DNA of 64,000 nucleotides from an uncultured Lentisphaerales bacterium (lineage in GTDB: Bacteria; Verrucomicrobiota; Lentisphaeria; JABSQK01; UBA12247): contig CALSSJ010000012.1 of NCBI GenBank assembly GCA_943788985.1, forward strand, positions 1 to 64,000, written 5' to 3'. The notes under the pieces are model-generated. The model was given only the letters and a program-made list of their open reading frames with translations. It was not told the origin of the DNA and did no database searches. Below are positions 1 to 64,000 of this stretch, piece after piece (position 1 is the stretch's first letter; the number at the start of each line of letters is the position of its first letter). A program made the translations under genes and the position numbers.

Positions 1-628
1 AGGGGTCGGATATTTTCAGGGTCGGATCAACCGGAAGTCCGTTTTCCAGCTGGTGCTTGGAATGGCCAATCGCGTCCGTACCTGGCGCTGGAAACAGATG
101 TGTCATGCACCAGGAATAGTCGAATCCAACGGCTTGGGAGCCGAGCAAACGCTTATTCGGAAAACCGTATGAATCTTTGTGGCCTGGTTCCTTTCCGGGC
201 TTAACCGCATCGGAATAGTTATGCCGGATACCCCACTTCCCGATTTGAGCGCAGTGGTAGTCCTTTCTCTTCAACAAGGACGCTACCGTTGTGCGGCCCT
301 TCTCGATAAATACATCTCTGAATTTCTTCCCGTTGCCAGTACCCCCTTCGCCTCTGCGCCAGGGATAACGCCCCGTCATTAGACCATACCGGCTCGGGCC
401 GCAAATGGCCGCAGGCGTATGCGCGTCCGTGAAGGCCATCCCTTCTTTGGCTAATCGATCAATATTCGGCGTGTGGATTTTGGAATCCGGGTTGTAGCAG
501 GTGACATCGCCATATCCAAGATCATCCAGGTAGATGAAGAGGATATTTGGATTCGAGTTTGCAGCCCACGCAGATACCCCCAACAACAGACCGATTAACA
601 CGAGGTACAACTTCAATGTATTCATCAT
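1..628 (-). CDS. Sulfatase (S1 family), N-terminal part; runs off the window start
   Basis: Manual translation from ATG at 628: MMNTLKLYLVLIGLLLGVSAWAANSNPNILFIYLDDLGYGD...TPNIDRLAKEGMAFTDAH...CGPSRYGLMTGRYP. Shows a signal peptide, PNIxxIxxDD and the CxPxR motif. Confidence 0.9.
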   Translation of the reverse strand, partial: MMNTLKLYLVLIGLLLGVSAWAANSNPNILFIYLDDLGYGDVTCYNPDSKIHTPNIDRLAKEGMAFTDAHTPAAICGPSRYGLMTGRYPWRRGEGGTGNGKKFRDVFIEKGRTTVASLLKRKDYHCAQIGKWGIRHNYSDAVKPGKEPGHKDSYGFPNKRLLGSQAVGFDYSWCMTHLFPAPGTDAIGHSKHQLENGLPVDPTLKISDP

Positions 629-651
629 TTTCTCTTCTTAAAATTTCGCAT

Positions 652-1422
652 TTACTTCTCCGAGTAGGCTTTACCGTTATAGATCTTTAATTGATAGGTT
701 CCGTCCTCTTGTTGTTCGACCATCCAAATTCGTGCATTTTGCAATTTTCTGCTTAGCTTCAACTCATCCTGGAGGAGGAATTTCAACAGCGAACTGCCAG
801 AAATCTGATGACCGGCCAGGAGGATTGATTGATCCGTTCCTCCAAATCGCTGTTTAATCATTTCGATCGCACTCACTGTCGCATGCTTCAAATATGCTGC
901 TTTTACCATGCCTTTACACCCTTCGGGAAAACGGCTGTAGTTATTTTCAGCATCATCGCGCAGCACAAAGAATGGCTGCTCCTCTTCCGGCAGGATGATG
1001 GGCTCTCCCCGATTGAGCATTTCATCCTGAAGAACCGGAATGTCTTCAGACAATATGGAGCCAAACCCTCTCCCCTCTCTCAGTTCAGGCCAGACTTCGG
1101 CTTTACGCTGAGTCTCTTTCAGGTAAGGCAGGATCGTGTTGCGCGCTCTCCACATGGGACTGCTTGCGACAAAATCGAATGAGTATTCTTTTAGTTTCTC
1201 TGTGGCAGCAACCACCTGCTTCTCGCCTGCGGGTGTAAGCATGTCAGGATTTCCCACATAAGCCGGCCATTCAGACTTCGGGACGCCTTTCTCTTTCCAG
1301 GCTTTTTTCACATTATGCCCCGCCTGCGCATGTCGGATGTAGTAGATCTTAAGCCCTGCATCTGCTTGATAGGTGAATGCAAACAGCAGAAAAAGACTTA
1401 AACATTTTTTAATCATTAGCAT
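652..1422 (-). CDS. Secreted histidine phosphatase (phosphoglycerate mutase-like) family protein
   Basis: Signal peptide, then IYYIRHAQ (RHG-like motif), LTPAGEKQ, SSPMWRARNT, LRE and LLAGH. Confidence 0.85.
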   Translation of the reverse strand: MLMIKKCLSLFLLFAFTYQADAGLKIYYIRHAQAGHNVKKAWKEKGVPKSEWPAYVGNPDMLTPAGEKQVVAATEKLKEYSFDFVASSPMWRARNTILPYLKETQRKAEVWPELREGRGFGSILSEDIPVLQDEMLNRGEPIILPEEEQPFFVLRDDAENNYSRFPEGCKGMVKAAYLKHATVSAIEMIKQRFGGTDQSILLAGHQISGSSLLKFLLQDELKLSRKLQNARIWMVEQQEDGTYQLKIYNGKAYSEK

Positions 1423-1451
1423 CTCCTTTAACGGATCGGCTCCCTGCCACC

Positions 1452-3663
1452 TTACTCCGACTGAAAGGGTCGCAACACGTCTCTTTTCCAGGGTTGGCGA
1501 CCGCCTTTAAAGCATCTCTTATTAATGCCCCAAAATCTGCTCTCTTCAGGATATTTCTGCCATTGTTCCAATACGTCATTAAAAGCAGCAGTTGCTTCTT
1601 CATATTCTAGCTGCTTGGCAGCCGCTTTGTCTTTTTTAAGGTCTTGCCCGCGCCACCACATCTCGCGGTATTTAAAAAATAAATTTAAATAGAGCTGCGT
1701 TTTTTCAAGGCCTTCCTTGAGCACCTGATACTCTTCCTTAGATGGCACTTTGCTTGCATCGACTCGGGCAAATGCATCATCCATTTTTGCTATGTATTCA
1801 CGAGCGACCTGATTCCGCTCCAGGATGTGACTTAAGGGCAATTTATTATACATCTTCCCGATCCAGCCTTTATTGATATTTACAATGGTCGCCCATTTGA
1901 AATTGCACGGGTGCTTAGAAAATTCATGTTTTCCACCCAGATAAATTTCACGGAACGCCGCCTGGCTGTTCATCAGCATTTCAGCAACAGCTGCTGCATT
2001 TTCCTGCCCGAAATGGAGGGTGCCCCAGTCGCGGGCAACTTGTTCCGCTGTTAAATTCACATCCCATGTGAGGCGCGCGACGAGGTAGGCATTCATCTGC
2101 CCGGGGGTAAATCCACGGCTATACATTCTGAAGTTGTTCCAGGGGCCAGCCATATCGTAGAAAAACGCCTCTTGCGACTTTAACTGACCGTTGGGCAAAT
2201 AGCCGGGGTGACCGTCGCCCCAGATACACCCCGGTGCCCAAGCACCCCAGGCCTGAATGCCGATGACTCCATGCTCTTTAGCGATCCGGGTCTCTTCGGC
2301 AAACCGCTGCTGGTAACAGAGTAAACGCGACCACCCGTAGTACTGCGGGAAAACATCAAAGGTCATCGTCAGCGGACGCTTTTTGCCCAAGCCGTTCTCG
2401 ATGGCATCGGTCAGCGGAAAACTGAGCCAAAAATCGTCGCCGGTATGTTTGATTTCAAACTGGGCGTCCTCGGGTGTGTTGGCAATCACCTGGTCCGAAT
2501 CTGCAGCACCGTAAGCTACCATCCACGACCTGAAAATGACCTTCTTGCCAACTTGTTTCCCGGCATTGTGGTACATCGTCATCATTTTTCCGGCACCGGC
2601 TTTTCCATACTTTCGCCAAGGCTCCACCGATTTGTAACCTGAGCGCGGCAGCGACTCGGTGGCAGTAATTACCAGTCCGTCGAGATGGACCATTTCAAAC
2701 AGCTCTTTGACCTTGGCTTCGATGATAGTTTTCATCTCCGGATTCAAGATCCAGCTTGTACAATTCGGCCAATTTCGGCGGATACTGAAATTCATACACC
2801 TGCATGAAAACATCGATGTGGCGCGCGTGGGCATAGTCGATGAGATCGTTAAAATGCTTCGCGAACTGCGTTGCTTTAAGGCGATGGACATCGTCCTGGC
2901 CATAGACTTCCTTATCCAAGTATTTGTAGGTGATGTAGTCCTCAAAGTTTACATGCAGGATGGTGAAGGTATTGAATCCCAGCTTCGCCACCTGATCGAT
3001 CACTCGTTTCAGCTCTTCCTTCTCTTTTTCGAACCGTTCATGATTGACCCACGGCTCTTCAAAAAGGTGGTAGCCAACCGACGGCAAATCATACAACTGC
3101 CCCAGCTCGGTATACATCCGCATGGAAAACTCGGGAGCCCTTCGAGGTTGATCTCCCATAGGTTGTCGCCCAGCTGAAGCTGTTCGGCTAATTTGAAGAG
3201 TCCATACATTCCGCCTCTTCGATCGCCTTCAATTGTCAGAATGTTCGCTGTTGCGCCTTGGCCTGGGAAATTCGGTACGCCTCTCCTGTCGAAGGGAAAT
3301 GGCTCTCGTTTTTTCCTGTCCCAAATTCACCCACAATAATCTTGTTTCCATCCGGCAACGGATCGCTCTTGTCGAGGTAGCGGATGGTCGGCCTGATAGC
3401 CTTTCGTCTTCCAAGACGGTTCTTAATTCTCTCAGGGCCAGGTCATATCCGGCATCCGTTTCCAGTTGCGTCGGGAGCAGGATGGATAGGCTTGATGCGG
3501 GAGCATGAACATTGGCTGGCTGCTCAGATTGTTCGGCAGCCGCGGGTAAAGCAAGCAAGGCTATGGCGACGGCAAATCTGGGAAGGATTGCCTTCGCGAC
3601 TTTGATGAATTTCATGAAGTGAGGTGTATTCATTGCCATTATTCCGTTATGTATTTCGTTCAT
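1452..3663 (-). CDS. Secreted putative glycoside hydrolase of unassigned family (GH20/GH67-type N-domain plus probable barrel); frameshifted; paralog of 13988-16122
   Basis: ORF pieces 3229-3663, 3009-3209, 2695-3159 and 1452-2945 align colinearly with the 13988-16122 protein. Frameshifts near 3230-3370, 3140 and 2735. Confidence 0.65.
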
Positions 3664-3665
3664 TG

Positions 3666-3693
3666 GCGGCTATTTCGCCTGGGGGTGTTCGGT
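3666..3693 (-). repeat. Internally deleted attC-like remnant
   Basis: Minus strand ACCGAAC-ACCCC-CAGGCG-AAATAGCCGC keeps the R''-like box and the CAGGCG/AAATAGCCGC core shared with the other junction repeats. Confidence 0.45.
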
Positions 3694-3710
3694 TTGACGC
3701 TTTCCTATTC

Positions 3711-4866
3711 TCACCAGTAGCCAGCGTCCTGACAGGCGGTGCCTGTTTCACGATCGAAGTAGTACGTCGCCCCGGCGGCACTCCTCTTGTGCGGTCCTCT
3801 GTATCGTGTCGCATTCTCCAGCGCTTCCCAAACGATGGGGGGGGGCAAAAATGATTTCCGATGAGCGAACCTTCGGCTCGTAGCGTCCCACGGGAGAGCC
3901 TTCACGCGCTGCCGTGATATCTTCCTCGCTGTAGTGCTCCCACGATTTCGGCTGGGCGGAAACCTCTTCTCGGTAGCGCCTCCAGACGTCTGCCAGGAAC
4001 GTGTCGAAGGCCTCCGCTGAGATGCGGTAATGCGCCATGTGCCCGCTGCGATCGCTGACCAGTTTGATGTCCGTGGCTTCCACCGGCAGGTAGCGCATGA
4101 CCCGGGGATCGGAGATCTCCGCCCCCTTTTTGAAGCGGTGCATCCCAGCCAGGAACTCAGGCTTGTCAGCCTCCTGGAGCACATCACCTGCCCGGGCAGT
4201 CGCCCCACCGGTCGCGATCTGTCCGCTTGGCAGATTCTCACTGTTCTGAATAGAGATCTTGCCGTCGGGAGCGACGATCATCTCGAATGCCGGTGCCGCC
4301 GCATCCTCCTCCTGCCCGGCTGCCTGCTTGCCCTGTTTTCCGGGCATGCCCCCGGGAGTCCAGCTGACTGACTGCTTTTCCGCATCCCATTGTCCGTCAA
4401 AAATCGTGGGCGGGACCTTGGGCCTTTGCATGAGGTGGGCCTCGGAGTAGGGCAGGGGACCAAAGCGGACCAGCATCAGGGCGAAGTGTTGTTCTTTATC
4501 GGACACCGCCAAGAACTGCTCGACGATTGCGTGTTGCGGATTCTTCGCGGGCCAGGACCAGATCAGGCTCCAGGCCGATGTCATGCCTCCTTGCGAACCG
4601 CCCGTGGCCACGAGCTTTCCGGAAAAGGCGGTGGTACTGTCGCCCGCAGCGGACTCCGCCTCGAACGACCAAGTTCCGCGGGCTGCATTGAGCCCCTTGA
4701 ACAGGGCAAGCTGATCGGGCGCAAAGCTCTTGGGCAGTGTCCATCCAAGCGCCTGCCAGTCGGCGGAGACTTCCGACTCCGGTGTCTGAGCGGCGGCTTG
4801 CCGCGACGACGCCAGGAAGGCGATGGTGCAGAGGAATATGGTGACAATTGGGCGTACGTGTCTCAT
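3711..4866 (-). CDS. Secreted hypothetical protein; probable frameshift at a G9 tract (3837-3845)
   Basis: 372-aa ORF with signal peptide (..SSRQAAA|Q). An alternative frame after the G-run gives a plausible C-terminus ..GATYYFDRETGTACQDAGYW* ending at 3711. Confidence 0.65.
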
Positions 4867-4873
4867 CTTACTC

Positions 4874-6850
4874 TTAGTCGCTTCTGGATTTGATACTGGG
4901 CAGATCGCGCACTCCCGTGATAAAACACCCCGATGACCGGGTCGTGTTTCCTTTCATCGTTGGGAAGTTGCCACCCGGGTTGCCGTCTCTATCCATCATG
5001 TTAGCAGTAATGACGTATCTGCCCAGCTCCGGGATGTAGGCGATGTCCGGGTCCTGGATGCGGTAGTTGTCCCAGTCATCCACTTCGTCTGAGCGCGGGG
5101 TGATCGCTTTGCCCACGTACTCGAAGGGCTTATTAATGTCCTTGGATTTCCAGGCCACGACCTTGTAGGGGCTGCCCTTGGATTCGCGGTCGCAGTAGAT
5201 GTAATACTCTCCTCCGATCTTTTCGATGGTGGCATCTCCGACGCCGTAGGTGTGCCCGCCATCGGGATTGGGATCAACAGCCTTGGCGTTGACCAGTTTC
5301 CAGTCGCCCAATCCGGTGGTGGAGCTGAAGTGCGCCAGGCTGGTGCCATCCGGCCCGTGCGGGAAGTCACCGTGCTCGCCGAACATGTGAAACACGCCAT
5401 CCTCGTAATAGATGCCGATGTCATCGCACTGCTTGAAGGGAAAGGTGCCGGCCGCTTTCCATTTCCCGCTGGCTTCCTCAAGAGGCCCTGAGAAGGTGTA
5501 CACGATTCCTTCTTCGTAGAGATAGTAAGTGCCGTCGACCTTCACGCCGTCATCGTACTCGTAGTGTTTGCCGATGATGTATTGGTCAGAAACGAGCTCC
5601 CAGTCCGCACTGCTCCAGGAGAACTTCTTGGCCCGCCAGAGATGAGCGGCTTCCTCGGTATGGCTGATGATCAAGTGGTAGGGGTATTCCAGCTCCGGAT
5701 CGACGAAGAGCACAGAGTCATGGTTGTTGCCAAAGGTTGAGGTAAAGACCGGGTTGTCGACCGGACGCTTCCAATCCAGAGCAGCGAATCCGGACGCCTC
5801 GGCAGCGGCTGCATCTGGCTTGTTCGCGAATGGGGCGGGGCTGTCGCCAATTCGTTTCATCCCCCCGGAGAGTTCGCCGTGGGGTCTTCCAAGCACGGGA
5901 CTTGGTTGCTTGGCTAGCGTAAAGGTAGCGACTACGGCGCGATGGTCAGAAGGGTAGGGGGAAACAACGATGTCCGCCATCTCTTCATTTTCTCCGACGA
6001 TCTTTGCCTCCGTCAGCTCGATGTCTTTGCCTTTGAAATACACAAAATCGATGCGATCAAGGTGCGTCGTGGGATCATCGGTTGTTTTCGTGGGGGGCCA
6101 GGTGAAGCCGGGCTTTGCCATCTCGTCGGGATAGATACTGCGATAAGAATCAATAAAGCCTGCTTTGGTCATAGCCAGAGAATTCGGGTATGCCACCTTC
6201 ATGGGATGGCGACCGGACTTGGCTGCTGCTTCGGTCCAGTCAAGGTGTGACGGTTCATTGAAATCGCCTACCACAAAAACAGGGGCCTCTTTGTCGGGGA
6301 GATTCCGTATCTGATTGAGAAGTGTCGAGATTTCCTCTCCACGTGCCTTTTTAGCTGCTTCAATCGCTTCGGCTTCGGTCTTGATGAACGGGAGTATCCT
6401 TGTGTTTATGCCACTTTGGTTGGATGCTCAAAAGCTGGTACGGTTGATAGGGGTTTGATGGCAAGTGCAGGCTGAACACATAGGCTTCCTGGCCCGTAGG
6501 CAGTTTGACCTTAATGCCACCGTTGAGGTTTCGACAATTTCATAAGGCGTTAAGATGATTCCTTTTCTAATGTTCGCAGAATGATTCCAGCCCAGTAAGC
6601 TTGCCAATTTCTCTGTGGTAAATCCCTTCGGGCTCTTTGGTTCCTGTATGCCGACAATATCTGCCTTGGCCTCCTGAATCACCTTCACTGTTTGCGATAG
6701 CGGTTGCCCGAGCATCTCGCCACCGCGATAGATGTTGTACGACATTACCCTCACGGTGGACTCGTCGGCTTGCGCGTGAAAGGGCGTCCCCAAAGCCAGC
6801 CCGAGTACGAGCAGTAATCCTCTGGTAAGTGTGCTGATTGTATGCTTCAT
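4874..6850 (-). CDS. EEP (endonuclease/exonuclease/phosphatase) domain fused to a five-bladed beta-propeller glycosidase-like domain (GH43/GH117/GH130-type fold); frameshifted
   Basis: EEP motifs VMSYNI..DIVGIQE, VGDFNEPSHLDW, DRIDFVY and PSDHRAV, followed by WKRPVDNPV, HDSVL, GVGDATI and IQDPDI (propeller-type motifs). Frameshifts at about 6330-6540. Confidence 0.75.
5806..5827 (-). repeat. attC-like left half embedded in-frame in an inter-domain linker
   Basis: Minus strand GCGAAC-AAGCC-AGATGCAGCCG (translated NKPDAA) matches the AAC-AAGCC-GGATGCAGGCG arm seen at 13953-13996 and 33141-33170. Confidence 0.5.
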
Positions 6851-9800
6851 CGTTCTCTCTTGTTTCTCGCCTGTTTATCCGTCAAACTGCCACGGCTTTC
6901 GACCGGCAGTGGTCCGCTGACACCAGGATCAGGTGGCGTGCTGCCGGCTCCTGTTCTGCCCATGCCCCCTTGCGGCGAAGCAGCGGTCCAGAAAGAGCCT
7001 TCCTCCTGAACCTGGGATTCAAAGGCCGTCAACTTTTCCAGCATTTCCTCGACACGCTTCGGTTGTTCTCCGGCGCGGTCGATTCTCTCTCCGAGATCCT
7101 GTTCTACTTGGAACAAGATCGGGGTGTCACGGGAGGCCTGGAACCCATAGTTGTTGCCTGTTTGCGAGGCGATGCGGATGTGCATCTTCCAGGGCCCGAT
7201 GCGAAGGGCTGAAGGCATGTTGTCCTTCCATGAATAGTAGAATTCGAACGCCGGCACATTTGCCTTGTGCGTGTGCGGCATCAAATACGGGCTGATGTCG
7301 CGGCCGTCGATCGACCGATCCTTCGGCAGGTCAGCGCCAGCCAGGGCAAACACCGTGGGCAGGATGTCCAGCGTGCTGACCGGAGACTGCTCGACGGAAT
7401 TGGCAGGTATCGTGCCTGGCCAGCAGAAGATCCCGGGAACGCGGTGGCCCCCTTCCCAGGTCGAGCCTTTGCCATCCCGGAACGGTTGTGCGTAGCCGAC
7501 GTGAAGGCGCGCTTCACCATATTTGCGGTGACTCGCGGTATCCTGAAAGGTGATCCATGGGCCATTGTCCGAGGAGAAGATGATCAGCGTGTTCTTCGTG
7601 AGTCCGGCCTCTTCGACGGCGTTGCGTATGCGTCCAACACTGTCATCAATTTCCGCCATGACATCCCCGAGTAGCCCTCTTCGTGATCTGCCAAGGAAAT
7701 CCTCAATCGCGTAGAGTCCGAGGTGCGGCATGTTGAACGGAATGTAGGCGAAGAATGGGCTCTCCTTGCTCTTCTTGATGAATGAGATAGCTGCCTCGGT
7801 AGAGCGCTTTGTCAGGGAGGCGCAGATCTCGGGGTGTGAAGGCAGATCCCTGGCGATCACCGACTTCCGGATCAGCGAATCTCCGAGCTCGATTCGGTTC
7901 GCGGTGGGGATCGGGTAGTAGCAGTAGGGGATATTGAAGTCCCAGTGAGAATCTGCCCAGATCGAGGGCGTCTGCCAAATACTGGCGGTATCGATCATCG
8001 CTCTGTCAGCACGCGTGGCGGATCCCAGTTTATACATGGTTGTCCAGTACATCGTCTCCACCCCTGTGTCCGGCACGCTGACAAAGCCAGCGGGATAATA
8101 GGCGTGCCACCAGTCGTAGTGCTTCTGCTTCCAGGCGGCATAGGCATCTGCATCCATGTCACAGACCTTGCTCACCGCCGCAACGGCCTCGGCGATGGGA
8201 TCATTGCTTTTCTTTGGCCAGCGGTTGGCAATGCTGACGACCAGACGCTGTTTGCCTTTTCCGGTCGCAACCATCTTCCAGGCGGTCACATGACGGGAAC
8301 CGCCCAGCAGGTCCTGGATACAGACATTGACCCCGTCGACGACCTTGACGACCGGATCTGGGTTGGGTGCAAACACCTTCGTCGGGTAGTTCGAACGATA
8401 CTTCTTCCTTAGGCGTGGGAGTTTCCTTTCGCTTGTTGCGTAGCCTTTTCGGCTCGGCATGGAGGAGGCCGGTTTCCATGTCAGCGATACCGGTGCATCA
8501 CCTGATTCCAGATCCGTGACAATCACCATATCTTTCGAATGGGTAAATTGCCGTATATTCAGATCGGATTCCATCGTTTGGATCGAGCCGGACACCTCTG
8601 CGTCATGCAGTGATAAGCGCAGGTTACAACCCACCGGTTTTGTTTCTGGTTTCAGATAAAAGGATCCGATCTGTAAGCGTGCGCGGGTATAGCTGATGGA
8701 GCCCTGCGTCATCGGCCGATGCGCCTGCACGTCACCACGGAAGACCTGGAGTCGGAGAGCATCTTTTTCGACCCATGACATCGACCCAATCATGCCGTTG
8801 CCCGTCCACGGCGCCTCTCGCCAGTTGCCGGGTAAACGCTTCCAGATCATGTCATGACGGGCAAGAAACGCGGGCCAGTCGATGTCCGTCTTCACCTGTG
8901 CGGAACTGTTCGGCCTCACTTTTGCTGCCAACTGCTGTTTCTTGATGGCAGACGTCAGGTTTGGGTACCAAGGGTTCTCTGTGCGATTGGAACCAAACAA
9001 CTTCTCTGCGCGCTCGACCAGATCCTGTCGCTTGGAAGCCAAATCCTGTTTGCACCCGGGATCATCGAAGACCTCAAAGACACGAACGGGTTCACCGGGC
9101 TTCATGCGAAGAGCAAAGAAGCGCTCGTCCAGCAATACGGACTGCACATTACGTCCTAAGGTCCCCTGTTCCCAGTAGAGGAACTCACGCTGTGGAACAT
9201 CGCTATCGTCTCCTGCGAAAAGCGGCAGGAAGCTAACCCCATCCGTCTTCGCCGCGGTCGTGCCGGCCATCGCAGCGAAAGTCGCTTTGAGGTCATAGCA
9301 CGACACGGCACGCTCTGTTTCGCCGGTTTTCACCATGCCGGGACCCCAGGCAATGAACGGGACGATGACGCCACCGTTGGCGGCAATCAACTTCCCACGG
9401 TCCCACGGCCCTTTGTTCTTGAGCACAGGGTCATCTTTCCAGCGCACTTTCTTCGACGCCTTCGTGTAGCCCCAGGCCGAGTAGCCGTTGTCCGAGGTAA
9501 AGAGGACCAGCGTGTTCTCATCGAGCCCCTGGACCTTCAGTTCGTCTAGAATAGCGCCGACCGACCGATCCATGTGGGTCACCTGTCCGGCCCAACGCTT
9601 CTGATCGTCGGTCCATGGCGCCGGCTTGTCTTTCAATTCGCGCAGTTCCTTTCGGCCACTCCGCGTGCGTCAGCGTCGAAGCATAGTACATGAAGAATGG
9701 TTTCGTGTGAGGCGTGCGCAGAAACTTGATCGCCTCTTCCATGTAGATATCTTCGCAGTACCCGCATCGCTGACGGATTCGGCATGCCGCCCGGAACAAA

Positions 9801-10434
9801 CCGCCCCTCTTTGTCAAAACGGTTGTCAGGGTGTCCGATATGGAAGCCTTTGTTTTCCGGGATTTCCTCGGCAACACCATTCCGCCACAGACGGGTCGGG
9901 TAGATGTACTGTGCGCGCTTGTTCTTCTCGTGATCAAAACAAAGCGAATGCTCGAATCCTTGCAGGTGGGGCATGCCCGGCGTGCCGGGTTCACCCACGT
10001 GCCACTTTCCAATCTGACACGTCGTATAGCCGGCAGAACCCAAGGACATGGGCGATGGTTTCGTCATCTGGAAGCAGGTAAGGACGTTTGTGCAGTTTCG
10101 GCCGCACGTCGGTCATCAGCCTCCGAAACGTGCAGTGCCCCATATCACGACCGGTCAGCAGGCCTGCCCGGGACGGCGCGCACTCAGGGGCGGCGGCATA
10201 GGCATTGCTGAAGACCATGCCTTCCCGTGCCATGCGGTCGATGTTCGGTGTCGAAAACTCTTTCTGTCCAAAATGGCTGATATCCCAGTAGGAGAGGTCA
10301 TCGGCGAGAATGAGAATGATATTGGGCGGCTCTGTATCGTTGCCTTTAGCGAGCAATGATTGCGGGGAGTATTGCGCACGAGGCCAACAGTGCGCTGACG
10401 GTGCATGAAAAGTCATTTTGCTGATTGTTTTCAT
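6847..10434 (-). CDS. Chimeric protein: sulfatase + truncated GH95-like domain + C-terminal half of a second sulfatase; frameshifted in the 5' part
   Basis: PPNIILILADDL..CAPSRAGLLTGR (9991-10434); FTSDNG..WEQG; DIDWPAFLARHDMIWKRLPGNWREAPWTGNG (GH95-like N-terminus); abrupt switch near 7865 to PFFAYIPFNMPH..FSSDNGP..GKGSTWEGGHRVP. Confidence 0.75.
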
Positions 10435-10449
10435 GTGTGTTCCCTCTTG

Positions 10450-10509
10450 GTCGAACACTGCGGATCAGACGTCCCGCTTAGAGGGATCGCCTGCACCCTA
10501 TTTGTCAGC
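10450..10509 (-). repeat. Near-complete attC-like site (60 bp)
   Basis: Minus strand GCTGAC-AAATAG-GGTGCAGGCG-ATCCCTCTAAGCGGGA-CGTCTGATCC-GCAGT-GTTCGAC. L-box arms with an unpaired C, inner hairpin and GTT-containing R' box; lies between two genes. Confidence 0.6.
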
Positions 10510-10531
10510 ATCTTGATTACCTGGCTTTGGC

Positions 10532-12137
10532 TTACTTGGGTTTCGAGACGGTCGTAACGTGGGTGCAATTCGCCTTTTTCACATAAGTCGGGGTGTCCGT
10601 AACACCTTTGGCTGTAACGGACAATTGCGAGTCATGGACATCATCCAGGACGATCGCCGGCCTGGCGTCCTTCCGCTTGATCGTCACATTGACGTTCTTC
10701 ATCGTAAGTCCTTTGACATGGCGCACGTAGAAGCCGTAGGCCGGAAGCACACCGAACATTCTGTTCTCCGGATATCCCCTGCCTTTCTCAGGAATAACCC
10801 GGGCCGCGTCCTTTGCGGTGCATTCCGTGAATCCACCCAGGATTTCAATCTCCACATTCTCGATGGTGACGTTCTCCACGTTGTGCTTCCCGACCCCGGT
10901 AATGCTGGACGCGTACACACGATATTTGTGGGCCGTCTCTCTCTCGGTGAATCGTTTGCATTTGTGCACCGTCGCCTTGATCCCGCTGATGTGGACGCCT
11001 CGAATGGTCCCGGTCGCAACCTTCTCCATTGATCCATCCGGTAAATACAGAGGCCGGTTGCGGTTGCCCAGTTTGATGAAGATTGGCGTGTGGACCCTCT
11101 CCATCGTGATGTTCCGGATGATCACGTTGCTCATTTCGCCACCGTCGACCACTTCCAGTGCCAGGCCTGAGATCCGGTATTGTGGATTGTATTGTTCTCG
11201 ATCAGAATGTTCCGAAATCCGCCGCTGGAGTCGGTTCCTGCCTTAATCGCATTGCAGAGACTTCGCACCCTGTTGTTGCGTATGACAACGTTCCGGCACC
11301 CCTCACGTGTGTACCCCTTCAGACAGATGCCATCGTCCATTGAGTCGATATCGCAGTTCTCCACGAGCACATCTTCGCAATCCAGAATGTCACAGCCGTC
11401 ATTATTCGAGAAGTTACTGTCGTATACCCGGATCCCGTCGACATGGAGATTCTTGCATCGCGTATATACCTGCGTCCAGAATCCGGCAGACGTTAACGAG
11501 ACACCCTGTATGTGGGTGTTCTTGCACTCGTCGAACCAGATGAGTGTTGGTCGGTGCTTGATTTTGCGCTCGCCGCTCTTGAAATCGTTCTCCACCTGAC
11601 TGTTCCCGTTCAGTGTGCCTTCGCCCGTGACTGAGATGTTGCTTGCGTTTTGTGCGAAAATCAAACTGCGCATCAACCATACCGAATAGCGGGCGGGCGT
11701 TGCCGGTTTCTGTGGTGGGTATTCACGAATCCATGGGCTGCCCAGCAAAACGGCATCCTTTTCCAGGTGCAGGCGAATGTTGTCGGTCAGGACGATCGTA
11801 CCGGACAGGAAGGTGCCTTTGGGGATGATCACGATTCCGCCACCGGCCGCCGCGGCGGCATCAATGGTCTTCTGGATCGCTACCGTACAGAGAACCTCGC
11901 CCCCCTCCTTTGCGCCATGGTCAGTAATCAGGAATTCTTTGAGATCTTTTCTCGATGGCGCCTGGTAGATGTTTTTCGTGACTCGTTCAAAGGGTTCTAA
12001 TTGAGAGGGCATCACTACGGACATCGTATCTTCAATAGCACTGTTTTTCCCATTCTCTCCCGCAAACGATAGGCTGCAGCAGGCCGCGGATACAAATCCC
12101 GAGCAAAGAGCATGTAAGGTATCTGTTTCATTTTCAT
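10532..12137 (-). CDS. GH28-family (pectin lyase fold) glycoside hydrolase; frameshifted
   Basis: ITDHGAKEGG..AIQKTIDAAAAAGGGIVIIPKGTFLSGTI, NNDGCD, DSMDDGICLKG, NAIKAG; C-terminal part LPAYGFYVRHVKGL. Frameshift near 11165 and in the signal region; start uncertain. Confidence 0.85.
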
Positions 12138-12182
12138 TATGATGGTTCCTTTAATTTGCGGTGGCTTAACTGAAACTTATGT

Positions 12183-13918
12183 TCATTGTTCAGTTGCTTC
12201 GATGATGGTGTCGCTGCGGTCATACGCGATGTTGAGCGCGTCGAGGATTTGGGCGTGCTTCTCAAGGCGGCGCTGGAATGATTCCCAGTTTTTCTTCTCG
12301 GCAGCTGTCCATCCGACTTCGGCAACCGAGATCAGGCGCGGAAAGACCTTCTTGTCGAGGCGATCCATGAGAATACTCTCCGTCCAGACCGGGGCCTCCA
12401 GTCCGATGATCCGATTCCGCTCTTCCTGCGTCAGGCCGGCAGGAACGGGCTCGAAGGTATAAATCGACCGCGCGGGCACCAGCCGACCTCCGATACCTTC
12501 TGTTATGCTTGTTCAATTCTTCTGCGTCGGCCTTGTTGGCGGGATAATCGAGGTAGATCTTCCGATTATAGGAGTTGATGACCTCTCTGCCGGCACGAAC
12601 CCCTTGCAACGCTTCTGACGGTTTGTTCCAAGCCTGAACGATTTGTCCCTCAGGAACGCCCCCTTGAATATGTTCTGCCCATCCGATCGAGCGGATGCCG
12701 CGTTTGCGAAGTCGTTCGCTGACCTCATTCAAAAACCAGTTCTGCAGGTGGTGCTCATCTTCGAGCTTCAGTTTGTCCCTTAGTGCGACACAATGGGTGC
12801 ATTTCTCCCAGTTGCCACGCGGGCGTTCGTCGCCCCCGACATGAAACAGCCCATCAGTGAAGATCGTTTGCAGTTCGTCAAACACCTCCATGATGAAGGG
12901 GATGGTGGTCTCGTGCTTGCCCGCGCAGATCGCCCTTCTGCCCGCGGCACTTGAAAAGGAACGCATTCCGGGCTCGCCCATTTTGAGCGGGGCGCCGTCA
13001 TTGCAGCCATATTCAGGGTAGGCCATCAACAGCGCGTTGACATGCCCGGGGATGTCGAACTCCGGAACGACCTTGATGTAGCGTTCGTGTGCATATGCCA
13101 CGATTTCCCGCATCTGCTCCTGCGTGTAGTAGCCATTGAGTTCTTCGTCTTTCGAACGGTCGCCGGGGTAGCCACCGATGCTGGTGAGTTTGGGATACTT
13201 CTTGATCTCGGCGCGCCATGCCTCGTCTTCGGTCAGGTGCCAGTGGAAGACGTTCATTTTGTAGAGCGCCATGAGGTCGATGTATTGCTTGATCTTGTCG
13301 ATCGTCTGTATGTGCCGACAGCTATCCAGCATGAACCCGCGCCATTTGAAGCGGGGCGCATCTTCGATCTCGACGAAGCCGATACGCAGATCAGAGAAGG
13401 CCTCGCGATGCGCCGCATCGTCCTGCTGAAAGATGGCGGCAGGCAGCATCTGTTTCAGCGACTGCAAGCCATAGAACACACCTTGCGCATCCGCACCGAT
13501 GATGCGAATGCCTTTCTGATCGACACTGAGTCGATAGGCGCCAGCCACCTTATTTTCAAACATATCGGGAGCCACGCGGAGCTTGACCCCGGATTCCCCG
13601 GCTTTTCCTTCTACCGCCTACGGCTACCTCCAGCCCTGCGCCTTTACGCAGGAACACCGCAAAGCGCTCAGCATTGGCTTTGAGCTGATCCTCCGATGAG
13701 GTTCCACCGGTGATGCTAATTCGTATCTGCTGCTGCAGTGGGTAAAAGCCCTCCTGGAGCTCCAGAGATTTGCACCTGGGAATGATGGATTCACGCTCTG
13801 ATTCCGGAGCCGTAGCCGCGTCGGCCGTCGTCTCCGGCAGATCCAGTTCCTTCGATAGTGAGGTGCTACAGGTAGCTATAAGAACTAGGGCGATCAATTG
13901 ATGTATTCGTTTTTTCAA
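12183..13918 (-). CDS. GH20 beta-N-acetylhexosaminidase; frameshifted
   Basis: DAPRFKWRGFMLDSCRH, NVFHWHLTEDEAWR, PEFDIPGH and catalytic HVGGDE. Pieces 13556-13918, 12262-13575 and 12183-12479. Confidence 0.9.
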
Positions 13919-13952
13919 GTTATTCTCCGTTGTTTTCGATATAATATTTTGT

Positions 13953-13996
13953 TGAGGCGCGGCTATTTGGCGGCGCCTGCATTCGGCTTATTCGCC
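13953..13996 (-). repeat. attC-like remnant overlapping a stop codon
   Basis: Minus strand GGCGAAT-AAGCC-GAATGCAGGCG-CCGCC-AAATAG-CCGCGCCTCA; the R' end is lost. Confidence 0.6.
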
Positions 13997-16122
13997 AACC
14001 TTCTCCGGTTTAAAGGGGATCAACACGTCACTTTTCCAGGGTTGGCGACCGCCTTTAAAGCATCTCTTATTAATGCCCCAGAATCTGCTCTCTTCAGGAT
14101 ATTTCTGCCATTGTTCCAATACGTCATTAAAAGCAGCCGTTGCTTCTTCATATTCTAGCTGCTTGGCGGCCGCTTTGTCTTTTTTAAGGTCTTGCCCGCG
14201 CCACCACATCTCGCGGTATTTAAAAAACAAATTTAAATAGAGCTGCGTTTTTTCAAGGCCTTCCTTGAGCACCTGATACTCTTCCTTAGATGGCACTTTG
14301 CTTGCATCGACTCGGGCAAATGCATCATCCATTTTTGCTATGTATTCACGAGCGACCTGATTCCGCTCCAGGATGTGACTTAAGGGCAATTTATTATACA
14401 TCTTCCCGATCCGGCCTTTATTGATATTTACAATGGTTGCCCATTTGAAATTCGTCGGGTGCTTAGAAAACTCATGTTTTCCACCCAGGTAAAGTTCACG
14501 GAACGCCGCCTGGCTGTTCATGAGCATTTCAGCAACAGCTGCTGCGTTTTCCTTTCCGAAATGTATGGCGCCCCAGTCGCGGGCAACTTGTTCCGCTGTT
14601 AAATTCACATCCCATGTGAGGCGCGCGACGAGGTAGGCATTCATCTGCCCGGGGGTAAAGCCACGGCTATACATCCTGAAGTTGTTCCAGGGGCCGGCCA
14701 TATCGATGAAAAACGCCTCTCATGCGGCTTTAACTGACCGTTGGGCAAATAGCCGGGGTGAGCGTCGCCCCAGATACACCCCGGTGCCCAAGCACCCCAG
14801 GCCTGAATGCCGATGACTCCATGCTCTTTAGCGATCCGGGTCTCTTCGGCAAAGCGCTGCTGGTAACAGAGTAAACGCGACCACCCGTAGTACTGCGGGA
14901 AAACATCAAAGGTCATGGTCAGCGGACGCTTTTTGCCCAGGCCGTTCTCGATGGCATCGGTAAGCGGAAAATTGAGCCAAAAATCGTCGCCGGTATGCTT
15001 GATTTCAAACTGGGCGTCCTCGGGGGTATTGGCAATCACCTGATCCGAATCTTTCGCGCCATACGCAATCATCCAGGACCGGAAAATGACCTTCTTGCCA
15101 ACTTGTTTCCCGGCATTGTGGTACATCGTCATCATTTGTCCGGCGCCAGCTTTGCCGTACTTTGCCCAAGGCTTCACCGATTTGTATCCCGAGCGTGGCA
15201 GCGACTCGGTGGCGGTAATCACGAGCCCGTCGAGAGGGACCACTTCAAACAGCTCTTTGACTTTGGATTCGATGATGGTTTTCATATCCGGATTCTTAAG
15301 ATCCAGTTGGTATAATTCACCCAATTTCGGCGGGTATTGAAACTCATACACCTGCATGAATACATCGATGTGGCGATCGTGGGCGTAATCGATGATATCT
15401 TTCAGATGTTTGGCAAACTGCTTTGCCTTGAGATGGTGGACGTCGTCCTTGCCATAGACTTCCTTATCCAGGTACTTGTAGGTGATGTAGTCCTCAAAAT
15501 TCACATGCAGGATGGTGAAGGTGTTGAATCCCAGCTTCGCGACCTGGTCGATCAGTTTTTTGAGCTCGGCCTTTTCCTTTTCGAACCGTTCATGATTGAC
15601 CCACGGCTCTTCAAACAGGTGGTAGCCGACCGACGGCAAGTCAAACAACTGCCCCAGCTCGGTATACATCCGCATGGAAAATTCGGGAGCCATTTCCATG
15701 CTGATCTCCCAAAGGTTTTTGCCCAGCTGAAGCTGCTCGGCTAATTTGAAAAGACCGTACATTCCGCCTCGTCGATCCCCTTCAATTTTAAGGACGTTTG
15801 CGGCATTCTCTTTTGCCTGGGAAATCCGGTAGGCCTCCTCCTTCAAGGGGGAGGAATCTATCGTTTTTTCCTTCCTGAAATTACCCACCATAATCCTGTT
15901 TCCATCGGGCAAGGGTTCGCCTGCTTTCAGGTAATGGATGGTCGGCTGATAGCGTTTCGTTTCCAATACGGATTCTAATTCTTTCAGGGCAAGATCATAT
16001 CCGGCATCCGCCTCCAGTTGCACCGGGAGCAGGATGGATACCTTGTTTTCAGCCTGCACAAGGCTGGTCAGTGACAGCGTGGCGATCACGCATAATATTT
16101 TGACGAAGTGTGGTCTATTCAT
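13988..16122 (-). CDS. Secreted putative glycoside hydrolase of unassigned family; one frameshift near 14715; paralog of 1452-3663
   Basis: Signal peptide; EAYRIS..LKIEGDRRGGMYGLFKLAEQL (GH20b/GH67-N-like domain), then PEFSMRMY, VAKLGFNTF and PLDGLVITATES. Confidence 0.7.
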
Positions 16123-16347
16123 GTTTATTTTTCCTTTAAGTACAATTTATTGATGAGCGCCTATTTGCTGCCGTTTACGGCATCGCTGTGCTGTCCTAAC
16201 TCTATTTTTCTGTAATCTCATTTTCTTATCATCTTTTATTCTTTACCGTTGTTGTTTACCTTTTGAGGATATTCCTCATTCCTTTTGGGTACACGCGCCA
16301 AATCATCAAAGAAACCAACTCTCTGCCATTTTGTGCTCTTTTTTATC

Positions 16348-16393
16348 AGCCAACGGCGTACTCGCGTCCCGCTTAGCGGGGTGTACTGATTCC
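16348..16393 (-). repeat. attC-like right half
   Basis: Minus strand ..CCCCGCTAAGCGGGACGCGAGTACGCC-GTTGGCT. Shares the TAAGCGGGACG loop with 10450-10509 and the GCGAGTA..GTT end with 19976-20024. Confidence 0.45.
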
Positions 16394-16415
16394 GACTTTT
16401 TCAGTGCCGACTACT

Positions 16416-18338
16416 CTATTTCTTTGGGTTGTTCTTCTCATCGAAGAAACCTGTGATTGATTCAAAAGATTTCTTACCGTCTTTTTTGACGATGGTCACG
16501 TGCCCGATGGGGGTGAATCCTTGCTTCTTGCGCTCATCGGTGATGGTGATCGTATCCCAGGGACCCAGTTTCTTTTTCTGCTGCTGGAGGCGACCCTTTC
16601 CGTTGATGAGATCGATCTCCTTGAGGGTGACTTCGAGGCGGTCCTTTTTCACCGTTACGAGCATGTAGTTCGGTTTGTCGGTGCGGCCGAGCAAGCCGCC
16701 GTGGGAGACTTGTTGAATGCCGTCCTGTTGCTTACAGGTGACTGCGTGGACTTCGCCGCAGAGGTAGAGGTCGACCTCATACTTCACCATCGTTTTCCAG
16801 AAGGCGGATTCGGGCCCCTGCACCGTGAGCATACCGGAGGAGCTGAACGTTCGCACAGGGCGGAGGACGGGTGTGTGACCCATCACGATGATGTGATCAA
16901 CTTGGTCGCGATGATTTTTGAGGACTCCTTCAAACCACTTGAGCTGAGCGCCGGTCACTCCGGCGGCGATTTCGCCTTGATCGCTTTTGCCGCTTTCAAA
17001 AACATCGACGGAGACGAAGAGGGCATTTTTGTGGGTCCAATAAAAGGCGGTGCCTTTCATGTGGTCGGGGCCATTGAGGGGCATCTTGAGATGACGGCGG
17101 AAGGCATCCTTGTAATGTGGGACGAGCTTGGCCTTGTTGCCACGCCAAGGATTGTCGCCGATCTCGTGATCACCGAGGGCTGTGTAAACCTTGAGCTTAT
17201 GATCAGCCCATCGCTTGGTCCACTGCGGGTAGTAAAGGTCGGCCCATTTGTTGACATCCTTCTTTGTCGGTCCCCAATGCCCCATGACCAGATCACCCGC
17301 GACCATCGCGAAGGCGGGGTTCTCCTTTTTCATGGAATCCAGGATGAATCCTAAGGCGTCTTCCCAGCCCTCCTGCGGGTACTCAATATCAAAGTTCAGA
17401 AAGTCGGGGATACTGCAGAATGACCACGACTCTGAAGACTCTGTGTCAGCTTGTTGATTAGCTAGCGTGAACGTCGCCACCACAGAGCGGTGATCAGAGG
17501 GGTAAGGCGAAACGACAATGTCGCCGTTCTCTTTGTTTCCACCGATGACCTTCGCGTGTTTAAAAATAAATTCCAGCAAATCCTGGTCCCTGAAAAATTC
17601 CGAAACTTCAGCGTGCCCTTTTCCAGGAACCATTTTAACCTCGATCTCCCCGCCGGCCTTTTCGTACGCCGTTTTGATCAACGCACTGTTATCGCGGTAT
17701 GGAACCACGCGGTCGGAATCGCCGTGAATGATAAACATCGGCACGCCCGCTTCCGCTAAGCCGTCCAAATTCCCGACCGGATTCAATTGGTCTAGATTCG
17801 CGAGGATCTCCTCTTTCGACATGCCATAATCCGCCAACACCGAATGCTTTGAACGTTGAAGCGGCCAGTTGGCGATATTGCACACCGGATAAATCCCAGC
17901 AAACGCCCCGACCTTATCGGGATTGCGAAACGCCCAGCACAGCATCATCAGTCCGCCCCGGCTCTGGCCCAGCAAGACCGGCATGGCCGAGTATCCCTTT
18001 GCAACCATCGCGTCGTAAAAAACGGTAAACTGTGCTGAGCTTTCTGGCGCGCCGCGCACTTCGCCCAAATCATAGCCGGCAACCGCGATTCCATGTTTCA
18101 GGTACTGCTCGAAATAAAACTGCTGCGAATGGTGCGGATAACTTTTCAGGGTAGGCGCATACCAGACCCACGGTTTTCCCGCCGCCGGCTTTTCCGGCTT
18201 CATCACAAACGCATTTCGCCCGTTCACCTGAAAAACTTCCGCCGGCAGCGGCAACTTCGAAATCGCGAACGCATTTACCGAAATCAACCCAAGCACGGCT
18301 ATGTAAATAATCCTGAATTTCATACTCTTTCGGTTCAT
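16416..18338 (-). CDS. Alpha/beta-hydrolase + orphan EEP C-terminal tail + calcineurin-like metallophosphoesterase fusion
   Basis: GKPWVWYAP..GQSRGG..HGDSD..GKGH (esterase triad); DIVVSPYPSDHRSVVATFTL (EEP tail); IPDFL..VAGDLV..LGDHE..MGHTP..CGEVH (metallophosphoesterase). Confidence 0.8.
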   Translation of the reverse strand: MNRKSMKFRIIYIAVLGLISVNAFAISKLPLPAEVFQVNGRNAFVMKPEKPAAGKPWVWYAPTLKSYPHHSQQFYFEQYLKHGIAVAGYDLGEVRGAPESSAQFTVFYDAMVAKGYSAMPVLLGQSRGGLMMLCWAFRNPDKVGAFAGIYPVCNIANWPLQRSKHSVLADYGMSKEEILANLDQLNPVGNLDGLAEAGVPMFIIHGDSDRVVPYRDNSALIKTAYEKAGGEIEVKMVPGKGHAEVSEFFRDQDLLEFIFKHAKVIGGNKENGDIVVSPYPSDHRSVVATFTLANQQADTESSESWSFCSIPDFLNFDIEYPQEGWEDALGFILDSMKKENPAFAMVAGDLVMGHWGPTKKDVNKWADLYYPQWTKRWADHKLKVYTALGDHEIGDNPWRGNKAKLVPHYKDAFRRHLKMPLNGPDHMKGTAFYWTHKNALFVSVDVFESGKSDQGEIAAGVTGAQLKWFEGVLKNHRDQVDHIIVMGHTPVLRPVRTFSSSGMLTVQGPESAFWKTMVKYEVDLYLCGEVHAVTCKQQDGIQQVSHGGLLGRTDKPNYMLVTVKKDRLEVTLKEIDLINGKGRLQQQKKKLGPWDTITITDERKKQGFTPIGHVTIVKKDGKKSFESITGFFDEKNNPKK

Positions 18339-19945
18339 TCGCTTTTTTCCGCCTTTTTCAGAACATCGTTCGGATGTTCGGCATTGATTGTCTTTCCAAC
18401 GAGTTTAAACACGGTAGCGTACTTTGTCGGACGATCTGCAGGCACCGTCAATGTCAGCGCGTCCGCCTCTTGGCTGAAGGTGATTGTCTGCGTACTGCCG
18501 ATCATCCGAACGGATTTGATTTCACCTGGCTGGTAAGGCGATGTAAGTCCTAGTGCGGGAAGCTTTATCGGGCCGGCCTTTGGATTAAGGACAAAAACAT
18601 ACCGTGTGGAACCCTTTGTGGTAAACCTTACTTCGTCGGAAGCATAAGGCGGACTATTCATCGTTCTCTGTCCGATCTTGCTCCGGTTTCTTTTGACACC
18701 TTTCTCAGAATGCAGGTTGTCTCCATGGATTATCCAATGCCTACTGGCATAGATTGCCTCAGCATGAAGGTTTACCCACGCCCCGACATCATCGAATACG
18801 CGCTTTGTCACGGGGGGAATGGTTCCGTCCGGTAAAAGGTCTATATTTACCAGCAGGTTTCCGTTCTTGCTGATAACATCGGACAGCATTTCAATAATTG
18901 TTCTGGCATTGTGTATGTGGCGGTCCTCTTTGTAGAACCAGTCTTCTCCTATTGATATAATACTCTGCCAGGTTCGCGGAAGGATTCTGGGTGCCACACC
19001 GGTCTCGATATCTGTTATGGTTGCCGGCTCGTTCTCGATTTTGCCTACAGCTACGGCGTTGATCTTTCCATGCTTCAAAAGGCTCTGGTTATAGAATGTC
19101 GTGCATACGTCCTTGCCATAGTCGCCATAAGGAAAGCCGTGGCCGTCAAACCAGAGCATGTCGGGATCATATTTCTGAACCAGTTCCGTTTGGCGGAGTT
19201 TCCAGTTCTCTTTAACGGATCTTATCCATTCGGGGTTTCTTTTTTTCGGGGGCAAGCCGTACAGTTCCGCTGGATCCAAGCCTTCCCACCATTTCCCTTT
19301 TCCATCTGCTTTGGTCATGTGCCCGTCATAGGGAATACCTTTCTTGGGCCCAGACCTGTCCGCACCGAAAGCGGAAAGCCACCATTTAAGGAACCGCTCA
19401 TCGTGAGAACTTACGCCGAACGGCATGTCGTATTTTCGGGCCGATGCCGCAAACTCACCGATGATGTCTCGCTTCGGACCCACATTGACAGAGTTCCAAG
19501 AGTGGTATGTCGAGTCAAAGTTGTCAAAATGGTCATGATGGTTTGCCAGAGCAACAAAATATTTCGCACCGCACTGCTTGAAATATTTCAGCAGCGCGTC
19601 CGTATCAAGTTTCTCCGCCTTCCATTCATGTAGGACGTCCTTGAAGCCCTGTTCTGAGGGATGTCCATAGGTTTTTCTGTGGTATTCATATGCTTCCTTT
19701 CCAAAGTGCTCGTGTCGAGGCATGCCTCTATCTTTCGAATAATACATGTGCCTCGCATACCAGCCTCCCCCTCTGGCGGGCTTGCTCTGTGCTCCCCAAT
19801 GTGCCCAGATGCCGAATTTGGCATCCCGATACCAGGCTGGGCATTCGAATTGCTCGGTTAACTCACTCCAGCTCATCGGCTTTTGTTCCTCTGCATTGAC
19901 GCAGGAAGCAAGAATGGTAACGGTGATGAATACTCTCATGAACAT
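18335..19945 (-). CDS. GH29 alpha-L-fucosidase
   Basis: PAWYRDAKFGIWAHWG, ANHHDHF, MLWFDG, DVISKNGNLLVNI, DEVRFTTKG. Confidence 0.92.
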   Translation of the reverse strand: MFMRVFITVTILASCVNAEEQKPMSWSELTEQFECPAWYRDAKFGIWAHWGAQSKPARGGGWYARHMYYSKDRGMPRHEHFGKEAYEYHRKTYGHPSEQGFKDVLHEWKAEKLDTDALLKYFKQCGAKYFVALANHHDHFDNFDSTYHSWNSVNVGPKRDIIGEFAASARKYDMPFGVSSHDERFLKWWLSAFGADRSGPKKGIPYDGHMTKADGKGKWWEGLDPAELYGLPPKKRNPEWIRSVKENWKLRQTELVQKYDPDMLWFDGHGFPYGDYGKDVCTTFYNQSLLKHGKINAVAVGKIENEPATITDIETGVAPRILPRTWQSIISIGEDWFYKEDRHIHNARTIIEMLSDVISKNGNLLVNIDLLPDGTIPPVTKRVFDDVGAWVNLHAEAIYASRHWIIHGDNLHSEKGVKRNRSKIGQRTMNSPPYASDEVRFTTKGSTRYVFVLNPKAGPIKLPALGLTSPYQPGEIKSVRMIGSTQTITFSQEADALTLTVPADRPTKYATVFKLVGKTINAEHPNDVLKKAEKSE

Positions 19946-19975
19946 AGTGGGTATCCACCTTTTGTTATTCTCTTT

Positions 19976-20024
19976 GCCGAACGCCTACTCGCACCAACTT
20001 GTTCGGTGGCGGGAATTGTTGGCA
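19976..20024 (-). repeat. Compact attC-like site (49 bp)
   Basis: Minus strand TGCCAAC-AATTC-CCGCCACC-GAACAAGTT-GGTGCGA-GTAGGC-GTTCGGC. AAC/GTT boxes, 8-nt versus 7-nt L boxes with an extra C, and a second unpaired base. Confidence 0.65.
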
Positions 20025-20031
20025 GTCTTTC

Positions 20032-20228
20032 AACCACTGATGGACACTGATGAACACTGATATTCATTGGATAATTCGTTTTCATTCGAGATTAGGGTGT
20101 CTGAAATTCAGGATGTATCCCAACCGGCATCCGGTCACGTTCATACTTGGCGCAACCTCAATACACTGGAACTCCATCTTATAGACTCGCTCGGATTCAT
20201 CAGTGTCTATCAGTGTGCATCAGTGGTT
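20032..20228 (-). mobile_element. Miniature inverted-repeat element carrying an internally deleted GxxExxY gene (copy 1)
   Basis: Arms AACCACTGATGGACACTGATGAACACTGAT / ATCAGTGTCTATCAGTGTGCATCAGTGGTT. The interior translates on the minus strand to ..VTGCRLGYILNFRHPNLE*KRII. Confidence 0.7.
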
Positions 20229-20248
20229 AAGTCTTCTTTCTCCTCCGT

Positions 20249-20303
20249 TGCCAACATCGAGCTAAGGCGCGGATTCACTCACCGCCTTGAGCTTCTGTTT
20301 GGT
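20249..20303 (-). repeat. attC-like site (55 bp) just downstream of a stop codon
   Basis: Minus strand ACCAAAC-AGA-AGCT(C)AAGGCGG-TGAGTGAAT-CCGCGCCTTAGCT-CGAT-GTTGGCA. Confidence 0.65.
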
Positions 20304-20311
20304 CTTACGTC

Positions 20312-22555
20312 CTACTGGGTTTCCATTATGATGACGTCTTTCTTGCGGGACTCGGGAGTAACGGTCATGTCAATAAGCGTTCCATTCCGCACAGTGCCTT
20401 CGATTACGGTGCGCTGCGGTGCATGCAGCTTGAAATCAAGATTCCAGTTCTTTGGCCAGGCCGGCAATAAGCGGATCTTGCCGTCGTCTGCCTGAAGGAT
20501 CATGGTCTGCAATCCCATCAGAAGATTTCCGCCATGGCACTGATCGGGCGTCCAGTCAAAGTTCGGGCCCCAGAAGGCTGGGAATCGGCTCTCTTTGTGT
20601 TTGTTCTTCGCTCGTATGGAAATGTCTTGGGCGGCGGCGTCGGCTAGACCGAGAAAGGCCGCCTGCGTATCGTCTTGCCGCCATCCGTTGTTCCCTTTGA
20701 TTCGCCTGTTTTTGTAGGTGTTGCGGGCCATCTCCAGATCACGCTTGCCAACCCCGTAGATCCTGAATGGGAAGATTGAGTAAAGATTGGGATTCTCACT
20801 ATTGCCGGGTCTTGAGATGTCGCTCTGGGCATGCATGATTTCCGCTTGTCCGGATATCTTGGTCGTCGGTATTGCGGGGATCACCTTGCGAAACGTCATC
20901 CATCGAGTTCGACGGTCCATGCCGATCTCTTTATCGGTCAGTGCCAGCAAGCGATCCAACCCCCACATCAAACCTGCCAGGTCGGGCGTGGGATTCGTGC
21001 AATTACGGTACGTCTCGCAGGCATACGAGGGATACATATTCAGCTGGCCATTCTCGTCGCGACTCCAGTGCTCATCCCACCAGAGCAGAAACTCGTCGGC
21101 AATCGGCAAGAGTTCATTCTTCAGGAACTCCTTGTCACCGGTATGATCATAGTAATCAATCATCATCGCGAGCAATTCAAGTGTTCCGGTGTAATGAAAA
21201 CGAATGTATGAGTTGCGGACAGGGGCGCCCGGCTTGCCGGACATTTTTCCTGTACCGCCGTAATCGCCATTCGTGTAGGTGCCCCATGGTGTCATCGTTT
21301 CCGGGAAGAACGCACCCTTATGGCCGAAATAGATCTGTGTACGGATCTTGGCGAGGGGAAGCGCATCGAGGTACATCCTGAACATAGGGCGCATCATTTC
21401 GTAATCCCCGGAAGCCAACATCGGCCAGTAGGGCAACCGCGTGTTCTGGAACCAGTAGCATCCGCCCCATTGACGGTAGTCCGGGTCGTGCTGCGTGTTG
21501 ACGGTAAAGATTGAACCGTTGAACTTAATTGGGAAATTTCCGCGTCCTCCGCAGGCGGATATCCAGCGTTGTAAGAAATACCCCCGAGTAATCGCTTCGG
21601 CATCGGCGTTGCCGGTGGCGTAGACCCAACTCCGATCCCAGAACTCATTCCACCACGTGCGATGGGCCTTGAGCGCCTTATCGGCCCCTGCCGCCTCAGC
21701 CGCTGCGATGTTTGATTCGATCGCATTCAGCCATTTCTCCTCGGTACTGGGCGCCTGGGTATGGGTATGGATAGACAATCGGAAGCTTTTTCGAGGCTTG
21801 CTGCTCTTTAGAGTCTTGTCGCCCGCGTTCATCAGTCCCTTGCCTTGAATCACGCCGCCGAACGTGCGATGTAGCAGCGGGTCCACTCCGGTGTTCATGG
21901 CCGGTTGCAGGTGCTGTAATTCGAGCGTCTCTTTCCACGGTGAAATTCGATTGCGATGATACCATGCTATCCGGTTCTTCTGCCCCTCAATCACCGTGTC
22001 CGGGTAAACCGTTTTGGGGCCTATCGTGACACTGTCGCTTCTGCCCTCGAGTTTGCCGAGCATTCGCTCTTTCTCCCGCCAGAGTTCCAACTCAACTTCA
22101 ACGTCGAAGGCGTTCTTGCTGTCGGCATCGACGTGGATAACCTGCCGGTTGGCATCGACCCAGACACGCGCCGTGATGGTCTTATCTCCGGCACCACGGG
22201 TTATCTCAATCTCGCCTTGGCGTAGCTTGAGCTCCTGCTTGAACTCCGCCCCGGCGAGGCCGGGCGCGAACTTGATCCGCACACGACCGAGCTTGCAAAG
22301 ACGAAGATGTTCATCCCAACTGTCGGTTCGACTCATGAGGAATACCAGGTCACCATTGGGTTCCACCCACAGGTTAAGTCCGGTTTCTCCGTTGCCGATC
22401 GGCATAGAGCCGTTGTAATCCTCGCTGGGCGTCGTCCAGGTAACGTTGTGTGTTTCCAGAGGATCTGCGTCGACTGGCTCTGCCCCATATGCGCCGCATG
22501 CGATCAACAGCAGGCAGATTGAGGCGGTCATGATTGGGTGTCTCGTCTTGCTCAT
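20312..22555 (-). CDS. GH95-like / DUF5703-type six-hairpin glycosidase
   Basis: HNVTWTTPS..SMPIGNGETGLNLWVE, PIKFNGSIFT, DYRQWGGCYWFQNTRLPYW, FPAFWGPNFDWTPDQCHGG, LLPAWP. Probable start MSKTRH at 22555 after GGAG. Confidence 0.75.
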   Translation of the reverse strand: MSKTRHPIMTASICLLLIACGAYGAEPVDADPLETHNVTWTTPSEDYNGSMPIGNGETGLNLWVEPNGDLVFLMSRTDSWDEHLRLCKLGRVRIKFAPGLAGAEFKQELKLRQGEIEITRGAGDKTITARVWVDANRQVIHVDADSKNAFDVEVELELWREKERMLGKLEGRSDSVTIGPKTVYPDTVIEGQKNRIAWYHRNRISPWKETLELQHLQPAMNTGVDPLLHRTFGGVIQGKGLMNAGDKTLKSSKPRKSFRLSIHTHTQAPSTEEKWLNAIESNIAAAEAAGADKALKAHRTWWNEFWDRSWVYATGNADAEAITRGYFLQRWISACGGRGNFPIKFNGSIFTVNTQHDPDYRQWGGCYWFQNTRLPYWPMLASGDYEMMRPMFRMYLDALPLAKIRTQIYFGHKGAFFPETMTPWGTYTNGDYGGTGKMSGKPGAPVRNSYIRFHYTGTLELLAMMIDYYDHTGDKEFLKNELLPIADEFLLWWDEHWSRDENGQLNMYPSYACETYRNCTNPTPDLAGLMWGLDRLLALTDKEIGMDRRTRWMTFRKVIPAIPTTKISGQAEIMHAQSDISRPGNSENPNLYSIFPFRIYGVGKRDLEMARNTYKNRRIKGNNGWRQDDTQAAFLGLADAAAQDISIRAKNKHKESRFPAFWGPNFDWTPDQCHGGNLLMGLQTMILQADDGKIRLLPAWPKNWNLDFKLHAPQRTVIEGTVRNGTLIDMTVTPESRKKDVIIMETQ

Positions 22556-22632
22556 TGCCTTGTTCTCCATCAGTCCATTGCTTCGTATTGTCAGCATGTC
22601 GTCAGCTTCTTCCATCTGTCCGCTGGCGGCCT

Positions 22633-23967
22633 TCAACTCCGCCCCATATCGAACCCTTTACGGGCTGGAAGATTGATGAATTCGTTGAGCTGGTCATCAT
22701 TCGTCACGCGCAGGTTTTCTGCGTCCCATTTAATACGCTTCCCTTTGCCCCTACGTTCAGACAGAGCGGCAAGCATCAGTGCTTCTGTGAATGGGCCTGT
22801 TTCGTTAAAGTTTGTGCCAGGCAACGGCCCTCCGTTCGTTATGGCATCGACCCATTCCTTGTGATACCCACCCTTGATACGTGGAATTGTTTTCGGCGGC
22901 ATGTTCTTTCTGAAGTCCAGCCATTCATCATCATTCATCGTGATGATGCGTTTCGCGCTAGACCGGAGATCTGCCTGTAAGGTATGTTTGTCACCAACGA
23001 GCAAAAGGCAGCTGCCTCCTTTAGGTATCGTTAGCTCCTTGTTCTCAGGTTGCTTTCCTCCTGAGTACCAATGCACCTTCATGGGAGCCTTTTTGCCTCG
23101 AGCCGGGTACTCTAAAATGGTGTGGCTCCAGTTGGGGATCCTCTGACCATTTGAGAAGTCCTGAGCAACTTCGGATTGAACCGCCATAGGCGCACCCATG
23201 TCTAGCGCGTAGTTGGCGCCGTCAAGAGTGTGCGGGCCCCAATCCCCGATTAATCCACTTCCATACTCCCACCACGGACGCCATCCAACATAGCATCTAC
23301 GAAACCCAACCTGAGGATTCGAACCGAGCCACAGATCCCAGTCAAACCCGGCAGGAGGTTCTGATTCAGGGCACAAGGTCCAGCCCTTCTGATTGATGCG
23401 ATCGCGCGGTGGCTGGAGCACACCGTGAACCTCACGGACATCACCAAGCACTCCAGCGTCAACCCACTCCTTAAGCCGTCTGATTCCATCAGATGCTCTT
23501 CCGAAGTTACCTGATGCTGTAATGATTTTGAACGTCTGTGCCGCTTCCTTCAGCTTGCGTGCTTCCCACACCGTATGAGCCAGTGGTTTTTCAAGAAAGA
23601 GATGCTTGCCGCGTTCCATCGCCATATAGGCTGGCCAGTAATGTGCGTGATCAGGAGTGCTGACAACCACGGCATCGATATCCTTGTCCAGCTTGTCCAG
23701 CATGACACGGCAATCTTTGAAGCGCGGTACGGATGCCATACTCTCGGGGATTTTCCTGTATGTTTTCGAATTCACATCACACAGGCCAACAACATTAACC
23801 AGGTCGGCCAGGCCTTTCAGATTCGTTTTTCCCTGCGAGCCCAGTCCGATGAAGGCGACATTCAACCTGCTGTTCGCTGACTCTCCTGATTTCCCAATGG
23901 CGAAAGTTGAGAACATACAGCTCCCTGCAACCGCACTACTTGCTTTCAAAAACGTACGTCTATTCAC
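22633..23967 (-). CDS. Tat-exported Gfo/Idh/MocA family oxidoreductase
   Basis: MNRRTFLK Tat motif; VAFIGLGSQG, DAVVVSTPDHAH, LEKPL, DWDLWLG, IGDWGPH. Confidence 0.92.
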   Translation of the reverse strand: MNRRTFLKASSAVAGSCMFSTFAIGKSGESANSRLNVAFIGLGSQGKTNLKGLADLVNVVGLCDVNSKTYRKIPESMASVPRFKDCRVMLDKLDKDIDAVVVSTPDHAHYWPAYMAMERGKHLFLEKPLAHTVWEARKLKEAAQTFKIITASGNFGRASDGIRRLKEWVDAGVLGDVREVHGVLQPPRDRINQKGWTLCPESEPPAGFDWDLWLGSNPQVGFRRCYVGWRPWWEYGSGLIGDWGPHTLDGANYALDMGAPMAVQSEVAQDFSNGQRIPNWSHTILEYPARGKKAPMKVHWYSGGKQPENKELTIPKGGSCLLLVGDKHTLQADLRSSAKRIITMNDDEWLDFRKNMPPKTIPRIKGGYHKEWVDAITNGGPLPGTNFNETGPFTEALMLAALSERRGKGKRIKWDAENLRVTNDDQLNEFINLPARKGFDMGRS

Positions 23968-24002
23968 TCTCTATCCTCCTATTGATTGTCTTCTTCATGA
24001 TT

Positions 24003-24043
24003 TGCGAATCCCGCGCTGCTATTTGGCGGCGCCTGCATTTGTT
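24003..24043 (-). repeat. attC-like remnant supplying the stop codon of the EEP gene
   Basis: Minus strand AACAAATGCAGGCGCCGCCAAATAGCAGCGCGGGATTCGCA, read as TNAGAAK*. Confidence 0.55.
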
Positions 24044-25002
24044 TTCTCTGAACTTGGTTGATTGGCTAGCGTAAACGTCGCGACCACTGCGCGGTGGTCC
24101 GAGGGATAGGGAGTCACGACAATGTCGGCCTTCTCTTCGTCTTCACCGACGACCTTTGCGTCGGTCACTTGTAGGCCATTGCCCCTGAAATACACAAAAT
24201 CAATGCGGTCAGGGTGGCTCCTCGGGTCATCGTCCTTGTAGGCTGGCGACCAGGTGAAGCCCGGCTTGCCATCTCGTCGGGATAGATCTGCGATAGGCAT
24301 CGGTAAAGCCTGCTTTGGCGAACACCTTAGAGGTGGGGAATTCCACCTTCATGGGGTGGCGACCGGACTTGGCTGCGGCTTCGGTCCAGTCCAGGTGTGA
24401 GGGCTCGTTGAAATCGCCTACCACGAAAACAGGAACATTTTTGTCGATGCCCCGCATCATATGGAAGAGTCTTTTGAGGGTTGTACCTGTGTGCGCGCTT
24501 TTTGGGCTCCTTCAATCGCCTCGGCTTCGGTCTTGATGAAGGGAGTATCCTTGTGTCCCTTAAACTTTGGCCGAATGCCCATAAGCTGGTAGGGCTGATA
24601 AGGATTTGATGACAGGTGCAGGTTGAAGATGTAGGCTTCCTGCCCCGAAGGCAGCTTGACCTTGACGCCATATCTCTTCTCCTCGACAATCTCATAACGC
24701 GTCAAGACGGAGCCTGCGCGATTAAAGCCCAGCAACTCTGCCAACTTCTCCGCATTCTTAGGGTCAGATCTTGTATTGAGCTCCTGCAGGCCGACCACAT
24801 CTGCCTTTGCCTCCTGAATCACTTTGGCTGTTTGGGACAAGGGTTGCTTACGCCCCAAGCCACCCTTATATACATTGTACGTCATAACCTTCACGCTGGA
24901 CGCTTTGCGGGCCTCCTCGCCCTCTTGTGCCAAGGCCATGAAGGACATTGCTAGGTAGCCTGCGATAATGAGCACCGGTAGGGTGGTGAGTTGCTTGATC
25001 AT
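24019..25002 (-). CDS. Secreted EEP-family phosphodiesterase/phosphatase; frameshifted
   Basis: VMTYNV, DVVGLQE, VGDFNEPSHLDW, DRIDFVY, PSDHRAV. Frameshifts near 24480 and 24270. Confidence 0.85.
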
Positions 25003-25013
25003 GGTTTCCCTTG

Positions 25014-26360
25014 TTACTTAGTCATTAATGGAAGGACAGGGATAAGTTCGGCGCTGGAAAAATGACTCAGGTCAACGGCCAGTCCTTTTTCATTTGCGGA
25101 AACAAGGCCCCCCTTCGTATTCGTCTCACCCGTAAACAAGCCCTCAACGACGATCTGCTTGGTTGGGGGCATTTTAAAGATATGTAGATAATGCGTGGGG
25201 CCTTTAACCGTGATTCGACCCCAGCTTTGTTTCGGTAGTCTGCAAGCCTCTGTCCCATAGATGGCATCCGCATGGTTTTGCACCCATTGGCCCGCATCAA
25301 GAAGTACCTTGACCGAAGCGGGAGGCACGGTGCCATCCGCCATAGGGCCGATATTGAGGAGGTAATTACCGCCCTTGGAATTGATGTCGATGAGATCCTC
25401 GAGAATTTGCTTGGACGACTTCCAGCTGGTATCACTAATTTTATAGCCCCAGCTGTGATTAATGGTGTAGCAGGATTCCCAAAGATAATCGACGGGTTTA
25501 CCGAGCTTAACCTGTTCGGGTGTGCCGTAATCGAATTTAAAGGTCGCGCGTTTGGCCACGCGATTGTTGATAAGGATTGAGGGCTTGAGCTCGCGCAGAT
25601 AATTGTAGAGCTCGATGCCTTGATCCATGGTCCACCATTTCATCCAATCCCCATCAAACCAAATAATGTCGGTATCATATTTGGTGATGAGATCCTTGAG
25701 ATGGCTCTTCATATACCTGATGTACTTCTCCTGGTTTTCAGGACTCACCTTGGGGTTTCGAGAAACAATTTGGCCGTTGTCCTGCGTGGGGTGATACCAA
25801 TCCAGTGTGGAATAATACGTTCCGAAACGAAGGCCGTGTTTCTTGCAGGCCTCCGCAAGTTCTTGGAGCAGGTCGCGTTTAAAAGGCGTAGCCGAAATGT
25901 CATAGTCTGTATCGGGCGCATCCCATAGGCAGAAACCATCGTGGTGTTTTGTCGTGATCACGATGTATTTCATCCCCGCGGCTTTGGCGGTTTTGACAAT
26001 GCTTTCGGCATCCCAATTGACGGGATTAAACGTAAGGGCCGTTTTCTCGTATTCTGCTTTGGGGATTTTTGCATTGCACAGAATCCATTCCGCATAACGG
26101 CGTGCGGGTTTACCCTTATAGACACCTCCATAGATCGCATAAGGCCCGAAATGAATAAACATCCCGTAACGCGCATCGGTAAACCAGGCCATCCGCTGTT
26201 TGAATTCGGCCGATGTCTCGGGCCGTAGCGGAATGGTTGCGGCCTGGATCGAGGATTTTTTCATATCCTCAAAAATGAGATCACTGGCCGATATTTTTTC
26301 AGCGCCATAACTTTGCGCAGACAAGACCAGCATTAAAAGTAATTCGCGAAATTTCTTCAT
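25014..26360 (-). CDS. GH29 alpha-L-fucosidase
   Basis: WFTDARYGMFIHFG, ITTKHHDGFCLW, IIWFDG, INNR, NSKGGNYLLNIGP. Confidence 0.93.
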   Translation of the reverse strand: MKKFRELLLMLVLSAQSYGAEKISASDLIFEDMKKSSIQAATIPLRPETSAEFKQRMAWFTDARYGMFIHFGPYAIYGGVYKGKPARRYAEWILCNAKIPKAEYEKTALTFNPVNWDAESIVKTAKAAGMKYIVITTKHHDGFCLWDAPDTDYDISATPFKRDLLQELAEACKKHGLRFGTYYSTLDWYHPTQDNGQIVSRNPKVSPENQEKYIRYMKSHLKDLITKYDTDIIWFDGDWMKWWTMDQGIELYNYLRELKPSILINNRVAKRATFKFDYGTPEQVKLGKPVDYLWESCYTINHSWGYKISDTSWKSSKQILEDLIDINSKGGNYLLNIGPMADGTVPPASVKVLLDAGQWVQNHADAIYGTEACRLPKQSWGRITVKGPTHYLHIFKMPPTKQIVVEGLFTGETNTKGGLVSANEKGLAVDLSHFSSAELIPVLPLMTK

Positions 26361-26366
26361 TTTTTA

Positions 26367-29300
26367 TCATTCCCCTGTTTCAATGATGGTGTCACTGCGG
26401 TCATACGCGATGTTGAGTGCCTCAAGGATTTGGGCGTGCTTCTCAAGGCGGCGCTGGAAGGATTCCCAGCTTTTCATTCCGGCAGGGGTCCATCCAACTT
26501 CGGCAACCGAGATCAGGCGCGGAAAGACCTTCTTGTCGAGGCGATCCATGAGAATTCTCTCCGTCCAGACCGGGGCCTCCAGTCCGATGATCCGATTCCG
26601 CTCTTCCTGCGTCAGGCCGGCAGGAACGGGCTCGAAGGTATAAATCGACCGCGCGGGCACCAGCCGCCTCCGATACCTTCTGGTATGCTTGTTCAATTCT
26701 TCTGCGTTGGCCTTGTTGGCGGGATAATCGAGGTAGATCTTCCGATTATAGGAGTTGATGACCTCTCTGCCGGCACGAACCCCTTGCAACGCTTCTGACG
26801 GTTTGTTCCAAGCCTGAACGATTTGTCCCTCAGGAACGCCGCCTTGAATATGCTCTGCCCAGCCGATCGAGCGGATGCCGCGTTTGCGAAGTCGTTCGCT
26901 GACCTCATTCAAAAACCAGTTCTGCAGGTGGTGCTCATCTTCGAGCTTCAGTTTGTCCCTTAGTGCGACACAATGGGTGCATTTCTCCCAGTTGCCACGC
27001 GGGCGTTCGTCGCCCCCGACATGAAACAGCCCATCAGTGAAGATCGTTTGCAGTTCGTCAAACACCTCCATGATGAAGGGGATGGTGGTCTCGTGCTTGC
27101 CCGCGCAGATCGCCCTTCTGCCCGCGGCACTTGAAAAGGAACGCATTCCGGGCTCGCCCATTTTGAGCGGGGCGCCGTCATTGCAGCCATATTCCGGGTA
27201 GGCCATCAACAGCGCGTTGACGTGCCCGGGGATATCAAACTCCGGAACGACCTTGATGTAGCGTTCGTGTGCATATGCCACGATTTCCCGCATCTGCTCC
27301 TGCGTGTAGTAGCCATTGAGTTCTTCGTCTTTTGAACGGTCGCCGGGGTAGCCACCGATGCTGGTGAGTTTGGGATACTTCTTGATCTCGGCGCGCCATG
27401 CCTCGTCATCGGTCAGGTGCCAGTGGAAGACGTTCATTTTGTAGAGCGCCATGAGGTCGATGTATTGCTTGATCTTGTCGATCGTCTGTATGTGCCGACA
27501 GCTATCCAGCATGAACCCGCGCCATTTGAAGCGGGGCGCATCTTCGATCTCGACGAAGCCGATACGCAGATCAGAGAAGGCATTGCGATGCACCGCATAG
27601 TCCTGATGAAAGATGGCGGCAGGCAGCATCTGCTTTAAAGACTGCAAGCCATAGAACACACCTTGCGCATCCGCGCCGATGATGCGAATGCCTTTCTGGT
27701 CGACACTGAGACGATAGGCGCCAGCCACCTTGCCCTCAAACATGTCGGGGGCCACGCGGAGCTTGATCTCCGATTCCCCTGCTTTTCCTTTACCGCCTAC
27801 GGCTACCTTCAGCCCTGCGCCTTTACGCAGGAACACCGCAAAGCGCTCAGCATTGGCTTTGAGCTGATCCTCCGATGCGGTTCCACCGGTGATGCTAATT
27901 CGTATCTGCTGCTGCAGTGGGTAAAAGCCCTGCTGGAGTTCCAGAGATTTACACTTGGGAATAATGGATTTACGCTCTGATTCCGGAGCAGTAGCCGCGT
28001 CGGCCGTCGTCTCCGGCAGGTCCAATTCCGACAAGGGAACACCCGGTAGAATGGTGGTTGTTTTCAGTTCCTTTGCAATGAAGCGATATTGGCCGGAGCC
28101 GACTTGATAGACGGCTGCTCCCTGCTCGCGGCGCAGGAACTTGACGCCTTGGGCTTGCGCTGCCGGCTTGCCGCTTTCCCGAACAGTGTCAGGGTCACCG
28201 GTCGGGACAAACACCGTGGCGGTGGTGTTCGGAGGAATGACGATATGCAAGCTGAGCTCGCCCCCCTCGATACGCCACTGGCTGGCCACGCGCCCGCGGA
28301 TGGTCTGATATTCTCCCTTGGCCCAGGTCAAGCCCGGCGCCGGTTGGGGACGAATGATCAGTCGGTCCCACCCAACCATTTCCGGATCGGGCTGAATCCC
28401 CGCAAGCGCCTTGACAAACCACTCGCCTACGGATCCGAACATGGGATGATTGTGAGAGAAGATGTTGTCGCTAAACTTCCAGTGTTCCCAGAGCGTGGTT
28501 GCACCCCGTTCCAGCATGTAACCCCAGCCTGGGTACTCCTTTTGGTTGACGATCGTACAAGCAAGGTCTGTGCGGCCGAGATCAGACAAGACCAGCGGCA
28601 TGAAGCGCGTGCCGAAAATGCCGGTGGTCAGGTGGCCGTTGCGTTTCTCTAGAATGTTCCGGACCAGAACGTCCAGAGCGTTTTGTCGTTCCTCCTGCGG
28701 CACCAGATCATAAAACAGCGCGAAGGACTGACTCGCCTGGGTGGCGGAATCGTAGGCCCCCGTGCCTGGTTTCAGGAACTGGCGGTTGAAGGCTTTCTTG
28801 ATGTCGTCAGCAAGAGTGGCATACTGCTCGGCGTCCTGGGTCTTTCCCAATACACGCGCAATGCGGGAAAGCGTTCGGACATTGTCATAGTAGAAGGCCG
28901 TCCCTGTGAGCGCTTTGGGCTTGCGAACAAGACTTTCGTGATCACTGAGCCCCCTCTTGATAATGTGGTCCTTAGCGCAGGAACGGAGAAATTCCACCCA
29001 TTGCTTTGTGACGGGGTAGTACTCCTCCATAAGTTGGCGGTTGCCGTAGTATTGATAAAGCTGCCATTGAAGTTGAATGAATGCGGTGCCCCATCCGATC
29101 GGCCCGGCGCCGCTCCCCAGACCTCCGTCCATAACACCGACGTGCGGCGCTGTCTCGGTCATTCCGCCATTGGGACGGACGGCATCCGCGTAGTCGTGCA
29201 CGATCTTCGTGTAGAATGTGGCCATGTCGAAATTGAGCAAAAAGGTGTCGCTGCTACAGACGATATCGCCGCCATATCCCCACTTTTCGCGATGCGGGCA

Positions 29301-30800
29301 ATCCGATTGGACGCTGAACAGGTTGGAAAGGAAGGTCCATTCGATCATCTGCTGGATTTTATTAAATTGTTCATTGGAACAAGCAAAGTTGCCAGAGGGG
29401 TTGACCGCACTGTTCAGACGGTGTCCCTCGAGGGCTGTCAGCGGCGGTTCCCCCGGGTATCCGGTGACTTCTACGTAACGGAACCCATGAAAAGTAAACC
29501 GCGGGGTGTAGGTCTCCTTTGCCCCGCCTTTGAGTGTGTATACATCCTGCTGCCATGCGGTTTCCGGGCCGCCCGGAGAAGGCTGTACTCTCCCTTTCTT
29601 GATCTGGCCGCATACCGCGGTCATGGCGTTGAGGCGTCCATCCGGATACAGCAGCTCGCCGTAACGCAGTTGTACGGTCGTGCCTGCCGGACCTTTCACG
29701 TGGAGCCTGACCCAGCCGGCAAAGTTCTGCCCGAAATCGAAAACATAAGTTCCCGGCTTGGTTTGGGTGCGTTTCACGGGTCGCAGAACCTTGGTGACAC
29801 GAATTGGGGGCGCGTTCTGCGCGCGCAACGGCCCGACCGATTCAGTGGCCGCAACCGCATTTTGCCACTTCGACTCCTTGAAATCCGGCTTATCCCATCC
29901 GGGCTGTTCGCGACGGGCGTCATACACTTCACCCAGATAGACGTTATTGCGGAGAATCGGGCCCTGACTTGTTTTCCATGTGCCATCGGTAATCACCGTC
30001 TGAGAGGTGCCATCGGCGTAGTCAATGACCAACTGCATGATAACGCGCGGCTGGCCGATGGTAAGATGCTCGCGCAGGTTCAGTCTGCCCCACTGTCGTA
30101 AAGGCAACGGGTTATACCAGCCGTTGCCAAGTATGACACCGACGGCGTTGCGTCCGTTCCTAAGGTGCTCAGTCACATCATACGTGGAATATAGAACGCG
30201 TTTGGAATAGGTTGTCCAGCCCGGCTCCAGCATGTGGTCGCCGACGCGCTTGCCGTTGAGACGAAGCTCGTAATATCCCAGGCCGCTAATGTAAGCACGA
30301 GCCCGCGCAACAGGTTTTTCCATCGCAAATTCCTTGCGCAACAGCGGTACGGGTCGGTCACTGAAGTGATCCGCTTCGGACTCTGGCTCAGGCTCCAACC
30401 GTCGAATCCATTGAGCACGCCAATCTTGAGGTTTCAACAGGCCCATTTCCCACCGCGCCTGGATGCTCCACGCCGAGGCTTGCCGGCCTTGTCCCACATA
30501 CGGACCTTCCAGAAACATTTGCTGCCGTGCTTTCAGGGGCTTGCCGGCGTAAACGACGTTAATGGTTCGATCGCTCTTTACCCTGCCGCTGTCCCACATA
30601 TCCCCCTTGTCCCGGCGAGAAGCTCCGCAGTCGAGGCAACGAGCACCCGGTACCCCCGTTTGCCGCTCGCCGCGGCGCTCGGATTCGAGCACCCAGCTAA
30701 GCCTTGGATTTTCCACGTCGATTCCAAGCGGAGCCGCGGAGATACTCACAGCGGAGGTCGGTAATATCGAAAGGCTTGCCCGACGCGGCAAATGTAACCG
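26367..30800 (-). CDS. GH78 alpha-L-rhamnosidase-like domain fused in-frame to a GH20 hexosaminidase (3' part of a probable mega-fusion starting at 33119)
   Basis: PLGIDVENPRLSW, ISGLGYYEL, FDFGQNFAG, FTFHGFRYVE, SDCPHREKWGYGGD, GATTLWEHW and HNHPMFG, followed directly by the GH20 motifs WRGFMLDSCRH and HVGGDE. Confidence 0.9.
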   Translation of the reverse strand, partial: RLHLPRRASLSILPTSAVSISAAPLGIDVENPRLSWVLESERRGERQTGVPGARCLDCGASRRDKGDMWDSGRVKSDRTINVVYAGKPLKARQQMFLEGPYVGQGRQASAWSIQARWEMGLLKPQDWRAQWIRRLEPEPESEADHFSDRPVPLLRKEFAMEKPVARARAYISGLGYYELRLNGKRVGDHMLEPGWTTYSKRVLYSTYDVTEHLRNGRNAVGVILGNGWYNPLPLRQWGRLNLREHLTIGQPRVIMQLVIDYADGTSQTVITDGTWKTSQGPILRNNVYLGEVYDARREQPGWDKPDFKESKWQNAVAATESVGPLRAQNAPPIRVTKVLRPVKRTQTKPGTYVFDFGQNFAGWVRLHVKGPAGTTVQLRYGELLYPDGRLNAMTAVCGQIKKGRVQPSPGGPETAWQQDVYTLKGGAKETYTPRFTFHGFRYVEVTGYPGEPPLTALEGHRLNSAVNPSGNFACSNEQFNKIQQMIEWTFLSNLFSVQSDCPHREKWGYGGDIVCSSDTFLLNFDMATFYTKIVHDYADAVRPNGGMTETAPHVGVMDGGLGSGAGPIGWGTAFIQLQWQLYQYYGNRQLMEEYYPVTKQWVEFLRSCAKDHIIKRGLSDHESLVRKPKALTGTAFYYDNVRTLSRIARVLGKTQDAEQYATLADDIKKAFNRQFLKPGTGAYDSATQASQSFALFYDLVPQEERQNALDVLVRNILEKRNGHLTTGIFGTRFMPLVLSDLGRTDLACTIVNQKEYPGWGYMLERGATTLWEHWKFSDNIFSHNHPMFGSVGEWFVKALAGIQPDPEMVGWDRLIIRPQPAPGLTWAKGEYQTIRGRVASQWRIEGGELSLHIVIPPNTTATVFVPTGDPDTVRESGKPAAQAQGVKFLRREQGAAVYQVGSGQYRFIAKELKTTTILPGVPLSELDLPETTADAATAPESERKSIIPKCKSLELQQGFYPLQQQIRISITGGTASEDQLKANAERFAVFLRKGAGLKVAVGGKGKAGESEIKLRVAPDMFEGKVAGAYRLSVDQKGIRIIGADAQGVFYGLQSLKQMLPAAIFHQDYAVHRNAFSDLRIGFVEIEDAPRFKWRGFMLDSCRHIQTIDKIKQYIDLMALYKMNVFHWHLTDDEAWRAEIKKYPKLTSIGGYPGDRSKDEELNGYYTQEQMREIVAYAHERYIKVVPEFDIPGHVNALLMAYPEYGCNDGAPLKMGEPGMRSFSSAAGRRAICAGKHETTIPFIMEVFDELQTIFTDGLFHVGGDERPRGNWEKCTHCVALRDKLKLEDEHHLQNWFLNEVSERLRKRGIRSIGWAEHIQGGVPEGQIVQAWNKPSEALQGVRAGREVINSYNRKIYLDYPANKANAEELNKHTRRYRRRLVPARSIYTFEPVPAGLTQEERNRIIGLEAPVWTERILMDRLDKKVFPRLISVAEVGWTPAGMKSWESFQRRLEKHAQILEALNIAYDRSDTIIETGE

Positions 30801-30899
30801 CACCCTTGACCTTTTTCTCGTGGCGAGGATTAGCATTGCGGGGCGGGTAATCCGCATCACCCTGTTTAGGTCCGGCAACAGCAAGCGATACCATCGTTT

Positions 30900-31530
30900 C
30901 TTTGTCAAGGACATTCAACGCATCAAGCATAAGCTCTGACAGAAAGCGGTTACCTGCCTCGTTCATGTGAACGCGGTCTCCGGTAAAATACCTCGCTCGG
31001 CATTGTCTGGATTATGTTGCTTGAGGTAGCCGATACATGCCGCTCTGAGATCAAGGAGTTGAGACTTTGTTTCGCGCGCAACCTTGCGACTGATTTCCGC
31101 ATACTCGTCGAGCATCTTGTCCTGGGGGTTGGATCCGTCCGGCTTCTCGCCGATGACCGTGGGGTGCAAAGGATGACCCGTGCGCCGACCTCGTTGATCT
31201 TTCCGATCATATCCTTCAATCCTGATTCAAACGTTTCGGGCGTGGTTCCTTTACTAGGTTTTCCGCCCCGCCCGCGAAGGCTCCAGTGCCACACATCGTT
31301 AATGCCGATGTAGATCACGACGACCGAGGGTTTCTTTTGGAGCACATCGCGATCAAGGCGCTTCTGACAGTCCGGCACTTTATGACCGCTCCTGCCGGCA
31401 CCAATGACCTCAATCCCGAGATCAGGGCAGGCCTTTGCAATCACCTGCGCGGTCAAGGTGACATAGCCATCCTCCTTGACCCCCAACTGGGTATCGAATC
31501 ACCGAGAAAGATAATCCTATCGTTCTTCTT
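30900..31530 (-). CDS. SGNH/GDSL esterase domain (middle of the probable fusion); frameshifted
   Basis: DRIIFLGDS, GAGRSGHKV, IYIGINDVW, VHMNEAGN. The C-terminus runs in one frame (ORF 30697-30966) into DITDLRCEYL of the GH78 domain. Confidence 0.8.
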
Positions 31531-33119
31531 CAGTGGCGGTCCGGAAAGGGATTTCTTCCTGGAGGGGGCGCTTTCACAGGAGCCACTGCACCCACCTCGG
31601 CAGGAATTTTAGCTTCAGTGCTGAAGATCGAGGCAGGCAAGCCCTCTTTGTTATACAGATTGGCTGATTTGGCATTCGTGGACCATGCATAGCGGACCAC
31701 CGTTGGCTTTGGCACCTCCGGATGGGAGACCGTCACGCTGTCTTTGCTCGTGATTTCAGCCTGCGCCCATTTCCATTGACGGTCAGCCCCGCAAATCTGG
31801 AAATATTTCAACGGCTGCTTCGTTTCCTGCGTTGCTTCCATGCCGGTTTTTGATCCGGTCATCAGCCCGGAGCCTGCATGATCAAACTCGATGATGACTT
31901 GTTTGCCATCGATCTTGTGGCTCTTGTAAAGTGGCCCGCTGCACACGGGAACCTGCTTTTGATAATCATGCTTCAAGGCCCAGAGGGCGAGCCGCTTGCC
32001 GACGTCCACTTTGTTATGTGCGTGCACGTCATGGGCTTCGCCGATGTCACTCGACACCGTCATGCCGGTGTTTTTCACCCGGAGTGTGCGGCGCTGCTGG
32101 TCACAGATGGTGGGCCAGCCGTCATACTCCACAGGCTTCATCGTGGGTGGGTCGTAGCTGGCGCGCGAGCGTCCCTGGTAGTTGGTCAGCTGGACGAAGT
32201 AGAAGGGGAACTCGCCCTGTGCCCATAGCTTGCGCCAGGCAGTGATCATGGCACTGAAGTGTTGTTCGTACTTGAGGGTATTGTGATCGCGATTGGATTC
32301 ACCCTGATACCAGATGGTGCCGCGGATGGCATAGGGGATCACCGGGTTAACCATGCCATTGAAGATGGTAGCTGCCTGCTTTGGGTTCTTGTTGTAGTAG
32401 GCTGCCATTTCTTCATCCGCCTGAAACGCTTCAGCCGGCATCCAAGGTTCGATGCGGGTGCCACCCCAGGCGCACTTGATCAGGCCCACCGGAACATTGA
32501 GCTCTCTGCGTAGCTCGCGAGCAAAGAAATAGGCGGTGCCTGAAAAACCAGGATTGTTCTGCGGTGATGAATCCAACCAAGTCCCCTTGAGGGTTGCTCA
32601 GCGGCTTCATGGGTGATTTGGTCTTGGCCACGGTAAACTGCCTCAGCAGCGCATCACTCGCGGTTTCCATTTCCTTTTTGACATAATTTGCCGTGGGGAT
32701 GTGTTCCGGTGTGGTGCGCTTCGGAGACACCTTGGCCAGCTGTTCCATCTCTCCACTCCATGTTCGACTGCCCGGAGCAGAACCAGACTTCTCCGGAGAG
32801 CACGTCCTTGATGGTCAATCGTATTGTTGCCCTTCAGGGTCAGGGTATGAGGGCCACCTGCCTCTGGGGTCTTCAGCTTGACCATCCATTTTCCGGAGGC
32901 ATCGGCGGTGGTCGCCGCGCTTTCTCCCCAGCTGCCGGTGACGCTTACTTTTTCCCCTGCATCAGCCGAGCCCCAGACGGGCGCTTGGGTCTCACGCTGG
33001 ATCACCATGTGATCGGTGAAGAGTGCAGCAGGCACGACATCCGCCAAGCTGACACTTGGGATCGCAGTGACAAAGGCAGCTGCAATCGCTGAAATGATTT
33101 TGATTGAATGATACTTCAT
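31530..33119 (-). CDS. Sialate O-acetylesterase (SASA)-like domain with signal peptide (5' part of the probable fusion); frameshifted
   Basis: LFTDHMVIQRE, AWGGTRIEPW, IWYQGESN, PFYFVQL, DVHAHNK, VRYAW..NLYNKEGLPA. Confidence 0.85.
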
Positions 33120-34108
33120 CTTTTACCTAAGTTGATGTTTCGGCTATTTTCCGCCGCCTGCATCCGGCTTCTTTGAGTCTGCTTGGCTAGCGTAAAGGTG
33201 GCCACCACGGCGCGGTGGTCAGAGGGATAGGGAGCAACCACGATGTCCGCGATCTCTTCATTCTCCCCAACGATCTTTGCGTCGGTCACTTTTACGCCAT
33301 TGCCCCTGAAATACACAAAATCAATGCGGTCAGGGTGGCTTCTCGGGTCATCGTCCTTGTAGGCTGGTGACCAGGTGAAGCCCGGCTTTTCCATCTCGTC
33401 GGGATAGATCGTGCGATAGGCATCGGTAAAGCCGGCTTTGGCGAACACCTTAGAGGTGGGGAATTCCACCTTGATGGGGTGGCGACCGGACTGGGCCGCT
33501 TTTTCGGTCCAGTCAAGGTGTGACGGTTCATTGAAATCACCTACTATAAAAACAGGAGCCTTTTTATCGGAGAGGGACCTTACCAGCCTGAGAAGTCTTG
33601 CGATGTCTCTACCTCGAGCTTTTTGGGCTCCTTCAATCGCTTCGGCTTCGGTCTTGATGAAGGGGGTATTCCTGTGTTTCTTAAACTTTGGCCGAATGCC
33701 CATCAGCTGGTAGGGCTGATAAGGATTAGATGGTAGGTGCAGGTTGAAGATGTAGGCTTGCTGATCCGAAAGCAGTTTGACTTTGATGCCATCTCTCTTC
33801 TCTTCGACAATCTCGTAACGCGTGAGGATGGGACCGTAGTGATTCCAGCCCAGTAGCTGCGCCAACTTCACGGCACTATCGCCGGCCTCCTGCATGCCGA
33901 CCACATCGGCCTTTGCCTCCTGAATCACCTTGGCCGTTTGGGATAAGGGTTGCCCACGCTTCGTGCCGCCGCGATAGACATTGTAAGACATGACCTTGAC
34001 GCTGAGCTCTTCGCTGGACTCTTCAGTTTGTGCGTGCAGGGGAGAACCAAAAGACGCCCCAGCAGCAATCAGTATTACTATCGTAACCGTGCGAATTATG
34101 TTCTTCAT
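33116..34108 (-). CDS. Secreted EEP-family protein
   Basis: Signal peptide; VMSYNV, DVVGMQE, VGDFNEPSHLDW, DRIDFVY, PSDHRAV. Confidence 0.9.
   Translation of the reverse strand: MKNIIRTVTIVILIAAGASFGSPLHAQTEESSEELSVKVMSYNVYRGGTKRGQPLSQTAKVIQEAKADVVGMQEAGDSAVKLAQLLGWNHYGPILTRYEIVEEKRDGIKVKLLSDQQAYIFNLHLPSNPYQPYQLMGIRPKFKKHRNTPFIKTEAEAIEGAQKARGRDIARLLRLVRSLSDKKAPVFIVGDFNEPSHLDWTEKAAQSGRHPIKVEFPTSKVFAKAGFTDAYRTIYPDEMEKPGFTWSPAYKDDDPRSHPDRIDFVYFRGNGVKVTDAKIVGENEEIADIVVAPYPSDHRAVVATFTLAKQTQRSRMQAAENSRNINLGKR
33141..33170 (-). repeat. attC-like left arm and loop at the EEP gene end
   Basis: Minus strand AAGCC-GGATGCAGGCG-GCGGA-AAATAG-CCG (reads KPDAGGGK* in an alternative frame). Confidence 0.55.
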
Positions 34109-34111
34109 AAT

Positions 34112-34144
34112 ATTTAACCTCTACCCGCACCGAATTGCTCGGTG
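34112..34144 (-). repeat. Eroded copy of the compact attC-like site
   Basis: Minus strand CACCGAGCAATTCGGTGCGG-GTAGAG-GTTAAAT; homologous to 19976-20024 and 45508-45556. Confidence 0.5.
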
Positions 34145-34155
34145 ATGGTTTTTTC

Positions 34156-34291
34156 AACCACTGATGAACACTGATTTTCATTCGGTAATTCGTTTCCATT
34201 CGAGTTTTGGCTTTTTGAAATTCAGAATAGACCCCAGGCGATCTCCTGTGATTTCTCAGCCTCACAAATCGGTTCAGGTTTATCAGTGGTT
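34156..34291 (-). mobile_element. Miniature inverted-repeat element with a deleted GxxExxY gene (copy 2)
   Basis: Arms AACCACTGAT.. / ..ATCAGTGGTT. The interior translates to ITGDRLGSILNFKKPKLEWKRITE*. Confidence 0.7.
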
Positions 34292-34311
34292 AAGTCTTCT
34301 TCTTCCTTCGC

Positions 34312-34351
34312 TGCCAACGTCGCGGATCAGGCGCGACTATTTCCCGTCGCC
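34312..34351 (-). repeat. attC-like loop and right half
   Basis: Minus strand GGCG-ACGGG-AAATAG-TCG-CGCCTGATCC-GCGAC-GTTGGCA, just after the GH29 stop codon. Confidence 0.65.
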
Positions 34352-34357
34352 CAAATA

Positions 34358-36016
34358 CTATATCGCTCCTTCTTCCCGCGTCCCGGTCTCTGTTTTGCTG
34401 GGAATGTAGTCCTTCGGATTCGTCCGCTTGTCGTAGGGATTCCAATACAACCCAATCCCCGAAATCAGCGGTGTCGTCCGCCCGTCTTCAATCACCAGGC
34501 GGAACTTCTGCGCGGTGACAGCGGGGAACCGGATCTGACGACGGTACCCAATCGTCTTGCTGGCATGCAGCGCAGACCACTTACCGCTGTCATCGAGGTA
34601 CTCCATGCGATGCGCCCCCACACGCTGCCCCATCTGGACCGGCTCACGCAGCTCGAATACGTTCACACTCTTCTTTTTTCCCAGGTCCAAGGTCAGGGTA
34701 GCCGTCACTTCCTGGTCCTGGCCTGCCCAATAGGTCGCCTGCCGGCCATCCAAAGCCTTCTCGGCGCTGAAGCGCGGATCGGCGTCGCCCCAGCTCTTGT
34801 CCGCCGTGATCGTGGCGCCTTCAGCCAGGTTTACGGCAAAGATTGTGTCGATCTCATCGGTCAACTGTTTCAGCGCCGCGACCTGATCCTCTGGGAAACG
34901 GCCGGTTTTATCCGGCGACAGGTTCAGCATCATCGTGCAGCCGCGGCCAATCGAAGCAAAGTGGAGGTCGCGCAGCTGCTGCGGCGATTTAGGTTGGCTA
35001 CGAGGCCCTCGTCTCCAGAACCACCCGCGGAGAATGGATGTATTTGCCTCCCGCGGCATGTAGCGCAGGAGCTCAACGGCCTTGTAGCTCGGTTGACCGC
35101 CGGCCACAACCCCGGCAGCCGCCCCCTTATCATAGGTGTGGCCAATATAGGCAACCGGCAGTTTCCCTCGCCGCACACGCGATGGCGTCTTGTACGGCGA
35201 AGACTCAAAGCACCAATTCTCCTCCCGGCCCACGCCGGCTTCATTGCCCACCCCGCCAACGTCCGGCCCCATCATCTCGATAAAGGCAGCTGGCGCATAG
35301 CGACGAATCACCTTGTAGTATCCCGGCCAGTCAAACGGCGACATGTTACGGCTGTCCTTCGATCCCCCGAACGCACCGTCAAACCAGAACCCGGCAACCG
35401 GACCATACTCCGTCATCAGCTCAACCAGTTGATCGGTGAAGTAATCGTTATACGCCTCCGTCCCATAGCGCTTGTCGTGACGATCCCACGGCGAGAGATA
35501 GTAGTTGATCCCGATTCCCTGCTTATTGCAGGCATCAGAGAACTCGCGCAAGATGTCTCCCTTGCCATCAGCCCATTTTGTCGATTTCACCGAATGATCC
35601 GTATGCGGGCTCGGCCAGAGACAGAAACCATCATGGTGCTTCGCCGTCAGCGAAATCACCTTGAACCCATTCTCCTTGGCAACCCGAACCCACTGCTGGC
35701 AGAAATTTTGGGACGTCGGAGCAAACACGTTCGGATCCTCGTTGCCATCTCCCCATTCCTGTCCGGTAAAGTTGTTGACCGTGAAGTGAATGAACATCTG
35801 CTTCTCGAGATGGTGGTATTTGAGCTGCACATCCGTTGGGAGGGGCGAAACGGCAGGAGGTCCATTTTCCAACTGCCGGATAATGTCCCACACCTCTCCA
35901 CGCTCCGCTGCGGCACTCATGGCCGCACTTGCCGTCAAGACAACTGCGGTCACGCCAACACCCAACCATCGTAACCCTCTACGCATCACATGCGCCTGGT
36001 TTGTTCCTTGCATCAT
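34358..36016 (-). CDS. GH29 alpha-L-fucosidase with a C-terminal F5/8 type C (CBM32-like) domain
   Basis: MFIHFTVNNFTGQEWGDG, LTAKHHDGFCLWPS, YLSPWDRH, FWFDGA, SIGRG..LNLSPD; ALDGRQATYW, TIGYRR. Confidence 0.92.
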   Translation of the reverse strand: MMQGTNQAHVMRRGLRWLGVGVTAVVLTASAAMSAAAERGEVWDIIRQLENGPPAVSPLPTDVQLKYHHLEKQMFIHFTVNNFTGQEWGDGNEDPNVFAPTSQNFCQQWVRVAKENGFKVISLTAKHHDGFCLWPSPHTDHSVKSTKWADGKGDILREFSDACNKQGIGINYYLSPWDRHDKRYGTEAYNDYFTDQLVELMTEYGPVAGFWFDGAFGGSKDSRNMSPFDWPGYYKVIRRYAPAAFIEMMGPDVGGVGNEAGVGREENWCFESSPYKTPSRVRRGKLPVAYIGHTYDKGAAAGVVAGGQPSYKAVELLRYMPREANTSILRGWFWRRGPRSQPKSPQQLRDLHFASIGRGCTMMLNLSPDKTGRFPEDQVAALKQLTDEIDTIFAVNLAEGATITADKSWGDADPRFSAEKALDGRQATYWAGQDQEVTATLTLDLGKKKSVNVFELREPVQMGQRVGAHRMEYLDDSGKWSALHASKTIGYRRQIRFPAVTAQKFRLVIEDGRTTPLISGIGLYWNPYDKRTNPKDYIPSKTETGTREEGAI

Positions 36017-36384
36017 AACCTCCTGTTTTTTCCTTCGTTCGAATATGTTTCTTGTGAGTCATCTCCTTAACGCGTCAGCCAGTAGAATCCGAGAATCATG
36101 ACCACAACCGCTACCCAACAGGCAGCTGAGAGGAGAGGCCGCATCCCCCTGTTTCCTGGCCTAGACAGCCAGGAATAGGCAGGAAAGTCCCACGGAGTTC
36201 AAACGTTAACACAAGGATATAGGCCTCGCTTGTCAAGCTATAACAGAGGCAAGAATCTCCGTCACAGTAGAAATGTCTACAATCGGGCCACTGCTGCCGT
36301 GACGAAGCGCCACGCAACGCGACTCGGCTAGGAGAGCCAAGCTACGTTCATCGCCTCACAGCAACGGGATATCCCATCCCCTAA

Positions 36385-38489
36385 CCCGAGTTTCGCACTA
36401 TAGCCTACACTCAAGCGTAAAAATCGGAGAAATCGACGCGAGTCACTACACAAAACGACTGCGTTCAGTCCGGCTGTCGGTAGCACGAATGCTGAGTCGG
36501 AAGCAATGACAAATCGATCCCGAGATGGTTGTAAATCTGACGGTGGATAGGCTCGGGCCGACCGGGTTTGCGTACGCGATGCACCTCGCCACTGATAGTC
36601 GGTAGCTCGGTGGTCGCGTAGCAATGCGACCCGAGAATCTCGCGCAGCGTCGCCCAGTTGCGCCGATCTCCACACTGCTCAAGCCTGTAGCAGACAAAGC
36701 GCATCAGCTGGTAGGCCAGCAGCGATATGAAAATATGGCCGTCGACGCGGTGCTCGAGGCGGTGAAAGTTCGGCCGGAGACCGAGCTGACCTTTCAGACA
36801 GCGAAAACCGGCCTCGGCCTTTGTCAGCACCATGTAGCTGCGCCAGAGCTCAACAGCCGATAGCGTCGGTGCATGGGCCTGGAGCACGTAGCAACCATCG
36901 AGAGTCGCGGCCTGGGCCATGTTGGCGTCGTCATGCTCCCAGGTAAGCGCCCCGTCTTTGCACGAAATCTGATAGTAGCGAGCCACTCGGCTGTGACGCT
37001 CTCGTAAGCGGCCGATAGCCTGGTCGATCTTCTTGGGCGCCTTCAATCGGCCCTTGCTAATCCGCACGCGCAATTTTTCTAGATCCGCCAGCAGGCGCTC
37101 ATCGGCCTTGCTGCGAATGGCGGATTCTTTGAGACCGCGCTGGGTGCTGCGGCAGAGCAAAAACTGGTCATCATACTCGGCTTCTTTTACCGCATCGATT
37201 CCGACCAGCTGAGGTCGGGCCAGCTTGCTCACTTCGACTTTGCGATCCGGAATCTGCTCAAAAGTGGCCGCGGCGAAGGTCTCGCTGAAATGATTGCGGA
37301 AGCTACGCGTGCGGTTCACCAGGTAGTTAATTTTGGCCTCGCGTAGCGTCTTGAGATTCTCTTCAGTCGCCAAGCCGCCGTCAAGAACGACGATCGGCGG
37401 CGCGGATAAGTGCTGGCCTGTCAGCGTCTTTTGCAAGGTCTCGATCATCTCCGGCAGGGTCGTGGCGTCGCCAGTATTGCCGGCAAAAGTGCGATGAAAA
37501 AGGATGAAGCCGTGCTCGTCGAAACACACGCCCGCCGCTACCAAGGGGCAGTCGTTGCGCTTCTGTTTGCTCTTGCCTCGCTGGGCCTTCGGGTTCTGCT
37601 CACAGATTCCTTCGAAATGCGTGTTCGTGAGATCATACAAGTAGTAGGTCCGCTGCAGCGACAGCTTACTGGCGATGATCTCTTGCATATGCAGCTCGAT
37701 CTCATCGCGTGCCTCGATCAAGCGATCGCTAACCCGATAATAGCGATCTTTGTTGATCTGCGTGTCGTGCTTAAGCCCCAAGAGATCTGCCAACGACGAG
37801 CCTGCCAGGAAGCGTTCGGTGAGGGCCAACTCGCTTCCTGGGGCGACCATCCGGCCGATGACTTGGACAATGGCCGCCTGACGTTGTGCGGGGTTAAAGT
37901 TGAGGCGTTCGAGGAGGGAATCCATGTTCAGTTCACGCCAGGCATGCAGGGCCAGCAACTCTGGTCCGAGGCGGGTAGTCTGCCCGGTAGAGACTTGCTC
38001 GACGAGTACGCCGTCGATGCTTGGCGAAGGCGCTTCATCACTCTGCGGCGTCGGCTCCTGCTTGCGTTCTCCGATAGGCACCCAGGTTCCCTTGCGTCGG
38101 ACGGCTCCGACGATTTCGTTGGCCTCTTCGACGACATCGGTTGGCATGCGAAGCAGCAGAGGGCGGCAATAGAGTTCCGCGTCGATGACTTGGGCGATGA
38201 GCTTTCCACGCGCCTTGTCGAGTTCACGCATGCCCAAGGATAAGACCACGCGGTTGCGTGGTTGGCCGTCTGCATTGCGATAGGACTCAAGCAGTTGCAG
38301 GATCTGCTTGCCTCGAGATGTGCGTGTGGCGAAGTACATGAGAATACGATGGCACGCTCATGTAGCGCCGTCAAGGGAAATTCCAATATTGCAGTAACTA
38401 CGAGACCGCTTCTCGCGCCCGTGAGCGAGAAGCGATGGCAAAATATGCCCAAAATTCGTCAAAATCCGGATTTCAGTGCGAAACTCGGG
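36385..38489 (-). mobile_element. IS1634-family insertion sequence (2105 bp)
   Basis: Perfect 15-bp terminal inverted repeat CCCGAGTTTCGCACT (36385-36399 / 38475-38489), flanked by direct repeat CTAA (36381-36384, 38490-38493); a single transposase ORF. Confidence 0.9.
36465..38339 (-). CDS. IS1634-family DDE transposase
   Basis: LQLLESYRNADGQPRNRVVLSLG, LYDLTNTHFEG, RGKSKQKRNDCP, VVLDGG, EAGFRCLKGQLGLRPNFH, RVDGHIFISLLAY. Confidence 0.9.
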   Translation of the reverse strand: MYFATRTSRGKQILQLLESYRNADGQPRNRVVLSLGMRELDKARGKLIAQVIDAELYCRPLLLRMPTDVVEEANEIVGAVRRKGTWVPIGERKQEPTPQSDEAPSPSIDGVLVEQVSTGQTTRLGPELLALHAWRELNMDSLLERLNFNPAQRQAAIVQVIGRMVAPGSELALTERFLAGSSLADLLGLKHDTQINKDRYYRVSDRLIEARDEIELHMQEIIASKLSLQRTYYLYDLTNTHFEGICEQNPKAQRGKSKQKRNDCPLVAAGVCFDEHGFILFHRTFAGNTGDATTLPEMIETLQKTLTGQHLSAPPIVVLDGGLATEENLKTLREAKINYLVNRTRSFRNHFSETFAAATFEQIPDRKVEVSKLARPQLVGIDAVKEAEYDDQFLLCRSTQRGLKESAIRSKADERLLADLEKLRVRISKGRLKAPKKIDQAIGRLRERHSRVARYYQISCKDGALTWEHDDANMAQAATLDGCYVLQAHAPTLSAVELWRSYMVLTKAEAGFRCLKGQLGLRPNFHRLEHRVDGHIFISLLAYQLMRFVCYRLEQCGDRRNWATLREILGSHCYATTELPTISGEVHRVRKPGRPEPIHRQIYNHLGIDLSLLPTQHSCYRQPD

Positions 38490-38607
38490 CTAAGCATAGC
38501 GTATTCAGTGATCTCATTTTCTTATCTCTTTTTATTTTCGGTTCTTCGTTGATTCTAGTGGTAGTTCAGGACGTTTTGACCGGATAACTGGATAAGTCGG
38601 ATAGTTT

Positions 38608-39015
38608 TTAATCCTGTTGATCAAGCGTTTTTAAATCCCGCACCTTCCGCTTCACTTCGACTTTGGTCTCCGCGAAATTAAGAATGAGCCCAATTACTTT
38701 CTGAGTTGCCGTCAGGTAGTTCACCAGTTGAATCTCGTGGGCCCGAACAATGCTCCTAACCGATTTCAATTCAAGAATAATGACATCCTCTACAAGAACA
38801 TCTGCAACAAACGTCCCAACCACCTCTCCCTCGTATGCAACCTGGAGCGGCACCTGTGACTCCGCAACCAACCCAGCCTTCTTCAATTCGATCATCAGGC
38901 ACTTTTCATAAACTGACTCTAGAAACCCGAAGCCCATTTTGTTATAAACCTGATAAGCACATCCGATAATTGCCTTCGTCAGCTCTTGATGCTCCAGTCT
39001 CTCCCCTTTAGACAA
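38608..39015 (-). CDS. GxxExxY protein (PD-(D/E)xK nuclease-like)
   Basis: ELTKAIIGCAYQVYNKMG-FGFLESVYE (GxxExxY), ADVLVEDVIILELK, HEIQLVNYLTAT..GLILNF. Imperfect inverted repeats at 38576-38602 and 39043-39070. Confidence 0.92.
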   Translation of the reverse strand: MSKGERLEHQELTKAIIGCAYQVYNKMGFGFLESVYEKCLMIELKKAGLVAESQVPLQVAYEGEVVGTFVADVLVEDVIILELKSVRSIVRAHEIQLVNYLTATQKVIGLILNFAETKVEVKRKVRDLKTLDQQD

Positions 39016-39122
39016 TGATGTTTTTTGATTTACTGCATTTCCATCCTGCAGATCCTGTTATCTCGTCCAATATTCCTCCCCCCCACCTTCCATCTCGACA
39101 ACTTCTACGAAGAACGGTTTTC

Positions 39123-40748
39123 TTAATCCTTTTGGGCTTTTTCGGCTGCTTCTAGTGACACCGCGGGAAGAGATTTCTTCTTGGTGGGGGGCGCTTTCGA
39201 AGGAGCCACCTTGGCTGTGATCTCAGCTTCCGTGGTGAAGATGGAGGCGGGCAGGCCTTCCTTGTTATACAGGTTGGCGCCTTCCGGATTCGGTGCCCAG
39301 GCATAGCGGACAACAACCGGCTGCCGCACCTCCGGGTGGGAGACCGTGACCGTGTCTTTTCCGGTGATTTCAGCCTGCGCCGATTTCCACTGGCGATCTG
39401 CCCCGCGAATCTGGAACTGTTTCAACGGCTCCCCGGTTTCCCGCGCAGGATCCATCACCGGCTTCTCGCCGCTTATGAGCCCGGAGCCGGCGGAATCAAA
39501 CGTGATGATCACTTTATCGCCTTTGATGTTGTGGCTCTGATAGAGCGGGCCGCTGCAAACAGAGACCTTCTGTTTGTAATCATGCTTCAACGCCCACAGC
39601 GCCAGACGCTTGCCGACATCCATTTTGTTGTGCGGATGGACGTCCCGGGCTTCGCCGATATCACGCAGCACCGCCATGCCGGTGTTTTTGAGACCGAGCG
39701 TTCGGCGCTGCTGATCGCAGACCGTGGGCCATCCGTCGAACGCAGGCGTCCCGGGAGCCGGTCTCGCATAGTTCGCCAACTGCGCGAAGTAAAACGGAAA
39801 GTCGCCTTGCCCCCAATGCTCACGCCAACTGCTGATCAGCGCCCGTAAATTGCGTTCATACATCTGAGGATTATGGCTGGAATTGGCTTCACCCTGATAC
39901 CAGATCGTGCCCTTGATGGCGTACGGGATGACCGGATTGACCATACCATTGAAAATTGTGGATGGTACCGTCGGACGCCATCCCCGCCTAGTGGCTTCCC
40001 TTTCAGCCCTCTCTTCTTCCTCCAGCATCATATTGTTCTGGTAATACACGGCCATCTCCTCGTCCTGCTGATACGCCTCTGCCGGAATCCAGGGTTCCAC
40101 ACGGGTCGCGCCCCAGGCACACAGAATCAAACCGACCGGAACATCCAGATCCTTGCGCAGCTCGCGCCCGAAAAAGTAGGCCGTGCCGGAAAAGTCCGGA
40201 TTGGTTTGCGGCGATGAAGACATCCACTGACCGCTCAGCCTCCCCAACGGCTCCAGCGGCGACGTGTTACCGGTGACCGTAAACTGCCGCAGCATCTCAT
40301 CCCGAGCCGTAGTCATTTCCTGTTTCACATAGGAGGCAGCGGGCTTATATCTCTTCTCCGTCCGATGGTTATTGGTTTTCGCCAAACTTTTCAGATTAAA
40401 AGCCATATTGGATTGGCCGGAACAGAACCACACTTCACCCGAGAGCACGTCTTTAATCTCAACCGTGTTGTTCCCCTGAATCGTGAGCGCGTACGGGCCG
40501 CCAGCTTCAGGCGTTTTCAGCTTCAGCATCCATTTACCGGATGCGTCGGCTGTCGTAGCCGCAGATTCACCCCAGCTCGCGCTGACAGTCACGGTTTCAC
40601 TCGCATCTGCGGTCCCCCAGACGGGGGCTTGGGTTTCACGCTGGATCACCATGCCATCGGCAAACAGCGCCGCCGGCTTCACATCCGCCATGCCGATAAA
40701 AGGCAGTGTTAGCACGCACATCGCTATTTGTTGTATCAGTTTCATCAT
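39123..40748 (-). CDS. Secreted sialate O-acetylesterase (SASA)-like protein
   Basis: Start MMKLIQQ at 40748; GEVWFCSGQSNM, AWGATRVEPW, IWYQGEAN, DVHPHNK, VRYAW. Confidence 0.9.
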   Translation of the reverse strand: MMKLIQQIAMCVLTLPFIGMADVKPAALFADGMVIQRETQAPVWGTADASETVTVSASWGESAATTADASGKWMLKLKTPEAGGPYALTIQGNNTVEIKDVLSGEVWFCSGQSNMAFNLKSLAKTNNHRTEKRYKPAASYVKQEMTTARDEMLRQFTVTGNTSPLEPLGRLSGQWMSSSPQTNPDFSGTAYFFGRELRKDLDVPVGLILCAWGATRVEPWIPAEAYQQDEEMAVYYQNNMMLEEEERAEREATRRGWRPTVPSTIFNGMVNPVIPYAIKGTIWYQGEANSSHNPQMYERNLRALISSWREHWGQGDFPFYFAQLANYARPAPGTPAFDGWPTVCDQQRRTLGLKNTGMAVLRDIGEARDVHPHNKMDVGKRLALWALKHDYKQKVSVCSGPLYQSHNIKGDKVIITFDSAGSGLISGEKPVMDPARETGEPLKQFQIRGADRQWKSAQAEITGKDTVTVSHPEVRQPVVVRYAWAPNPEGANLYNKEGLPASIFTTEAEITAKVAPSKAPPTKKKSLPAVSLEAAEKAQKD

Positions 40749-40830
40749 GATTTCAGTATTGTCCTTCTTCGTTTCAATGTTCCTGGATGGTGGATGCAAA
40801 GCCCGCTTCCACGGTCGGCAGCGCGTCCGT

Positions 40831-41026
40831 GTCGCAAAGCTCCGGAAAGCCTCGCTCAGGGCCGAAATCGCCTCACGCAACTTCGGCTTCCGTCGTCGGG
40901 ACGGAATATCCAACAGCCAACAAGGAATCTCCAACACCCAAGGCTCGCGGATTCCTGCTCGTGAGCCTCATTTGGCTATTGGATATTCCTTGTTGGTCAT
41001 TGGACATTCTGGAAACAGAAGTTGCG
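40831..41026. repeat. Nested REP-like palindromic element
   Basis: Outer arms CGCAACTTCGGCTTCC (40876-40891) / GGAAACAGAAGTTGCG (41011-41026); inner ~38-bp arms 40904-40941 / 40972-41009; core GGCTCGCG..CGTGAGCC. Confidence 0.75.
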
Positions 41027-41029
41027 CGA

Positions 41030-41127
41030 TGGTGAGGCCGTTTCCTGAGCGCGTCCGTGTCGACTTGGCCCTGTGCCGTCCCCGTGAGCGTGGCTCCCAG
41101 GAGTAGGATGATCCAGATTCTGTGCAT
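41030..41127 (-). pseudogene. Orphan signal-peptide-coding gene start, truncated at the palindrome
   Basis: MHRIWIILLLGATLTGTAQGQVDTDALRK is a well-formed Sec signal peptide; the reading frame then runs into the repeat. Confidence 0.4.
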
Positions 41128-41249
41128 TCGCTCGGTCCGTGGTTGAGTTGCTGGTTGCGCCAAATCCGCGGCGTCTGTCAATAATTACAGCGCCGCTCTG
41201 GCAATCTCTCAGGCACATTTGGTGCAGCGGGGAGGGACTTTTGTGATTT

Positions 41250-41287
41250 GATTGACCGGATTGACAACGACGTCAATACGGTCAATC
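41250..41287. repeat. Short hairpin/palindrome
   Basis: GATTGACCGGATTGAC-AACGAC-GTCAATACGGTCAATC, 15/16 complementary. Confidence 0.6.
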
Positions 41288-41480
41288 GCGTCAATAATGT
41301 CTCCTCTACTGCGGCTCCGCCTCGATTGGTCGGGTACCGCGGCACCCCGATCGACAGAATGCGCGCAGGGAGTTCCTCTTTTCTGTCATTTCTACTTTTG
41401 GTATTCGGATTTGACTTCGTCGAGCTCGCAGGCTCGGTTCTGTCCCATCTCCCGGTGTACTTTAAGGGGAAAACTCAGGC

Positions 41481-43351
41481 CTAGCGGCGGGTATCGGGGT
41501 CGCCTGCATCTTGATTGTTAAGTTTCCTGTTTTCATTATGGACCTGTTGGATCCAGGCGATGGCCGCAGGGGCTATCAGTTCATGGCCACCGTCAAAAAT
41601 GGTAACCGTTGCATGGCCCGACTCCCTTCGGAAGAGAGGTTGCTTCTGGCCATAGTTTGGGTCTGACAGGTTGGCTTGCAGCTTCGGCGGGACCTTTCTC
41701 TTCTCAACAAAGAAACGAATATCCTCTTCCGAGATCCGGTCTTCCGCTGCCGCTACTTCGTTGAACGCAAGAAGTGAATGGCTAATGGGAACGATTCGCT
41801 CCTTAATTCCTGCGTTGAGATGCAGGGTCGTTCCTCTCGCGTTTTTCAGATAGGTGATGGGTGATCGCTTTGCATACTCCGCGTCAACCGCAGGGCTATC
41901 ACCCGGTGCGCCACCGCATGATTTTTCCATGGACTCGACATGTTTTCCTTGGCCATGCCAGGCCGCCAAGTCCGATATGGGGACCCAGGCCGAAACCCCT
42001 GCCCATAGCTCCGGATGGTGCCCAGCCATGACCAGCGCCGTGTAGCCCCCGCCGGACGTACCGACAAGAAAGACGGAGGAATCATCGATGTTGCTTGTCT
42101 TCTTCGCGTACTCCACCGCGCTTACAATATCTGCCACAACCAGTTTTGACCCGGTTGCTTCAGGTCGATTGTTGGGGCCACGGAAGTCTGGATGGATGTA
42201 CACCCACCCCTGCTCCATGCACCATTGCTCAATGGCTTTGTGGTATTTCTGCTTGTAGTTCCCGGACCAGGTATGGAGAGCAACAATAAGAGGCACGGGT
42301 GTTTCTGACGCGGGAGCATAAAACATGGCAGGCTGCTCGGATTGGTCTGCAGCGCTTTTATACTTAATTTCCTTCACCTTTGGGGCAGGTATTTTTTCTG
42401 AGCTCGGTTGACCGAAAGCGTAAACGTCGCTACCACGGCACGGTGGTCAGAGGGGTATGGAGCGACCACGATATCCGCGTTCTCTTTGTTCTCTCCGATA
42501 ACCTTCGCATCGGTCACCTTGAGACCCTCGCCTTTAAAGTAAACATAATCAATGCGGTCATAGTGGATCGTAGGATCATCGGCTTTATTGAGAGTCGTCC
42601 AGGTGTAGCCGGGCTTTGCCATCTCGTCGGGATAGACCGTGCGATACGCATCGATATAGCCTGCCTGGGCCATCATCAAGGAGGTGGGGAATTCCACCTT
42701 CATGGGGTGGCGGCCGGAGTTGGCCGCGGCTTCGGTCCAGTCCAGATATGAGGGTTCGTTGAAATCGCCGACGACAAAAATAGGCGCCTCTTGATCGGAG
42801 AGAGCATTTATCCGTTTGAAAAGTCGTGCGATGAATCTGGCGCGCGTCTTATTTGCACCGGCAATTGCCTCGGCTTCGGTATCTATTTTGGGGTACACTC
42901 TGTAGCCGGCGGTCAGACCCAAGAGCTGGAAGGGCTGGTACGGACCGTGGGGCAGGTGCAGGTTGAAGACATAGGCTTCCTGGCCTGAAGGCAGCTTGAC
43001 CTTCATGCCGTCGGAATTCCTTTTGGCACTATCAGGTAACTCCTCGACAATTTCATAACGCGTGATGAAGGGACCGCTATGATTCCACCCCAGCAGCTTC
43101 GCCAGTTTCGGGACATTATTGCCGATCTCCTGCAGACCCACGATATCGGCCTGTGCCAGCTCGATCATCTTGGCCGATTGGGACAAGGGTTGCCCACGCT
43201 TCGTGCCGCCATGTAAAGCATTGTAGGTCATGACCCTCACGATGGACTCTTCGCCGGGCTTTTCGCTTTCTGCGTGCAGGGGTATTGCAAAAGCCAGCCC
43301 AAGACCGAACAGCATTGTTATAGCACTCATCGTGCGAATTGTTTTCTTCAT
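41481..43351 (-). CDS. EEP domain + alpha/beta-hydrolase (peptidase S9-like/esterase); probably one fused gene with a 1-nt frameshift near 42412
   Basis: EEP 42374-43351 (signal peptide, GDFNEP, PSDHRAV). Hydrolase 41481-42377 (ALHTWSG, PDFRGPN, GTSGGG, FDGGHE) has no signal peptide. Upstream of its GTG the hydrolase frame reads QPSSEKIPAPKVK, matching the QPSSEK tail of the EEP at 24019. Confidence 0.8.
41499..41523 (-). repeat. attC-like left half inside the 3' end of the hydrolase gene
   Basis: Minus strand ACTTAAC-AATCA-AGATGCAGGCGAC: canonical RYYYAAC, a 5-nt spacer and the shared L'' arm (translated LNNQDAGD). Confidence 0.55.
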
Positions 43352-45496
43352 TAAAGTTCCTTTTTATGGCCGAGCTGCGAGAGCTTCCAGGTCTTATCGG
43401 TGTGTACCTTTCCATCCCCAAAAATGATGCGGACACGGGCCGTGGGATCGTCACGAGTCGTGTCGAAATCAATCGTCGCAAAGCCCTTCTGCCCGCTGTT
43501 CGCTATTCCGGAGGACATCACCTCGACCATGGGATAGCCGACACGGTCGGACTCGTGGTGCTTCCCAGACGAGGGATTGGTGCATATCGCCTGACAGATA
43601 CATCACGCCGGAGATCTGATTTTCTTTGATGGCATCGAAGAGACGGTGGCGTGAAAAGGTGTAGATGCGCCATCCATCCACCTTGCTGTGATGAAGCGTA
43701 CTGCCGGAAGCAATGATCTTAAATCGGGCTTTTGAATTCTTGAGACCGTTTAAAAGCCACTCAAACTGGGCATCCCCAAGCATCCGCTTCTTCTCATCAT
43801 CCGGCACTTCGTTGGGCGAACGATGGTAGCGACCATCCACTACAAAAAAATCAACATCTCCATAGGAGAATTTGAAGAAGGCACCCGGGGTATCGACAGT
43901 TCCAAGTTCCGGGTTGGCCCAGAACTGCTTCCAACCCGCCAGCGAAAACTCTTTTCCTTTTGCCGTACCATCGGAATTGTTGGGACCGTAATCATGATCA
44001 TCCCAGATCGCGTAGACCGGCACATGGCGCAGCACATTGGCAAACTCCTTCTCCTGGCGGTAGGCCACATGATGTTTTAACTGCACAGTAGGGTCGGTAG
44101 TATCGGAATATTGGGTATCGCCCACCGTGATGTGAAGATCGGGTTTCTCCGCGAGCAGGAGATTCCAGGAATCCTGGGGCCCTCCACTCCGCATGCAGGA
44201 GGTAATGGCCAGCCTGAAAGCCGAGGGCTTTCCCTCGACCGGAGCCGTCTTGAAGGATCCCTCCCGGGCGGGATCAGGTTTACCATCTACAGAAACCTGA
44301 TAGCGATAACGCGTATCTGGCAGCAATCCCGTCAAGGGTGATTTGAACACCTGCCCGGACCCCTTGGCGGCGGGGTTAGGCTCCGCGGTAAACGTTCCCG
44401 TCTTTTTATCAACCAGAGAGGATTCCTCGGCATGATAGTTAAAGGTGCACCGGGACTTGGCCGGGGCATACATCCACAAGGTCATCCCATCCGGTTTGAC
44501 ATCCCCCATCAGAGGACCGGCGATCCCTTTGTCTGCTTGTTTGGCCAGCGAAAAGGTCGCCACCACCGCGCGGTGGTCAGAGGGATAAGGCGAAACAACG
44601 ATGTCCGCGTTCTCTTTGTTTTCACCCACGATCTTTGCGTCGGTCAGTTCTACGCCCTTGCCTTTGAAGTAAACAAAATCGATGCGATCATAGTGGGTCG
44701 TTGGGTCATCAGGCTTGTACATGGGCGACCAGGTGTAGCCCGGGTTTTTCATCTCGTCGGGATAGATCGTGCGGTAAGTATCGACAAAACCTGCTTTGGT
44801 CATCGCCTTCGAGGTGGGATACGCCACTTTGATCGGGTGGCGACCGGACTGGGCCGCTGCTTCGGTCCAGTCAAGGTGTGAGGGTTCATTGAAATCGCCC
44901 ACCACAAAAACAGGAGTCTTTTGGTCGTAAAGGAAACGTATCTTTCTAAGAAGTCTTACTACGTGTGGTTGGTAGCGTGCCTTTCTTGCCCACTCAATCG
45001 CTTCGGCTTCGGTAGTGATCTTTTCGCCGCCGCGAGTAATACCCAATAGCTGGTAGGGCTGATACGGACCGGATGGCAGGTGCACGTTGAAGATGTAAGC
45101 TTCCTGGCCAGAAGGCAGCTTGACCTTGATGCCGCCTTTGTTGCGGCTGTTGTCACCTTTGATGCGCTCGATGATCTCATAACGCGTCACGATCTCGCTA
45201 TCCACGTCGTGATTCCACCCCAGCAGCTGCGCCAGTTCCTCCGTATTCTTAGGGTACTTTCTTACCTGGATCTCCTGCAGACCGACAATATCAGCCCGGC
45301 CCTCCTGAATCACCCGGGCCGTCTGGAAGAGGGGTTGCCCACGCCTCCTGGCGCCGTGATATACATTGTACGACATGACCCGAACGATGGACTCTTCGCG
45401 GGGCTCCTCGGTTTGTGCCTGCAGGGGCGTCACAAAAGCCAACCCAACGGCGAGCAGCATTCCCATAGCACTCATGGTGCGAATTGTTTTTTTCAT
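43351..45496 (-). CDS. EEP domain + PhoD-like alkaline phosphatase fusion; frameshift near 43560
   Basis: Start MKKTIRTMS at 45496; EEP motifs; then LAITSC, VGDTQYSD, AIWDDHDYGPNN, VDGRYHRS, MLGDAQFEWL, LSGDMH. The shifted frame continues ..EVMSSGIAN..HKKEL* to 43351. Confidence 0.88.
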
Positions 45497-45507
45497 AACA
45501 GTTCCTA

Positions 45508-45556
45508 TGCAAACTTCTACCCGCACCGACTTGTTCGGCTGCGGGAATTGTTGGCG
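45508..45556 (-). repeat. Compact attC-like site (49 bp), homologous to 19976-20024
   Basis: Minus strand CGCCAAC-AATTC-CCGCAGCC-GAACAAGTC-GGTGCGG-GTAGAA-GTTTGCA. Confidence 0.6.
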
Positions 45557-45566
45557 TTTTTTTTTA

Positions 45567-45757
45567 AACCACTGATGGACACTGATATTCATCTCACGAC
45601 GCGCTTCCATTCGAGTTTTGTTTTCTTCTTTAAATTCAGGAAATATCCCAGACCGTATCCGGTCACGTTCATCCTTGGAGCAACCCACAATATACTAAGC
45701 CTCCATCTTATGGATCGGTTCGGGTTTATCAGTGTCCATCAGTGTCCATCAGTGGTT
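45567..45757 (-). mobile_element. Miniature inverted-repeat element with a deleted GxxExxY gene (copy 3)
   Basis: Arms AACCACTGATGGACACTGAT / ATCAGTGTCCATCAGTGGTT. The interior encodes MDTDKPEPIHKMEA*YIVGCS.. joined out of frame to VTGYGLGYFLNLKKKTKLEWKRVVR*. Confidence 0.75.
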
Positions 45758-45764
45758 GTCTCTT

Positions 45765-46811
45765 CTATTCTTTTGGTTGATTGGATAGCGTGAAGGTCGC
45801 GACCACGGCGCGGTGGTCGGAAGGATACGGAGCAACGACGATGTCCGCATTCTCTTCGTTTTCACCGACGATCTTGACTTCAGTCACCTTGAGCCCTTTG
45901 CCTTTGAAATAAACAAAGTCGATGCGGTCGTGATGAGTCTTAGGGTCATCGGGCTTGTACTTGGGCGACCAGGTGTAGCCCGGGGTTTTCATCTCGTCGG
46001 GATAGATCGTGCGATAGGCATCGCCAAAGCCGGCTTTGGCCATTGCTAGAGAGTTGGGATATTCCACTTTAATGGGGTGGCGGCCGGCCTTGGCAGCGGC
46101 TTCGGTCCAATCGAGATGTGAGGGTTCGTTGAAATCACCGACTACAAAAACAAGGGCCTCTTGATCGGGGAGGGCATGCACCTGCTTGAGAAGTCCTGCG
46201 ATGATTTCACCGCGAGCCTTTGTTGCCCATTGAATCGCCTCGGCCTCGGTCTTGATAAATTCGATATCAAATGTGTGCTTATGCCAAGTCGGACGGATGC
46301 CCAGCAGCTGGTACGGTTGGTAGGGATGGGAGGGCAGGTGGAAGTTAAAGATGTACGCTTCCTTACCCGAATCCAGTTTCACTTTGACGCCATTTTTGAG
46401 CGATTCAACGATTTCATAACGCGTTATAATTTTAGAACCCTTGCCCCCATCATGATTCCAGCCCAGCAACGCAGCGAGATCCTCCAAGGTGTCACCCCGG
46501 GGGGATCTCGTTTCCTGAATGCCGACGATATCCGCGTTGGCTTCCTTAATGGCCTTGGCCGTTTGGGACAGGGGTTGCTTCAACATGACGACGCCACCAC
46601 GATGTATGTTATAGGACATGACCCTCAGCGTGGACTCTTCAGCTTGGAGCTGCAGGGGCGAACCCAAAGCCAATCCAACAGCGAACAGCATGCCGATCAT
46701 GGCGAGGAGGCGATTCGATATCGCCACAGAAGCAGAGAAAGCCTGTCCAGATACAGACGTGACTCCGCCATCAATAGGGCTATATAGATATTTCGTTTTT
46801 TTCATTTTCAT
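45765..46811 (-). CDS. Secreted EEP-family protein
   Basis: VMSYNI, DIVGIQE, VGDFNEPSHLDW, DRIDFVY, PSDHRAV; start codon uncertain. Confidence 0.9.
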   Translation of the reverse strand: MKMKKTKYLYSPIDGGVTSVSGQAFSASVAISNRLLAMIGMLFAVGLALGSPLQLQAEESTLRVMSYNIHRGGVVMLKQPLSQTAKAIKEANADIVGIQETRSPRGDTLEDLAALLGWNHDGGKGSKIITRYEIVESLKNGVKVKLDSGKEAYIFNFHLPSHPYQPYQLLGIRPTWHKHTFDIEFIKTEAEAIQWATKARGEIIAGLLKQVHALPDQEALVFVVGDFNEPSHLDWTEAAAKAGRHPIKVEYPNSLAMAKAGFGDAYRTIYPDEMKTPGYTWSPKYKPDDPKTHHDRIDFVYFKGKGLKVTEVKIVGENEENADIVVAPYPSDHRAVVATFTLSNQPKE

Positions 46812-46901
46812 TTCCTTCTCTATAAAGGATCTCGTTTTCCTATTCGCATCACTACACGAGTTCGTTCATTCTTGCCGATCAGAAGCGAAGGCGGCAACTC
46901 C

Positions 46902-49900
46902 CTAATTGGCCGTAAAGCCGATCACGCGCAGGGCGGTGCCGCCCTGCTTCATGCGGCCAGGACGGTTTTCGAGGATCTCCAGCTCGAGCGTGTGGTCACC
47001 AGTCTCCAGCTCGTTAAAAAACATGATGGTGACGGGATAGTTAAACCCGCTGAATTTGCAGAGCGTGTCGATCTCGTTCGTCTGCTTGCCATCGATCGTA
47101 CAGCGGAGAATCCCCGCGTCCGGCCCGGCCAGCATGTACGCGCCAATCGCGGTGCCGGCAAAATCAATGGTCAGCTTCGCGCCAGCGGTGCTGCTGTAGA
47201 TCATCGGCGATTTCATAAAGCGGGCCCGAACCGCCCCCCTGTTTTCCCCTTTCCAAATCGGCACGCCGACCTTCCAGTTCGCGTCGGTTGTCGCATCCTC
47301 AAACGGCAGAAAGCGACCGCGGATGTAGCTCTTTTCGTCAATTGCTTCTTTGACCGGATATGCGCGGGGTTCGGCATTGGCTGGCAAGGGCTTTGCCCAT
47401 TCCTTGAGCAGCGCATTGGCAATCATGGTTGCGCACATCGTGTTGCCGTGCTTTTTCGGGTGTACCCCGCCGTAGGTCTTCCAGTCCGTCTTGCCAGCAG
47501 TGATCTGATCCGCCAGCTCCTGCGCCAGGTTGTTTACCGACACATCGTAATGCTCTGCCACCTTACTGTGGGCGGCAACCGACGCAGCCATGCGCCCCTG
47601 TTTTGCCTGACTCAGGATGTTCTCATTCACAAACATGGTCATCACAATGTCGACGTTCGGGTTGTGCTTCCGGGCCTGGGCGATGACACCCTCCATCCCG
47701 CGCAATGCATCGTGATAGCCCTGGTCGCCATCCTGATCATCATTGACGGTATACTCGACAAACAGCATATCCAGCGGTCCCTTGCTCAGGACATCTCGTT
47801 GCATGCGAAACGCACCAGTATCGGAACAGGTTGAGCTGATCCCCGCATTGGTAAAAGTAAATTCAGTTTGAGGGAAGCGCTTCTTCAACATCTCGCAGAC
47901 GATCGGGCGATAGCCATTCATCTCCGTAATTGAGCCGCCAAGAAACGCCACATGCCCGCGTTTTTTCTGCTCGAACTGAATGCGACTATTGCGGGAGTCG
48001 CCACGCAGGACGAAGTTTTGATCGCCCACGATTTCCTTGGCCGCGAGTGTACTCTGGCCTTTGTCCGGCTGGGTGACGAAATCGACAATTGGCTGCGGGT
48101 TTTTCAGCGAATGCGGATGGTGGCCGGTGTCAGGCTTATGAATCACCTTGATCACTCCGCCCAGCTTCTTGTAACGCGCTTCTGCAATCGCCGTGTTTTC
48201 GGCAAGCGGCACGATATCGTCGGCATCCCCCACGACGTGAATAAGCGGAATCCCGGCCTGTGCCAGCGGCGCCAGATTATCGAGCGGATTGCCTTTGTAC
48301 GCCAGCGCTTCTGCATCCGTGAGGCCATAGGCATTCAAACAGGTTTTCCAGGCCCCGCCGGCCCCTTTCCCTTTGCCCTTACCACCTGGCCAGCTTGTGA
48401 AATCCATGACCGGCGCATCGGCGTAGATCGCTTTCACTTTGTCCGGATTCGCCGCCGCCCAGTTATACACGATCAGGCCGCCGCGCGACATCCCCTCCAG
48501 AACCGGCTTATCCGCAAACAGGTGCTCAAAACGGAGATAGTCATAAAACGCATTCCAGCGCTTCACCGCTTCCGGGCTACCAAACAGGTTGCCAACATTG
48601 CAGTAGACGATGTGATAGCCCCGCTTCAGCATGGCGACATCAAACTGCGGCTCATGCCCCCAGAAGCGCGCGCGCCAGACCCACGGCTTACCGTCAGCAA
48701 TCTTCTTCGGAAGCACCACTTTGCAGTCCACACCTTCGAATTTGAAGCCAACCTGATCGAAGCCATGAAAGGTGGACTTCTTGCCCTGCCACTCAGAACC
48801 GGATGGTGCACGGGCGGACTCTGCAACAGGCCGCTTTGCAGCCTTGGCAGGAATCTCAGCCTCCGTGGTGAAGATAGAAGCTGGCAGGCCTTGCTTGTTA
48901 TAGAGATTGGCCGCTTCAGCGTTCTGTGCCCACGCATAGCGGACCACCGTTGGATTCGCGACGTCCGGGTGAGACACAGTGATCGTGTCGGTGCCCGTAA
49001 TCTCAACATTCGCCCACTGCCACTGACGGTCTGCACCACAGATCTGGAAATGCTGCAACGGTTCATCGGACTTCTGTGTGTCGGCCATCCCGACCTTTGA
49101 ACCAGCCATCAGCCCCGAACCGGCGGAATCAAACGTGATGATGACCTGGTTGCCTTTGATTGTATGGCTCTTGTAGAGTGGGCCGCTGCAAACAGGCACC
49201 TTCTGTTTGTAATCATGCTTCAAGGCCCACAACGCCAGGCGCTTGCCGACATCTATTTTGTTGTGCGGATGGATATCGGCGGCTTCGCCGATGTCACTCA
49301 GCACGGCCATACCGGTATGTTTCAGACCGAGCGTCCGGCGCTGCTGATCGCAGATCAATGCCCAGGAGTCGAACTCAACCGGCTCAGTAACCGGTTGCTG
49401 AAAGTTCGCCAGCTGCGCGAAGTAAAACGGAAAATCTCCCTGATCCCACTGCTCGCGCCAGGCGCTGATCATTGTCCTGAAGTGGTGTTCGTACTGAGGG
49501 ATATTATGACCAGCATTCGACTCGCCCTGATACCAGATAGCCCCTTTGATGGCGTAGGGAACAACAGGGTTGACCATGGCGTTGAAGAGCGTCGAGGGGA
49601 ACTGTGGCCCTCCGTTCGGCTTCGATGGTTTCCTCGGCTTTCTATGTCTTCTTGCCTTCTTGCCTTTCGCCTTCTCTTTATGACGCTCAAGGGCAGCCTG
49701 GTAGTCCGCCTCCGCCTTTTTCGGATCCCATGATGCGACTTGATTTTCAAGATCGGATCGGTTGCTCGAATAATAGGCAGCCATTTCCGTATCCTGCAGG
49801 AATGCCTCCGCGGGAATCCAAGGTTCGACGCGGGTGCCGCCCCAGGCGCACTTGATCAGGCCGACCGGAACGCCAAGTTTCTTGCGCAGCTCACGCCCAA

Positions 49901-50480
49901 AGAAATAGGCCGTCGCCGAAAAGCTAGGATTGTTCTTGGGTGAGGAGTCCATCCAACTGCCCGCGAGGGTTGTTCGCGGCTCAAAGGGAGACATGCCCTT
50001 GTTTACGGTAAACTGCCGCAATCCGTCATCCGTCGCCGTCTCTATCTCCTTCTTAACGTAGTGTGCAGCGGGCTGGTGTTCCGCCGTGGTGCGCTTGGGG
50101 GAGGCCTTGGCCAACTGTTCCAGCACAAAGTCCATGTTCGACTGCCCGGAGCAGAACCATACTTCTCCGCAAAGAACGTCGTGAATGTCGACCGTGTTGT
50201 TTCCCTTGATGGTAAGGCTGTACGGCCCGCCAGCCGCGGGCGTCTTCAACGTCACGCGCCATGTGCCGGATGCGTCGGCTGTCGTAGCCGCAGATTCACC
50301 CCAGCTCGCGCTGACAGTCACCTCTTCACTCGCATCTGCGGTTCCAAAGACGGGTGCTTCGGTTTCGCGCTGGATCACCATGCCATCGGCAAACAGCGCC
50401 GCGGGCCGCACATCGGCCATGCCAACAAACGGCGTGATGATGACCAGCGAGACGATCAATACATTTAGCTTAACCGTCAT
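46902..50480 (-). CDS. Triple esterase: SASA + alpha/beta-hydrolase + SGNH/GDSL domains (1192 aa)
   Basis: CSGQSNM..WYQGESN..DIHPHNK; KPWVWRARFWGHEP..EGMSRGG..VVGDADD..GHHPHS; VAFLGGSITE..NAGISST..VEYTVND..GGVHP. Confidence 0.9.
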   Translation of the reverse strand: MTVKLNVLIVSLVIITPFVGMADVRPAALFADGMVIQRETEAPVFGTADASEEVTVSASWGESAATTADASGTWRVTLKTPAAGGPYSLTIKGNNTVDIHDVLCGEVWFCSGQSNMDFVLEQLAKASPKRTTAEHQPAAHYVKKEIETATDDGLRQFTVNKGMSPFEPRTTLAGSWMDSSPKNNPSFSATAYFFGRELRKKLGVPVGLIKCAWGGTRVEPWIPAEAFLQDTEMAAYYSSNRSDLENQVASWDPKKAEADYQAALERHKEKAKGKKARRHRKPRKPSKPNGGPQFPSTLFNAMVNPVVPYAIKGAIWYQGESNAGHNIPQYEHHFRTMISAWREQWDQGDFPFYFAQLANFQQPVTEPVEFDSWALICDQQRRTLGLKHTGMAVLSDIGEAADIHPHNKIDVGKRLALWALKHDYKQKVPVCSGPLYKSHTIKGNQVIITFDSAGSGLMAGSKVGMADTQKSDEPLQHFQICGADRQWQWANVEITGTDTITVSHPDVANPTVVRYAWAQNAEAANLYNKQGLPASIFTTEAEIPAKAAKRPVAESARAPSGSEWQGKKSTFHGFDQVGFKFEGVDCKVVLPKKIADGKPWVWRARFWGHEPQFDVAMLKRGYHIVYCNVGNLFGSPEAVKRWNAFYDYLRFEHLFADKPVLEGMSRGGLIVYNWAAANPDKVKAIYADAPVMDFTSWPGGKGKGKGAGGAWKTCLNAYGLTDAEALAYKGNPLDNLAPLAQAGIPLIHVVGDADDIVPLAENTAIAEARYKKLGGVIKVIHKPDTGHHPHSLKNPQPIVDFVTQPDKGQSTLAAKEIVGDQNFVLRGDSRNSRIQFEQKKRGHVAFLGGSITEMNGYRPIVCEMLKKRFPQTEFTFTNAGISSTCSDTGAFRMQRDVLSKGPLDMLFVEYTVNDDQDGDQGYHDALRGMEGVIAQARKHNPNVDIVMTMFVNENILSQAKQGRMAASVAAHSKVAEHYDVSVNNLAQELADQITAGKTDWKTYGGVHPKKHGNTMCATMIANALLKEWAKPLPANAEPRAYPVKEAIDEKSYIRGRFLPFEDATTDANWKVGVPIWKGENRGAVRARFMKSPMIYSSTAGAKLTIDFAGTAIGAYMLAGPDAGILRCTIDGKQTNEIDTLCKFSGFNYPVTIMFFNELETGDHTLELEILENRPGRMKQGGTALRVIGFTAN

Positions 50481-50561
50481 ATTCGGTTCCTTGTTACTTT
50501 TTTTACTCAGCTCTAATAGTCCGACAGGCTGCTATTCGAAATGGGTGGTCGCTGGGATCTC

Positions 50562-51390
50562 TTACTCACAATAGACCCAGGGATGGTCGGACAGGCAGCC
50601 CTCAGCTTTTAAATTCCGATCGTTCTGGTTCTTTGGTCCCCAGTCTCTCTTGGATTCGATGAGTTTGACCGAGCCCTTTGTGCTGAAGAGGATGTGGTCT
50701 ATTGACTTCTCTTTGGTTGTGTTCTCCAGCTTGACATCTTTCGAAAGAGATCGCATGACCAGGCCATCGGTCCATTCATTAAAGTCGCCCCCGACGATAA
50801 TGCCGTAACTAGCATCTTCGGCCTTGATCAGCTCCGCCAGCTTTTTGTGTTTCGAGCCCTCCCAAGCAGCAGAGGAAGTAGGTTGCTTCCTGTGGTGGGC
50901 ATAGCCTGGCAAGTGCAGAGAGTAAAGCGCGAACTTCCGACCACCGATTTCAGTCTCTGCATGCACTGGGTTCGCACGTTTCCAGCCACTCCCTTCCACT
51001 GTGATGTCTTTGCCCTCGGTCAGAGGCGTTCGGCTCAGAATGGACTTGAACTTGCCGCCATAATCACCCGTTATATCCCCCATTGGGGAGCCTTGTGCCC
51101 CGCGGATGAACTCGTTCCAACGTGTACGTGCTCCAGGCCGAGTGCGTCCGCTAAGCGTTGTGACCAATCCTTCACGTCTTTTCCTGGGTTCGCCTTGGGA
51201 ACCTCACTAAGCAATACGATGTCGGCCTTCAGAGGCTTCAGAAGCTCGGTAATTTGCTCAGGAGTAGCCCATTGCCCGCAAGCGACGTTATACGCCACCA
51301 CGCTAACCTTCGTCGTACTGGCTCCATATACAGCCGTGGTCATCAGCAGAGCCGACATCAGTGTACGCGTGTCAAAAATTTGTTTATCAT
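50562..51390 (-). CDS. EEP-superfamily protein (divergent from the other six); frameshifted
   Basis: VVAYNV, DIVLLSEVP, SILSRTPL, YSLHL, IVGGDFNE, IDHILF, LSDHPWV. Frameshifts near 51110 and 51370. Confidence 0.8.
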
Positions 51391-51416
51391 CAGTTGCCTT
51401 GTTTAATTGGTTTTTA

Positions 51417-51462
51417 GTTCAACGGTTTCTTATCAGCGTCTTCACGGATGGCACCTGCAACA
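51417..51462 (-). repeat. Eroded attC-like site
   Basis: Minus strand GTTGCAGGTG-CCATCCGTGAAGA-CGCTGATAA-GAAACC-GTTGAAC; R' fits GTTRRRY. Confidence 0.4.
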
Positions 51463-51469
51463 GGCTCTT

Positions 51470-52345
51470 CTATTTCGTCGAATCCCACATCGTATCCAGA
51501 AATGCACTAGGGCCAACAGCAGGGTAGCTGCCGTCCGACTTCGTTGCGGTATCCTGAAAGCTGAGCGCTTCGCCATGGCCATCGGCCAGCAGGAAGTTTG
51601 CGCGCAGGCCGCCGTAGTGGTTGGCTTTGACCGTTGCCAGCCCGGTCGTGTAGTAATTCCGCCAAGTAGTCGGCTCTATCACCGAACGCTTCCAGTAGCC
51701 CAGCATATTGTCAGCAATGTTTCTCCCCTCGGCGATGACGATCGCAGACTCGGGCGTCCCGATCCCGTGCAGTGTGCGCGAGTGGTCCCGCCCGGATACT
51801 CCTTTGTAGGCCGAGGGGTTTATGAAGCCTGGCCCATAGGGCCCGGAGTGTGAAAGGCTATAGGAGCGTGGAATGGTGCGCATCGTCCCATAGAAAAGCT
51901 CATCAGGCTTGCGATATGATGCGCAGAGATAGAGCTCCTGGTACCCGAAGAGATCGTAGCTTAATGCCGCGGCTTTCATTGTGTTACCATTGAATTGGTT
52001 GGTGCCCTGAGGCAGAGCGGGCCGGTCGTCGTAGCCGCTTATCAGATCATCCCAGCTGATCCCGCCGTAGGGCGATCCCCAACTGTTGTCCCCATTGGTT
52101 GGATAGAAGCTATCGTAGTCGTCTGCATACATGAAAATCGAAAGCCCCAACTGCTTCTGATTATTTAGACAGTCGATCGCTCTGCTATTCGCTCTTGTCT
52201 GGCTCAGGACCGGCAACAGCAACGCGGCCAGGATGGCGATGATTACGATCACCACCAGCAACTCAATCAATGTGAATGCTCGCCCCCAAGGGCGAGGTGA
52301 ATTCACTCGGTGCTCACTGCTGCAAGGTCGCCACGGTCTACACAT
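51470..52345 (-). CDS. Prepilin-type N-terminal cleavage/methylation protein with H-X9-DG motif (DUF1559-like)
   Basis: [48 protein letters not shown]. Confidence 0.88.
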
Positions 52346-52381
52346 GTGGTTTCTCCTTCGTCTCTGCGGGTTTGCAATCAT

Positions 52382-54235
52382 CTATCGTTCTACCAGTTCA
52401 ATGCGTTTGAGAATCGCAGCCCCAGCTGGACTGGAAAAATTAACCTTCCGGTTGGTGCTGGTGTCCGTGAGGGTAATCGCGAAGGTCGTGATCTTCGACC
52501 ATGCAAGAGGGGTGTTGTCGACTTGGTTTCGTCTCTTCTTGCCCTTTACAAAGTCCTTGGTGTCGAGCAGGATGGTCTGAGGCCCATTGCCGCTGATGGT
52601 GCGTTCATAGCGAAACTTGCCGATCGCGTTGTCCAAGGGGTCGTATTGGCCACTGGCATCCAGGCTCATCAGGAGCTCTTGCCCTGGCTTGAACTCTAGG
52701 GTAATAGCGAGCTTCTTTTCAGGGCTTGTGTCGAGCTCTGGATCTTGGAACTTGTAGGTTTGGATCGCACCTTTGCGAGCCTTGCCCCAGTTGGCGATTC
52801 CAGTGGAGAAGTCGTCGATGAGACCCGATTTTGGCAGATGCTTGCAGGCCGTGAGGTCAATGTCTCCAGGAATGTGAGTCCGCTCGTACGAGTTCAACAC
52901 AAAGGTCTTGGTGCTCGCTCTCTCCAGTGGCTGTTCTGCGGGCAAGGTATAGCGACAAAGAGCGAAGGTGTAGAGTGGAAGCTTGGGGTGTACCGGCAAT
53001 TCGGCGTTCCAGGTTCCCGCTTCTTCGCTGGCCTCAGCCCTCTTCCAAAAACGAGTAATCTGATTGGGCCTATAGCTGTAATAAATCTCAACGTCCGCAA
53101 GGCGCTCCTGCTGGGCGGGCGTCACGCTGAAGTGGGCGCTGTTCTTGTCGATATGAAACGTCGAAGGTGGGGTGGCCGGGATGTTCTGCTCAACACCGGC
53201 GAGGTGTTGCTTGAACCATTGATTGAGCATGACCCACTGCTCAGGTCCCGGGCGGTGAGCGACATGCATATTGCTACTCACACGCCAGTTGTCATGAGGG
53301 AGCAAGTCCACGGACTGGTAGATCCGGTCGAAGGTGGCGTATTGGTCATTGGATGAACTGATGAACATGACGGGCACGCTGACGTGCTTCCAGTAAGCAC
53401 CGGGGTCGATGGTCTTCTTGAGGAGCGTGAGATCTCCCACTTCGTGGGTGTCAGCGCCGGCATCCATGCCGTCGTAGTTCTGGTAGCGGTTGGTCGTGCC
53501 GCCGATAAAGGGAGCCACAGCCTTGAGTCGCTTGTCGATGGCCGTCATCACAGTGATCACGCCCCCCATGGAGTAGCCGGCGAAACCAAGTTTCTCGGGG
53601 TCAACCTCCGGCCGCTGCTCCAGGAACGTCAGCGCGCGACGCCCTGCCAGAGAGAGTATGAACCAGGCCGAGTTGCGCGGGCTCAGGATGGGGTCCACAC
53701 TGTGCTCATCGGGGAGCAGGCTGTATTTGAACTCGTCGCGCAGGGCATAGGGGTAAAAGCCTCCAGCATGGGTTGGATCGACCTTTCCCCAGTTCGTGCC
53801 CCAGCTATTGCCAGGGTCCAGCTCCATCTCGAGCGGGCGTCCCAGCCAGTTGATATCCAGAGTGGCAAAGCCCTGGGTGGCAAAGTAATGGCCGCGACTG
53901 CGCTGGGCGCGCTGGGTACCGCCATGGCTCCAGACAAAGGCGGGATTCTGTTTGCCGTTGTCGGGAAAACAGTAGTACGCGGCAAGGCGGGCATCGCTGC
54001 CTTTGAACGTGCCCACGGTAAAACTAATCAGCCGGGAGATCACGCCATCCTGTTTCCACTCCTTATGGGTCTTGACCGCGAGATCTTCCCTACGCGGATC
54101 GTAGTCTTTCCACAGGTCAATCGCAGCCTGCGGGACCTGAGCGGCATCGGTATACGGCGTGAGGCTGTCCTCTTGTGCCGAGGCAGCAAACGACGTCGCC
54201 AGCAAACCTGCCAAAATGAGTACGCAGTTCGGCAT
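52382..54235 (-). CDS. Secreted alpha/beta-hydrolase (dienelactone hydrolase/acetylxylan esterase-like) with a C-terminal beta-sandwich-like region
   Basis: Start MPNCVL at 54235 (ATGA overlap with the upstream stop); VWSHGG, RPEVDPEKLGFAGYSMGG, SSSNDQ. Confidence 0.78.
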   Translation of the reverse strand: MPNCVLILAGLLATSFAASAQEDSLTPYTDAAQVPQAAIDLWKDYDPRREDLAVKTHKEWKQDGVISRLISFTVGTFKGSDARLAAYYCFPDNGKQNPAFVWSHGGTQRAQRSRGHYFATQGFATLDINWLGRPLEMELDPGNSWGTNWGKVDPTHAGGFYPYALRDEFKYSLLPDEHSVDPILSPRNSAWFILSLAGRRALTFLEQRPEVDPEKLGFAGYSMGGVITVMTAIDKRLKAVAPFIGGTTNRYQNYDGMDAGADTHEVGDLTLLKKTIDPGAYWKHVSVPVMFISSSNDQYATFDRIYQSVDLLPHDNWRVSSNMHVAHRPGPEQWVMLNQWFKQHLAGVEQNIPATPPSTFHIDKNSAHFSVTPAQQERLADVEIYYSYRPNQITRFWKRAEASEEAGTWNAELPVHPKLPLYTFALCRYTLPAEQPLERASTKTFVLNSYERTHIPGDIDLTACKHLPKSGLIDDFSTGIANWGKARKGAIQTYKFQDPELDTSPEKKLAITLEFKPGQELLMSLDASGQYDPLDNAIGKFRYERTISGNGPQTILLDTKDFVKGKKRRNQVDNTPLAWSKITTFAITLTDTSTNRKVNFSSPAGAAILKRIELVER

Positions 54236-56658
54236 CAGGGAACCTTCAGTTCGGCAAGTTTCAGCTGGTGCGAGAATAGCTTTTCCCCCTTGGAATTGAT
54301 GGCGGACAGCTGGAGGCTTGCTGAGGCCCAATCGATCTCTATCAGCCCGGCATTCAGGTCCCAGCTTGCTTGCCCAACTCGATATGAATTGGGGGCCTCT
54401 GCCCAGCGTCTGCTGGTATGCGACATGCCACTGGAGGTGAAATCGTAGAGCGGGTAGCCGTCGATTTCCTTTCTGGAAAGCTCCGAAAAGTGGACATCGC
54501 CGGAGATGGCGAATGTGTGGTGGGCCTTGTGCTTTTTGAGAAGTTGGATGAGACGTGCTTGTTCGTGCGGGACATTGCCCCAATTTTCCATGCCTTTCTC
54601 TTGTGCCAGCACTTGGATGCTGCTGGCAATGATGCGGATGTCGGCCGGAACCTGTAGCTGCTGCTCCAACCATCGCCACTGTGCCTCACCAAGCAGCGTT
54701 TTCGTGCGATCGTCTGTCGGCGCATACCAGCCGACACAGCCCTTCTTTGGTTTGCCTTTGGCGCGTGGCAGTTCGTCTCGGAAGTATCGGGTATCCAAGA
54801 GGAGGATTTGGCACCGTTGCCCCGTTGGGCCAAAGACATACGAGCCGTAAACGCCCTCCCGCTGGCGCCGCGGCGAGTCCTGCGCGTCTTTGAAGAAATC
54901 CAGGAAGATCTCTGCGGACTCCTTGCGCTTGGTGTAGGATCTGCCGCCGTCGTTGATGCCAAAGTCGTGATCGTCCCAGGTCGCGAGTAGTGTGCTGGAC
55001 GCACGCAGGGTACGAAAGCCCTCTATGGCCTCGAGCTTGGACCATTTCCGCTTCAAGAGCTCCATATCGTGTGTGTCGCCGTAGATGTTGTCTCCCACAA
55101 AGACGAAGACGTCCGGATCGTGTACGAGGATGCCGTCGAAGATGGCAAACTTCCGCGCCCTTGGATTGAAGCAAGAGCCAAATGCGATCTTGCTAATTGC
55201 CGTTTCGTAGTTGAAATCAGCCTCGTTTTTCCCCTCCGGCTTCGCCTTGGGCTTCCCTGTCACCGTTCGGTCCCACGGGTTCTCTGCTCGCGGCTCGTAG
55301 AACGGCCGGGCATCGTTGTTGGGGAGAGAGTCGACAACTGCTTGGAATTTCCGCACCGCGGCTTTGTGTGCAGCACGGTCCGACTTGAGCAGGTTGGTCT
55401 CTTCTCTTGGGTCTTCCTGCAGATCATGCAGACGCTCGATCTGCTTCGATTCAGAAACCCACACCTTGTAGCGCTTGTCGCGAAGCACGCGGGGAGCAAA
55501 ATCTTTCCGTCCCCGAACCCCCTTGTCATCAAGTTTTCCGGAACGAGAGCTCAGGGCCATGATCCACTCGCGCGGTGAATCGTTCTCTTTCCCAAGGATC
55601 AGCGGAGCAATGGACGTTCCGTCGACGATGAGATCCTCCGGTACCTGCCCGCCACCCAGTTCGACAAAGGTCGGCAGCATATTGGACAAATCGGTCAGTG
55701 CATCGGTTTCAACACCGGCGGGAACCAGGCCGGGGCCGTTGACGATAAACGGGGCATTCACCCCGGCTTCGCTATGCGATCCCTTTCCACCTATGACTGT
55801 CCGCCCGTTGCGTGTGCCCGTGATCTTCTTGTCGGTTCCATTATCAGAGGTAAAGATGATGATGGTGCGCTTGCGGATTCCCAGCTCGTCCAGCTCGCCG
55901 ACCAACTGCCCAACTGCTTTGTCCACGTAGAGGAGCATGGCCTTAAACCTGTCAGTACGCGTCTCTGCGTTTGGCCGGTCCGGGGTCGTCACGAAAGGGG
56001 CGTGCAGCAAGGGCATCGGGTAATAGAGGCACATCGGCTCGTCCTTGTGTGCGCGCATGAACGTGATCAAGCGATCGGTGTACATGTCAGGGCCGAATTT
56101 GCCAGCATAGGTGCGGCTGCCCTCGTCGGGGGTGTTGATGTAGGGATCCTGATAGCGATTGTCGCTCGGCGGGTTGCCGGTCTCATAGCCGGTCCACATG
56201 GCCCAGTCATCGAAGCCGTGTTTCCTTAGCGCCTGTGGCTCGAGCCGGAAGTCATTGATCTGCCATTTTCCGGCCGCGCAGGTCGCGTAGCCCAGTTCCT
56301 TCATCAGGCGGGAAAAGGTGGTGTTCTCTTTCTTTTTCCAATCAAAATATCCGACTCCCCAGCGTGGCACATCCCAATGGCTTGCCCAACCAGTACGGAA
56401 GGGATACTTGCCGGTCAGCAGCGTCGTACGCGACGGTGTGCATGATCCCATTGAGTAGGCATTGTGAAACGTCATTCCGCCCGCTGCGAGCGCGTCAATG
56501 TTCGGGGTCTGGATATCTTCTGCGCCATAGCAGCTGAGCCATTCCTTCCCCAGATCATCCACCATGATGTAGAGAATATTCGGTTGCGCAGTGGCCGGCT
56601 CAGCTGCCATGAGCGGGATGGCCATGCTGACACAAATGGCTGCAAACAGAACCTTCAT
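54235..56658 (-). CDS. Sulfatase + PhoD-like alkaline phosphatase fusion
   Basis: PNILYIMVDDLG..CTPSRTTLLTGKY..FTSDNG; then IAFGSC, VGDNIYGD, TWDDHDFG, LLDTRYFRD, LLGEAQWRWLE, ISGDVH. Start could be 56658 or 56706. Confidence 0.9.
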   Translation of the reverse strand: MKVLFAAICVSMAIPLMAAEPATAQPNILYIMVDDLGKEWLSCYGAEDIQTPNIDALAAGGMTFHNAYSMGSCTPSRTTLLTGKYPFRTGWASHWDVPRWGVGYFDWKKKENTTFSRLMKELGYATCAAGKWQINDFRLEPQALRKHGFDDWAMWTGYETGNPPSDNRYQDPYINTPDEGSRTYAGKFGPDMYTDRLITFMRAHKDEPMCLYYPMPLLHAPFVTTPDRPNAETRTDRFKAMLLYVDKAVGQLVGELDELGIRKRTIIIFTSDNGTDKKITGTRNGRTVIGGKGSHSEAGVNAPFIVNGPGLVPAGVETDALTDLSNMLPTFVELGGGQVPEDLIVDGTSIAPLILGKENDSPREWIMALSSRSGKLDDKGVRGRKDFAPRVLRDKRYKVWVSESKQIERLHDLQEDPREETNLLKSDRAAHKAAVRKFQAVVDSLPNNDARPFYEPRAENPWDRTVTGKPKAKPEGKNEADFNYETAISKIAFGSCFNPRARKFAIFDGILVHDPDVFVFVGDNIYGDTHDMELLKRKWSKLEAIEGFRTLRASSTLLATWDDHDFGINDGGRSYTKRKESAEIFLDFFKDAQDSPRRQREGVYGSYVFGPTGQRCQILLLDTRYFRDELPRAKGKPKKGCVGWYAPTDDRTKTLLGEAQWRWLEQQLQVPADIRIIASSIQVLAQEKGMENWGNVPHEQARLIQLLKKHKAHHTFAISGDVHFSELSRKEIDGYPLYDFTSSGMSHTSRRWAEAPNSYRVGQASWDLNAGLIEIDWASASLQLSAINSKGEKLFSHQLKLAELKVP

Positions 56659-56782
56659 GAATGGCCTGCGGCGAAACTGTCCTGAATAAGACACAGGATT
56701 ACACATCTGGTTATTCCTTCGGTTTTTTAATTTCACTGGTTACCTGCGTGCTTCCTCTTCCAAAGCACAGTGCCATTCCGCC

Positions 56783-57514
56783 CTATTTTGTGGCATCCCA
56801 CAAACTGCCGCCAACCCGCCAACTGCTGTACCCAGGAGCGAGTGTTTCTTCGAACTCCAATCCTTCAACATGGCCATCGGCCAGAAGGTAGTTCTGTTTG
56901 GAAAGGCCGTGCATTCCATTTCCAGCATTTAATGTGTAGGCAAGCACGTCTGTAGCCCTCTGAGCGTTATAATTCCACCGCCCTAACCTGGGATAGCCCC
57001 CGCGAGTAAATTCACAAAGCATGATCGTTGCATCAGTCTCCCTTATGCTGCCAATCTTCATCGAATATCCGACCCTCATAACCCCCATTCCGGAGTGATG
57101 ATCATTGTTCACATTCATCGTGTACGTACGGTCTACCACACTACTGCTTGATGGATCACTGTCATTGGGGCAAATGTATAATTGACCATAATCGTCCCCA
57201 TAAGTACTCTTAAGAAGGCCATTCGCAGCTCTTTCACTTGGCTCTAATGGCTTACGGCCGTCGTAACCGGAAAGATTATCATCCCAGCTCCCGGACGTGT
57301 GCCCCGAAGAGTACCCTATCGGGATATGGTCTTCAAAATCAGCTGCATAAAGAGCTACGGATAAGCCCAGCTGATCGAGGTTATTCATGCAAAAGGCTTC
57401 TCTCGCTTTCTCGCGTGATTTGCTCAGGGCGGGCAGGAGTAAGCTCGCCAGGATGGCAATGATCGTGATGACCACCAATAATTCAATCAGTGTGAATGCG
57501 TGATGCTTCCTCAT
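56783..57514 (-). CDS. Prepilin-type N-terminal cleavage/methylation protein with H-X9-DG motif
   Basis: [51 protein letters not shown]. Confidence 0.9.
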
Positions 57515-57541
57515 ACAATGCCTCCTTGCTTGCTTAAACTG

Positions 57542-59185
57542 TTAGAGCTTCTTGTGATTGTCTGGCAGATTCAACAGCAGCTCTGGGGTATCCTTGCTCC
57601 AGTAATGCAGACCGAGGGCGTCGTAGCGCTTCAGCTGGAATGGGATGAGTACTTGCTTACGATAGTCAGGCCAGCTCAGAATGCTCGGGGCTTCGAGTTT
57701 TCCGCCCCGCCAGATCCGCTCGGAGAAGCTTGCCAGCCGGGGATAGGTGCGGTCGCCGAAAATCTGCATGGTTGGAATTTTCTCGCTCCAGGTGCAGGCA
57801 ATCGCACCGAGTGCCAGCTTGCGGGTGTGTTCCGTCTTGCCAAGCATGTCGCCAAAGGGGTCCCAGTTATAGACTTCAGCCGCTGAAAGGGGCTTCGCCC
57901 AGCCGCCTCTCAGATTCTTCATATCGAAATAGTTCCAATAGGCCGGGGAAAGAATGAAGGGCTGCTGCCGCTGGTTCAGTTCTTCATCAACCGTGTGCTT
58001 GATTCGCTTCCACCAGTATTTCTTGCCATAGCGCCACCACTGCACCACCGACTCTTTGTCATCGAAGCCATGCATGAAGATGTCGTCCCAAACAATCGGC
58101 GTCTTCTTCAGCTCTTCCTTGATGAAGGTCGTAATATCTGTCACAAAGTCGAGCAACTCAGCATCTGTGTACAATTCTGCTTTGGCTCCGTAATTCACCT
58201 CATCAAAGCCGATGTGGATGTACTCGGAATCAAACAGGTCGTTGATCTCGGTCAGCACTGTTTTGCAGAAGTCGCGCGCCTGTGCATCGCCGCGAAGGGC
58301 GAAGCGTTTCTCCTTCACGTCCTTGGGATGGTTTAATTCAGGGTAGGCTCGGATGGCCGCCCCCATATGACCGGGCATGTCAATCTCAGGAAAAATCGAG
58401 ATATAGCGGCTGTTGGCATAGGCCACGATCTCTCTTACCTCATCCTGGGTCAGGAATGTCGCCGGGGCCTCGGGGTCGGTTTTGTTACCGATTGCACCAA
58501 TGGTTGTCAGCTTTGGGTAGGCCTTGATCTCAATCCGCCAGCCTTGCGTATCGGTCGCGTGGAGGTGCATCGTATTGAGTTTGTGCATCGCCATGCTGTC
58601 GATGATGGTGAACAGTTCCTCTTTGGTTCTGAAATGGCGGGAAATGTCCACGTGCAGGCCGCGCATCTTCAGGGACGGCTTATCGTTGATCACAAGCCCA
58701 GGCACTTTCAGGTCAAGCCCTGCTTGGACGGTATCGCCGTAGACGGCGGGCGGCAGCAACTGCAGCAATGACTGCACGCCATAGAACAGGCCGCGCTCGG
58801 TCTTCGCAGCAATGGTGATGGTGTCGTCGCTGCTTTCGAGGCGATAGGCATCGTGTTCGCTGAACGACACGGCGTCAGCGGACACGGACAACACGATGGC
58901 AGCACCGCTCGCGCTCCCTTTTCTGCTGAGAGTCAGACCACAGCTCTTGCGCAGCCGCTGCTGGAGATAGGACGCGCACGCCTTGGTTTCTGCGGCTCGC
59001 CCGACAATGACGGTCTTTTCGGTGATGACAAAGGGATCTCCCCCCTTGGCTTTCACCTCATAGGGCATCGGCACAATGCCAAAGCCGTTTTCCGGGGTTC
59101 TTAGTTCTGCGGCTGCCGTGATGGCCAGGAAGCAGAGGCCAGCTCCCATGATGCTGGCAAATGTGTTCGTTGAGTCGCGATTCAC
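57542..59185 (-). CDS. GH20 beta-N-acetylhexosaminidase (divergent from the other two)
   Basis: DKPSLKMRGLHVDISRHF, HLHATDTQGWR, PEIDMPGH, HIGFDE, ACTWSE, YPRL. Confidence 0.9.
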   Translation of the reverse strand: MNRDSTNTFASIMGAGLCFLAITAAAELRTPENGFGIVPMPYEVKAKGGDPFVITEKTVIVGRAAETKACASYLQQRLRKSCGLTLSRKGSASGAAIVLSVSADAVSFSEHDAYRLESSDDTITIAAKTERGLFYGVQSLLQLLPPAVYGDTVQAGLDLKVPGLVINDKPSLKMRGLHVDISRHFRTKEELFTIIDSMAMHKLNTMHLHATDTQGWRIEIKAYPKLTTIGAIGNKTDPEAPATFLTQDEVREIVAYANSRYISIFPEIDMPGHMGAAIRAYPELNHPKDVKEKRFALRGDAQARDFCKTVLTEINDLFDSEYIHIGFDEVNYGAKAELYTDAELLDFVTDITTFIKEELKKTPIVWDDIFMHGFDDKESVVQWWRYGKKYWWKRIKHTVDEELNQRQQPFILSPAYWNYFDMKNLRGGWAKPLSAAEVYNWDPFGDMLGKTEHTRKLALGAIACTWSEKIPTMQIFGDRTYPRLASFSERIWRGGKLEAPSILSWPDYRKQVLIPFQLKRYDALGLHYWSKDTPELLLNLPDNHKKL

Positions 59186-59348
59186 GTGATTTCTCCGTTG
59201 TGGTTAATTTTATTTTTTGGGGTTAAGCGACCAAGACGCGGCGTTCGCCTGCGTCAAGATCGCCCCCATGCAGTATGGCCCTTGCGGTGTAGCACAACTT
59301 CAGCTGTGCCCCATACGGTATGGCGTGGGGCGGTCATTTCCTGTAGCA

Positions 59349-61241
59349 TTATTCACTCTCATGGCTGTGGTTCCGTTTGAACCATACAAAATAGAGCGCG
59401 ATGGAGGAGGCTATGGTTACCAGCGCAAACAGCAGGCAGGCTTTGGTTTCTCCATAGACAAAATAGCCAGTCGCAAACAGGAAGCTGTACACGGCGGCGC
59501 ACCCGAGGCTCATGGCAAGCACGCCCTGGCCCAGGTTGATCCTGCCTTCCGCTGGCTGAATGGGCTGGCCTTCTGCCTCGGCGGCAGCCTTGACTTGGTC
59601 CCAGCCTTTTCCAGCTGGATTGATCGTTTGGACAAAGGTCCGGAGGGTCTCCGGATCCGAGGGCTTTGTCACCAGAGTCACCAGAATCCAGGCAATCGTG
59701 GTCAGGAAAACCCCGAGCACCAGCTGCCCCTGGCCATCGATCACAATCGCATCCGTGACGCGGATGAACTCGTACCCGCCTACCGTAAACGCCCAGTCTT
59801 TCGGCGCGTCTGCGAACAACTTGAACCGCGGCAGAAAATAGAAAACCAGGGCGACGACAAACGAAGCGACCATGGCCGTGATCTCTGAATACGCATTGAT
59901 ACGCCACCAGAACCAGCGCAAAATAAAGAGCAAGCCAGTTCCGGCTCCGATCTGGAGAATGAGGCTGAAGTTTTTCGCTGCATCTTCCATAAACAGGGCC
60001 ACCGTCCCCGCAATGACCATGAGCAGAACCGTGGACAGCCGCCCTACCCAGACCAGCTCTTTTTGAGAAGCCGACGGTTTCAAGAACCGCAGGTAAAAGT
60101 CATTCACGATATAGGAAGAGCCCCAGTTCAGGTGCGTGGAGATGGTCGACATATAGGCGGCGATCAATGACGTAAGCACCAGCCCCATCCAGCCAGCGGG
60201 GAGGAACGTCAGCATGGCGGAGTACGCGGAATCATTGCCCACATTTTCGGCCTGAGGGAACGCGGCCTTAATCGAATCCAAATCCGGATAAACCAGCAGC
60301 GAGCACAAGGCCACAATGATCCAAGGCCAAGGGCGCAGGGCATAATGCGCGGCGTTGAAAAACAGGGTGGCACCGACGGCATGCTTCTCATCTTTTGCCG
60401 CCAGCATCCGCTGCGCCAGATAGCCGCCCCCACCGGGCTCGGCCCCGGGATACCATACCGACCACCATTGCACCGCCAGCGGGATGATGAACCAGCCGAT
60501 ATACACCGCGGGATCGGAAGCCGAGGGAAAGATGCTGAGCTTATCCGCCATCCCGTTCGCTTCCAGCTTCTCGACCATGCCCGCCATGCCGCCGACTGAC
60601 TCGTGCCCCAAGGCATAATACGCCGCTGCAAACGCGCCGACCATCGCCATGATAAACAATAGGAAGTCCGTCAAAAGAACCCCTTTGAATCCTCCCATGG
60701 AACTGAAAATCACGGTCACCGCAGCCGCGTAGACGATACATTCCCAGGGCTTCAAACCCAGCATGACCCCGCCGATCTTGATCGCGGCAAGGGACACAGA
60801 GGCCATAATGATGACGTTGAAGAAGACGCCCAAGTAGATCGCGCGAAACCCGCGTAGAAATGCCGCTTCCTTGCCGGAATACCGAAGTTCATAAAACTCA
60901 ATGTCTGTCGTGACGCCGGAGCGCCGCCAGAGCTTGGCATAGACAAACACGGTCAACATGCCGGTTAACAAGAATGACCACCACATCCAGTTCGAAGCCA
61001 CCCCGTGCTCGCGCACAATATTCGTGACAAAGTTCGGCGTGTCCGTGGAAAAGGTTGTTGCCACCATGGAAAAGCCAAGAAGCCACCAGGGCATCGAACG
61101 GCCTCCAAGGAAGAAATCGGATTCCGATTTCCCTGCTTGTCGGGAGGTGTAGACCCCGATACCCAAGGCGATGACAAAGAAGCCAAGGATGATCGCCCAG
61201 TCAATCGTTTGAAGGTTAATCGTTGCGATAATCGGGGTCAT
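59349..61241 (-). CDS. Sodium:solute symporter (SSS) family transporter
   Basis: DFFLGGRSMPWW, SMVATTFSTDTP, GYLAQRMLAAKDE, AAYMSTISTHLNWG; many transmembrane segments. Confidence 0.93.
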   Translation of the reverse strand: MTPIIATINLQTIDWAIILGFFVIALGIGVYTSRQAGKSESDFFLGGRSMPWWLLGFSMVATTFSTDTPNFVTNIVREHGVASNWMWWSFLLTGMLTVFVYAKLWRRSGVTTDIEFYELRYSGKEAAFLRGFRAIYLGVFFNVIIMASVSLAAIKIGGVMLGLKPWECIVYAAAVTVIFSSMGGFKGVLLTDFLLFIMAMVGAFAAAYYALGHESVGGMAGMVEKLEANGMADKLSIFPSASDPAVYIGWFIIPLAVQWWSVWYPGAEPGGGGYLAQRMLAAKDEKHAVGATLFFNAAHYALRPWPWIIVALCSLLVYPDLDSIKAAFPQAENVGNDSAYSAMLTFLPAGWMGLVLTSLIAAYMSTISTHLNWGSSYIVNDFYLRFLKPSASQKELVWVGRLSTVLLMVIAGTVALFMEDAAKNFSLILQIGAGTGLLFILRWFWWRINAYSEITAMVASFVVALVFYFLPRFKLFADAPKDWAFTVGGYEFIRVTDAIVIDGQGQLVLGVFLTTIAWILVTLVTKPSDPETLRTFVQTINPAGKGWDQVKAAAEAEGQPIQPAEGRINLGQGVLAMSLGCAAVYSFLFATGYFVYGETKACLLFALVTIASSIALYFVWFKRNHSHESE

Positions 61242-61321
61242 AAACTGGTCCTTTGATTCTTCAGGGTACTTGTATAAAGACTCATCGCTTCACGTCTGCT
61301 CGGGTCAGTAGCTCGGTCATT

Positions 61322-62797
61322 CTATTTCTTCTTTTTGATTCTGTTGGCGCTCCGGTCCCACGGATTCGCCGCCCTGGGTTCATACGCGGGACGGGCGTCC
61401 TGGTCCGGGAGTGAATCGAGTACCCCTTGAAACTTCTCCAGCGCCTGGCTGTGCGCTGCACTCGCACTGCTGAGAAGGTTGGTTTCTTCCCATGGATCCT
61501 CTGTCAGGTCGTGCAAGCGAATGATCTTCTTTTCGCCCGACACCCAAACCTTGTGCTGCTTGTCGCGCATCACGCGTGTGGCGAAGTCCTGTGCGCCGCG
61601 CACACCGTCCTTATCCAGGACGGCTGCACCGTGGCCAAGGGCCATGATCCACTCCCGGTCTGAGTCCTGCTTTTTGCCGAGAATCAGCGGCGCGATGGAT
61701 ACGCCGTCGATGATGAGATCCTCCGGAGCCTGCCCACCACCGAGTTCGACGAAGGTCGGAAGCATATCCGAAAAATCTGTCAGGGCGTCGGTTTCGACTC
61801 CAGCAGGCACTAGGCCCGGGCAGTTGACAATAAAGGGAGCACAGACCCCGGCTTCCGTTTCCGTCGATTTCGCCCCCACAATCTTTCTTCCGTTCCGGAA
61901 GCCGATGACGCCACGCGGGGGAGGTGCCGTGCCATTGTCGGCGGTAAAGATCACAATGGTCCGATCACGAATGCCGAGATCATCCAGCTCGTTTACCAGC
62001 TTGCCCACCAACTTGTCGATGTAGCGCACCATGGCTTTATGCCGATCCATGACGCTCCGTGCCTTGGGCTCATCAGGGGTAGCCCGTAGCGGTGTATGTG
62101 GCTGTACCATCGGGAAATAGAGGCACATGGGTTCCTCTTTGTGTGTGCGCATGAAGTTGATCAGGTGGTCGGCATAGAGGTCGGGCCCAAACTTTCCTTT
62201 GTAGGTTTTGGAGCCCTCCTTGGTATTGATGTGGGGATCCCAATACCGCTTGGTTGATTTTCTCTCGTGCTCCTTATCGGGTGATGTCTCACACCCCGTC
62301 CACATGGCCCAGTCATCGAACCCGTGCTTCTTCATGGCCTGTGGTTCAAGTCGAAAGTCATTCAGCTGCCACTTGCCTGCTACCGCAGTGGCATACCCGA
62401 GGTTCTTCATCAGCCGGGCAAAGGTGGTGTTCTCTTTCTTCTTCCAGTCAAAGTACCCGACGCCCCAGCGCGGCACATCCCAGTGATTAACGAACCCAGT
62501 ACGCCAGGGGTATTTTCCGGTCAGCAGCGTCGTGCGCGAAGGCGAGCATGCTGGCATGGAGTACGCATTGTTGAACGTCATCCCGCCCGCTGCGAGGGCG
62601 TCAATGTTCGGTGTCTCGATGCCTTCCCCGCCATAGCAGCTGATCCATTCCTTGCCCAGATCATCGGCCATAATATAGAGGATGTTTGGCTTAGCAGCCG
62701 GGGGATCGGCAGCCAGCCCTGCGGATGTCGCACCGACAATGATCGCGAGAAGCATCGCTGCGGAAAAGGTGCTGTGAAAAGAAGGTGTCATCATCAT
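61322..62797 (-). CDS. Sulfatase (S1 family)
   Basis: KPNILYIMADDLG, CSPSRTTLLTGKY, AGKWQ, FTADNG; signal peptide. Confidence 0.93.
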   Translation of the reverse strand: MMMTPSFHSTFSAAMLLAIIVGATSAGLAADPPAAKPNILYIMADDLGKEWISCYGGEGIETPNIDALAAGGMTFNNAYSMPACSPSRTTLLTGKYPWRTGFVNHWDVPRWGVGYFDWKKKENTTFARLMKNLGYATAVAGKWQLNDFRLEPQAMKKHGFDDWAMWTGCETSPDKEHERKSTKRYWDPHINTKEGSKTYKGKFGPDLYADHLINFMRTHKEEPMCLYFPMVQPHTPLRATPDEPKARSVMDRHKAMVRYIDKLVGKLVNELDDLGIRDRTIVIFTADNGTAPPPRGVIGFRNGRKIVGAKSTETEAGVCAPFIVNCPGLVPAGVETDALTDFSDMLPTFVELGGGQAPEDLIIDGVSIAPLILGKKQDSDREWIMALGHGAAVLDKDGVRGAQDFATRVMRDKQHKVWVSGEKKIIRLHDLTEDPWEETNLLSSASAAHSQALEKFQGVLDSLPDQDARPAYEPRAANPWDRSANRIKKKK

Positions 62798-62829
62798 ATC
62801 TCTGTGTGGTTCCTGTTCTTGCAATTACC

Positions 62830-63055
62830 CGGGCTGAAAGCCCAGCAACACCTTAGCCTGGGGCAACGCCCCAGGATTATATCGACTCTAGATAGAACGC
62901 TGAGCGCCGAAGGCACGGCCGTCAGGCAACCGTTCCTCAACTCATTGCGCTCCAACACGTTGCGCCAGGTGAAGTACGCTTTCAGCGTACGCATTCCCCG
63001 CATGCCAAACCTGGGGCGTTGCCCCAGGCTAAGGTGTTTCTGGGCTTTCAGCCCG
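62830..63055. repeat. REP/MITE-like palindromic element
   Basis: 46-bp arms 62830-62875 / 63010-63055 (CGGGCTGAAAGCCCAG..CACCTTAGCCTGGGGCAACGCCCCAGG), one mismatch; each arm contains its own small hairpins. Confidence 0.85.
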
Positions 63056-63194
63056 ATCAAATCAACAGCCCGTGAGCGCCGCAGGCACACCCGAAGGGCA
63101 CCCGTGACCTTACAGGGAGCCCCGTCGTCCAAACGCAGTACTATGGATTGCTCATTCACCAGCCGAACGTCACTCTAATCGTTGTCGATTGCAT

Positions 63195-64000
63195 CTATTT
63201 GCGCTTCTTCGCCTTTCTGTCCCACGGATTCGCAGCCCTGGGTTCATACAGGGGCCTGGCATCCTTGTCCGGGAGTGATTCCAGTACTCCCTGAAACTTC
63301 GCCAGGGCCTTCTTGTGCTCTGCACTCACACTACTGAGAAGATTGGTCTCTTCCCACGGATCCTGCTGCAGGTCATGCAGCCGGATGATCTGCTTCTGAT
63401 TGGATACCCAGACCTTATACCGCTTGTCACGAATGACTCGCGTGGCAAAATTCTTTACGCCCCGGACGCCGTCCTTATCCAGTTTGCCGCCGCCATGGCC
63501 AAGGGCCATGATCCACTTGCGGTCTGTGTCCTGCTTCTTGCCGAGAATCAGCGGCGCAATCGACCTCCCGTCGATGATGAGGTCTTCCGGGACCTGGCCG
63601 CCGCCGAGTTCGATGAAAGTGGGCAGCATATCCGAAAAGTCGGTCAGGGCATCGGTTTCGGTGCCAGCGGGAACGAGTCCCGGACAGTTCACAATAAAGG
63701 GAGCGCAAATGCCCGGTTCAGACTCTGATCCTTTCGCGCCGGTCACCCTGCGCCCATTCAGTGTGCCAGTGATCTTGCCGTCCGAGCCATTATCGGTTGT
63801 AAAAATCACGATGGTGCGTTCGCGTATACCAAGGTCATTGAGCGCATCAACAAGCCGACCAACCATTTTGTCCATGTAGCGTACCATGGCTTTGTGCCTA
63901 TCAAGCCGGCTCCCTGCCTGGGGCTCATCCGGGGTGGTAACCCAGGGCCTATGCGTGAGAATCATTGGGTAATAAAGGCACATGGGCTCCTCCTTGTGAT
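63195..64000 (-). CDS. Sulfatase, C-terminal part (start lies beyond the window end); close paralog of 61322-62797
   Basis: PMCLYYPM..FTTDNG..CAPFIVNCPG..TDFSDMLPTF..YEPRAANPWDR. Confidence 0.9.
   Translation of the reverse strand, partial: HKEEPMCLYYPMILTHRPWVTTPDEPQAGSRLDRHKAMVRYMDKMVGRLVDALNDLGIRERTIVIFTTDNGSDGKITGTLNGRRVTGAKGSESEPGICAPFIVNCPGLVPAGTETDALTDFSDMLPTFIELGGGQVPEDLIIDGRSIAPLILGKKQDTDRKWIMALGHGGGKLDKDGVRGVKNFATRVIRDKRYKVWVSNQKQIIRLHDLQQDPWEETNLLSSVSAEHKKALAKFQGVLESLPDKDARPLYEPRAANPWDRKAKKRK

Follow-up and report, generated by a model that had tools for sequence, protein, structure and literature searches.

A glycan-degradation island of marine Verrucomicrobiota that probably took up genes as integron cassettes

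Sedentary chromosomal integrons, such as those of Vibrio, form one-directional arrays on the chromosome, with families of similar attC sites. In this work, we examine a stretch of 64,000 nucleotides from an uncultured Lentisphaerales bacterium (GCA_943788985.1, CALSSJ010000012.1:1-64000), which we will call the window and whose genome holds such an array beside an integrase gene (intI) on contig C20. The window itself, in contrast, has no intI, attI or Pc, and its genes are long and concerned with carbohydrate metabolism. In a metagenome survey, integron genes had a median of 402 nt and carbohydrate metabolism was the most under-represented class, with an odds ratio of 0.158 (PMC7370490).

A system described in 2016 (PMC4889954) shares with our locus the co-oriented attC-type sites at gene 3' ends, the lack of a nearby intI and the presence of an intI (here frameshifted) elsewhere in the genome. 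In that article, attC sites are clustered within 4 kb, a distance chosen from the size of the largest cassettes known, about 2 kb, and integrase loss is discussed as one possible origin. Our locus differs in that most of the window sites have eroded beyond what a general attC model can recognize, that their spacing is 0.3-9 kb and that their cargo consists of large secreted hydrolases. Clusters of CAZyme and sulfatase genes have also been described in Kiritimatiellia (bioRxiv 10.64898/2026.10.06.756941), and the accessible text has in common with the window the co-located CAZymes, the many sulfatases and a solute:sodium symporter; this same text contains none of the words 'attC', 'mobile' or 'horizontal', and 'integr' only within 'integrating'. 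The window, however, has attC remnants at its gene boundaries, and its gene order varies between near-identical strains. In the literature covered, which did not extend to subscription journals, we found no paper tying integrons to Kiritimatiellia gene clusters and none on sulfatase or CAZyme cassettes. We will argue that the window is probably a glycan-degradation island of marine Verrucomicrobiota, itself probably from the Kiritimatiellia, which took up genes as integron cassettes.

Gene content and attC remnants of the window

Every gene of the window lies on the minus strand, in a one-directional run (2-63983) of about 40 open frames, several of them split, as drawn from the ORF list, the gene termini and Pfam on 40 frames. 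This run encodes sulfatases, GH20, GH28, GH29 fucosidases, GH78, a GH95-like gene, SASA/GDSL esterases and S9 esterases, together with PhoD, metallophosphatase, DUF1559 prepilin-like proteins and an SSF transporter. Pfam and the paralog repeat families add 6-7 Exo_endo_phos (EEP) paralogs, and an insertion-sequence transposase (DDE_Tnp_1, 36465-38339, minus strand) lies within the island. The window gave no match to Rfam at gathering thresholds. It was said in the earlier note to be devoid of intI, and it is indeed devoid of any tyrosine recombinase, the three PF00589 matches of the genome being located on C10, C17 and C20.

That note had described 14 short related elements, oriented with the genes at their 3' ends, as eroded attC sites. 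All 14 sequences do lie at or near gene ends, but they are not all related, and blastn-short links only four pairs: 13953 with 24003 (27 nt, 96%, E 3e-6), 13953 with 33141 (30 nt, 87%, E 0.7), 19976 with 45508 (39 nt, 90%, E 3e-6) and 45508 with 34112 (23 nt, 91% identical, E 0.17). An attC nature is supported for 9 to 11 of the 14, the sites at 3666, 16348 and 51417 being left without support.

To score the window, three covariance models were used, whose E-values are rough because their calibration was shortened. R1 (7 sites from the genome's own array) and R2 (15 sites of the genome's own integrons, with no window sequence among them) are general attC models, and R3 is a model of the main family, based on 23 intact copies from other organisms and run on the window with filters off. 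The search pattern for these outside copies was derived from the window sites 13953, 24003 and 33141, so that the centres of these three match R3 by construction; 34312 and 10450 are independent of the choice of pattern. With R3, five sites of the window pass E<0.05 and another four have 10.4-13.4 bits; in the 100 kb of contig that follow, taken as a control, the top score is 11.0 bits. All nine are at gene ends and on the minus strand like the genes, as had been claimed of the elements, and one match on the plus strand (13.0 bits) is an AT-rich stretch at 14221-14255. The general models R1 and R2, for their part, found no significant main-family site in the window.

Two other approaches were discarded. 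In a Smith-Waterman comparison of 17 validated attC sites with 5114 window tiles, the top score of 29 was also reached by random coding tiles and is thus at noise level. A scan of the genome for AAC/GTT boxes with folding was unspecific (7494 candidates, 58 passing, only 2 of the 7 known C20 sites retained) and found no canonical attC in the window.

At least nine gene boundaries carry, as judged from sequence, putative remnants of two attC families, placed at 3' ends and oriented with the genes as in a cassette array. We will take the main family, of 62 nt, first; its remnants, like all the sites described below, are on the minus strand. Remnant A (site 13953; 13937-13997), after a glycoside-hydrolase-like gene, reaches 26.4 bits (E 6e-6) with R3 and retains R'' (GCGAAT), L'', the loop and the start of L', R' being gone. 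Remnant D (34312; 34310-34368), after a fucosidase gene, scores 26.3 bits (E 7e-6) and retains the loop, L', the spacer and R' (GTTGGCA), R'' and L'' being gone. Remnant G (10450; 10448-10511), between the GH28 and a sulfatase gene, is nearly whole (23.5 bits, E 6.5e-5, but only 8.2 bits with R2): the L''/L' stem, the spacer and R' (GTTCGAC) are kept and R'' is mutated to GCTGAC. Remnant B (24003; 23992-24053), at the 3' end of a broken EEP paralog, keeps its centre with both R boxes degraded (16.5 bits, E 0.017), and remnant C (33141; 33123-33178), at the 3' end of the EEP gene 33116-34108, keeps its left half and loop, the right half being gone (15.5 bits, E 0.039).

Two further remnants are weak, with scores above the control maximum of 11.0 bits, namely H (41499; 41458-41524; 13.4 bits, E 0.2), at the 3' end of an esterase gene, with an R''-like TTAAC, spacer and L'', and F (5806; 5758-5829; 11.9 bits, E 0.65), whose left half (R'' GCGAAC, spacer and L'') forms an in-frame linker within the ORF 4874-6274. 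Remnant J (20249; 20247-20305), after the GH95-like gene, scores 10.4 bits and retains the stem, the spacers and R' (GTTGGCA), while the core of its R'' is altered from CCAAC to CCAAA+C with loss of the conserved C. To its ortholog in strain L129 (97% identical, positions 507-565), R2 gives 25.2 bits (E 1.5e-4) and R3 gives 25.5 bits.

In the R3 alignment, the R helix of every main-family window copy contains non-pairs, and both R boxes are intact in none. The whole L''/L' stem is visible in G and J, only its L'' side in A, C and F, and only its L' side in D. The reading frame of the element also varies, as it is out of frame at A, shifted at C and past the stop at D. Among the R3 sites, 3.4 kb separate A from G and 1.1 kb D from C, to be compared with the definition of a CALIN as at least two attC of the same strand, no more than 4 kb apart and with no intI that close to them; R1 and R2 returned no such cluster in the window.

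The earlier note had also recognized a second, compact family of three members, and this holds. Its copy cp1 (19976; 19974-20023), 30 nt upstream of the fucosidase start, is the top window match of R2 (17.6 bits, E 0.013; the runner-up, at E 0.025, is on the opposite strand inside a coding region) and scores 13.0 bits with R3. It is composed of R'' (GCCAAC), a 5-nt spacer, a bulged stem, another 5-nt spacer and R' (GTTCGGC), both R boxes being kept. Copies cp2 (45508; 45508-45555), located 13 nt upstream of the start of the EEP-PhoD gene, and cp3 (34112; 34112-34160), whose left side is partly deleted, are assigned solely through resemblance to cp1, directly and through a match to the pattern of the compact family for cp2, and by likeness to cp2, with no support from the models, for cp3. 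Members of this family in other genomes receive attC scores of 25.3, 16.3 and 14.8 bits, and it would represent a second attC type, of 48 nt, of Kiritimatiellota.

Copy cp1 belongs to an ORF-less unit of about 268 nt (19983-20250, minus strand), delimited by BLAST of three intergenic regions and by comparison of L129 with the window. The unit begins with a short leader, followed by an element whose ends are inverted CACTGAT repeats and then by cp1; further copies are found at about 34109-34311 and at 45506-45771, and the CACTGAT-ended element with its attC also occurs in L282, another PVC genome. No sigma-70 promoter or terminator was found in a scan of 19900-20350.

The three sites left without support as attC were all unlisted at E<=10 by R1, R2 and R3. 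The site at 3666 (3655-3715, minus strand) has only a short AAATAGCCG-like word, the one at 16348 (16345-16412, minus strand) is attC-like by eye, with a small hairpin, GTTGGC and 12 nt in common with G (E 12), and the one at 51417 (51414-51480, minus strand) has no fold.

The integrase, the true arrays and the family in other organisms

The source genome is a metagenome bin, 83.6% complete with 1.49% contamination, and it does encode the integron integrase that the earlier note had suggested looking for. The C-terminal part of this protein, on C20, matches TIGR02249 with 302.3 bits (cut-off 265, passed by none of 14 control genomes), and the N-terminal part scores 116.9 bits in another frame, the gene being split by one frameshift at a run of five T. 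Its nearest relatives are Verrucomicrobia and Kiritimatiellota records, with 70-74% identity. In the array beside it, seven sites fold as attC; all 8 pairs of their L helix change on both sides, and their whole-structure covariation score was reached by none of 500 shuffles. The complete integron, intI and array, is on C20, a contig separate from that of the window, and a comparison of contig ends joined neither C20 nor C26 to the latter, the only overlap being that of C18 with C33. More attC sites are present on C26, C18 and C25. The cargo of the true sites includes PhoD (354 aa) and an MGH1-like glycoside hydrolase (568 aa), both cassettes of the canonical array of this integrase, and a sulfatase (557 aa) flanked by attC on a third contig.

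Outside this genome, the pattern search returned 93 stretches in many phyla, for a chance expectation of about 17 by our own arithmetic, and 80 loci were examined. R2 placed an attC at the pattern in 24 of the 80 (E<=0.01) and detected 16 further attC sites within 1.5 kb of the outside copies. The flanks of these 80 loci reproduce the consensus proposed in the earlier note, which is a composite present whole in no window copy but matched by natural whole copies elsewhere. In the family alignment, the L helix is 96.9% paired, the spacers are of 4 nt and a G is unpaired at column 18; the extra base announced for L'' is thus present, but it is the G of GGAT[G]CAGGCG rather than the C. In both families, the AAC/GTT boxes of intact outside copies pair with each other, and the spacers of such copies in the main family are unpaired. 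From this predicted structure and these matches, the 62-nt family would be a real attC family, found in many phyla. A TAG stop codon lies in its hairpin loop and closes the upstream frame in 39 of the 55 outside loci where this frame has at least 100 codons. The element is in part translated, as a protein tail, so that a coding constraint could contribute to its conservation.

We also searched 41 genomes, G000 among them, and 31 had a DNA match, mostly short conserved pieces. G025, a genome of another family, has the same gene set in a different order, with up to 92% nucleotide identity. In it, an open frame of 1057 codons that has a GHL15 domain lies between attC sites of 29.3 and 26.4 bits, a 37.6-bit member of the main family follows a sulfatase gene, and the tail is retained at the protein level with its bases changed. 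The region upstream of the window gene 46902-50480 was aligned with the G025 attC; about half of the bases agree, which is not convincing.

Strain differences and the origin of the island

Variation bounded by the repeats, which the earlier note expected of a cassette array, is seen between near-identical strains at two places. The 268-nt unit is present in the window and in L106 and absent in L129, and both its edges lie in the R' boxes of J and cp1, with cp1 on the right, although the R' sequences at this indel do not fit a single simple exchange exactly. In strain L259 (99.2% identity), synteny breaks at 13934, the 3' end of remnant A, and in two of four metagenome runs contigs join 12219 to 13934; this joint (short side of 22 letters) and the joint 7455|10298, whose short sides measure 21-22 letters, may stem from repeats. 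Metagenome contigs also break at the CACTGAT repeat (20033-20060). Other breakpoints, at 17549, 16214, 16040/6735 and 24487/6354, lie within genes and away from attC, and several of them fall within EEP paralogs, through which the metagenome joints 16040/6735 and 24487/6354 run.

We propose that the IntI of this lineage would have joined circular cassettes, each a gene with its attC, into attC sites, recombining at the GTT of R'. Most of these sites would afterwards have lost one R box or both to mutations and deletions, and the corresponding genes would therefore now be fixed. One or two sites may still have been swapping partners recently, and most of the later reshuffling would be due to homologous recombination among the EEP copies. 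The attC remnants, together with the hydrolase cassettes of the same genome, agree with the assembly from cassettes put forward in the earlier note, but only about 11 of roughly 40 gene boundaries have a remnant. That most of the island, rather than a part, has a cassette origin can thus only be presumed.

The converse would be an ordinary operon-like cluster of CAZyme and sulfatase genes, into which only a few small cassettes came, by insertion or brought along, namely the EEP phosphatase genes and the ORF-less 268-nt unit, the other remnants having spread with EEP copies by duplication and homologous recombination. Indeed, EEP genes adjoin three of the five best-supported remnants, they carry main-family attC in Rubripirellula, Opitutaceae and Opitutales records, and the two joints just mentioned pass through them. 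Duplication of one EEP gene along with its 3' end would by itself explain why 5806, 24003 and 33141 are alike, as all three belong to the ends of EEP paralogs, and no remnant is seen in some multi-gene stretches that reach 9 kb. We nevertheless find such a cluster unlikely, as remnants also follow genes other than EEP, namely those of GH28 (G), the GH-like protein (A), the fucosidase (D), the GH95-like protein (J) and the esterase (H), and large hydrolase genes are bounded by scoring attC both in the genome's true arrays and in G025.

There is also a slim chance that the array is no fossil but an integrase-less attC cluster that the integrase of another locus in the cell can still move in trans. 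Differences at J/cp1 and at A are found between strains of 97-99% identity, cp1 has kept both R boxes, and the single frameshift of intI could be an assembly error; against this, every main-family window copy lacks at least one R box, J lacks the conserved C of its R'' core, and the joint of the L129 type (19982|20251) is not among the joints listed for the four metagenome runs, which are contig data. That the elements are merely 3'-end hairpins (terminators or REP-like repeats) or the coding sequence of a shared C-terminal peptide is hardly credible: like REP elements and intrinsic terminators they are short gene-oriented hairpins after genes, and the TAG of the loop and the tail of G025 would suit a peptide, but they lack a T run, the main family is not a genome-wide repeat by exact and mismatch word counts, the DNA is retained in the window across the different frames of A, C and D, and the elements have boxed AAC/GTT and spacers, score with attC models and, when intact, share arrays with other attC sites.

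What cassette capture would mean for PVC bacteria

Integron cassettes are usually described as short, and here true attC sites bound genes of 354-568 codons, a 3.3-kb glycoside-hydrolase unit is bounded by true attC in another genome and an island of 60 kb of hydrolase genes bears the worn remains of such sites. This suggests that many of the large genes of the island arrived as mobile cassettes. Decayed and widely spaced sites may escape standard integron searches.

A broader reading is possible, and we offer it tentatively, as one we would not yet favor. In PVC bacteria (Planctomycetota, Verrucomicrobiota, Kiritimatiellia and Lentisphaerota), cassettes might be a main vehicle for the large enzymes that are secreted to degrade glycans (sulfatases, glycoside hydrolases, esterases and phosphatases), with islands built by cassette capture and fixed as their attC decay, and with one 62-nt attC family, almost unchanged in more than 10 phyla, providing most of the genes in front of it with their stop codon and with a short tail in common. 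If true, this shared stop codon and tail would bear on the question of the origin of cassettes. If general, cassette capture would be a concrete and testable way in which glycan-degrading genes turn over fast in the marine members of the Verrucomicrobiota and Planctomycetota, and it would widen the range of cargo attributed to integrons.

The integron of the genome and its cargo

The earlier note had read the island as an array of integron-type cassettes whose attC sites eroded in place. The integrase sought in the genome is present on contig C20, where the integron-integrase model TIGR02249 matches with 302.3 bits (cut-off 265 bits, passed by 0 of 14 control genomes). The gene lies at C20:8399-9707. 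Its N-terminal part is in a different frame from its C-terminal part, and the break consists of a single frameshift where a stretch of five T precedes a G, which reflects either a true pseudogene or an assembly error. Divergent from intI are small minus-strand frames, and between them lie sites that fold as classic attC: the AAC/GTT boxes pair, the spacers stay unpaired and the stem has a bulge. In the alignment of seven of these sites, 79% of the cells pair, and two-sided changes are found in 8 of the 8 pairs of the L helix. R1, the covariance model built from these seven sites, found more sites on C26, C18 and C25. Among the cargo of the true attC sites are a PhoD phosphatase of 354 aa, a 568-aa glycoside hydrolase of the MGH1-like kind and a sulfatase of 557 aa, so the genome does move as cassettes the gene classes that the earlier note had named.

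As for published surveys, Cury et al. 2016 (PMC4889954) use a 4-kb clustering rule, put the largest known cassettes at about 2 kb, treat CALIN and report integrons in Verrucomicrobia and Planctomycetes. Pereira et al. 2020 (PMC7370490) describe short genes, with carbohydrate metabolism under-represented, and Ghaly et al. 2021 describe attC types that group by environment. The main text of a 2026 Kiritimatiellia synteny preprint (bioRxiv 10.64898/2026.10.06.756941) does not mention integrons.

Two attC families outside the window

A 21-letter pattern, taken from the main-family copies at 13953, 24003 and 33141 and searched in species-representative genomes, matched 93 stretches, and 80 loci were fetched; our own arithmetic gives about 17 matches by chance (18 fixed letters, 596 Gb). 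The matches come from Planctomycetota, Verrucomicrobiota, Kiritimatiellia, Lentisphaerota, Deltaproteobacteria, Acidobacteriota, Chloroflexota and others. Their flanks hold a whole 62-nt element, which reads R'' (..AAC), spacer, L'' with an extra G, loop with AAATAG, L', spacer and R' (GTT..). The composite consensus that had been pieced together from overlapping fragments of the window equals a natural element, right half included; within the window, this right half is kept at 34312 only. With R2, a covariance model built from 15 of the genome's own attC sites (0 from the window), 24 of the 80 loci score at the place of the pattern (E<=0.01), and 16 additional attC sites turn up in the 1.5-kb flanks of those loci. 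Pairing holds for 88.2% of the cells in the alignment of the family, as against 27-35% once the partners are shifted by 1 to 3 columns. The main family is a genuine family of attC sites.

Of the 55 outside upstream frames of at least 100 codons, 53 were searched with Pfam (one duplicate and the window's own relative were dropped), which names 15 hydrolases: 3 Exo_endo_phos (EEP) proteins, 1 sulfatase, 5 glycoside hydrolases, 2 BNR sialidase-like proteins and 4 esterases, with 14 of these 15 in PVC records. The remaining frames are ordinary cassette cargo, such as methyltransferases, GNAT, APH and PIN. Only 3 of the 15 sites beside these hydrolases pass R2 at E<=0.01, so erosion beside hydrolases is not peculiar to the window.

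The compact 48-nt family makes up a second type of attC. Along the site come a ..AAC box that varies, AATTC as spacer, a 9-bp stem with a bulge, five spacer letters (TAGAC in 3 of 4 outside copies; in the window, TAGGC and TAGAA) and a GTT.. box that varies as well. The compact-hairpin pattern matches at four places elsewhere: a complete Kiritimatiellota genome, which also has an IntI with an array, holds two, a Verrucomicrobia bin holds one and a PVC bin (L282) holds one; R2 gives three of the four 25.3, 16.3 and 14.8 bits, and the remaining one a weak 12.2 bits (E 0.099). In the window, each compact copy closes a longer intergenic unit of about 200-270 nt, devoid of ORFs, with inverted CACTGAT-repeat ends in which the repeats are spaced by roughly 10 nt. 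The three copies of this unit in the genome are all in the window (19983-20250, 34109-34311 and 45506-45771); its 30-nt repeat motif is also found by itself on C26, C7, C10, C32 and C27, and the PVC bin L282 has the unit too, with the same CACTGAT element ahead of its compact copy. The unit might be a promoter or regulator-binding cassette; a sigma-70-type promoter was sought at 19900-20350 and none was found.

Genome G025, from another family of the same class, has the same gene families in a different order, and nucleotide identity reaches 92% over 1 kb (the metallophosphatase gene, window 16412-17462 against 10708-11758 of the G025 locus L023, 1051 nt). Two of its attC sites (R2, 29.3 and 26.4 bits) bound a 3.3-kb unit with a 1057-codon open frame carrying a GHL15 domain; directly downstream of one of these sites is the homolog of the window gene 46902-50480. 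This genome also has a sulfatase with a 62-nt family member of 37.6 bits after it. IntI matches over the curated cut-off number four in G025, and one and six in two relatives. The G025 locus also contains an IS1595-type transposase and a repeated intergenic element (L023:10490-10620 and 12820-12930) with the inverted repeat GATTCGCTTCA / TGAGCGAATC, which precedes two genes of the homologous locus and is distinct from the compact unit.

Genes and sites of the window

The source bin is 4.58 Mb in 48 contigs and 83.6% complete, and the window spans the opening 64 kb of its contig C12. Nearly all its long open frames are on the minus strand, by the ORF listing and termini. Pfam names GH20, GH28, GH29, GH78 and GH95-like glycoside hydrolases, sulfatases, SASA/GDSL and S9 esterases, PhoD, a metallophosphatase, DUF1559 prepilin-like proteins, a sodium:solute symporter and six to seven EEP paralogs; paralogous coding sequence makes up much of the repeated DNA. 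A DDE_Tnp_1 insertion-sequence transposase (36465-38339, Pfam) sits between a fucosidase and a SASA esterase gene. Several genes are split. Contigs from 2 to 4 of 4 marine metagenome runs differ from the window by single-base indels at 6389, 11173, 12489, 13611-13612, 24267 and 24288, in or near split genes (GH28, GH20, EEP paralogs); therefore, some of the frames may be broken only in this assembly or strain.

On the gene strand, the places listed in the earlier note are short hairpin-forming sequences at or just past stop codons. Their presumed common relatedness stands only in part: 13953 is like 24003 (27 nt, 96%) and 19976 is like 45508 (39 nt, 90%), the likeness is weak between 13953 and 33141 and between 45508 and 34112, and over the whole list direct comparison pairs only a few. 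The main-family copies at 5806, 24003 and 33141 form the 3' ends of EEP paralogs, and the sequence at 5806 is read in frame as a protein linker.

When the attC models of the genome's own sites were run on the window, the main-family sites were not found. The best match is the compact copy 19974-20008 (R1, 16.5 bits, E 0.074; R2, 17.6 bits, E 0.013), site 10448-10511 reaches about 8 bits, and the remaining main-family copies are absent from both listings. Neither a structural scan of the window nor a Smith-Waterman comparison rose above noise; taken by themselves, these results would sink the cassette reading. An Rfam search of the window found nothing. The family model R3 was built from 23 of the 24 R2-passing outside copies (one duplicate removed; 0 from this genome) and run with filters off. 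On the gene strand (-), it scores, with rough E-values, 13937-13997 (26.4 bits, E 6e-6), 34310-34368 (26.3 bits, E 7e-6), 10448-10511 (23.5 bits, E 6.5e-5), 23992-24053 (16.5 bits, E 0.017), 33123-33178 (15.5 bits, E 0.039), 41458-41524 (13.4 bits, E 0.2), 19974-20008 (13.0 bits, E 0.27), 5758-5829 (11.9 bits, E 0.65) and 20247-20305 (10.4 bits, E 2.2). The centre of the copies at 13953, 24003 and 33141 fits R3 by construction, because the search pattern was derived from them; the scores of 34310-34368 and 10448-10511 are independent of it. The lone + strand match in the window (13.0 bits) is an AT-rich stretch, and the next 100 kb of the contig reach at most 11.0 bits. The R helix pairs are broken in every copy scored in the window, so none is whole. 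In the rest of the genome, R3 finds two C26 sites (33 and 28.4 bits) in the attC cluster of the sulfatase gene, the second lying at the 3' end of that gene, and one more site each on C25 and C23.

Strain differences and a possible history

Comparison of gene order with relatives bears out repeat-bounded variation at two places, while the other differences end away from attC sites. Metagenome contig L129 (96.5-98.4% identity) is without 19983-20250, and this indel has one edge within the R' box of site 20249 and the other within that of site 19976. The single site of L129 there scores 25.2 bits with R2 (E 1.5e-4) and 25.5 with R3; in the window copy of site 20249 the C of the AAC core is gone, and the R' letters are no exact fit to one simple exchange. 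The second place is 13934, the 3' end of remnant 13937-13997, down to which contig L259 (99.2% identity) matches the window, with a different gene beyond. In contigs of 2 of 4 marine metagenomes, 13934 is connected directly to 12219 and the GH20 gene is left out, with a short side of only 22 letters.

Among the other differences, a 1.33-kb piece with the metallophosphatase gene (17548 to about 16240) is missing in L129 and in one run, and its edges are not attC; the joints 16040/6735 and 24487/6354 pass through EEP paralogs, not attC sites. Position 16040 is a recurrent breakpoint: it is the exact point at which, in G025 as well as in contigs from 3 of the 4 metagenome runs, the signal-peptide end of an EEP gene (its initial ~110 nt) is joined to the GH-like gene. 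The metallophosphatase gene of the window has no start of its own and is fused behind an S9 esterase and an EEP 3'-end fragment (17454-17557); in L129, the esterase closes with its own stop. The window also holds recent internal duplications of 93-98% identity (1446-2468 and 13994-15018; 12182-12786 and 26363-26966), and the likeness of the first pair stops right at the stop codon where remnant 13937-13997 starts.

IntI acts on folded single-stranded attC sites and recombines them at the GTT of R'; most cassettes lack a promoter. Given this background, the simplest account, for some part of the island, has three steps: the genes would have come in as cassettes, most attC sites would then have lost an R box, which would have fixed the genes, and later reshuffling would have proceeded by homologous recombination driven by the repeated EEP genes.

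In 39 of 55 outside loci of the 62-nt family (frames of at least 100 codons), the TAG of the attC loop ends the upstream frame, and the frames of those 39 loci run through R'' and L'' up to it; therefore, unrelated proteins carry one common short tail. This tail, shared through the stop in the attC loop, may bear on how cassettes are made.

Follow-up and report, generated by a model that had tools for sequence, protein, structure and literature searches.

Three hairpin-bounded GxxExxY gene remnants beside attC-like sites in same-strand CAZyme operons

Integron attC sites follow the consensus RYYYAAC/GTTRRRY, are about 57–141 nt long and recombine at G|TT, a crossover that leaves a cassette's first bases more complementary to its own site's 5′ box than the current 3′ box of that site is. 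At least two attC sites within 4 kb and no integrase make a CALIN (Cury et al. 2016, PMC4889954), and integrons have been reported in Verrucomicrobia (PMC4889954; Ghaly et al. 2021, PMC8352920), as the accessible parts of these papers state. The 64-kb window studied here, meaning the whole stretch of DNA analysed, holds three small elements (c1, c2 and c3) that resemble the cassettes of those accounts in being promoterless units, each a single small ORF with an imperfect palindrome after it. Likewise, the window sites have the outer AAC/GTT boxes, unpaired spacers, inner stem and variable loop of attC, the unit begins with bases complementary to its own site's 5′ box (7/7 in c1; 7/9 pairs in the L036 array described below), and, were the sites accepted as attC, c1 and c2 would each have two of them within 4 kb and no integrase, as in a CALIN. 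Unlike integrons as there described, the window has very short sites of a compact type (39–49 nt), placed singly or in pairs inside CAZyme operons rather than arrayed, with no integrase in 64 kb. The cargo, moreover, is wrapped in a second, much longer foldback of tandem 10-nt units, for which these accounts, in the parts covered, gave no matching cassette description.

Drosophila FB elements have inverted ends made of short tandem repeats. Foldback and MITE elements share with ours inverted ends of tandem short units in variable number (2 to 8), many copies per genome and internally deleted derivatives that outnumber intact copies; ours differ in having no target-site duplication (0/65), no transposase, bacterial hosts and a nuclease-fold gene as sole recognisable cargo. 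A further parallel is the intervening sequence (IVS) with an ORF in the 23S rRNA of Leptospira. In Coxiella, the 23S rRNA IVS contains an S23p ORF (PMC4990558). As far as that account goes, IVSs also enclose a small, decaying ORF of unknown function in stem-forming inverted repeats and are scattered across phyla, suggesting horizontal transfer, and one hairpin with our arms sits in a 23S gene (L120); unlike them, our elements encode a PD-(D/E)XK protein rather than an S23p four-helix bundle, lie between protein genes, and are known from sequence alone, whereas excision by RNase III has been shown for IVSs. REP, BIME and REPIN sequences with their RAYT genes (PMC3116915, PMC3733652) are likewise intergenic palindromes in many copies, for which a gene present once may be needed; by the accessible parts of these sources they differ in being one 20–40-nt palindrome rather than arms of 10-nt unit arrays and in having a Y1 transposase, and here the candidate partner gene lies inside the hairpin.

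The features of the window are as follows.

20249..20303, minus strand: attC-like site a, starting 8 nt past the stop codon of gene 20312-22636
20032..20228, minus strand: copy 1 (c1), hairpin-bounded GxxExxY remnant, 3+3 ten-nt units, nhmmer E 6.8e-10
about 20144-20198, minus strand: N-terminal remnant of c1
20063-20143, minus strand: C-terminal remnant of c1
19976..20024, minus strand: compact 49-nt attC-like site b, its end 31 nt ahead of the gene 18335-19945 start codon
34312..34362, minus strand: attC-like site c, upstream of c2, with terminal GTTGGCA (34318-34312) and no clear AAC 5′ box
34156..34291, minus strand: copy 2 (c2), shortest remnant, 1–2 units per arm, nhmmer E 1.3e-8
34179-34251, minus strand: C-terminal remnant of c2
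34112..34150, minus strand: compact attC-like site d, 5′ box lost by deletion, with gene 33116-34108 starting after it
45567..45757, minus strand: copy 3 (c3), 20-nt perfect stem, nhmmer E 1.5e-7
45588-45671, minus strand: C-terminal remnant of c3
45508..45556, minus strand: compact attC-like site e, CGCCAAC ... GTTTGCA
33180..34237, minus strand: duplicated segment, c2 with downstream phosphatase (Exo_endo_phos) gene, copy at 44538-45651 (c3 with downstream gene)
38608..39015, minus strand: full-length GxxExxY gene of another subfamily, PF13366 E 4.9e-40, TIGR04256 E 1.8e-40

The three elements, with their genes on the minus strand, are bounded by inverted arms of 10-nt ACACTGAT units, in agreement with an earlier note on this DNA that had described common arms of about 10-bp units. 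The sequence CACTGATNNACACTGAT (up to 2 mismatches) occurs nine times in the window against 0.10 expected; eight occurrences are exact and fall within the c1, c2 and c3 loci, the ninth being a two-mismatch match at 57486. The unit pair CACNGATNNNCACNGAT is found eight times, always in these loci (0.02 expected). The arms of c1 (20032-20061 / 20199-20228; 30 nt) are 90% complementary, those of c2 (34156-34169 / 34278-34291; 14 nt) 93% and those of c3 (45567-45586 / 45738-45757; 20 nt) 100%, and all are better preserved than the interiors. Minus-strand RNA folds are more stable than those of 100 dinucleotide shuffles (z = -5.4 for c1, -3.0 for c2 and -5.6 for c3). Rfam 15 gives no match at gathering score in the whole window and none at E up to 1 in 19900-45900. 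A reading of the flanking hairpins as terminators or promoters was rejected for the coding strand, where there are none. A single terminator-like site lies at c2 on the opposite strand.

The interiors encode C-terminal peptides of the GxxExxY type on the minus strand (TGCRLGYILNFRHPNLE*KR in c1, TGDRLGSILNFKKPKLEWKR in c2, TGYGLGYFLNLKKKTKLEWKR in c3), and c3 has an N-terminal peptide as well (MDTDKPEPIHKMEA*YIVGC) that resembles the N-terminus of L062, a 461-nt element of another genome with a near-whole gene; the earlier note had read these motifs correctly. An nhmmer DNA profile of five arm-bounded GxxExxY genes or remnants from other genomes, excluding arms and window sequence, recovers all three copies with significant E-values (listed above), while the N-terminal part of c3 alone (45653-45721) gives E 0.26. 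A blastn search with the L062 interior finds c2 (E 5e-7) and c3 (E 0.003), and a custom protein HMM finds c2, c3 and c1 at E 4.6e-5, 0.056 and 0.23. In Pfam and NCBIfam scans, the remnants match nothing but the C-terminal part of PF13366/TIGR04256, and that below threshold: c1 matches TIGR04256 at E 0.0032 over profile positions 91-116 of 116 and stays under the family cut-offs (17.8 bits, cut-off 35; 12.5 bits, cut-off 22), c2 reaches 14.4 bits, also below cut-off, and the c3 pieces give no match. By this homology, the interiors of c1, c2 and c3 evidently descend from GxxExxY genes and, as judged from their sequence, are pseudogene fragments, not functional members of the family.

The catalytic middle was said to be missing, and what remains is indeed some 20 codons from the start of the gene and some 30 from its end (only profile positions ~1-20 and 91-116), with the D...ExK middle lost and no D...(E/D)xK core. 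In c1, TGA replaces the Trp codon of LEWKR, and the N-terminal remnant of c3 carries a TAG and a frameshift. The deletion junction attributed to both c1 and c3 is found in both: the window contains just two exact copies of the 16-mer ATGAACGTGACCGGAT, 20129-20144 in c1 and 45657-45672 in c3, each of them minus-strand, and both breakpoints are common to the two copies. Copy c2 looks like the same deleted form with about 25 nt more lost, to judge from the aligned remnants. In arm-bounded genes of other genomes (L125, L040, L097, L075 and L058) the breakpoints differ from those of the window.

Each element is followed by the same compact attC-like site of 39–49 nt, and c1 and c2 are preceded by another, as had been noted: the hairpin motif CCGARCAANTYGGTGCGRGTAG, 3′ of each element in gene orientation, has three matches in the window (0 expected), and a 31-nt flank precedes both c1 and c2 (two matches). 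The upstream flanks of these two copies are 83% identical over 54 nt (blastn; score 41, reached by 0/300 shuffles), and the score of the site a flank against that of L075 is reached by 1/300. Site a consists of an ACCAAAC 5′ box, an imperfect hairpin and a terminal GTTGGCA (20255-20249), and the purine-rich cassette leader of c1 spans 20229-20255. Site b comprises TGCCAAC, an unpaired spacer, a 10-bp stem with one bulged base and a 5-nt loop, a second spacer and GTTCGGC. With DNA parameters, sites a, b and e fold on both strands as attC, with outer AAC/GTT, unpaired spacers and a bulged stem. The boxes TGCCAAC, GTTGGCA and GTTCGGC match the attC consensus only in part, and the compact sites fall below the usual attC length range. 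In c1, the site b 5′ box complements the unit's own GTTGGCA at 7/7 positions and its own 3′ box at 4/7; the rule does not hold in c3, whose upstream end is lost, and in c2 the box is deleted. The stop codon of the gene upstream of c3 (45765-45767) lies 7 nt before the arm, leaving no upstream site, and a diverged leader seen there by eye was dismissed, the flank being unlike that of c1 (77/300 shuffles reach the score). None of the 71 window ORFs scanned is an integrase or tyrosine recombinase, so the window does not contain a complete integron. Should the sites be taken as attC, c1 (a+b) and c2 (c+d) would each amount to a two-site cluster, with one site at c3.

Sites of the same kind occur in a cassette array. 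Site b matches L036 3059-3089 (93.5% over 31 nt, E 4e-7) and site e matches L036 at 90.6% over 32 nt (E 2e-5), both falling on L036 3059-3090, and further copies of the compact site lie at L035 14-57 and 1696-1715; in this array it recurs away from any arm. In the verrucomicrobial L035/L036 sequences, 13 sites are spread over about 5.9 kb among small ORFs that mostly share one strand. In the L036 array, the 3′ box complements the 5′ box of the next site 7/7 in 7/9 consecutive pairs, against 3-6 of 7 within the same site and a mean of 4.83 in non-adjacent pairs (10% at 7/7); by this pairing pattern, L035/L036 reads as an array with the integron cassette signature. Two arm-hairpin elements occupy cassette positions in it, between GTTGGCA and GCCAAC. 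Their interiors, judged by eye to be GxxExxY remnants, have no derivation detectable by the nhmmer profile, and the resemblance of their leader to that of c1 is not significant beyond GTTGGCA (43/300 shuffles reach the score). A further point for the cassette reading comes from L075, where two arm elements flank an RHH/ParE pair. Aligning all 11 array sites with MAFFT did not yield a consensus structure that could be used. We therefore trained an attC covariance model of our own on the six long-type L036 sites; it locates site b exactly at 19976-20024 with 9.2 bits and E 8.5, among noise, scores short-type sites in L035/L036 at 10.4-13.9 bits and finds nothing in 81 other arm-bearing loci. The attC-like identity given to the window sites earlier finds real support in the homology to the array sites and in the 7/7 boundary of c1; the missing integrase, the non-significant model score and the large neighbouring CAZyme operons weaken it.

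The elements lie in gaps of 366 (c1), 249 (c2) and 268 nt (c3) between same-strand genes, amid large CAZyme, sulfatase and phosphatase genes whose gaps are mostly tiny. Copy c1 is flanked by unrelated genes (GH95-like and GH29), and its homology to c2 and c3 ends at the two flanking sites. In contrast, c2 and c3 belong to a segmental duplication of 1132 blastn columns (71.8%, E 8e-178) that runs through the downstream phosphatase gene; the two phosphatase proteins are identical at 209/329 positions (64%). The earlier note had proposed spread as an empty cassette, with larger segmental duplications including flanking genes as the contrary case. That contrary case is what c2 and c3 present and, since they were copied with the phosphatase gene, independent cassette spread is possible for c1 only.

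We think it rather probable that c1, c2 and c3 are decayed descendants of one GxxExxY gene cassette, deleted once and then copied. The ancestral cargo would have been a small PD-(D/E)XK nuclease gene (GxxExxY) inside the foldback arms. The unit, best kept in c1, would run from an upstream attC-like hairpin ending G|TTGGCA through the purine-rich leader and a left arm holding the ATG to about 20 N-terminal codons fused to about 30 C-terminal codons, the right arm, an A-rich spacer and a compact attC-like site of 49 nt, in which the 5′ box TGCCAAC exactly complements the first 7 bases of the unit. The catalytic core would have been lost in a single event before the dead unit was copied, with c2 and c3 arising from duplication of a segment that included the downstream phosphatase gene. 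Copy c1, which shares only the cassette and two sites, was most likely moved there by site-specific recombination of the integron-integrase type or by homologous recombination at those sites, integrase-mediated movement being an inference. Today the elements are non-coding spacers inside same-strand CAZyme operons and most likely inert relics, a present-day role, for example as an RNase III-sensitive stem between cistrons, being improbable but conceivable.

Against a cassette origin stand the neighbouring large CAZyme operons, in which no giant cassettes are delimited (7-mers derived from the cassette rule had one intergenic match, at 3182, in coding-like sequence with no hairpin), the incomplete sites c and d and the lost upstream site of c3, the L035/L036 hairpin cassettes that are not detectably GxxExxY-derived, and the lack of any need for cassette mobility in c2 and c3. 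Possibly nothing here was ever mobile, an intergenic module of relic gene and regulatory or REP-like hairpins having been multiplied only by local segmental duplication and recombination among CAZyme and phosphatase paralogues, with a superficial resemblance to attC. The c2/c3 duplication, in which the flanking gene has diverged as much as the element, the five Exo_endo_phos paralogues in the window, the 71 ORFs without an integrase and the non-significant covariance score would all suit such a history; we nevertheless find it improbable, as c1 lies between unrelated genes with homology that stops at two sites, its boundary complementarity is 7/7, and the compact site recurs without arms in an array that has the cassette boundary signature.

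More than 125 loci in many phyla have arms of identical sequence, with several to a genome (nine in one Opitutales genome, six in another). Most are bare hairpins and some enclose whole or differently deleted GxxExxY genes, forming a size continuum from L062 down to 53-nt bare hairpins. This abundance, together with independent internal deletions in different genomes, conservation of the unit sequence rather than of pairing, as expected of protein-binding iterons, and the nuclease fold of the GxxExxY model, would fit a foldback or MITE-like non-autonomous element with iterated binding sites in its terminal repeats, whose deleted copies are mobilised in trans by an intact GxxExxY nuclease or another enzyme, the attC-like flanks being a preferred target or a coincidence. 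TTGGC lies within 45 nt outside only 15/143 arms, so most arms are outside this cassette context, a point against the cassette reading. A foldback element is an unlikely source of the window copies, however: none of 65 paired hairpins has a 4-6-nt direct repeat abutting its arms (null 0.1), the copies are only 72-83% alike and hence old, they share sequence beyond the arms, gene duplication accounts for c2 and c3, and the family is listed as of function unknown in PMC3424549. A putative role at the RNA level, compatible with a cassette origin, would let the long intercistronic stem act in the manner of a ribosomal intervening sequence, as a site for RNase III processing or for decoupling. All three elements lie between same-strand genes on a coding strand that shows no terminator or promoter, the predicted stems of 14-30 bp are stable (z = -3.0 to -5.6), arms outlast interiors, and in L120 a same-arm hairpin of 61 nt replaces 8 model positions of the 23S rRNA gene. 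This role seems doubtful to us given that pairing at the variable dinucleotides shows no covariation (56/138 and 36/138 complementary; 0.38 and 0.31 for shuffled partners), that many hairpins have a mismatch at the middle base of the heptamer, that the c2 stem has only 14 bp and that Rfam gives no match even at E up to 1. This absence of covariation in the arms lends no support to a function as a purely structural RNA.

The intact GxxExxY gene of the window passes the family cut-offs at 137-138 bits. Its product carries a catalytic core of D72, E82 and K84, and in a 20-sequence alignment D72 and K84 are invariant and position 82 is E or D. In its nuclease fold, the GxxExxY model resembles Cas4, lambda exonuclease and Hjc; PADLOC finds the intact protein weakly Cas4-like (E 0.002-0.003) and two relatives without match, and a PDB sequence search gave no match. 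The intact copy has 7152 relatives at E <= 1e-10, many of them 70-90% identical across phyla. Literature searches on GxxExxY, PF13366, PDDEXK_3 and TIGR04256 found no described function for this very large family. No account of these elements came up there, nor in searches on the arm decamers and on hairpin repeats in Verrucomicrobia.

The three relics seem to point to a widespread hairpin-bounded gene family with no description in the literature searched. More tentatively, and with the odds against it, arms of ACACTGAT units plus a GxxExxY nuclease may form an undescribed class of selfish bacterial element. Its product would recognise the iterated 8-mers or the cruciform that these build. Elements of this kind would pass between phyla, travel in integron cassettes, settle in rRNA genes in the manner of an intervening sequence and be worn down by internal deletions to the thousands of bare hairpins and spurious MNTD/MDTD-type ORFs seen in Verrucomicrobiota, Planctomycetota and other phyla, the window copies being late decay stages caught in a cassette. 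If GxxExxY genes are the cargo of hairpin-bounded selfish modules, also as cassettes, their patchy multi-copy distribution would be explained, a nuclease acting on ACACTGAT iterons or cruciforms would be the biochemical hypothesis, and masking such modules, which commonly give rise to spurious short ORFs, would be warranted in genome annotation. The unusually small attC-type site (39–49 nt), like the cassette relics stranded in polysaccharide-utilisation operons, bears on the origin of integrase-less attC sites.

The intact gene of the window has no CACTGAT arms and adjoins an IS (DDE transposase, 36465-38339). Inner arms of a GGAT type were not confirmed for it, and its outer 12-nt inverted repeat (GTTCTTCGTAGA / TCAACGAAGAAC, 39104-39115 and 38541-38552) is marginal (9/500 shuffles reach its score).

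The three arm-bounded GxxExxY remnants lie where the earlier note placed them, and sequence searches of the window bear out their arms, peptides and junction.

20032–20228, minus strand: copy 1, with attC-like sites at 20249–20303 and 19976–20024
34156–34291, minus strand: copy 2, with attC-like sites at 34312–34362 and 34112–34150
45567–45757, minus strand: copy 3, with an attC-like site at 45508–45556

Each sits in a gap of 249–366 nt flanked by two same-strand genes and is bounded by inverted arms built of 10-nt units (ACACTGAT), which match over 30 nt at 90% in copy 1, 14 nt at 93% in copy 2 and 20 nt at 100% in copy 3. The window has eight double units of the CACNGATNNNCACNGAT type, all at these loci, against 0.02 expected. 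Fold stability relative to shuffled sequences gives z values of −5.4, −3.0 and −5.6 for copies 1, 2 and 3, respectively, and the peptides quoted previously are present on the minus strand.

Curated profiles give only sub-threshold matches to the remnants (E = 0.0032 for copy 1, 0.036 for copy 2), always to the last 20–25 positions of PF13366/TIGR04256. An nhmmer profile was built from the interiors of arm-bounded relatives in other genomes, leaving out all arms and any window sequence (loci L062, L116, L125, L040 and L097), and its matches to all three copies (20063–20143, E = 6.8e-10; 34179–34251, E = 1.3e-8; 45588–45671, E = 1.5e-7) establish that the interiors derive from GxxExxY genes. The part matched in each case is the gene 3′ end; the N-terminal part of copy 3, which reads MDTDKPEPIHKMEA*YIVGC against MDTDGKEPLHKAESQQIVGS in L062, scores weakly (E = 0.26). 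As proposed, the catalytic middle is missing from all three, and with it the region in which the family has its invariant D72 and K84 and, at position 82, E or D. The junction 16-mer ATGAACGTGACCGGAT occurs exactly twice in the window, in copies 1 and 3, where both breakpoints are identical in alignment, and around this junction roughly a further 25 nt are gone from copy 2. As such, the simplest reading of these alignments is a single deleted ancestor behind the three copies.

Scanning genome contigs with AACCACTGATNNACACTGAT places the remnants in a wider family of more than 125 arm loci, a lower bound, with 2.5-kb flanks for 80. Among the matches listed, the hosts are Verrucomicrobiota, Lentisphaerota, Planctomycetota, Acidobacteriota and other phyla, with at least nine loci in one Opitutales genome, at least six in another and at least five in a Hydrogenedentes genome. 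A near-whole but frameshifted GxxExxY gene of 461 nt lies inside the same arms at L062, an arm-bounded gene is cut by the contig end at L116, a GxxExxY gene is followed by a complete hairpin at L028, and remnants with different internal deletions occur at L125, L040, L097, L075, L058 and L089. Among the matches listed, a partner arm lies within 1.7 kb for 66 of 140 arm occurrences, and GxxExxY-derived sequence adjoins an arm at 10 of 123 distinct loci; paired hairpins are mostly 53–230 nt long, without recognisable cargo. An ATG inside an arm starts 28 ORFs with 45 or more codons; three of these could be assigned, all to the GxxExxY type (L062, L058 and L125), the other 25 lying outside the Pfam scan. 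No target-site duplications of 4–6 nt abut the arms (0/65).

The variable dinucleotides of the arms show no covariation (complementary in 56/138 and 36/138, against 0.38 and 0.31 with shuffled partners), and the heptamer middle base is often unequal between the two arms. It therefore seems to be the sequence of the units that is kept, and not their pairing; the missing covariation also speaks mildly against the RNA-processing or spacer role suggested in the earlier note. No Rfam family matched the whole window at gathering score, or 19900–45900 at E up to 1. In a Patescibacteria genome, a 53-nt same-arm hairpin lies inside a 23S rRNA gene (L120 294–354), where 61 nt stand in place of eight Rfam LSU model positions, between about 224 and 233, so that the insert resembles an intervening sequence.

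Complete hairpins of the same family also form head-to-tail arrays (L013 2400–2751 and L094 1–1004), with a period of 116 nt in a Pirellula genome and, in the Desulfonema magnum chromosome, of about 192 nt, the units there including CACGGAT/CGCAGAT variants. At L036 2273–2531 (= L035 3117–3375), on a verrucomicrobial contig, one arm has eight tandem ACACTGAT units and the other three of CACGGAT/CACAGAT type, so the two arms drift independently in the number and kind of their units. Four copies of a 120–131-nt same-arm hairpin in one Opitutales genome (L023, L026, L029 and L014) have in common an unassigned interior and about 17–19 nt of flank per side, in differing genomic contexts, indicating that a non-GxxExxY variant proliferated within one genome.

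The compact hairpin downstream of each window element is just 39–49 nt long. When folded, the sites show an outer AAC/GTT box and a stem that has a single bulged base, with unpaired spacers, in agreement with the attC architecture given in PMC4889954 and PMC8352920. On L035/L036, a verrucomicrobial contig of 7 kb, the compact motif recurs several times away from arms (93.5% over 31 nt, E = 4e-7). This contig is a textbook cassette array, with small ORFs mostly on one strand, one of them encoding a SUKH-family protein, ten hand-mapped sites, and further sites from a covariance model trained on six of those, including the following.

L036 168–230: array site found by the model, E = 8e-5
L035 792–853: array site found by the model, E = 0.004

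For the short array sites, model and hand-mapped coordinates agree exactly, at 10–14 bits. The boundary signature of integron cassettes is that the 3′ box of one site complements the 5′ box of the next. On L035/L036 this complementarity is 7/7 in seven of nine consecutive pairs, against just 3–6/7 for boxes of the same site and a mean of 4.83 for non-adjacent pairs. Similarly, the first bases of copy 1, GTTGGCA, complement at 7/7 positions the TGCCAAC of the site downstream of this copy, whereas the present 3′ box of that site, GTTCGGC, matches in just 4/7. Because the motif recurs in the array, the array carries the boundary signature and copy 1 obeys the rule, the window sites, homologous to those of the array, can be assigned to an attC-type site family.

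Two same-arm hairpin elements on L035/L036 lie between GTTGGCA and GCCAAC, at cassette positions; GxxExxY derivation of these was not detectable by the nhmmer profile, which counts against the attC reading. So do other results: the site at 19976–20024 scores 9.2 bits with the covariance model (E = 8.5, not significant in the window), the model has no match in 81 other arm-bearing loci, TTGGC lies near just 15 of 143 arms, and no multi-gene cassettes were delimited in the window. A scan of 71 window ORFs from both strands found no integrase; what the window carries is probably a set of cassette relics left stranded, and not an integron. At L036 1756–1826, about 30 nt after a cassette start (GTTGGCAGAG...), stands a solitary right-arm remnant, with AAAAC|GTTGGCT immediately after it; this looks like the scar of a recombination event in which the bulk of a hairpin cassette was lost together with its site. 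Two arm elements at L075 flank an RHH/ParE pair.

Spread of the deleted form as an empty cassette, as previously proposed, does not account for copies 2 and 3. These align over 1132 columns at 71.8% (34237–33180 against 45651–44538), from inside the C-terminal remnant through the right arm, the compact site and almost all of the downstream phosphatase gene, whose proteins are 64% identical; the pair is a segmental duplication that includes the flanking gene, an outcome the earlier note had named as refuting its inference. In contrast, copy 1 has unrelated neighbours (GH95-like upstream, GH29 downstream) and shares only 265 nt with copy 3 (74.7%), comprising the element and compact site. With copy 2 it shares two blocks at 83%, one of them the upstream flank (score 41, reached by 0/300 shuffles). 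Copy 3 has lost this flank (77/300 shuffles reach its score), and just 7 nt separate its arm from the stop codon of the gene upstream. Only copy 1 could have spread independently as an empty cassette. The earlier observation is thus confirmed and its interpretation partly supported, in that GxxExxY origin, single shared deletion and attC-type flanks hold. The three copies are probably inert relics, of interest for the hairpin-bounded GxxExxY module that they reveal.

The window also carries an intact relative.

38608–39015, minus strand: intact GxxExxY gene of another subfamily, without CACTGAT arms

Its protein has 7152 relatives at E ≤ 1e-10, with no solved relative found by sequence. The confident structural model (pLDDT 89) has a PD-(D/E)XK fold, closest among solved folds to Cas4 SSO0001 (E = 1.9e-4), lambda-type exonucleases and the archaeal Holliday-junction resolvase Hjc. 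The family is given as of unknown function in PMC3424549, and the literature and terms searched yielded no papers on GxxExxY function or on these hairpins. The gene adjoins a 624-aa DDE transposase ORF (36465–38339) and is bracketed by a 12-nt inverted repeat (39104–39115/38541–38552) that starts with GTT and ends with AAC, marginally above chance (9/500 shuffles). Annotated proteins of this subfamily (P0084, P0093, P0114 and others) have N- and C-terminal tails such as MDGIGL..., ...LDQQD and ...KNPVHPVIPSKK, as if translation had been annotated on into neighbouring short-unit repeats; annotated GxxExxY ORFs may therefore be inflated by arm sequences.

All 45 large ORFs of the window are on the minus strand. 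Their products are sulfatases, GH29/GH95-like fucosidases, GH20, GH78, carbohydrate esterases, DUF1559 proteins and five Exo_endo_phos phosphatase paralogues. Together they form a cluster for polysaccharide utilisation, such as Verrucomicrobiota and Planctomycetota carry. The five paralogues lie within 18 kb, showing that local gene duplication was repeated in the cluster, and one is fused to a PhoD domain.

33116–34108, minus strand: Exo_endo_phos paralogue
42374–43351, minus strand: Exo_endo_phos paralogue
43469–45496, minus strand: Exo_endo_phos paralogue
45765–46811, minus strand: Exo_endo_phos paralogue
50562–51167, minus strand: Exo_endo_phos paralogue

Broken- or fused-looking CAZyme and sulfatase genes at 4874–10458 and 52382–56736 may be pseudogenes or assembly frameshifts.

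6847–9636, 9633–10067 and 9991–10458: sulfatase pieces
start of ORF 4874–6274: Exo_endo_phos fragment
52382–54679 and 54235–56736: overlapping ORFs
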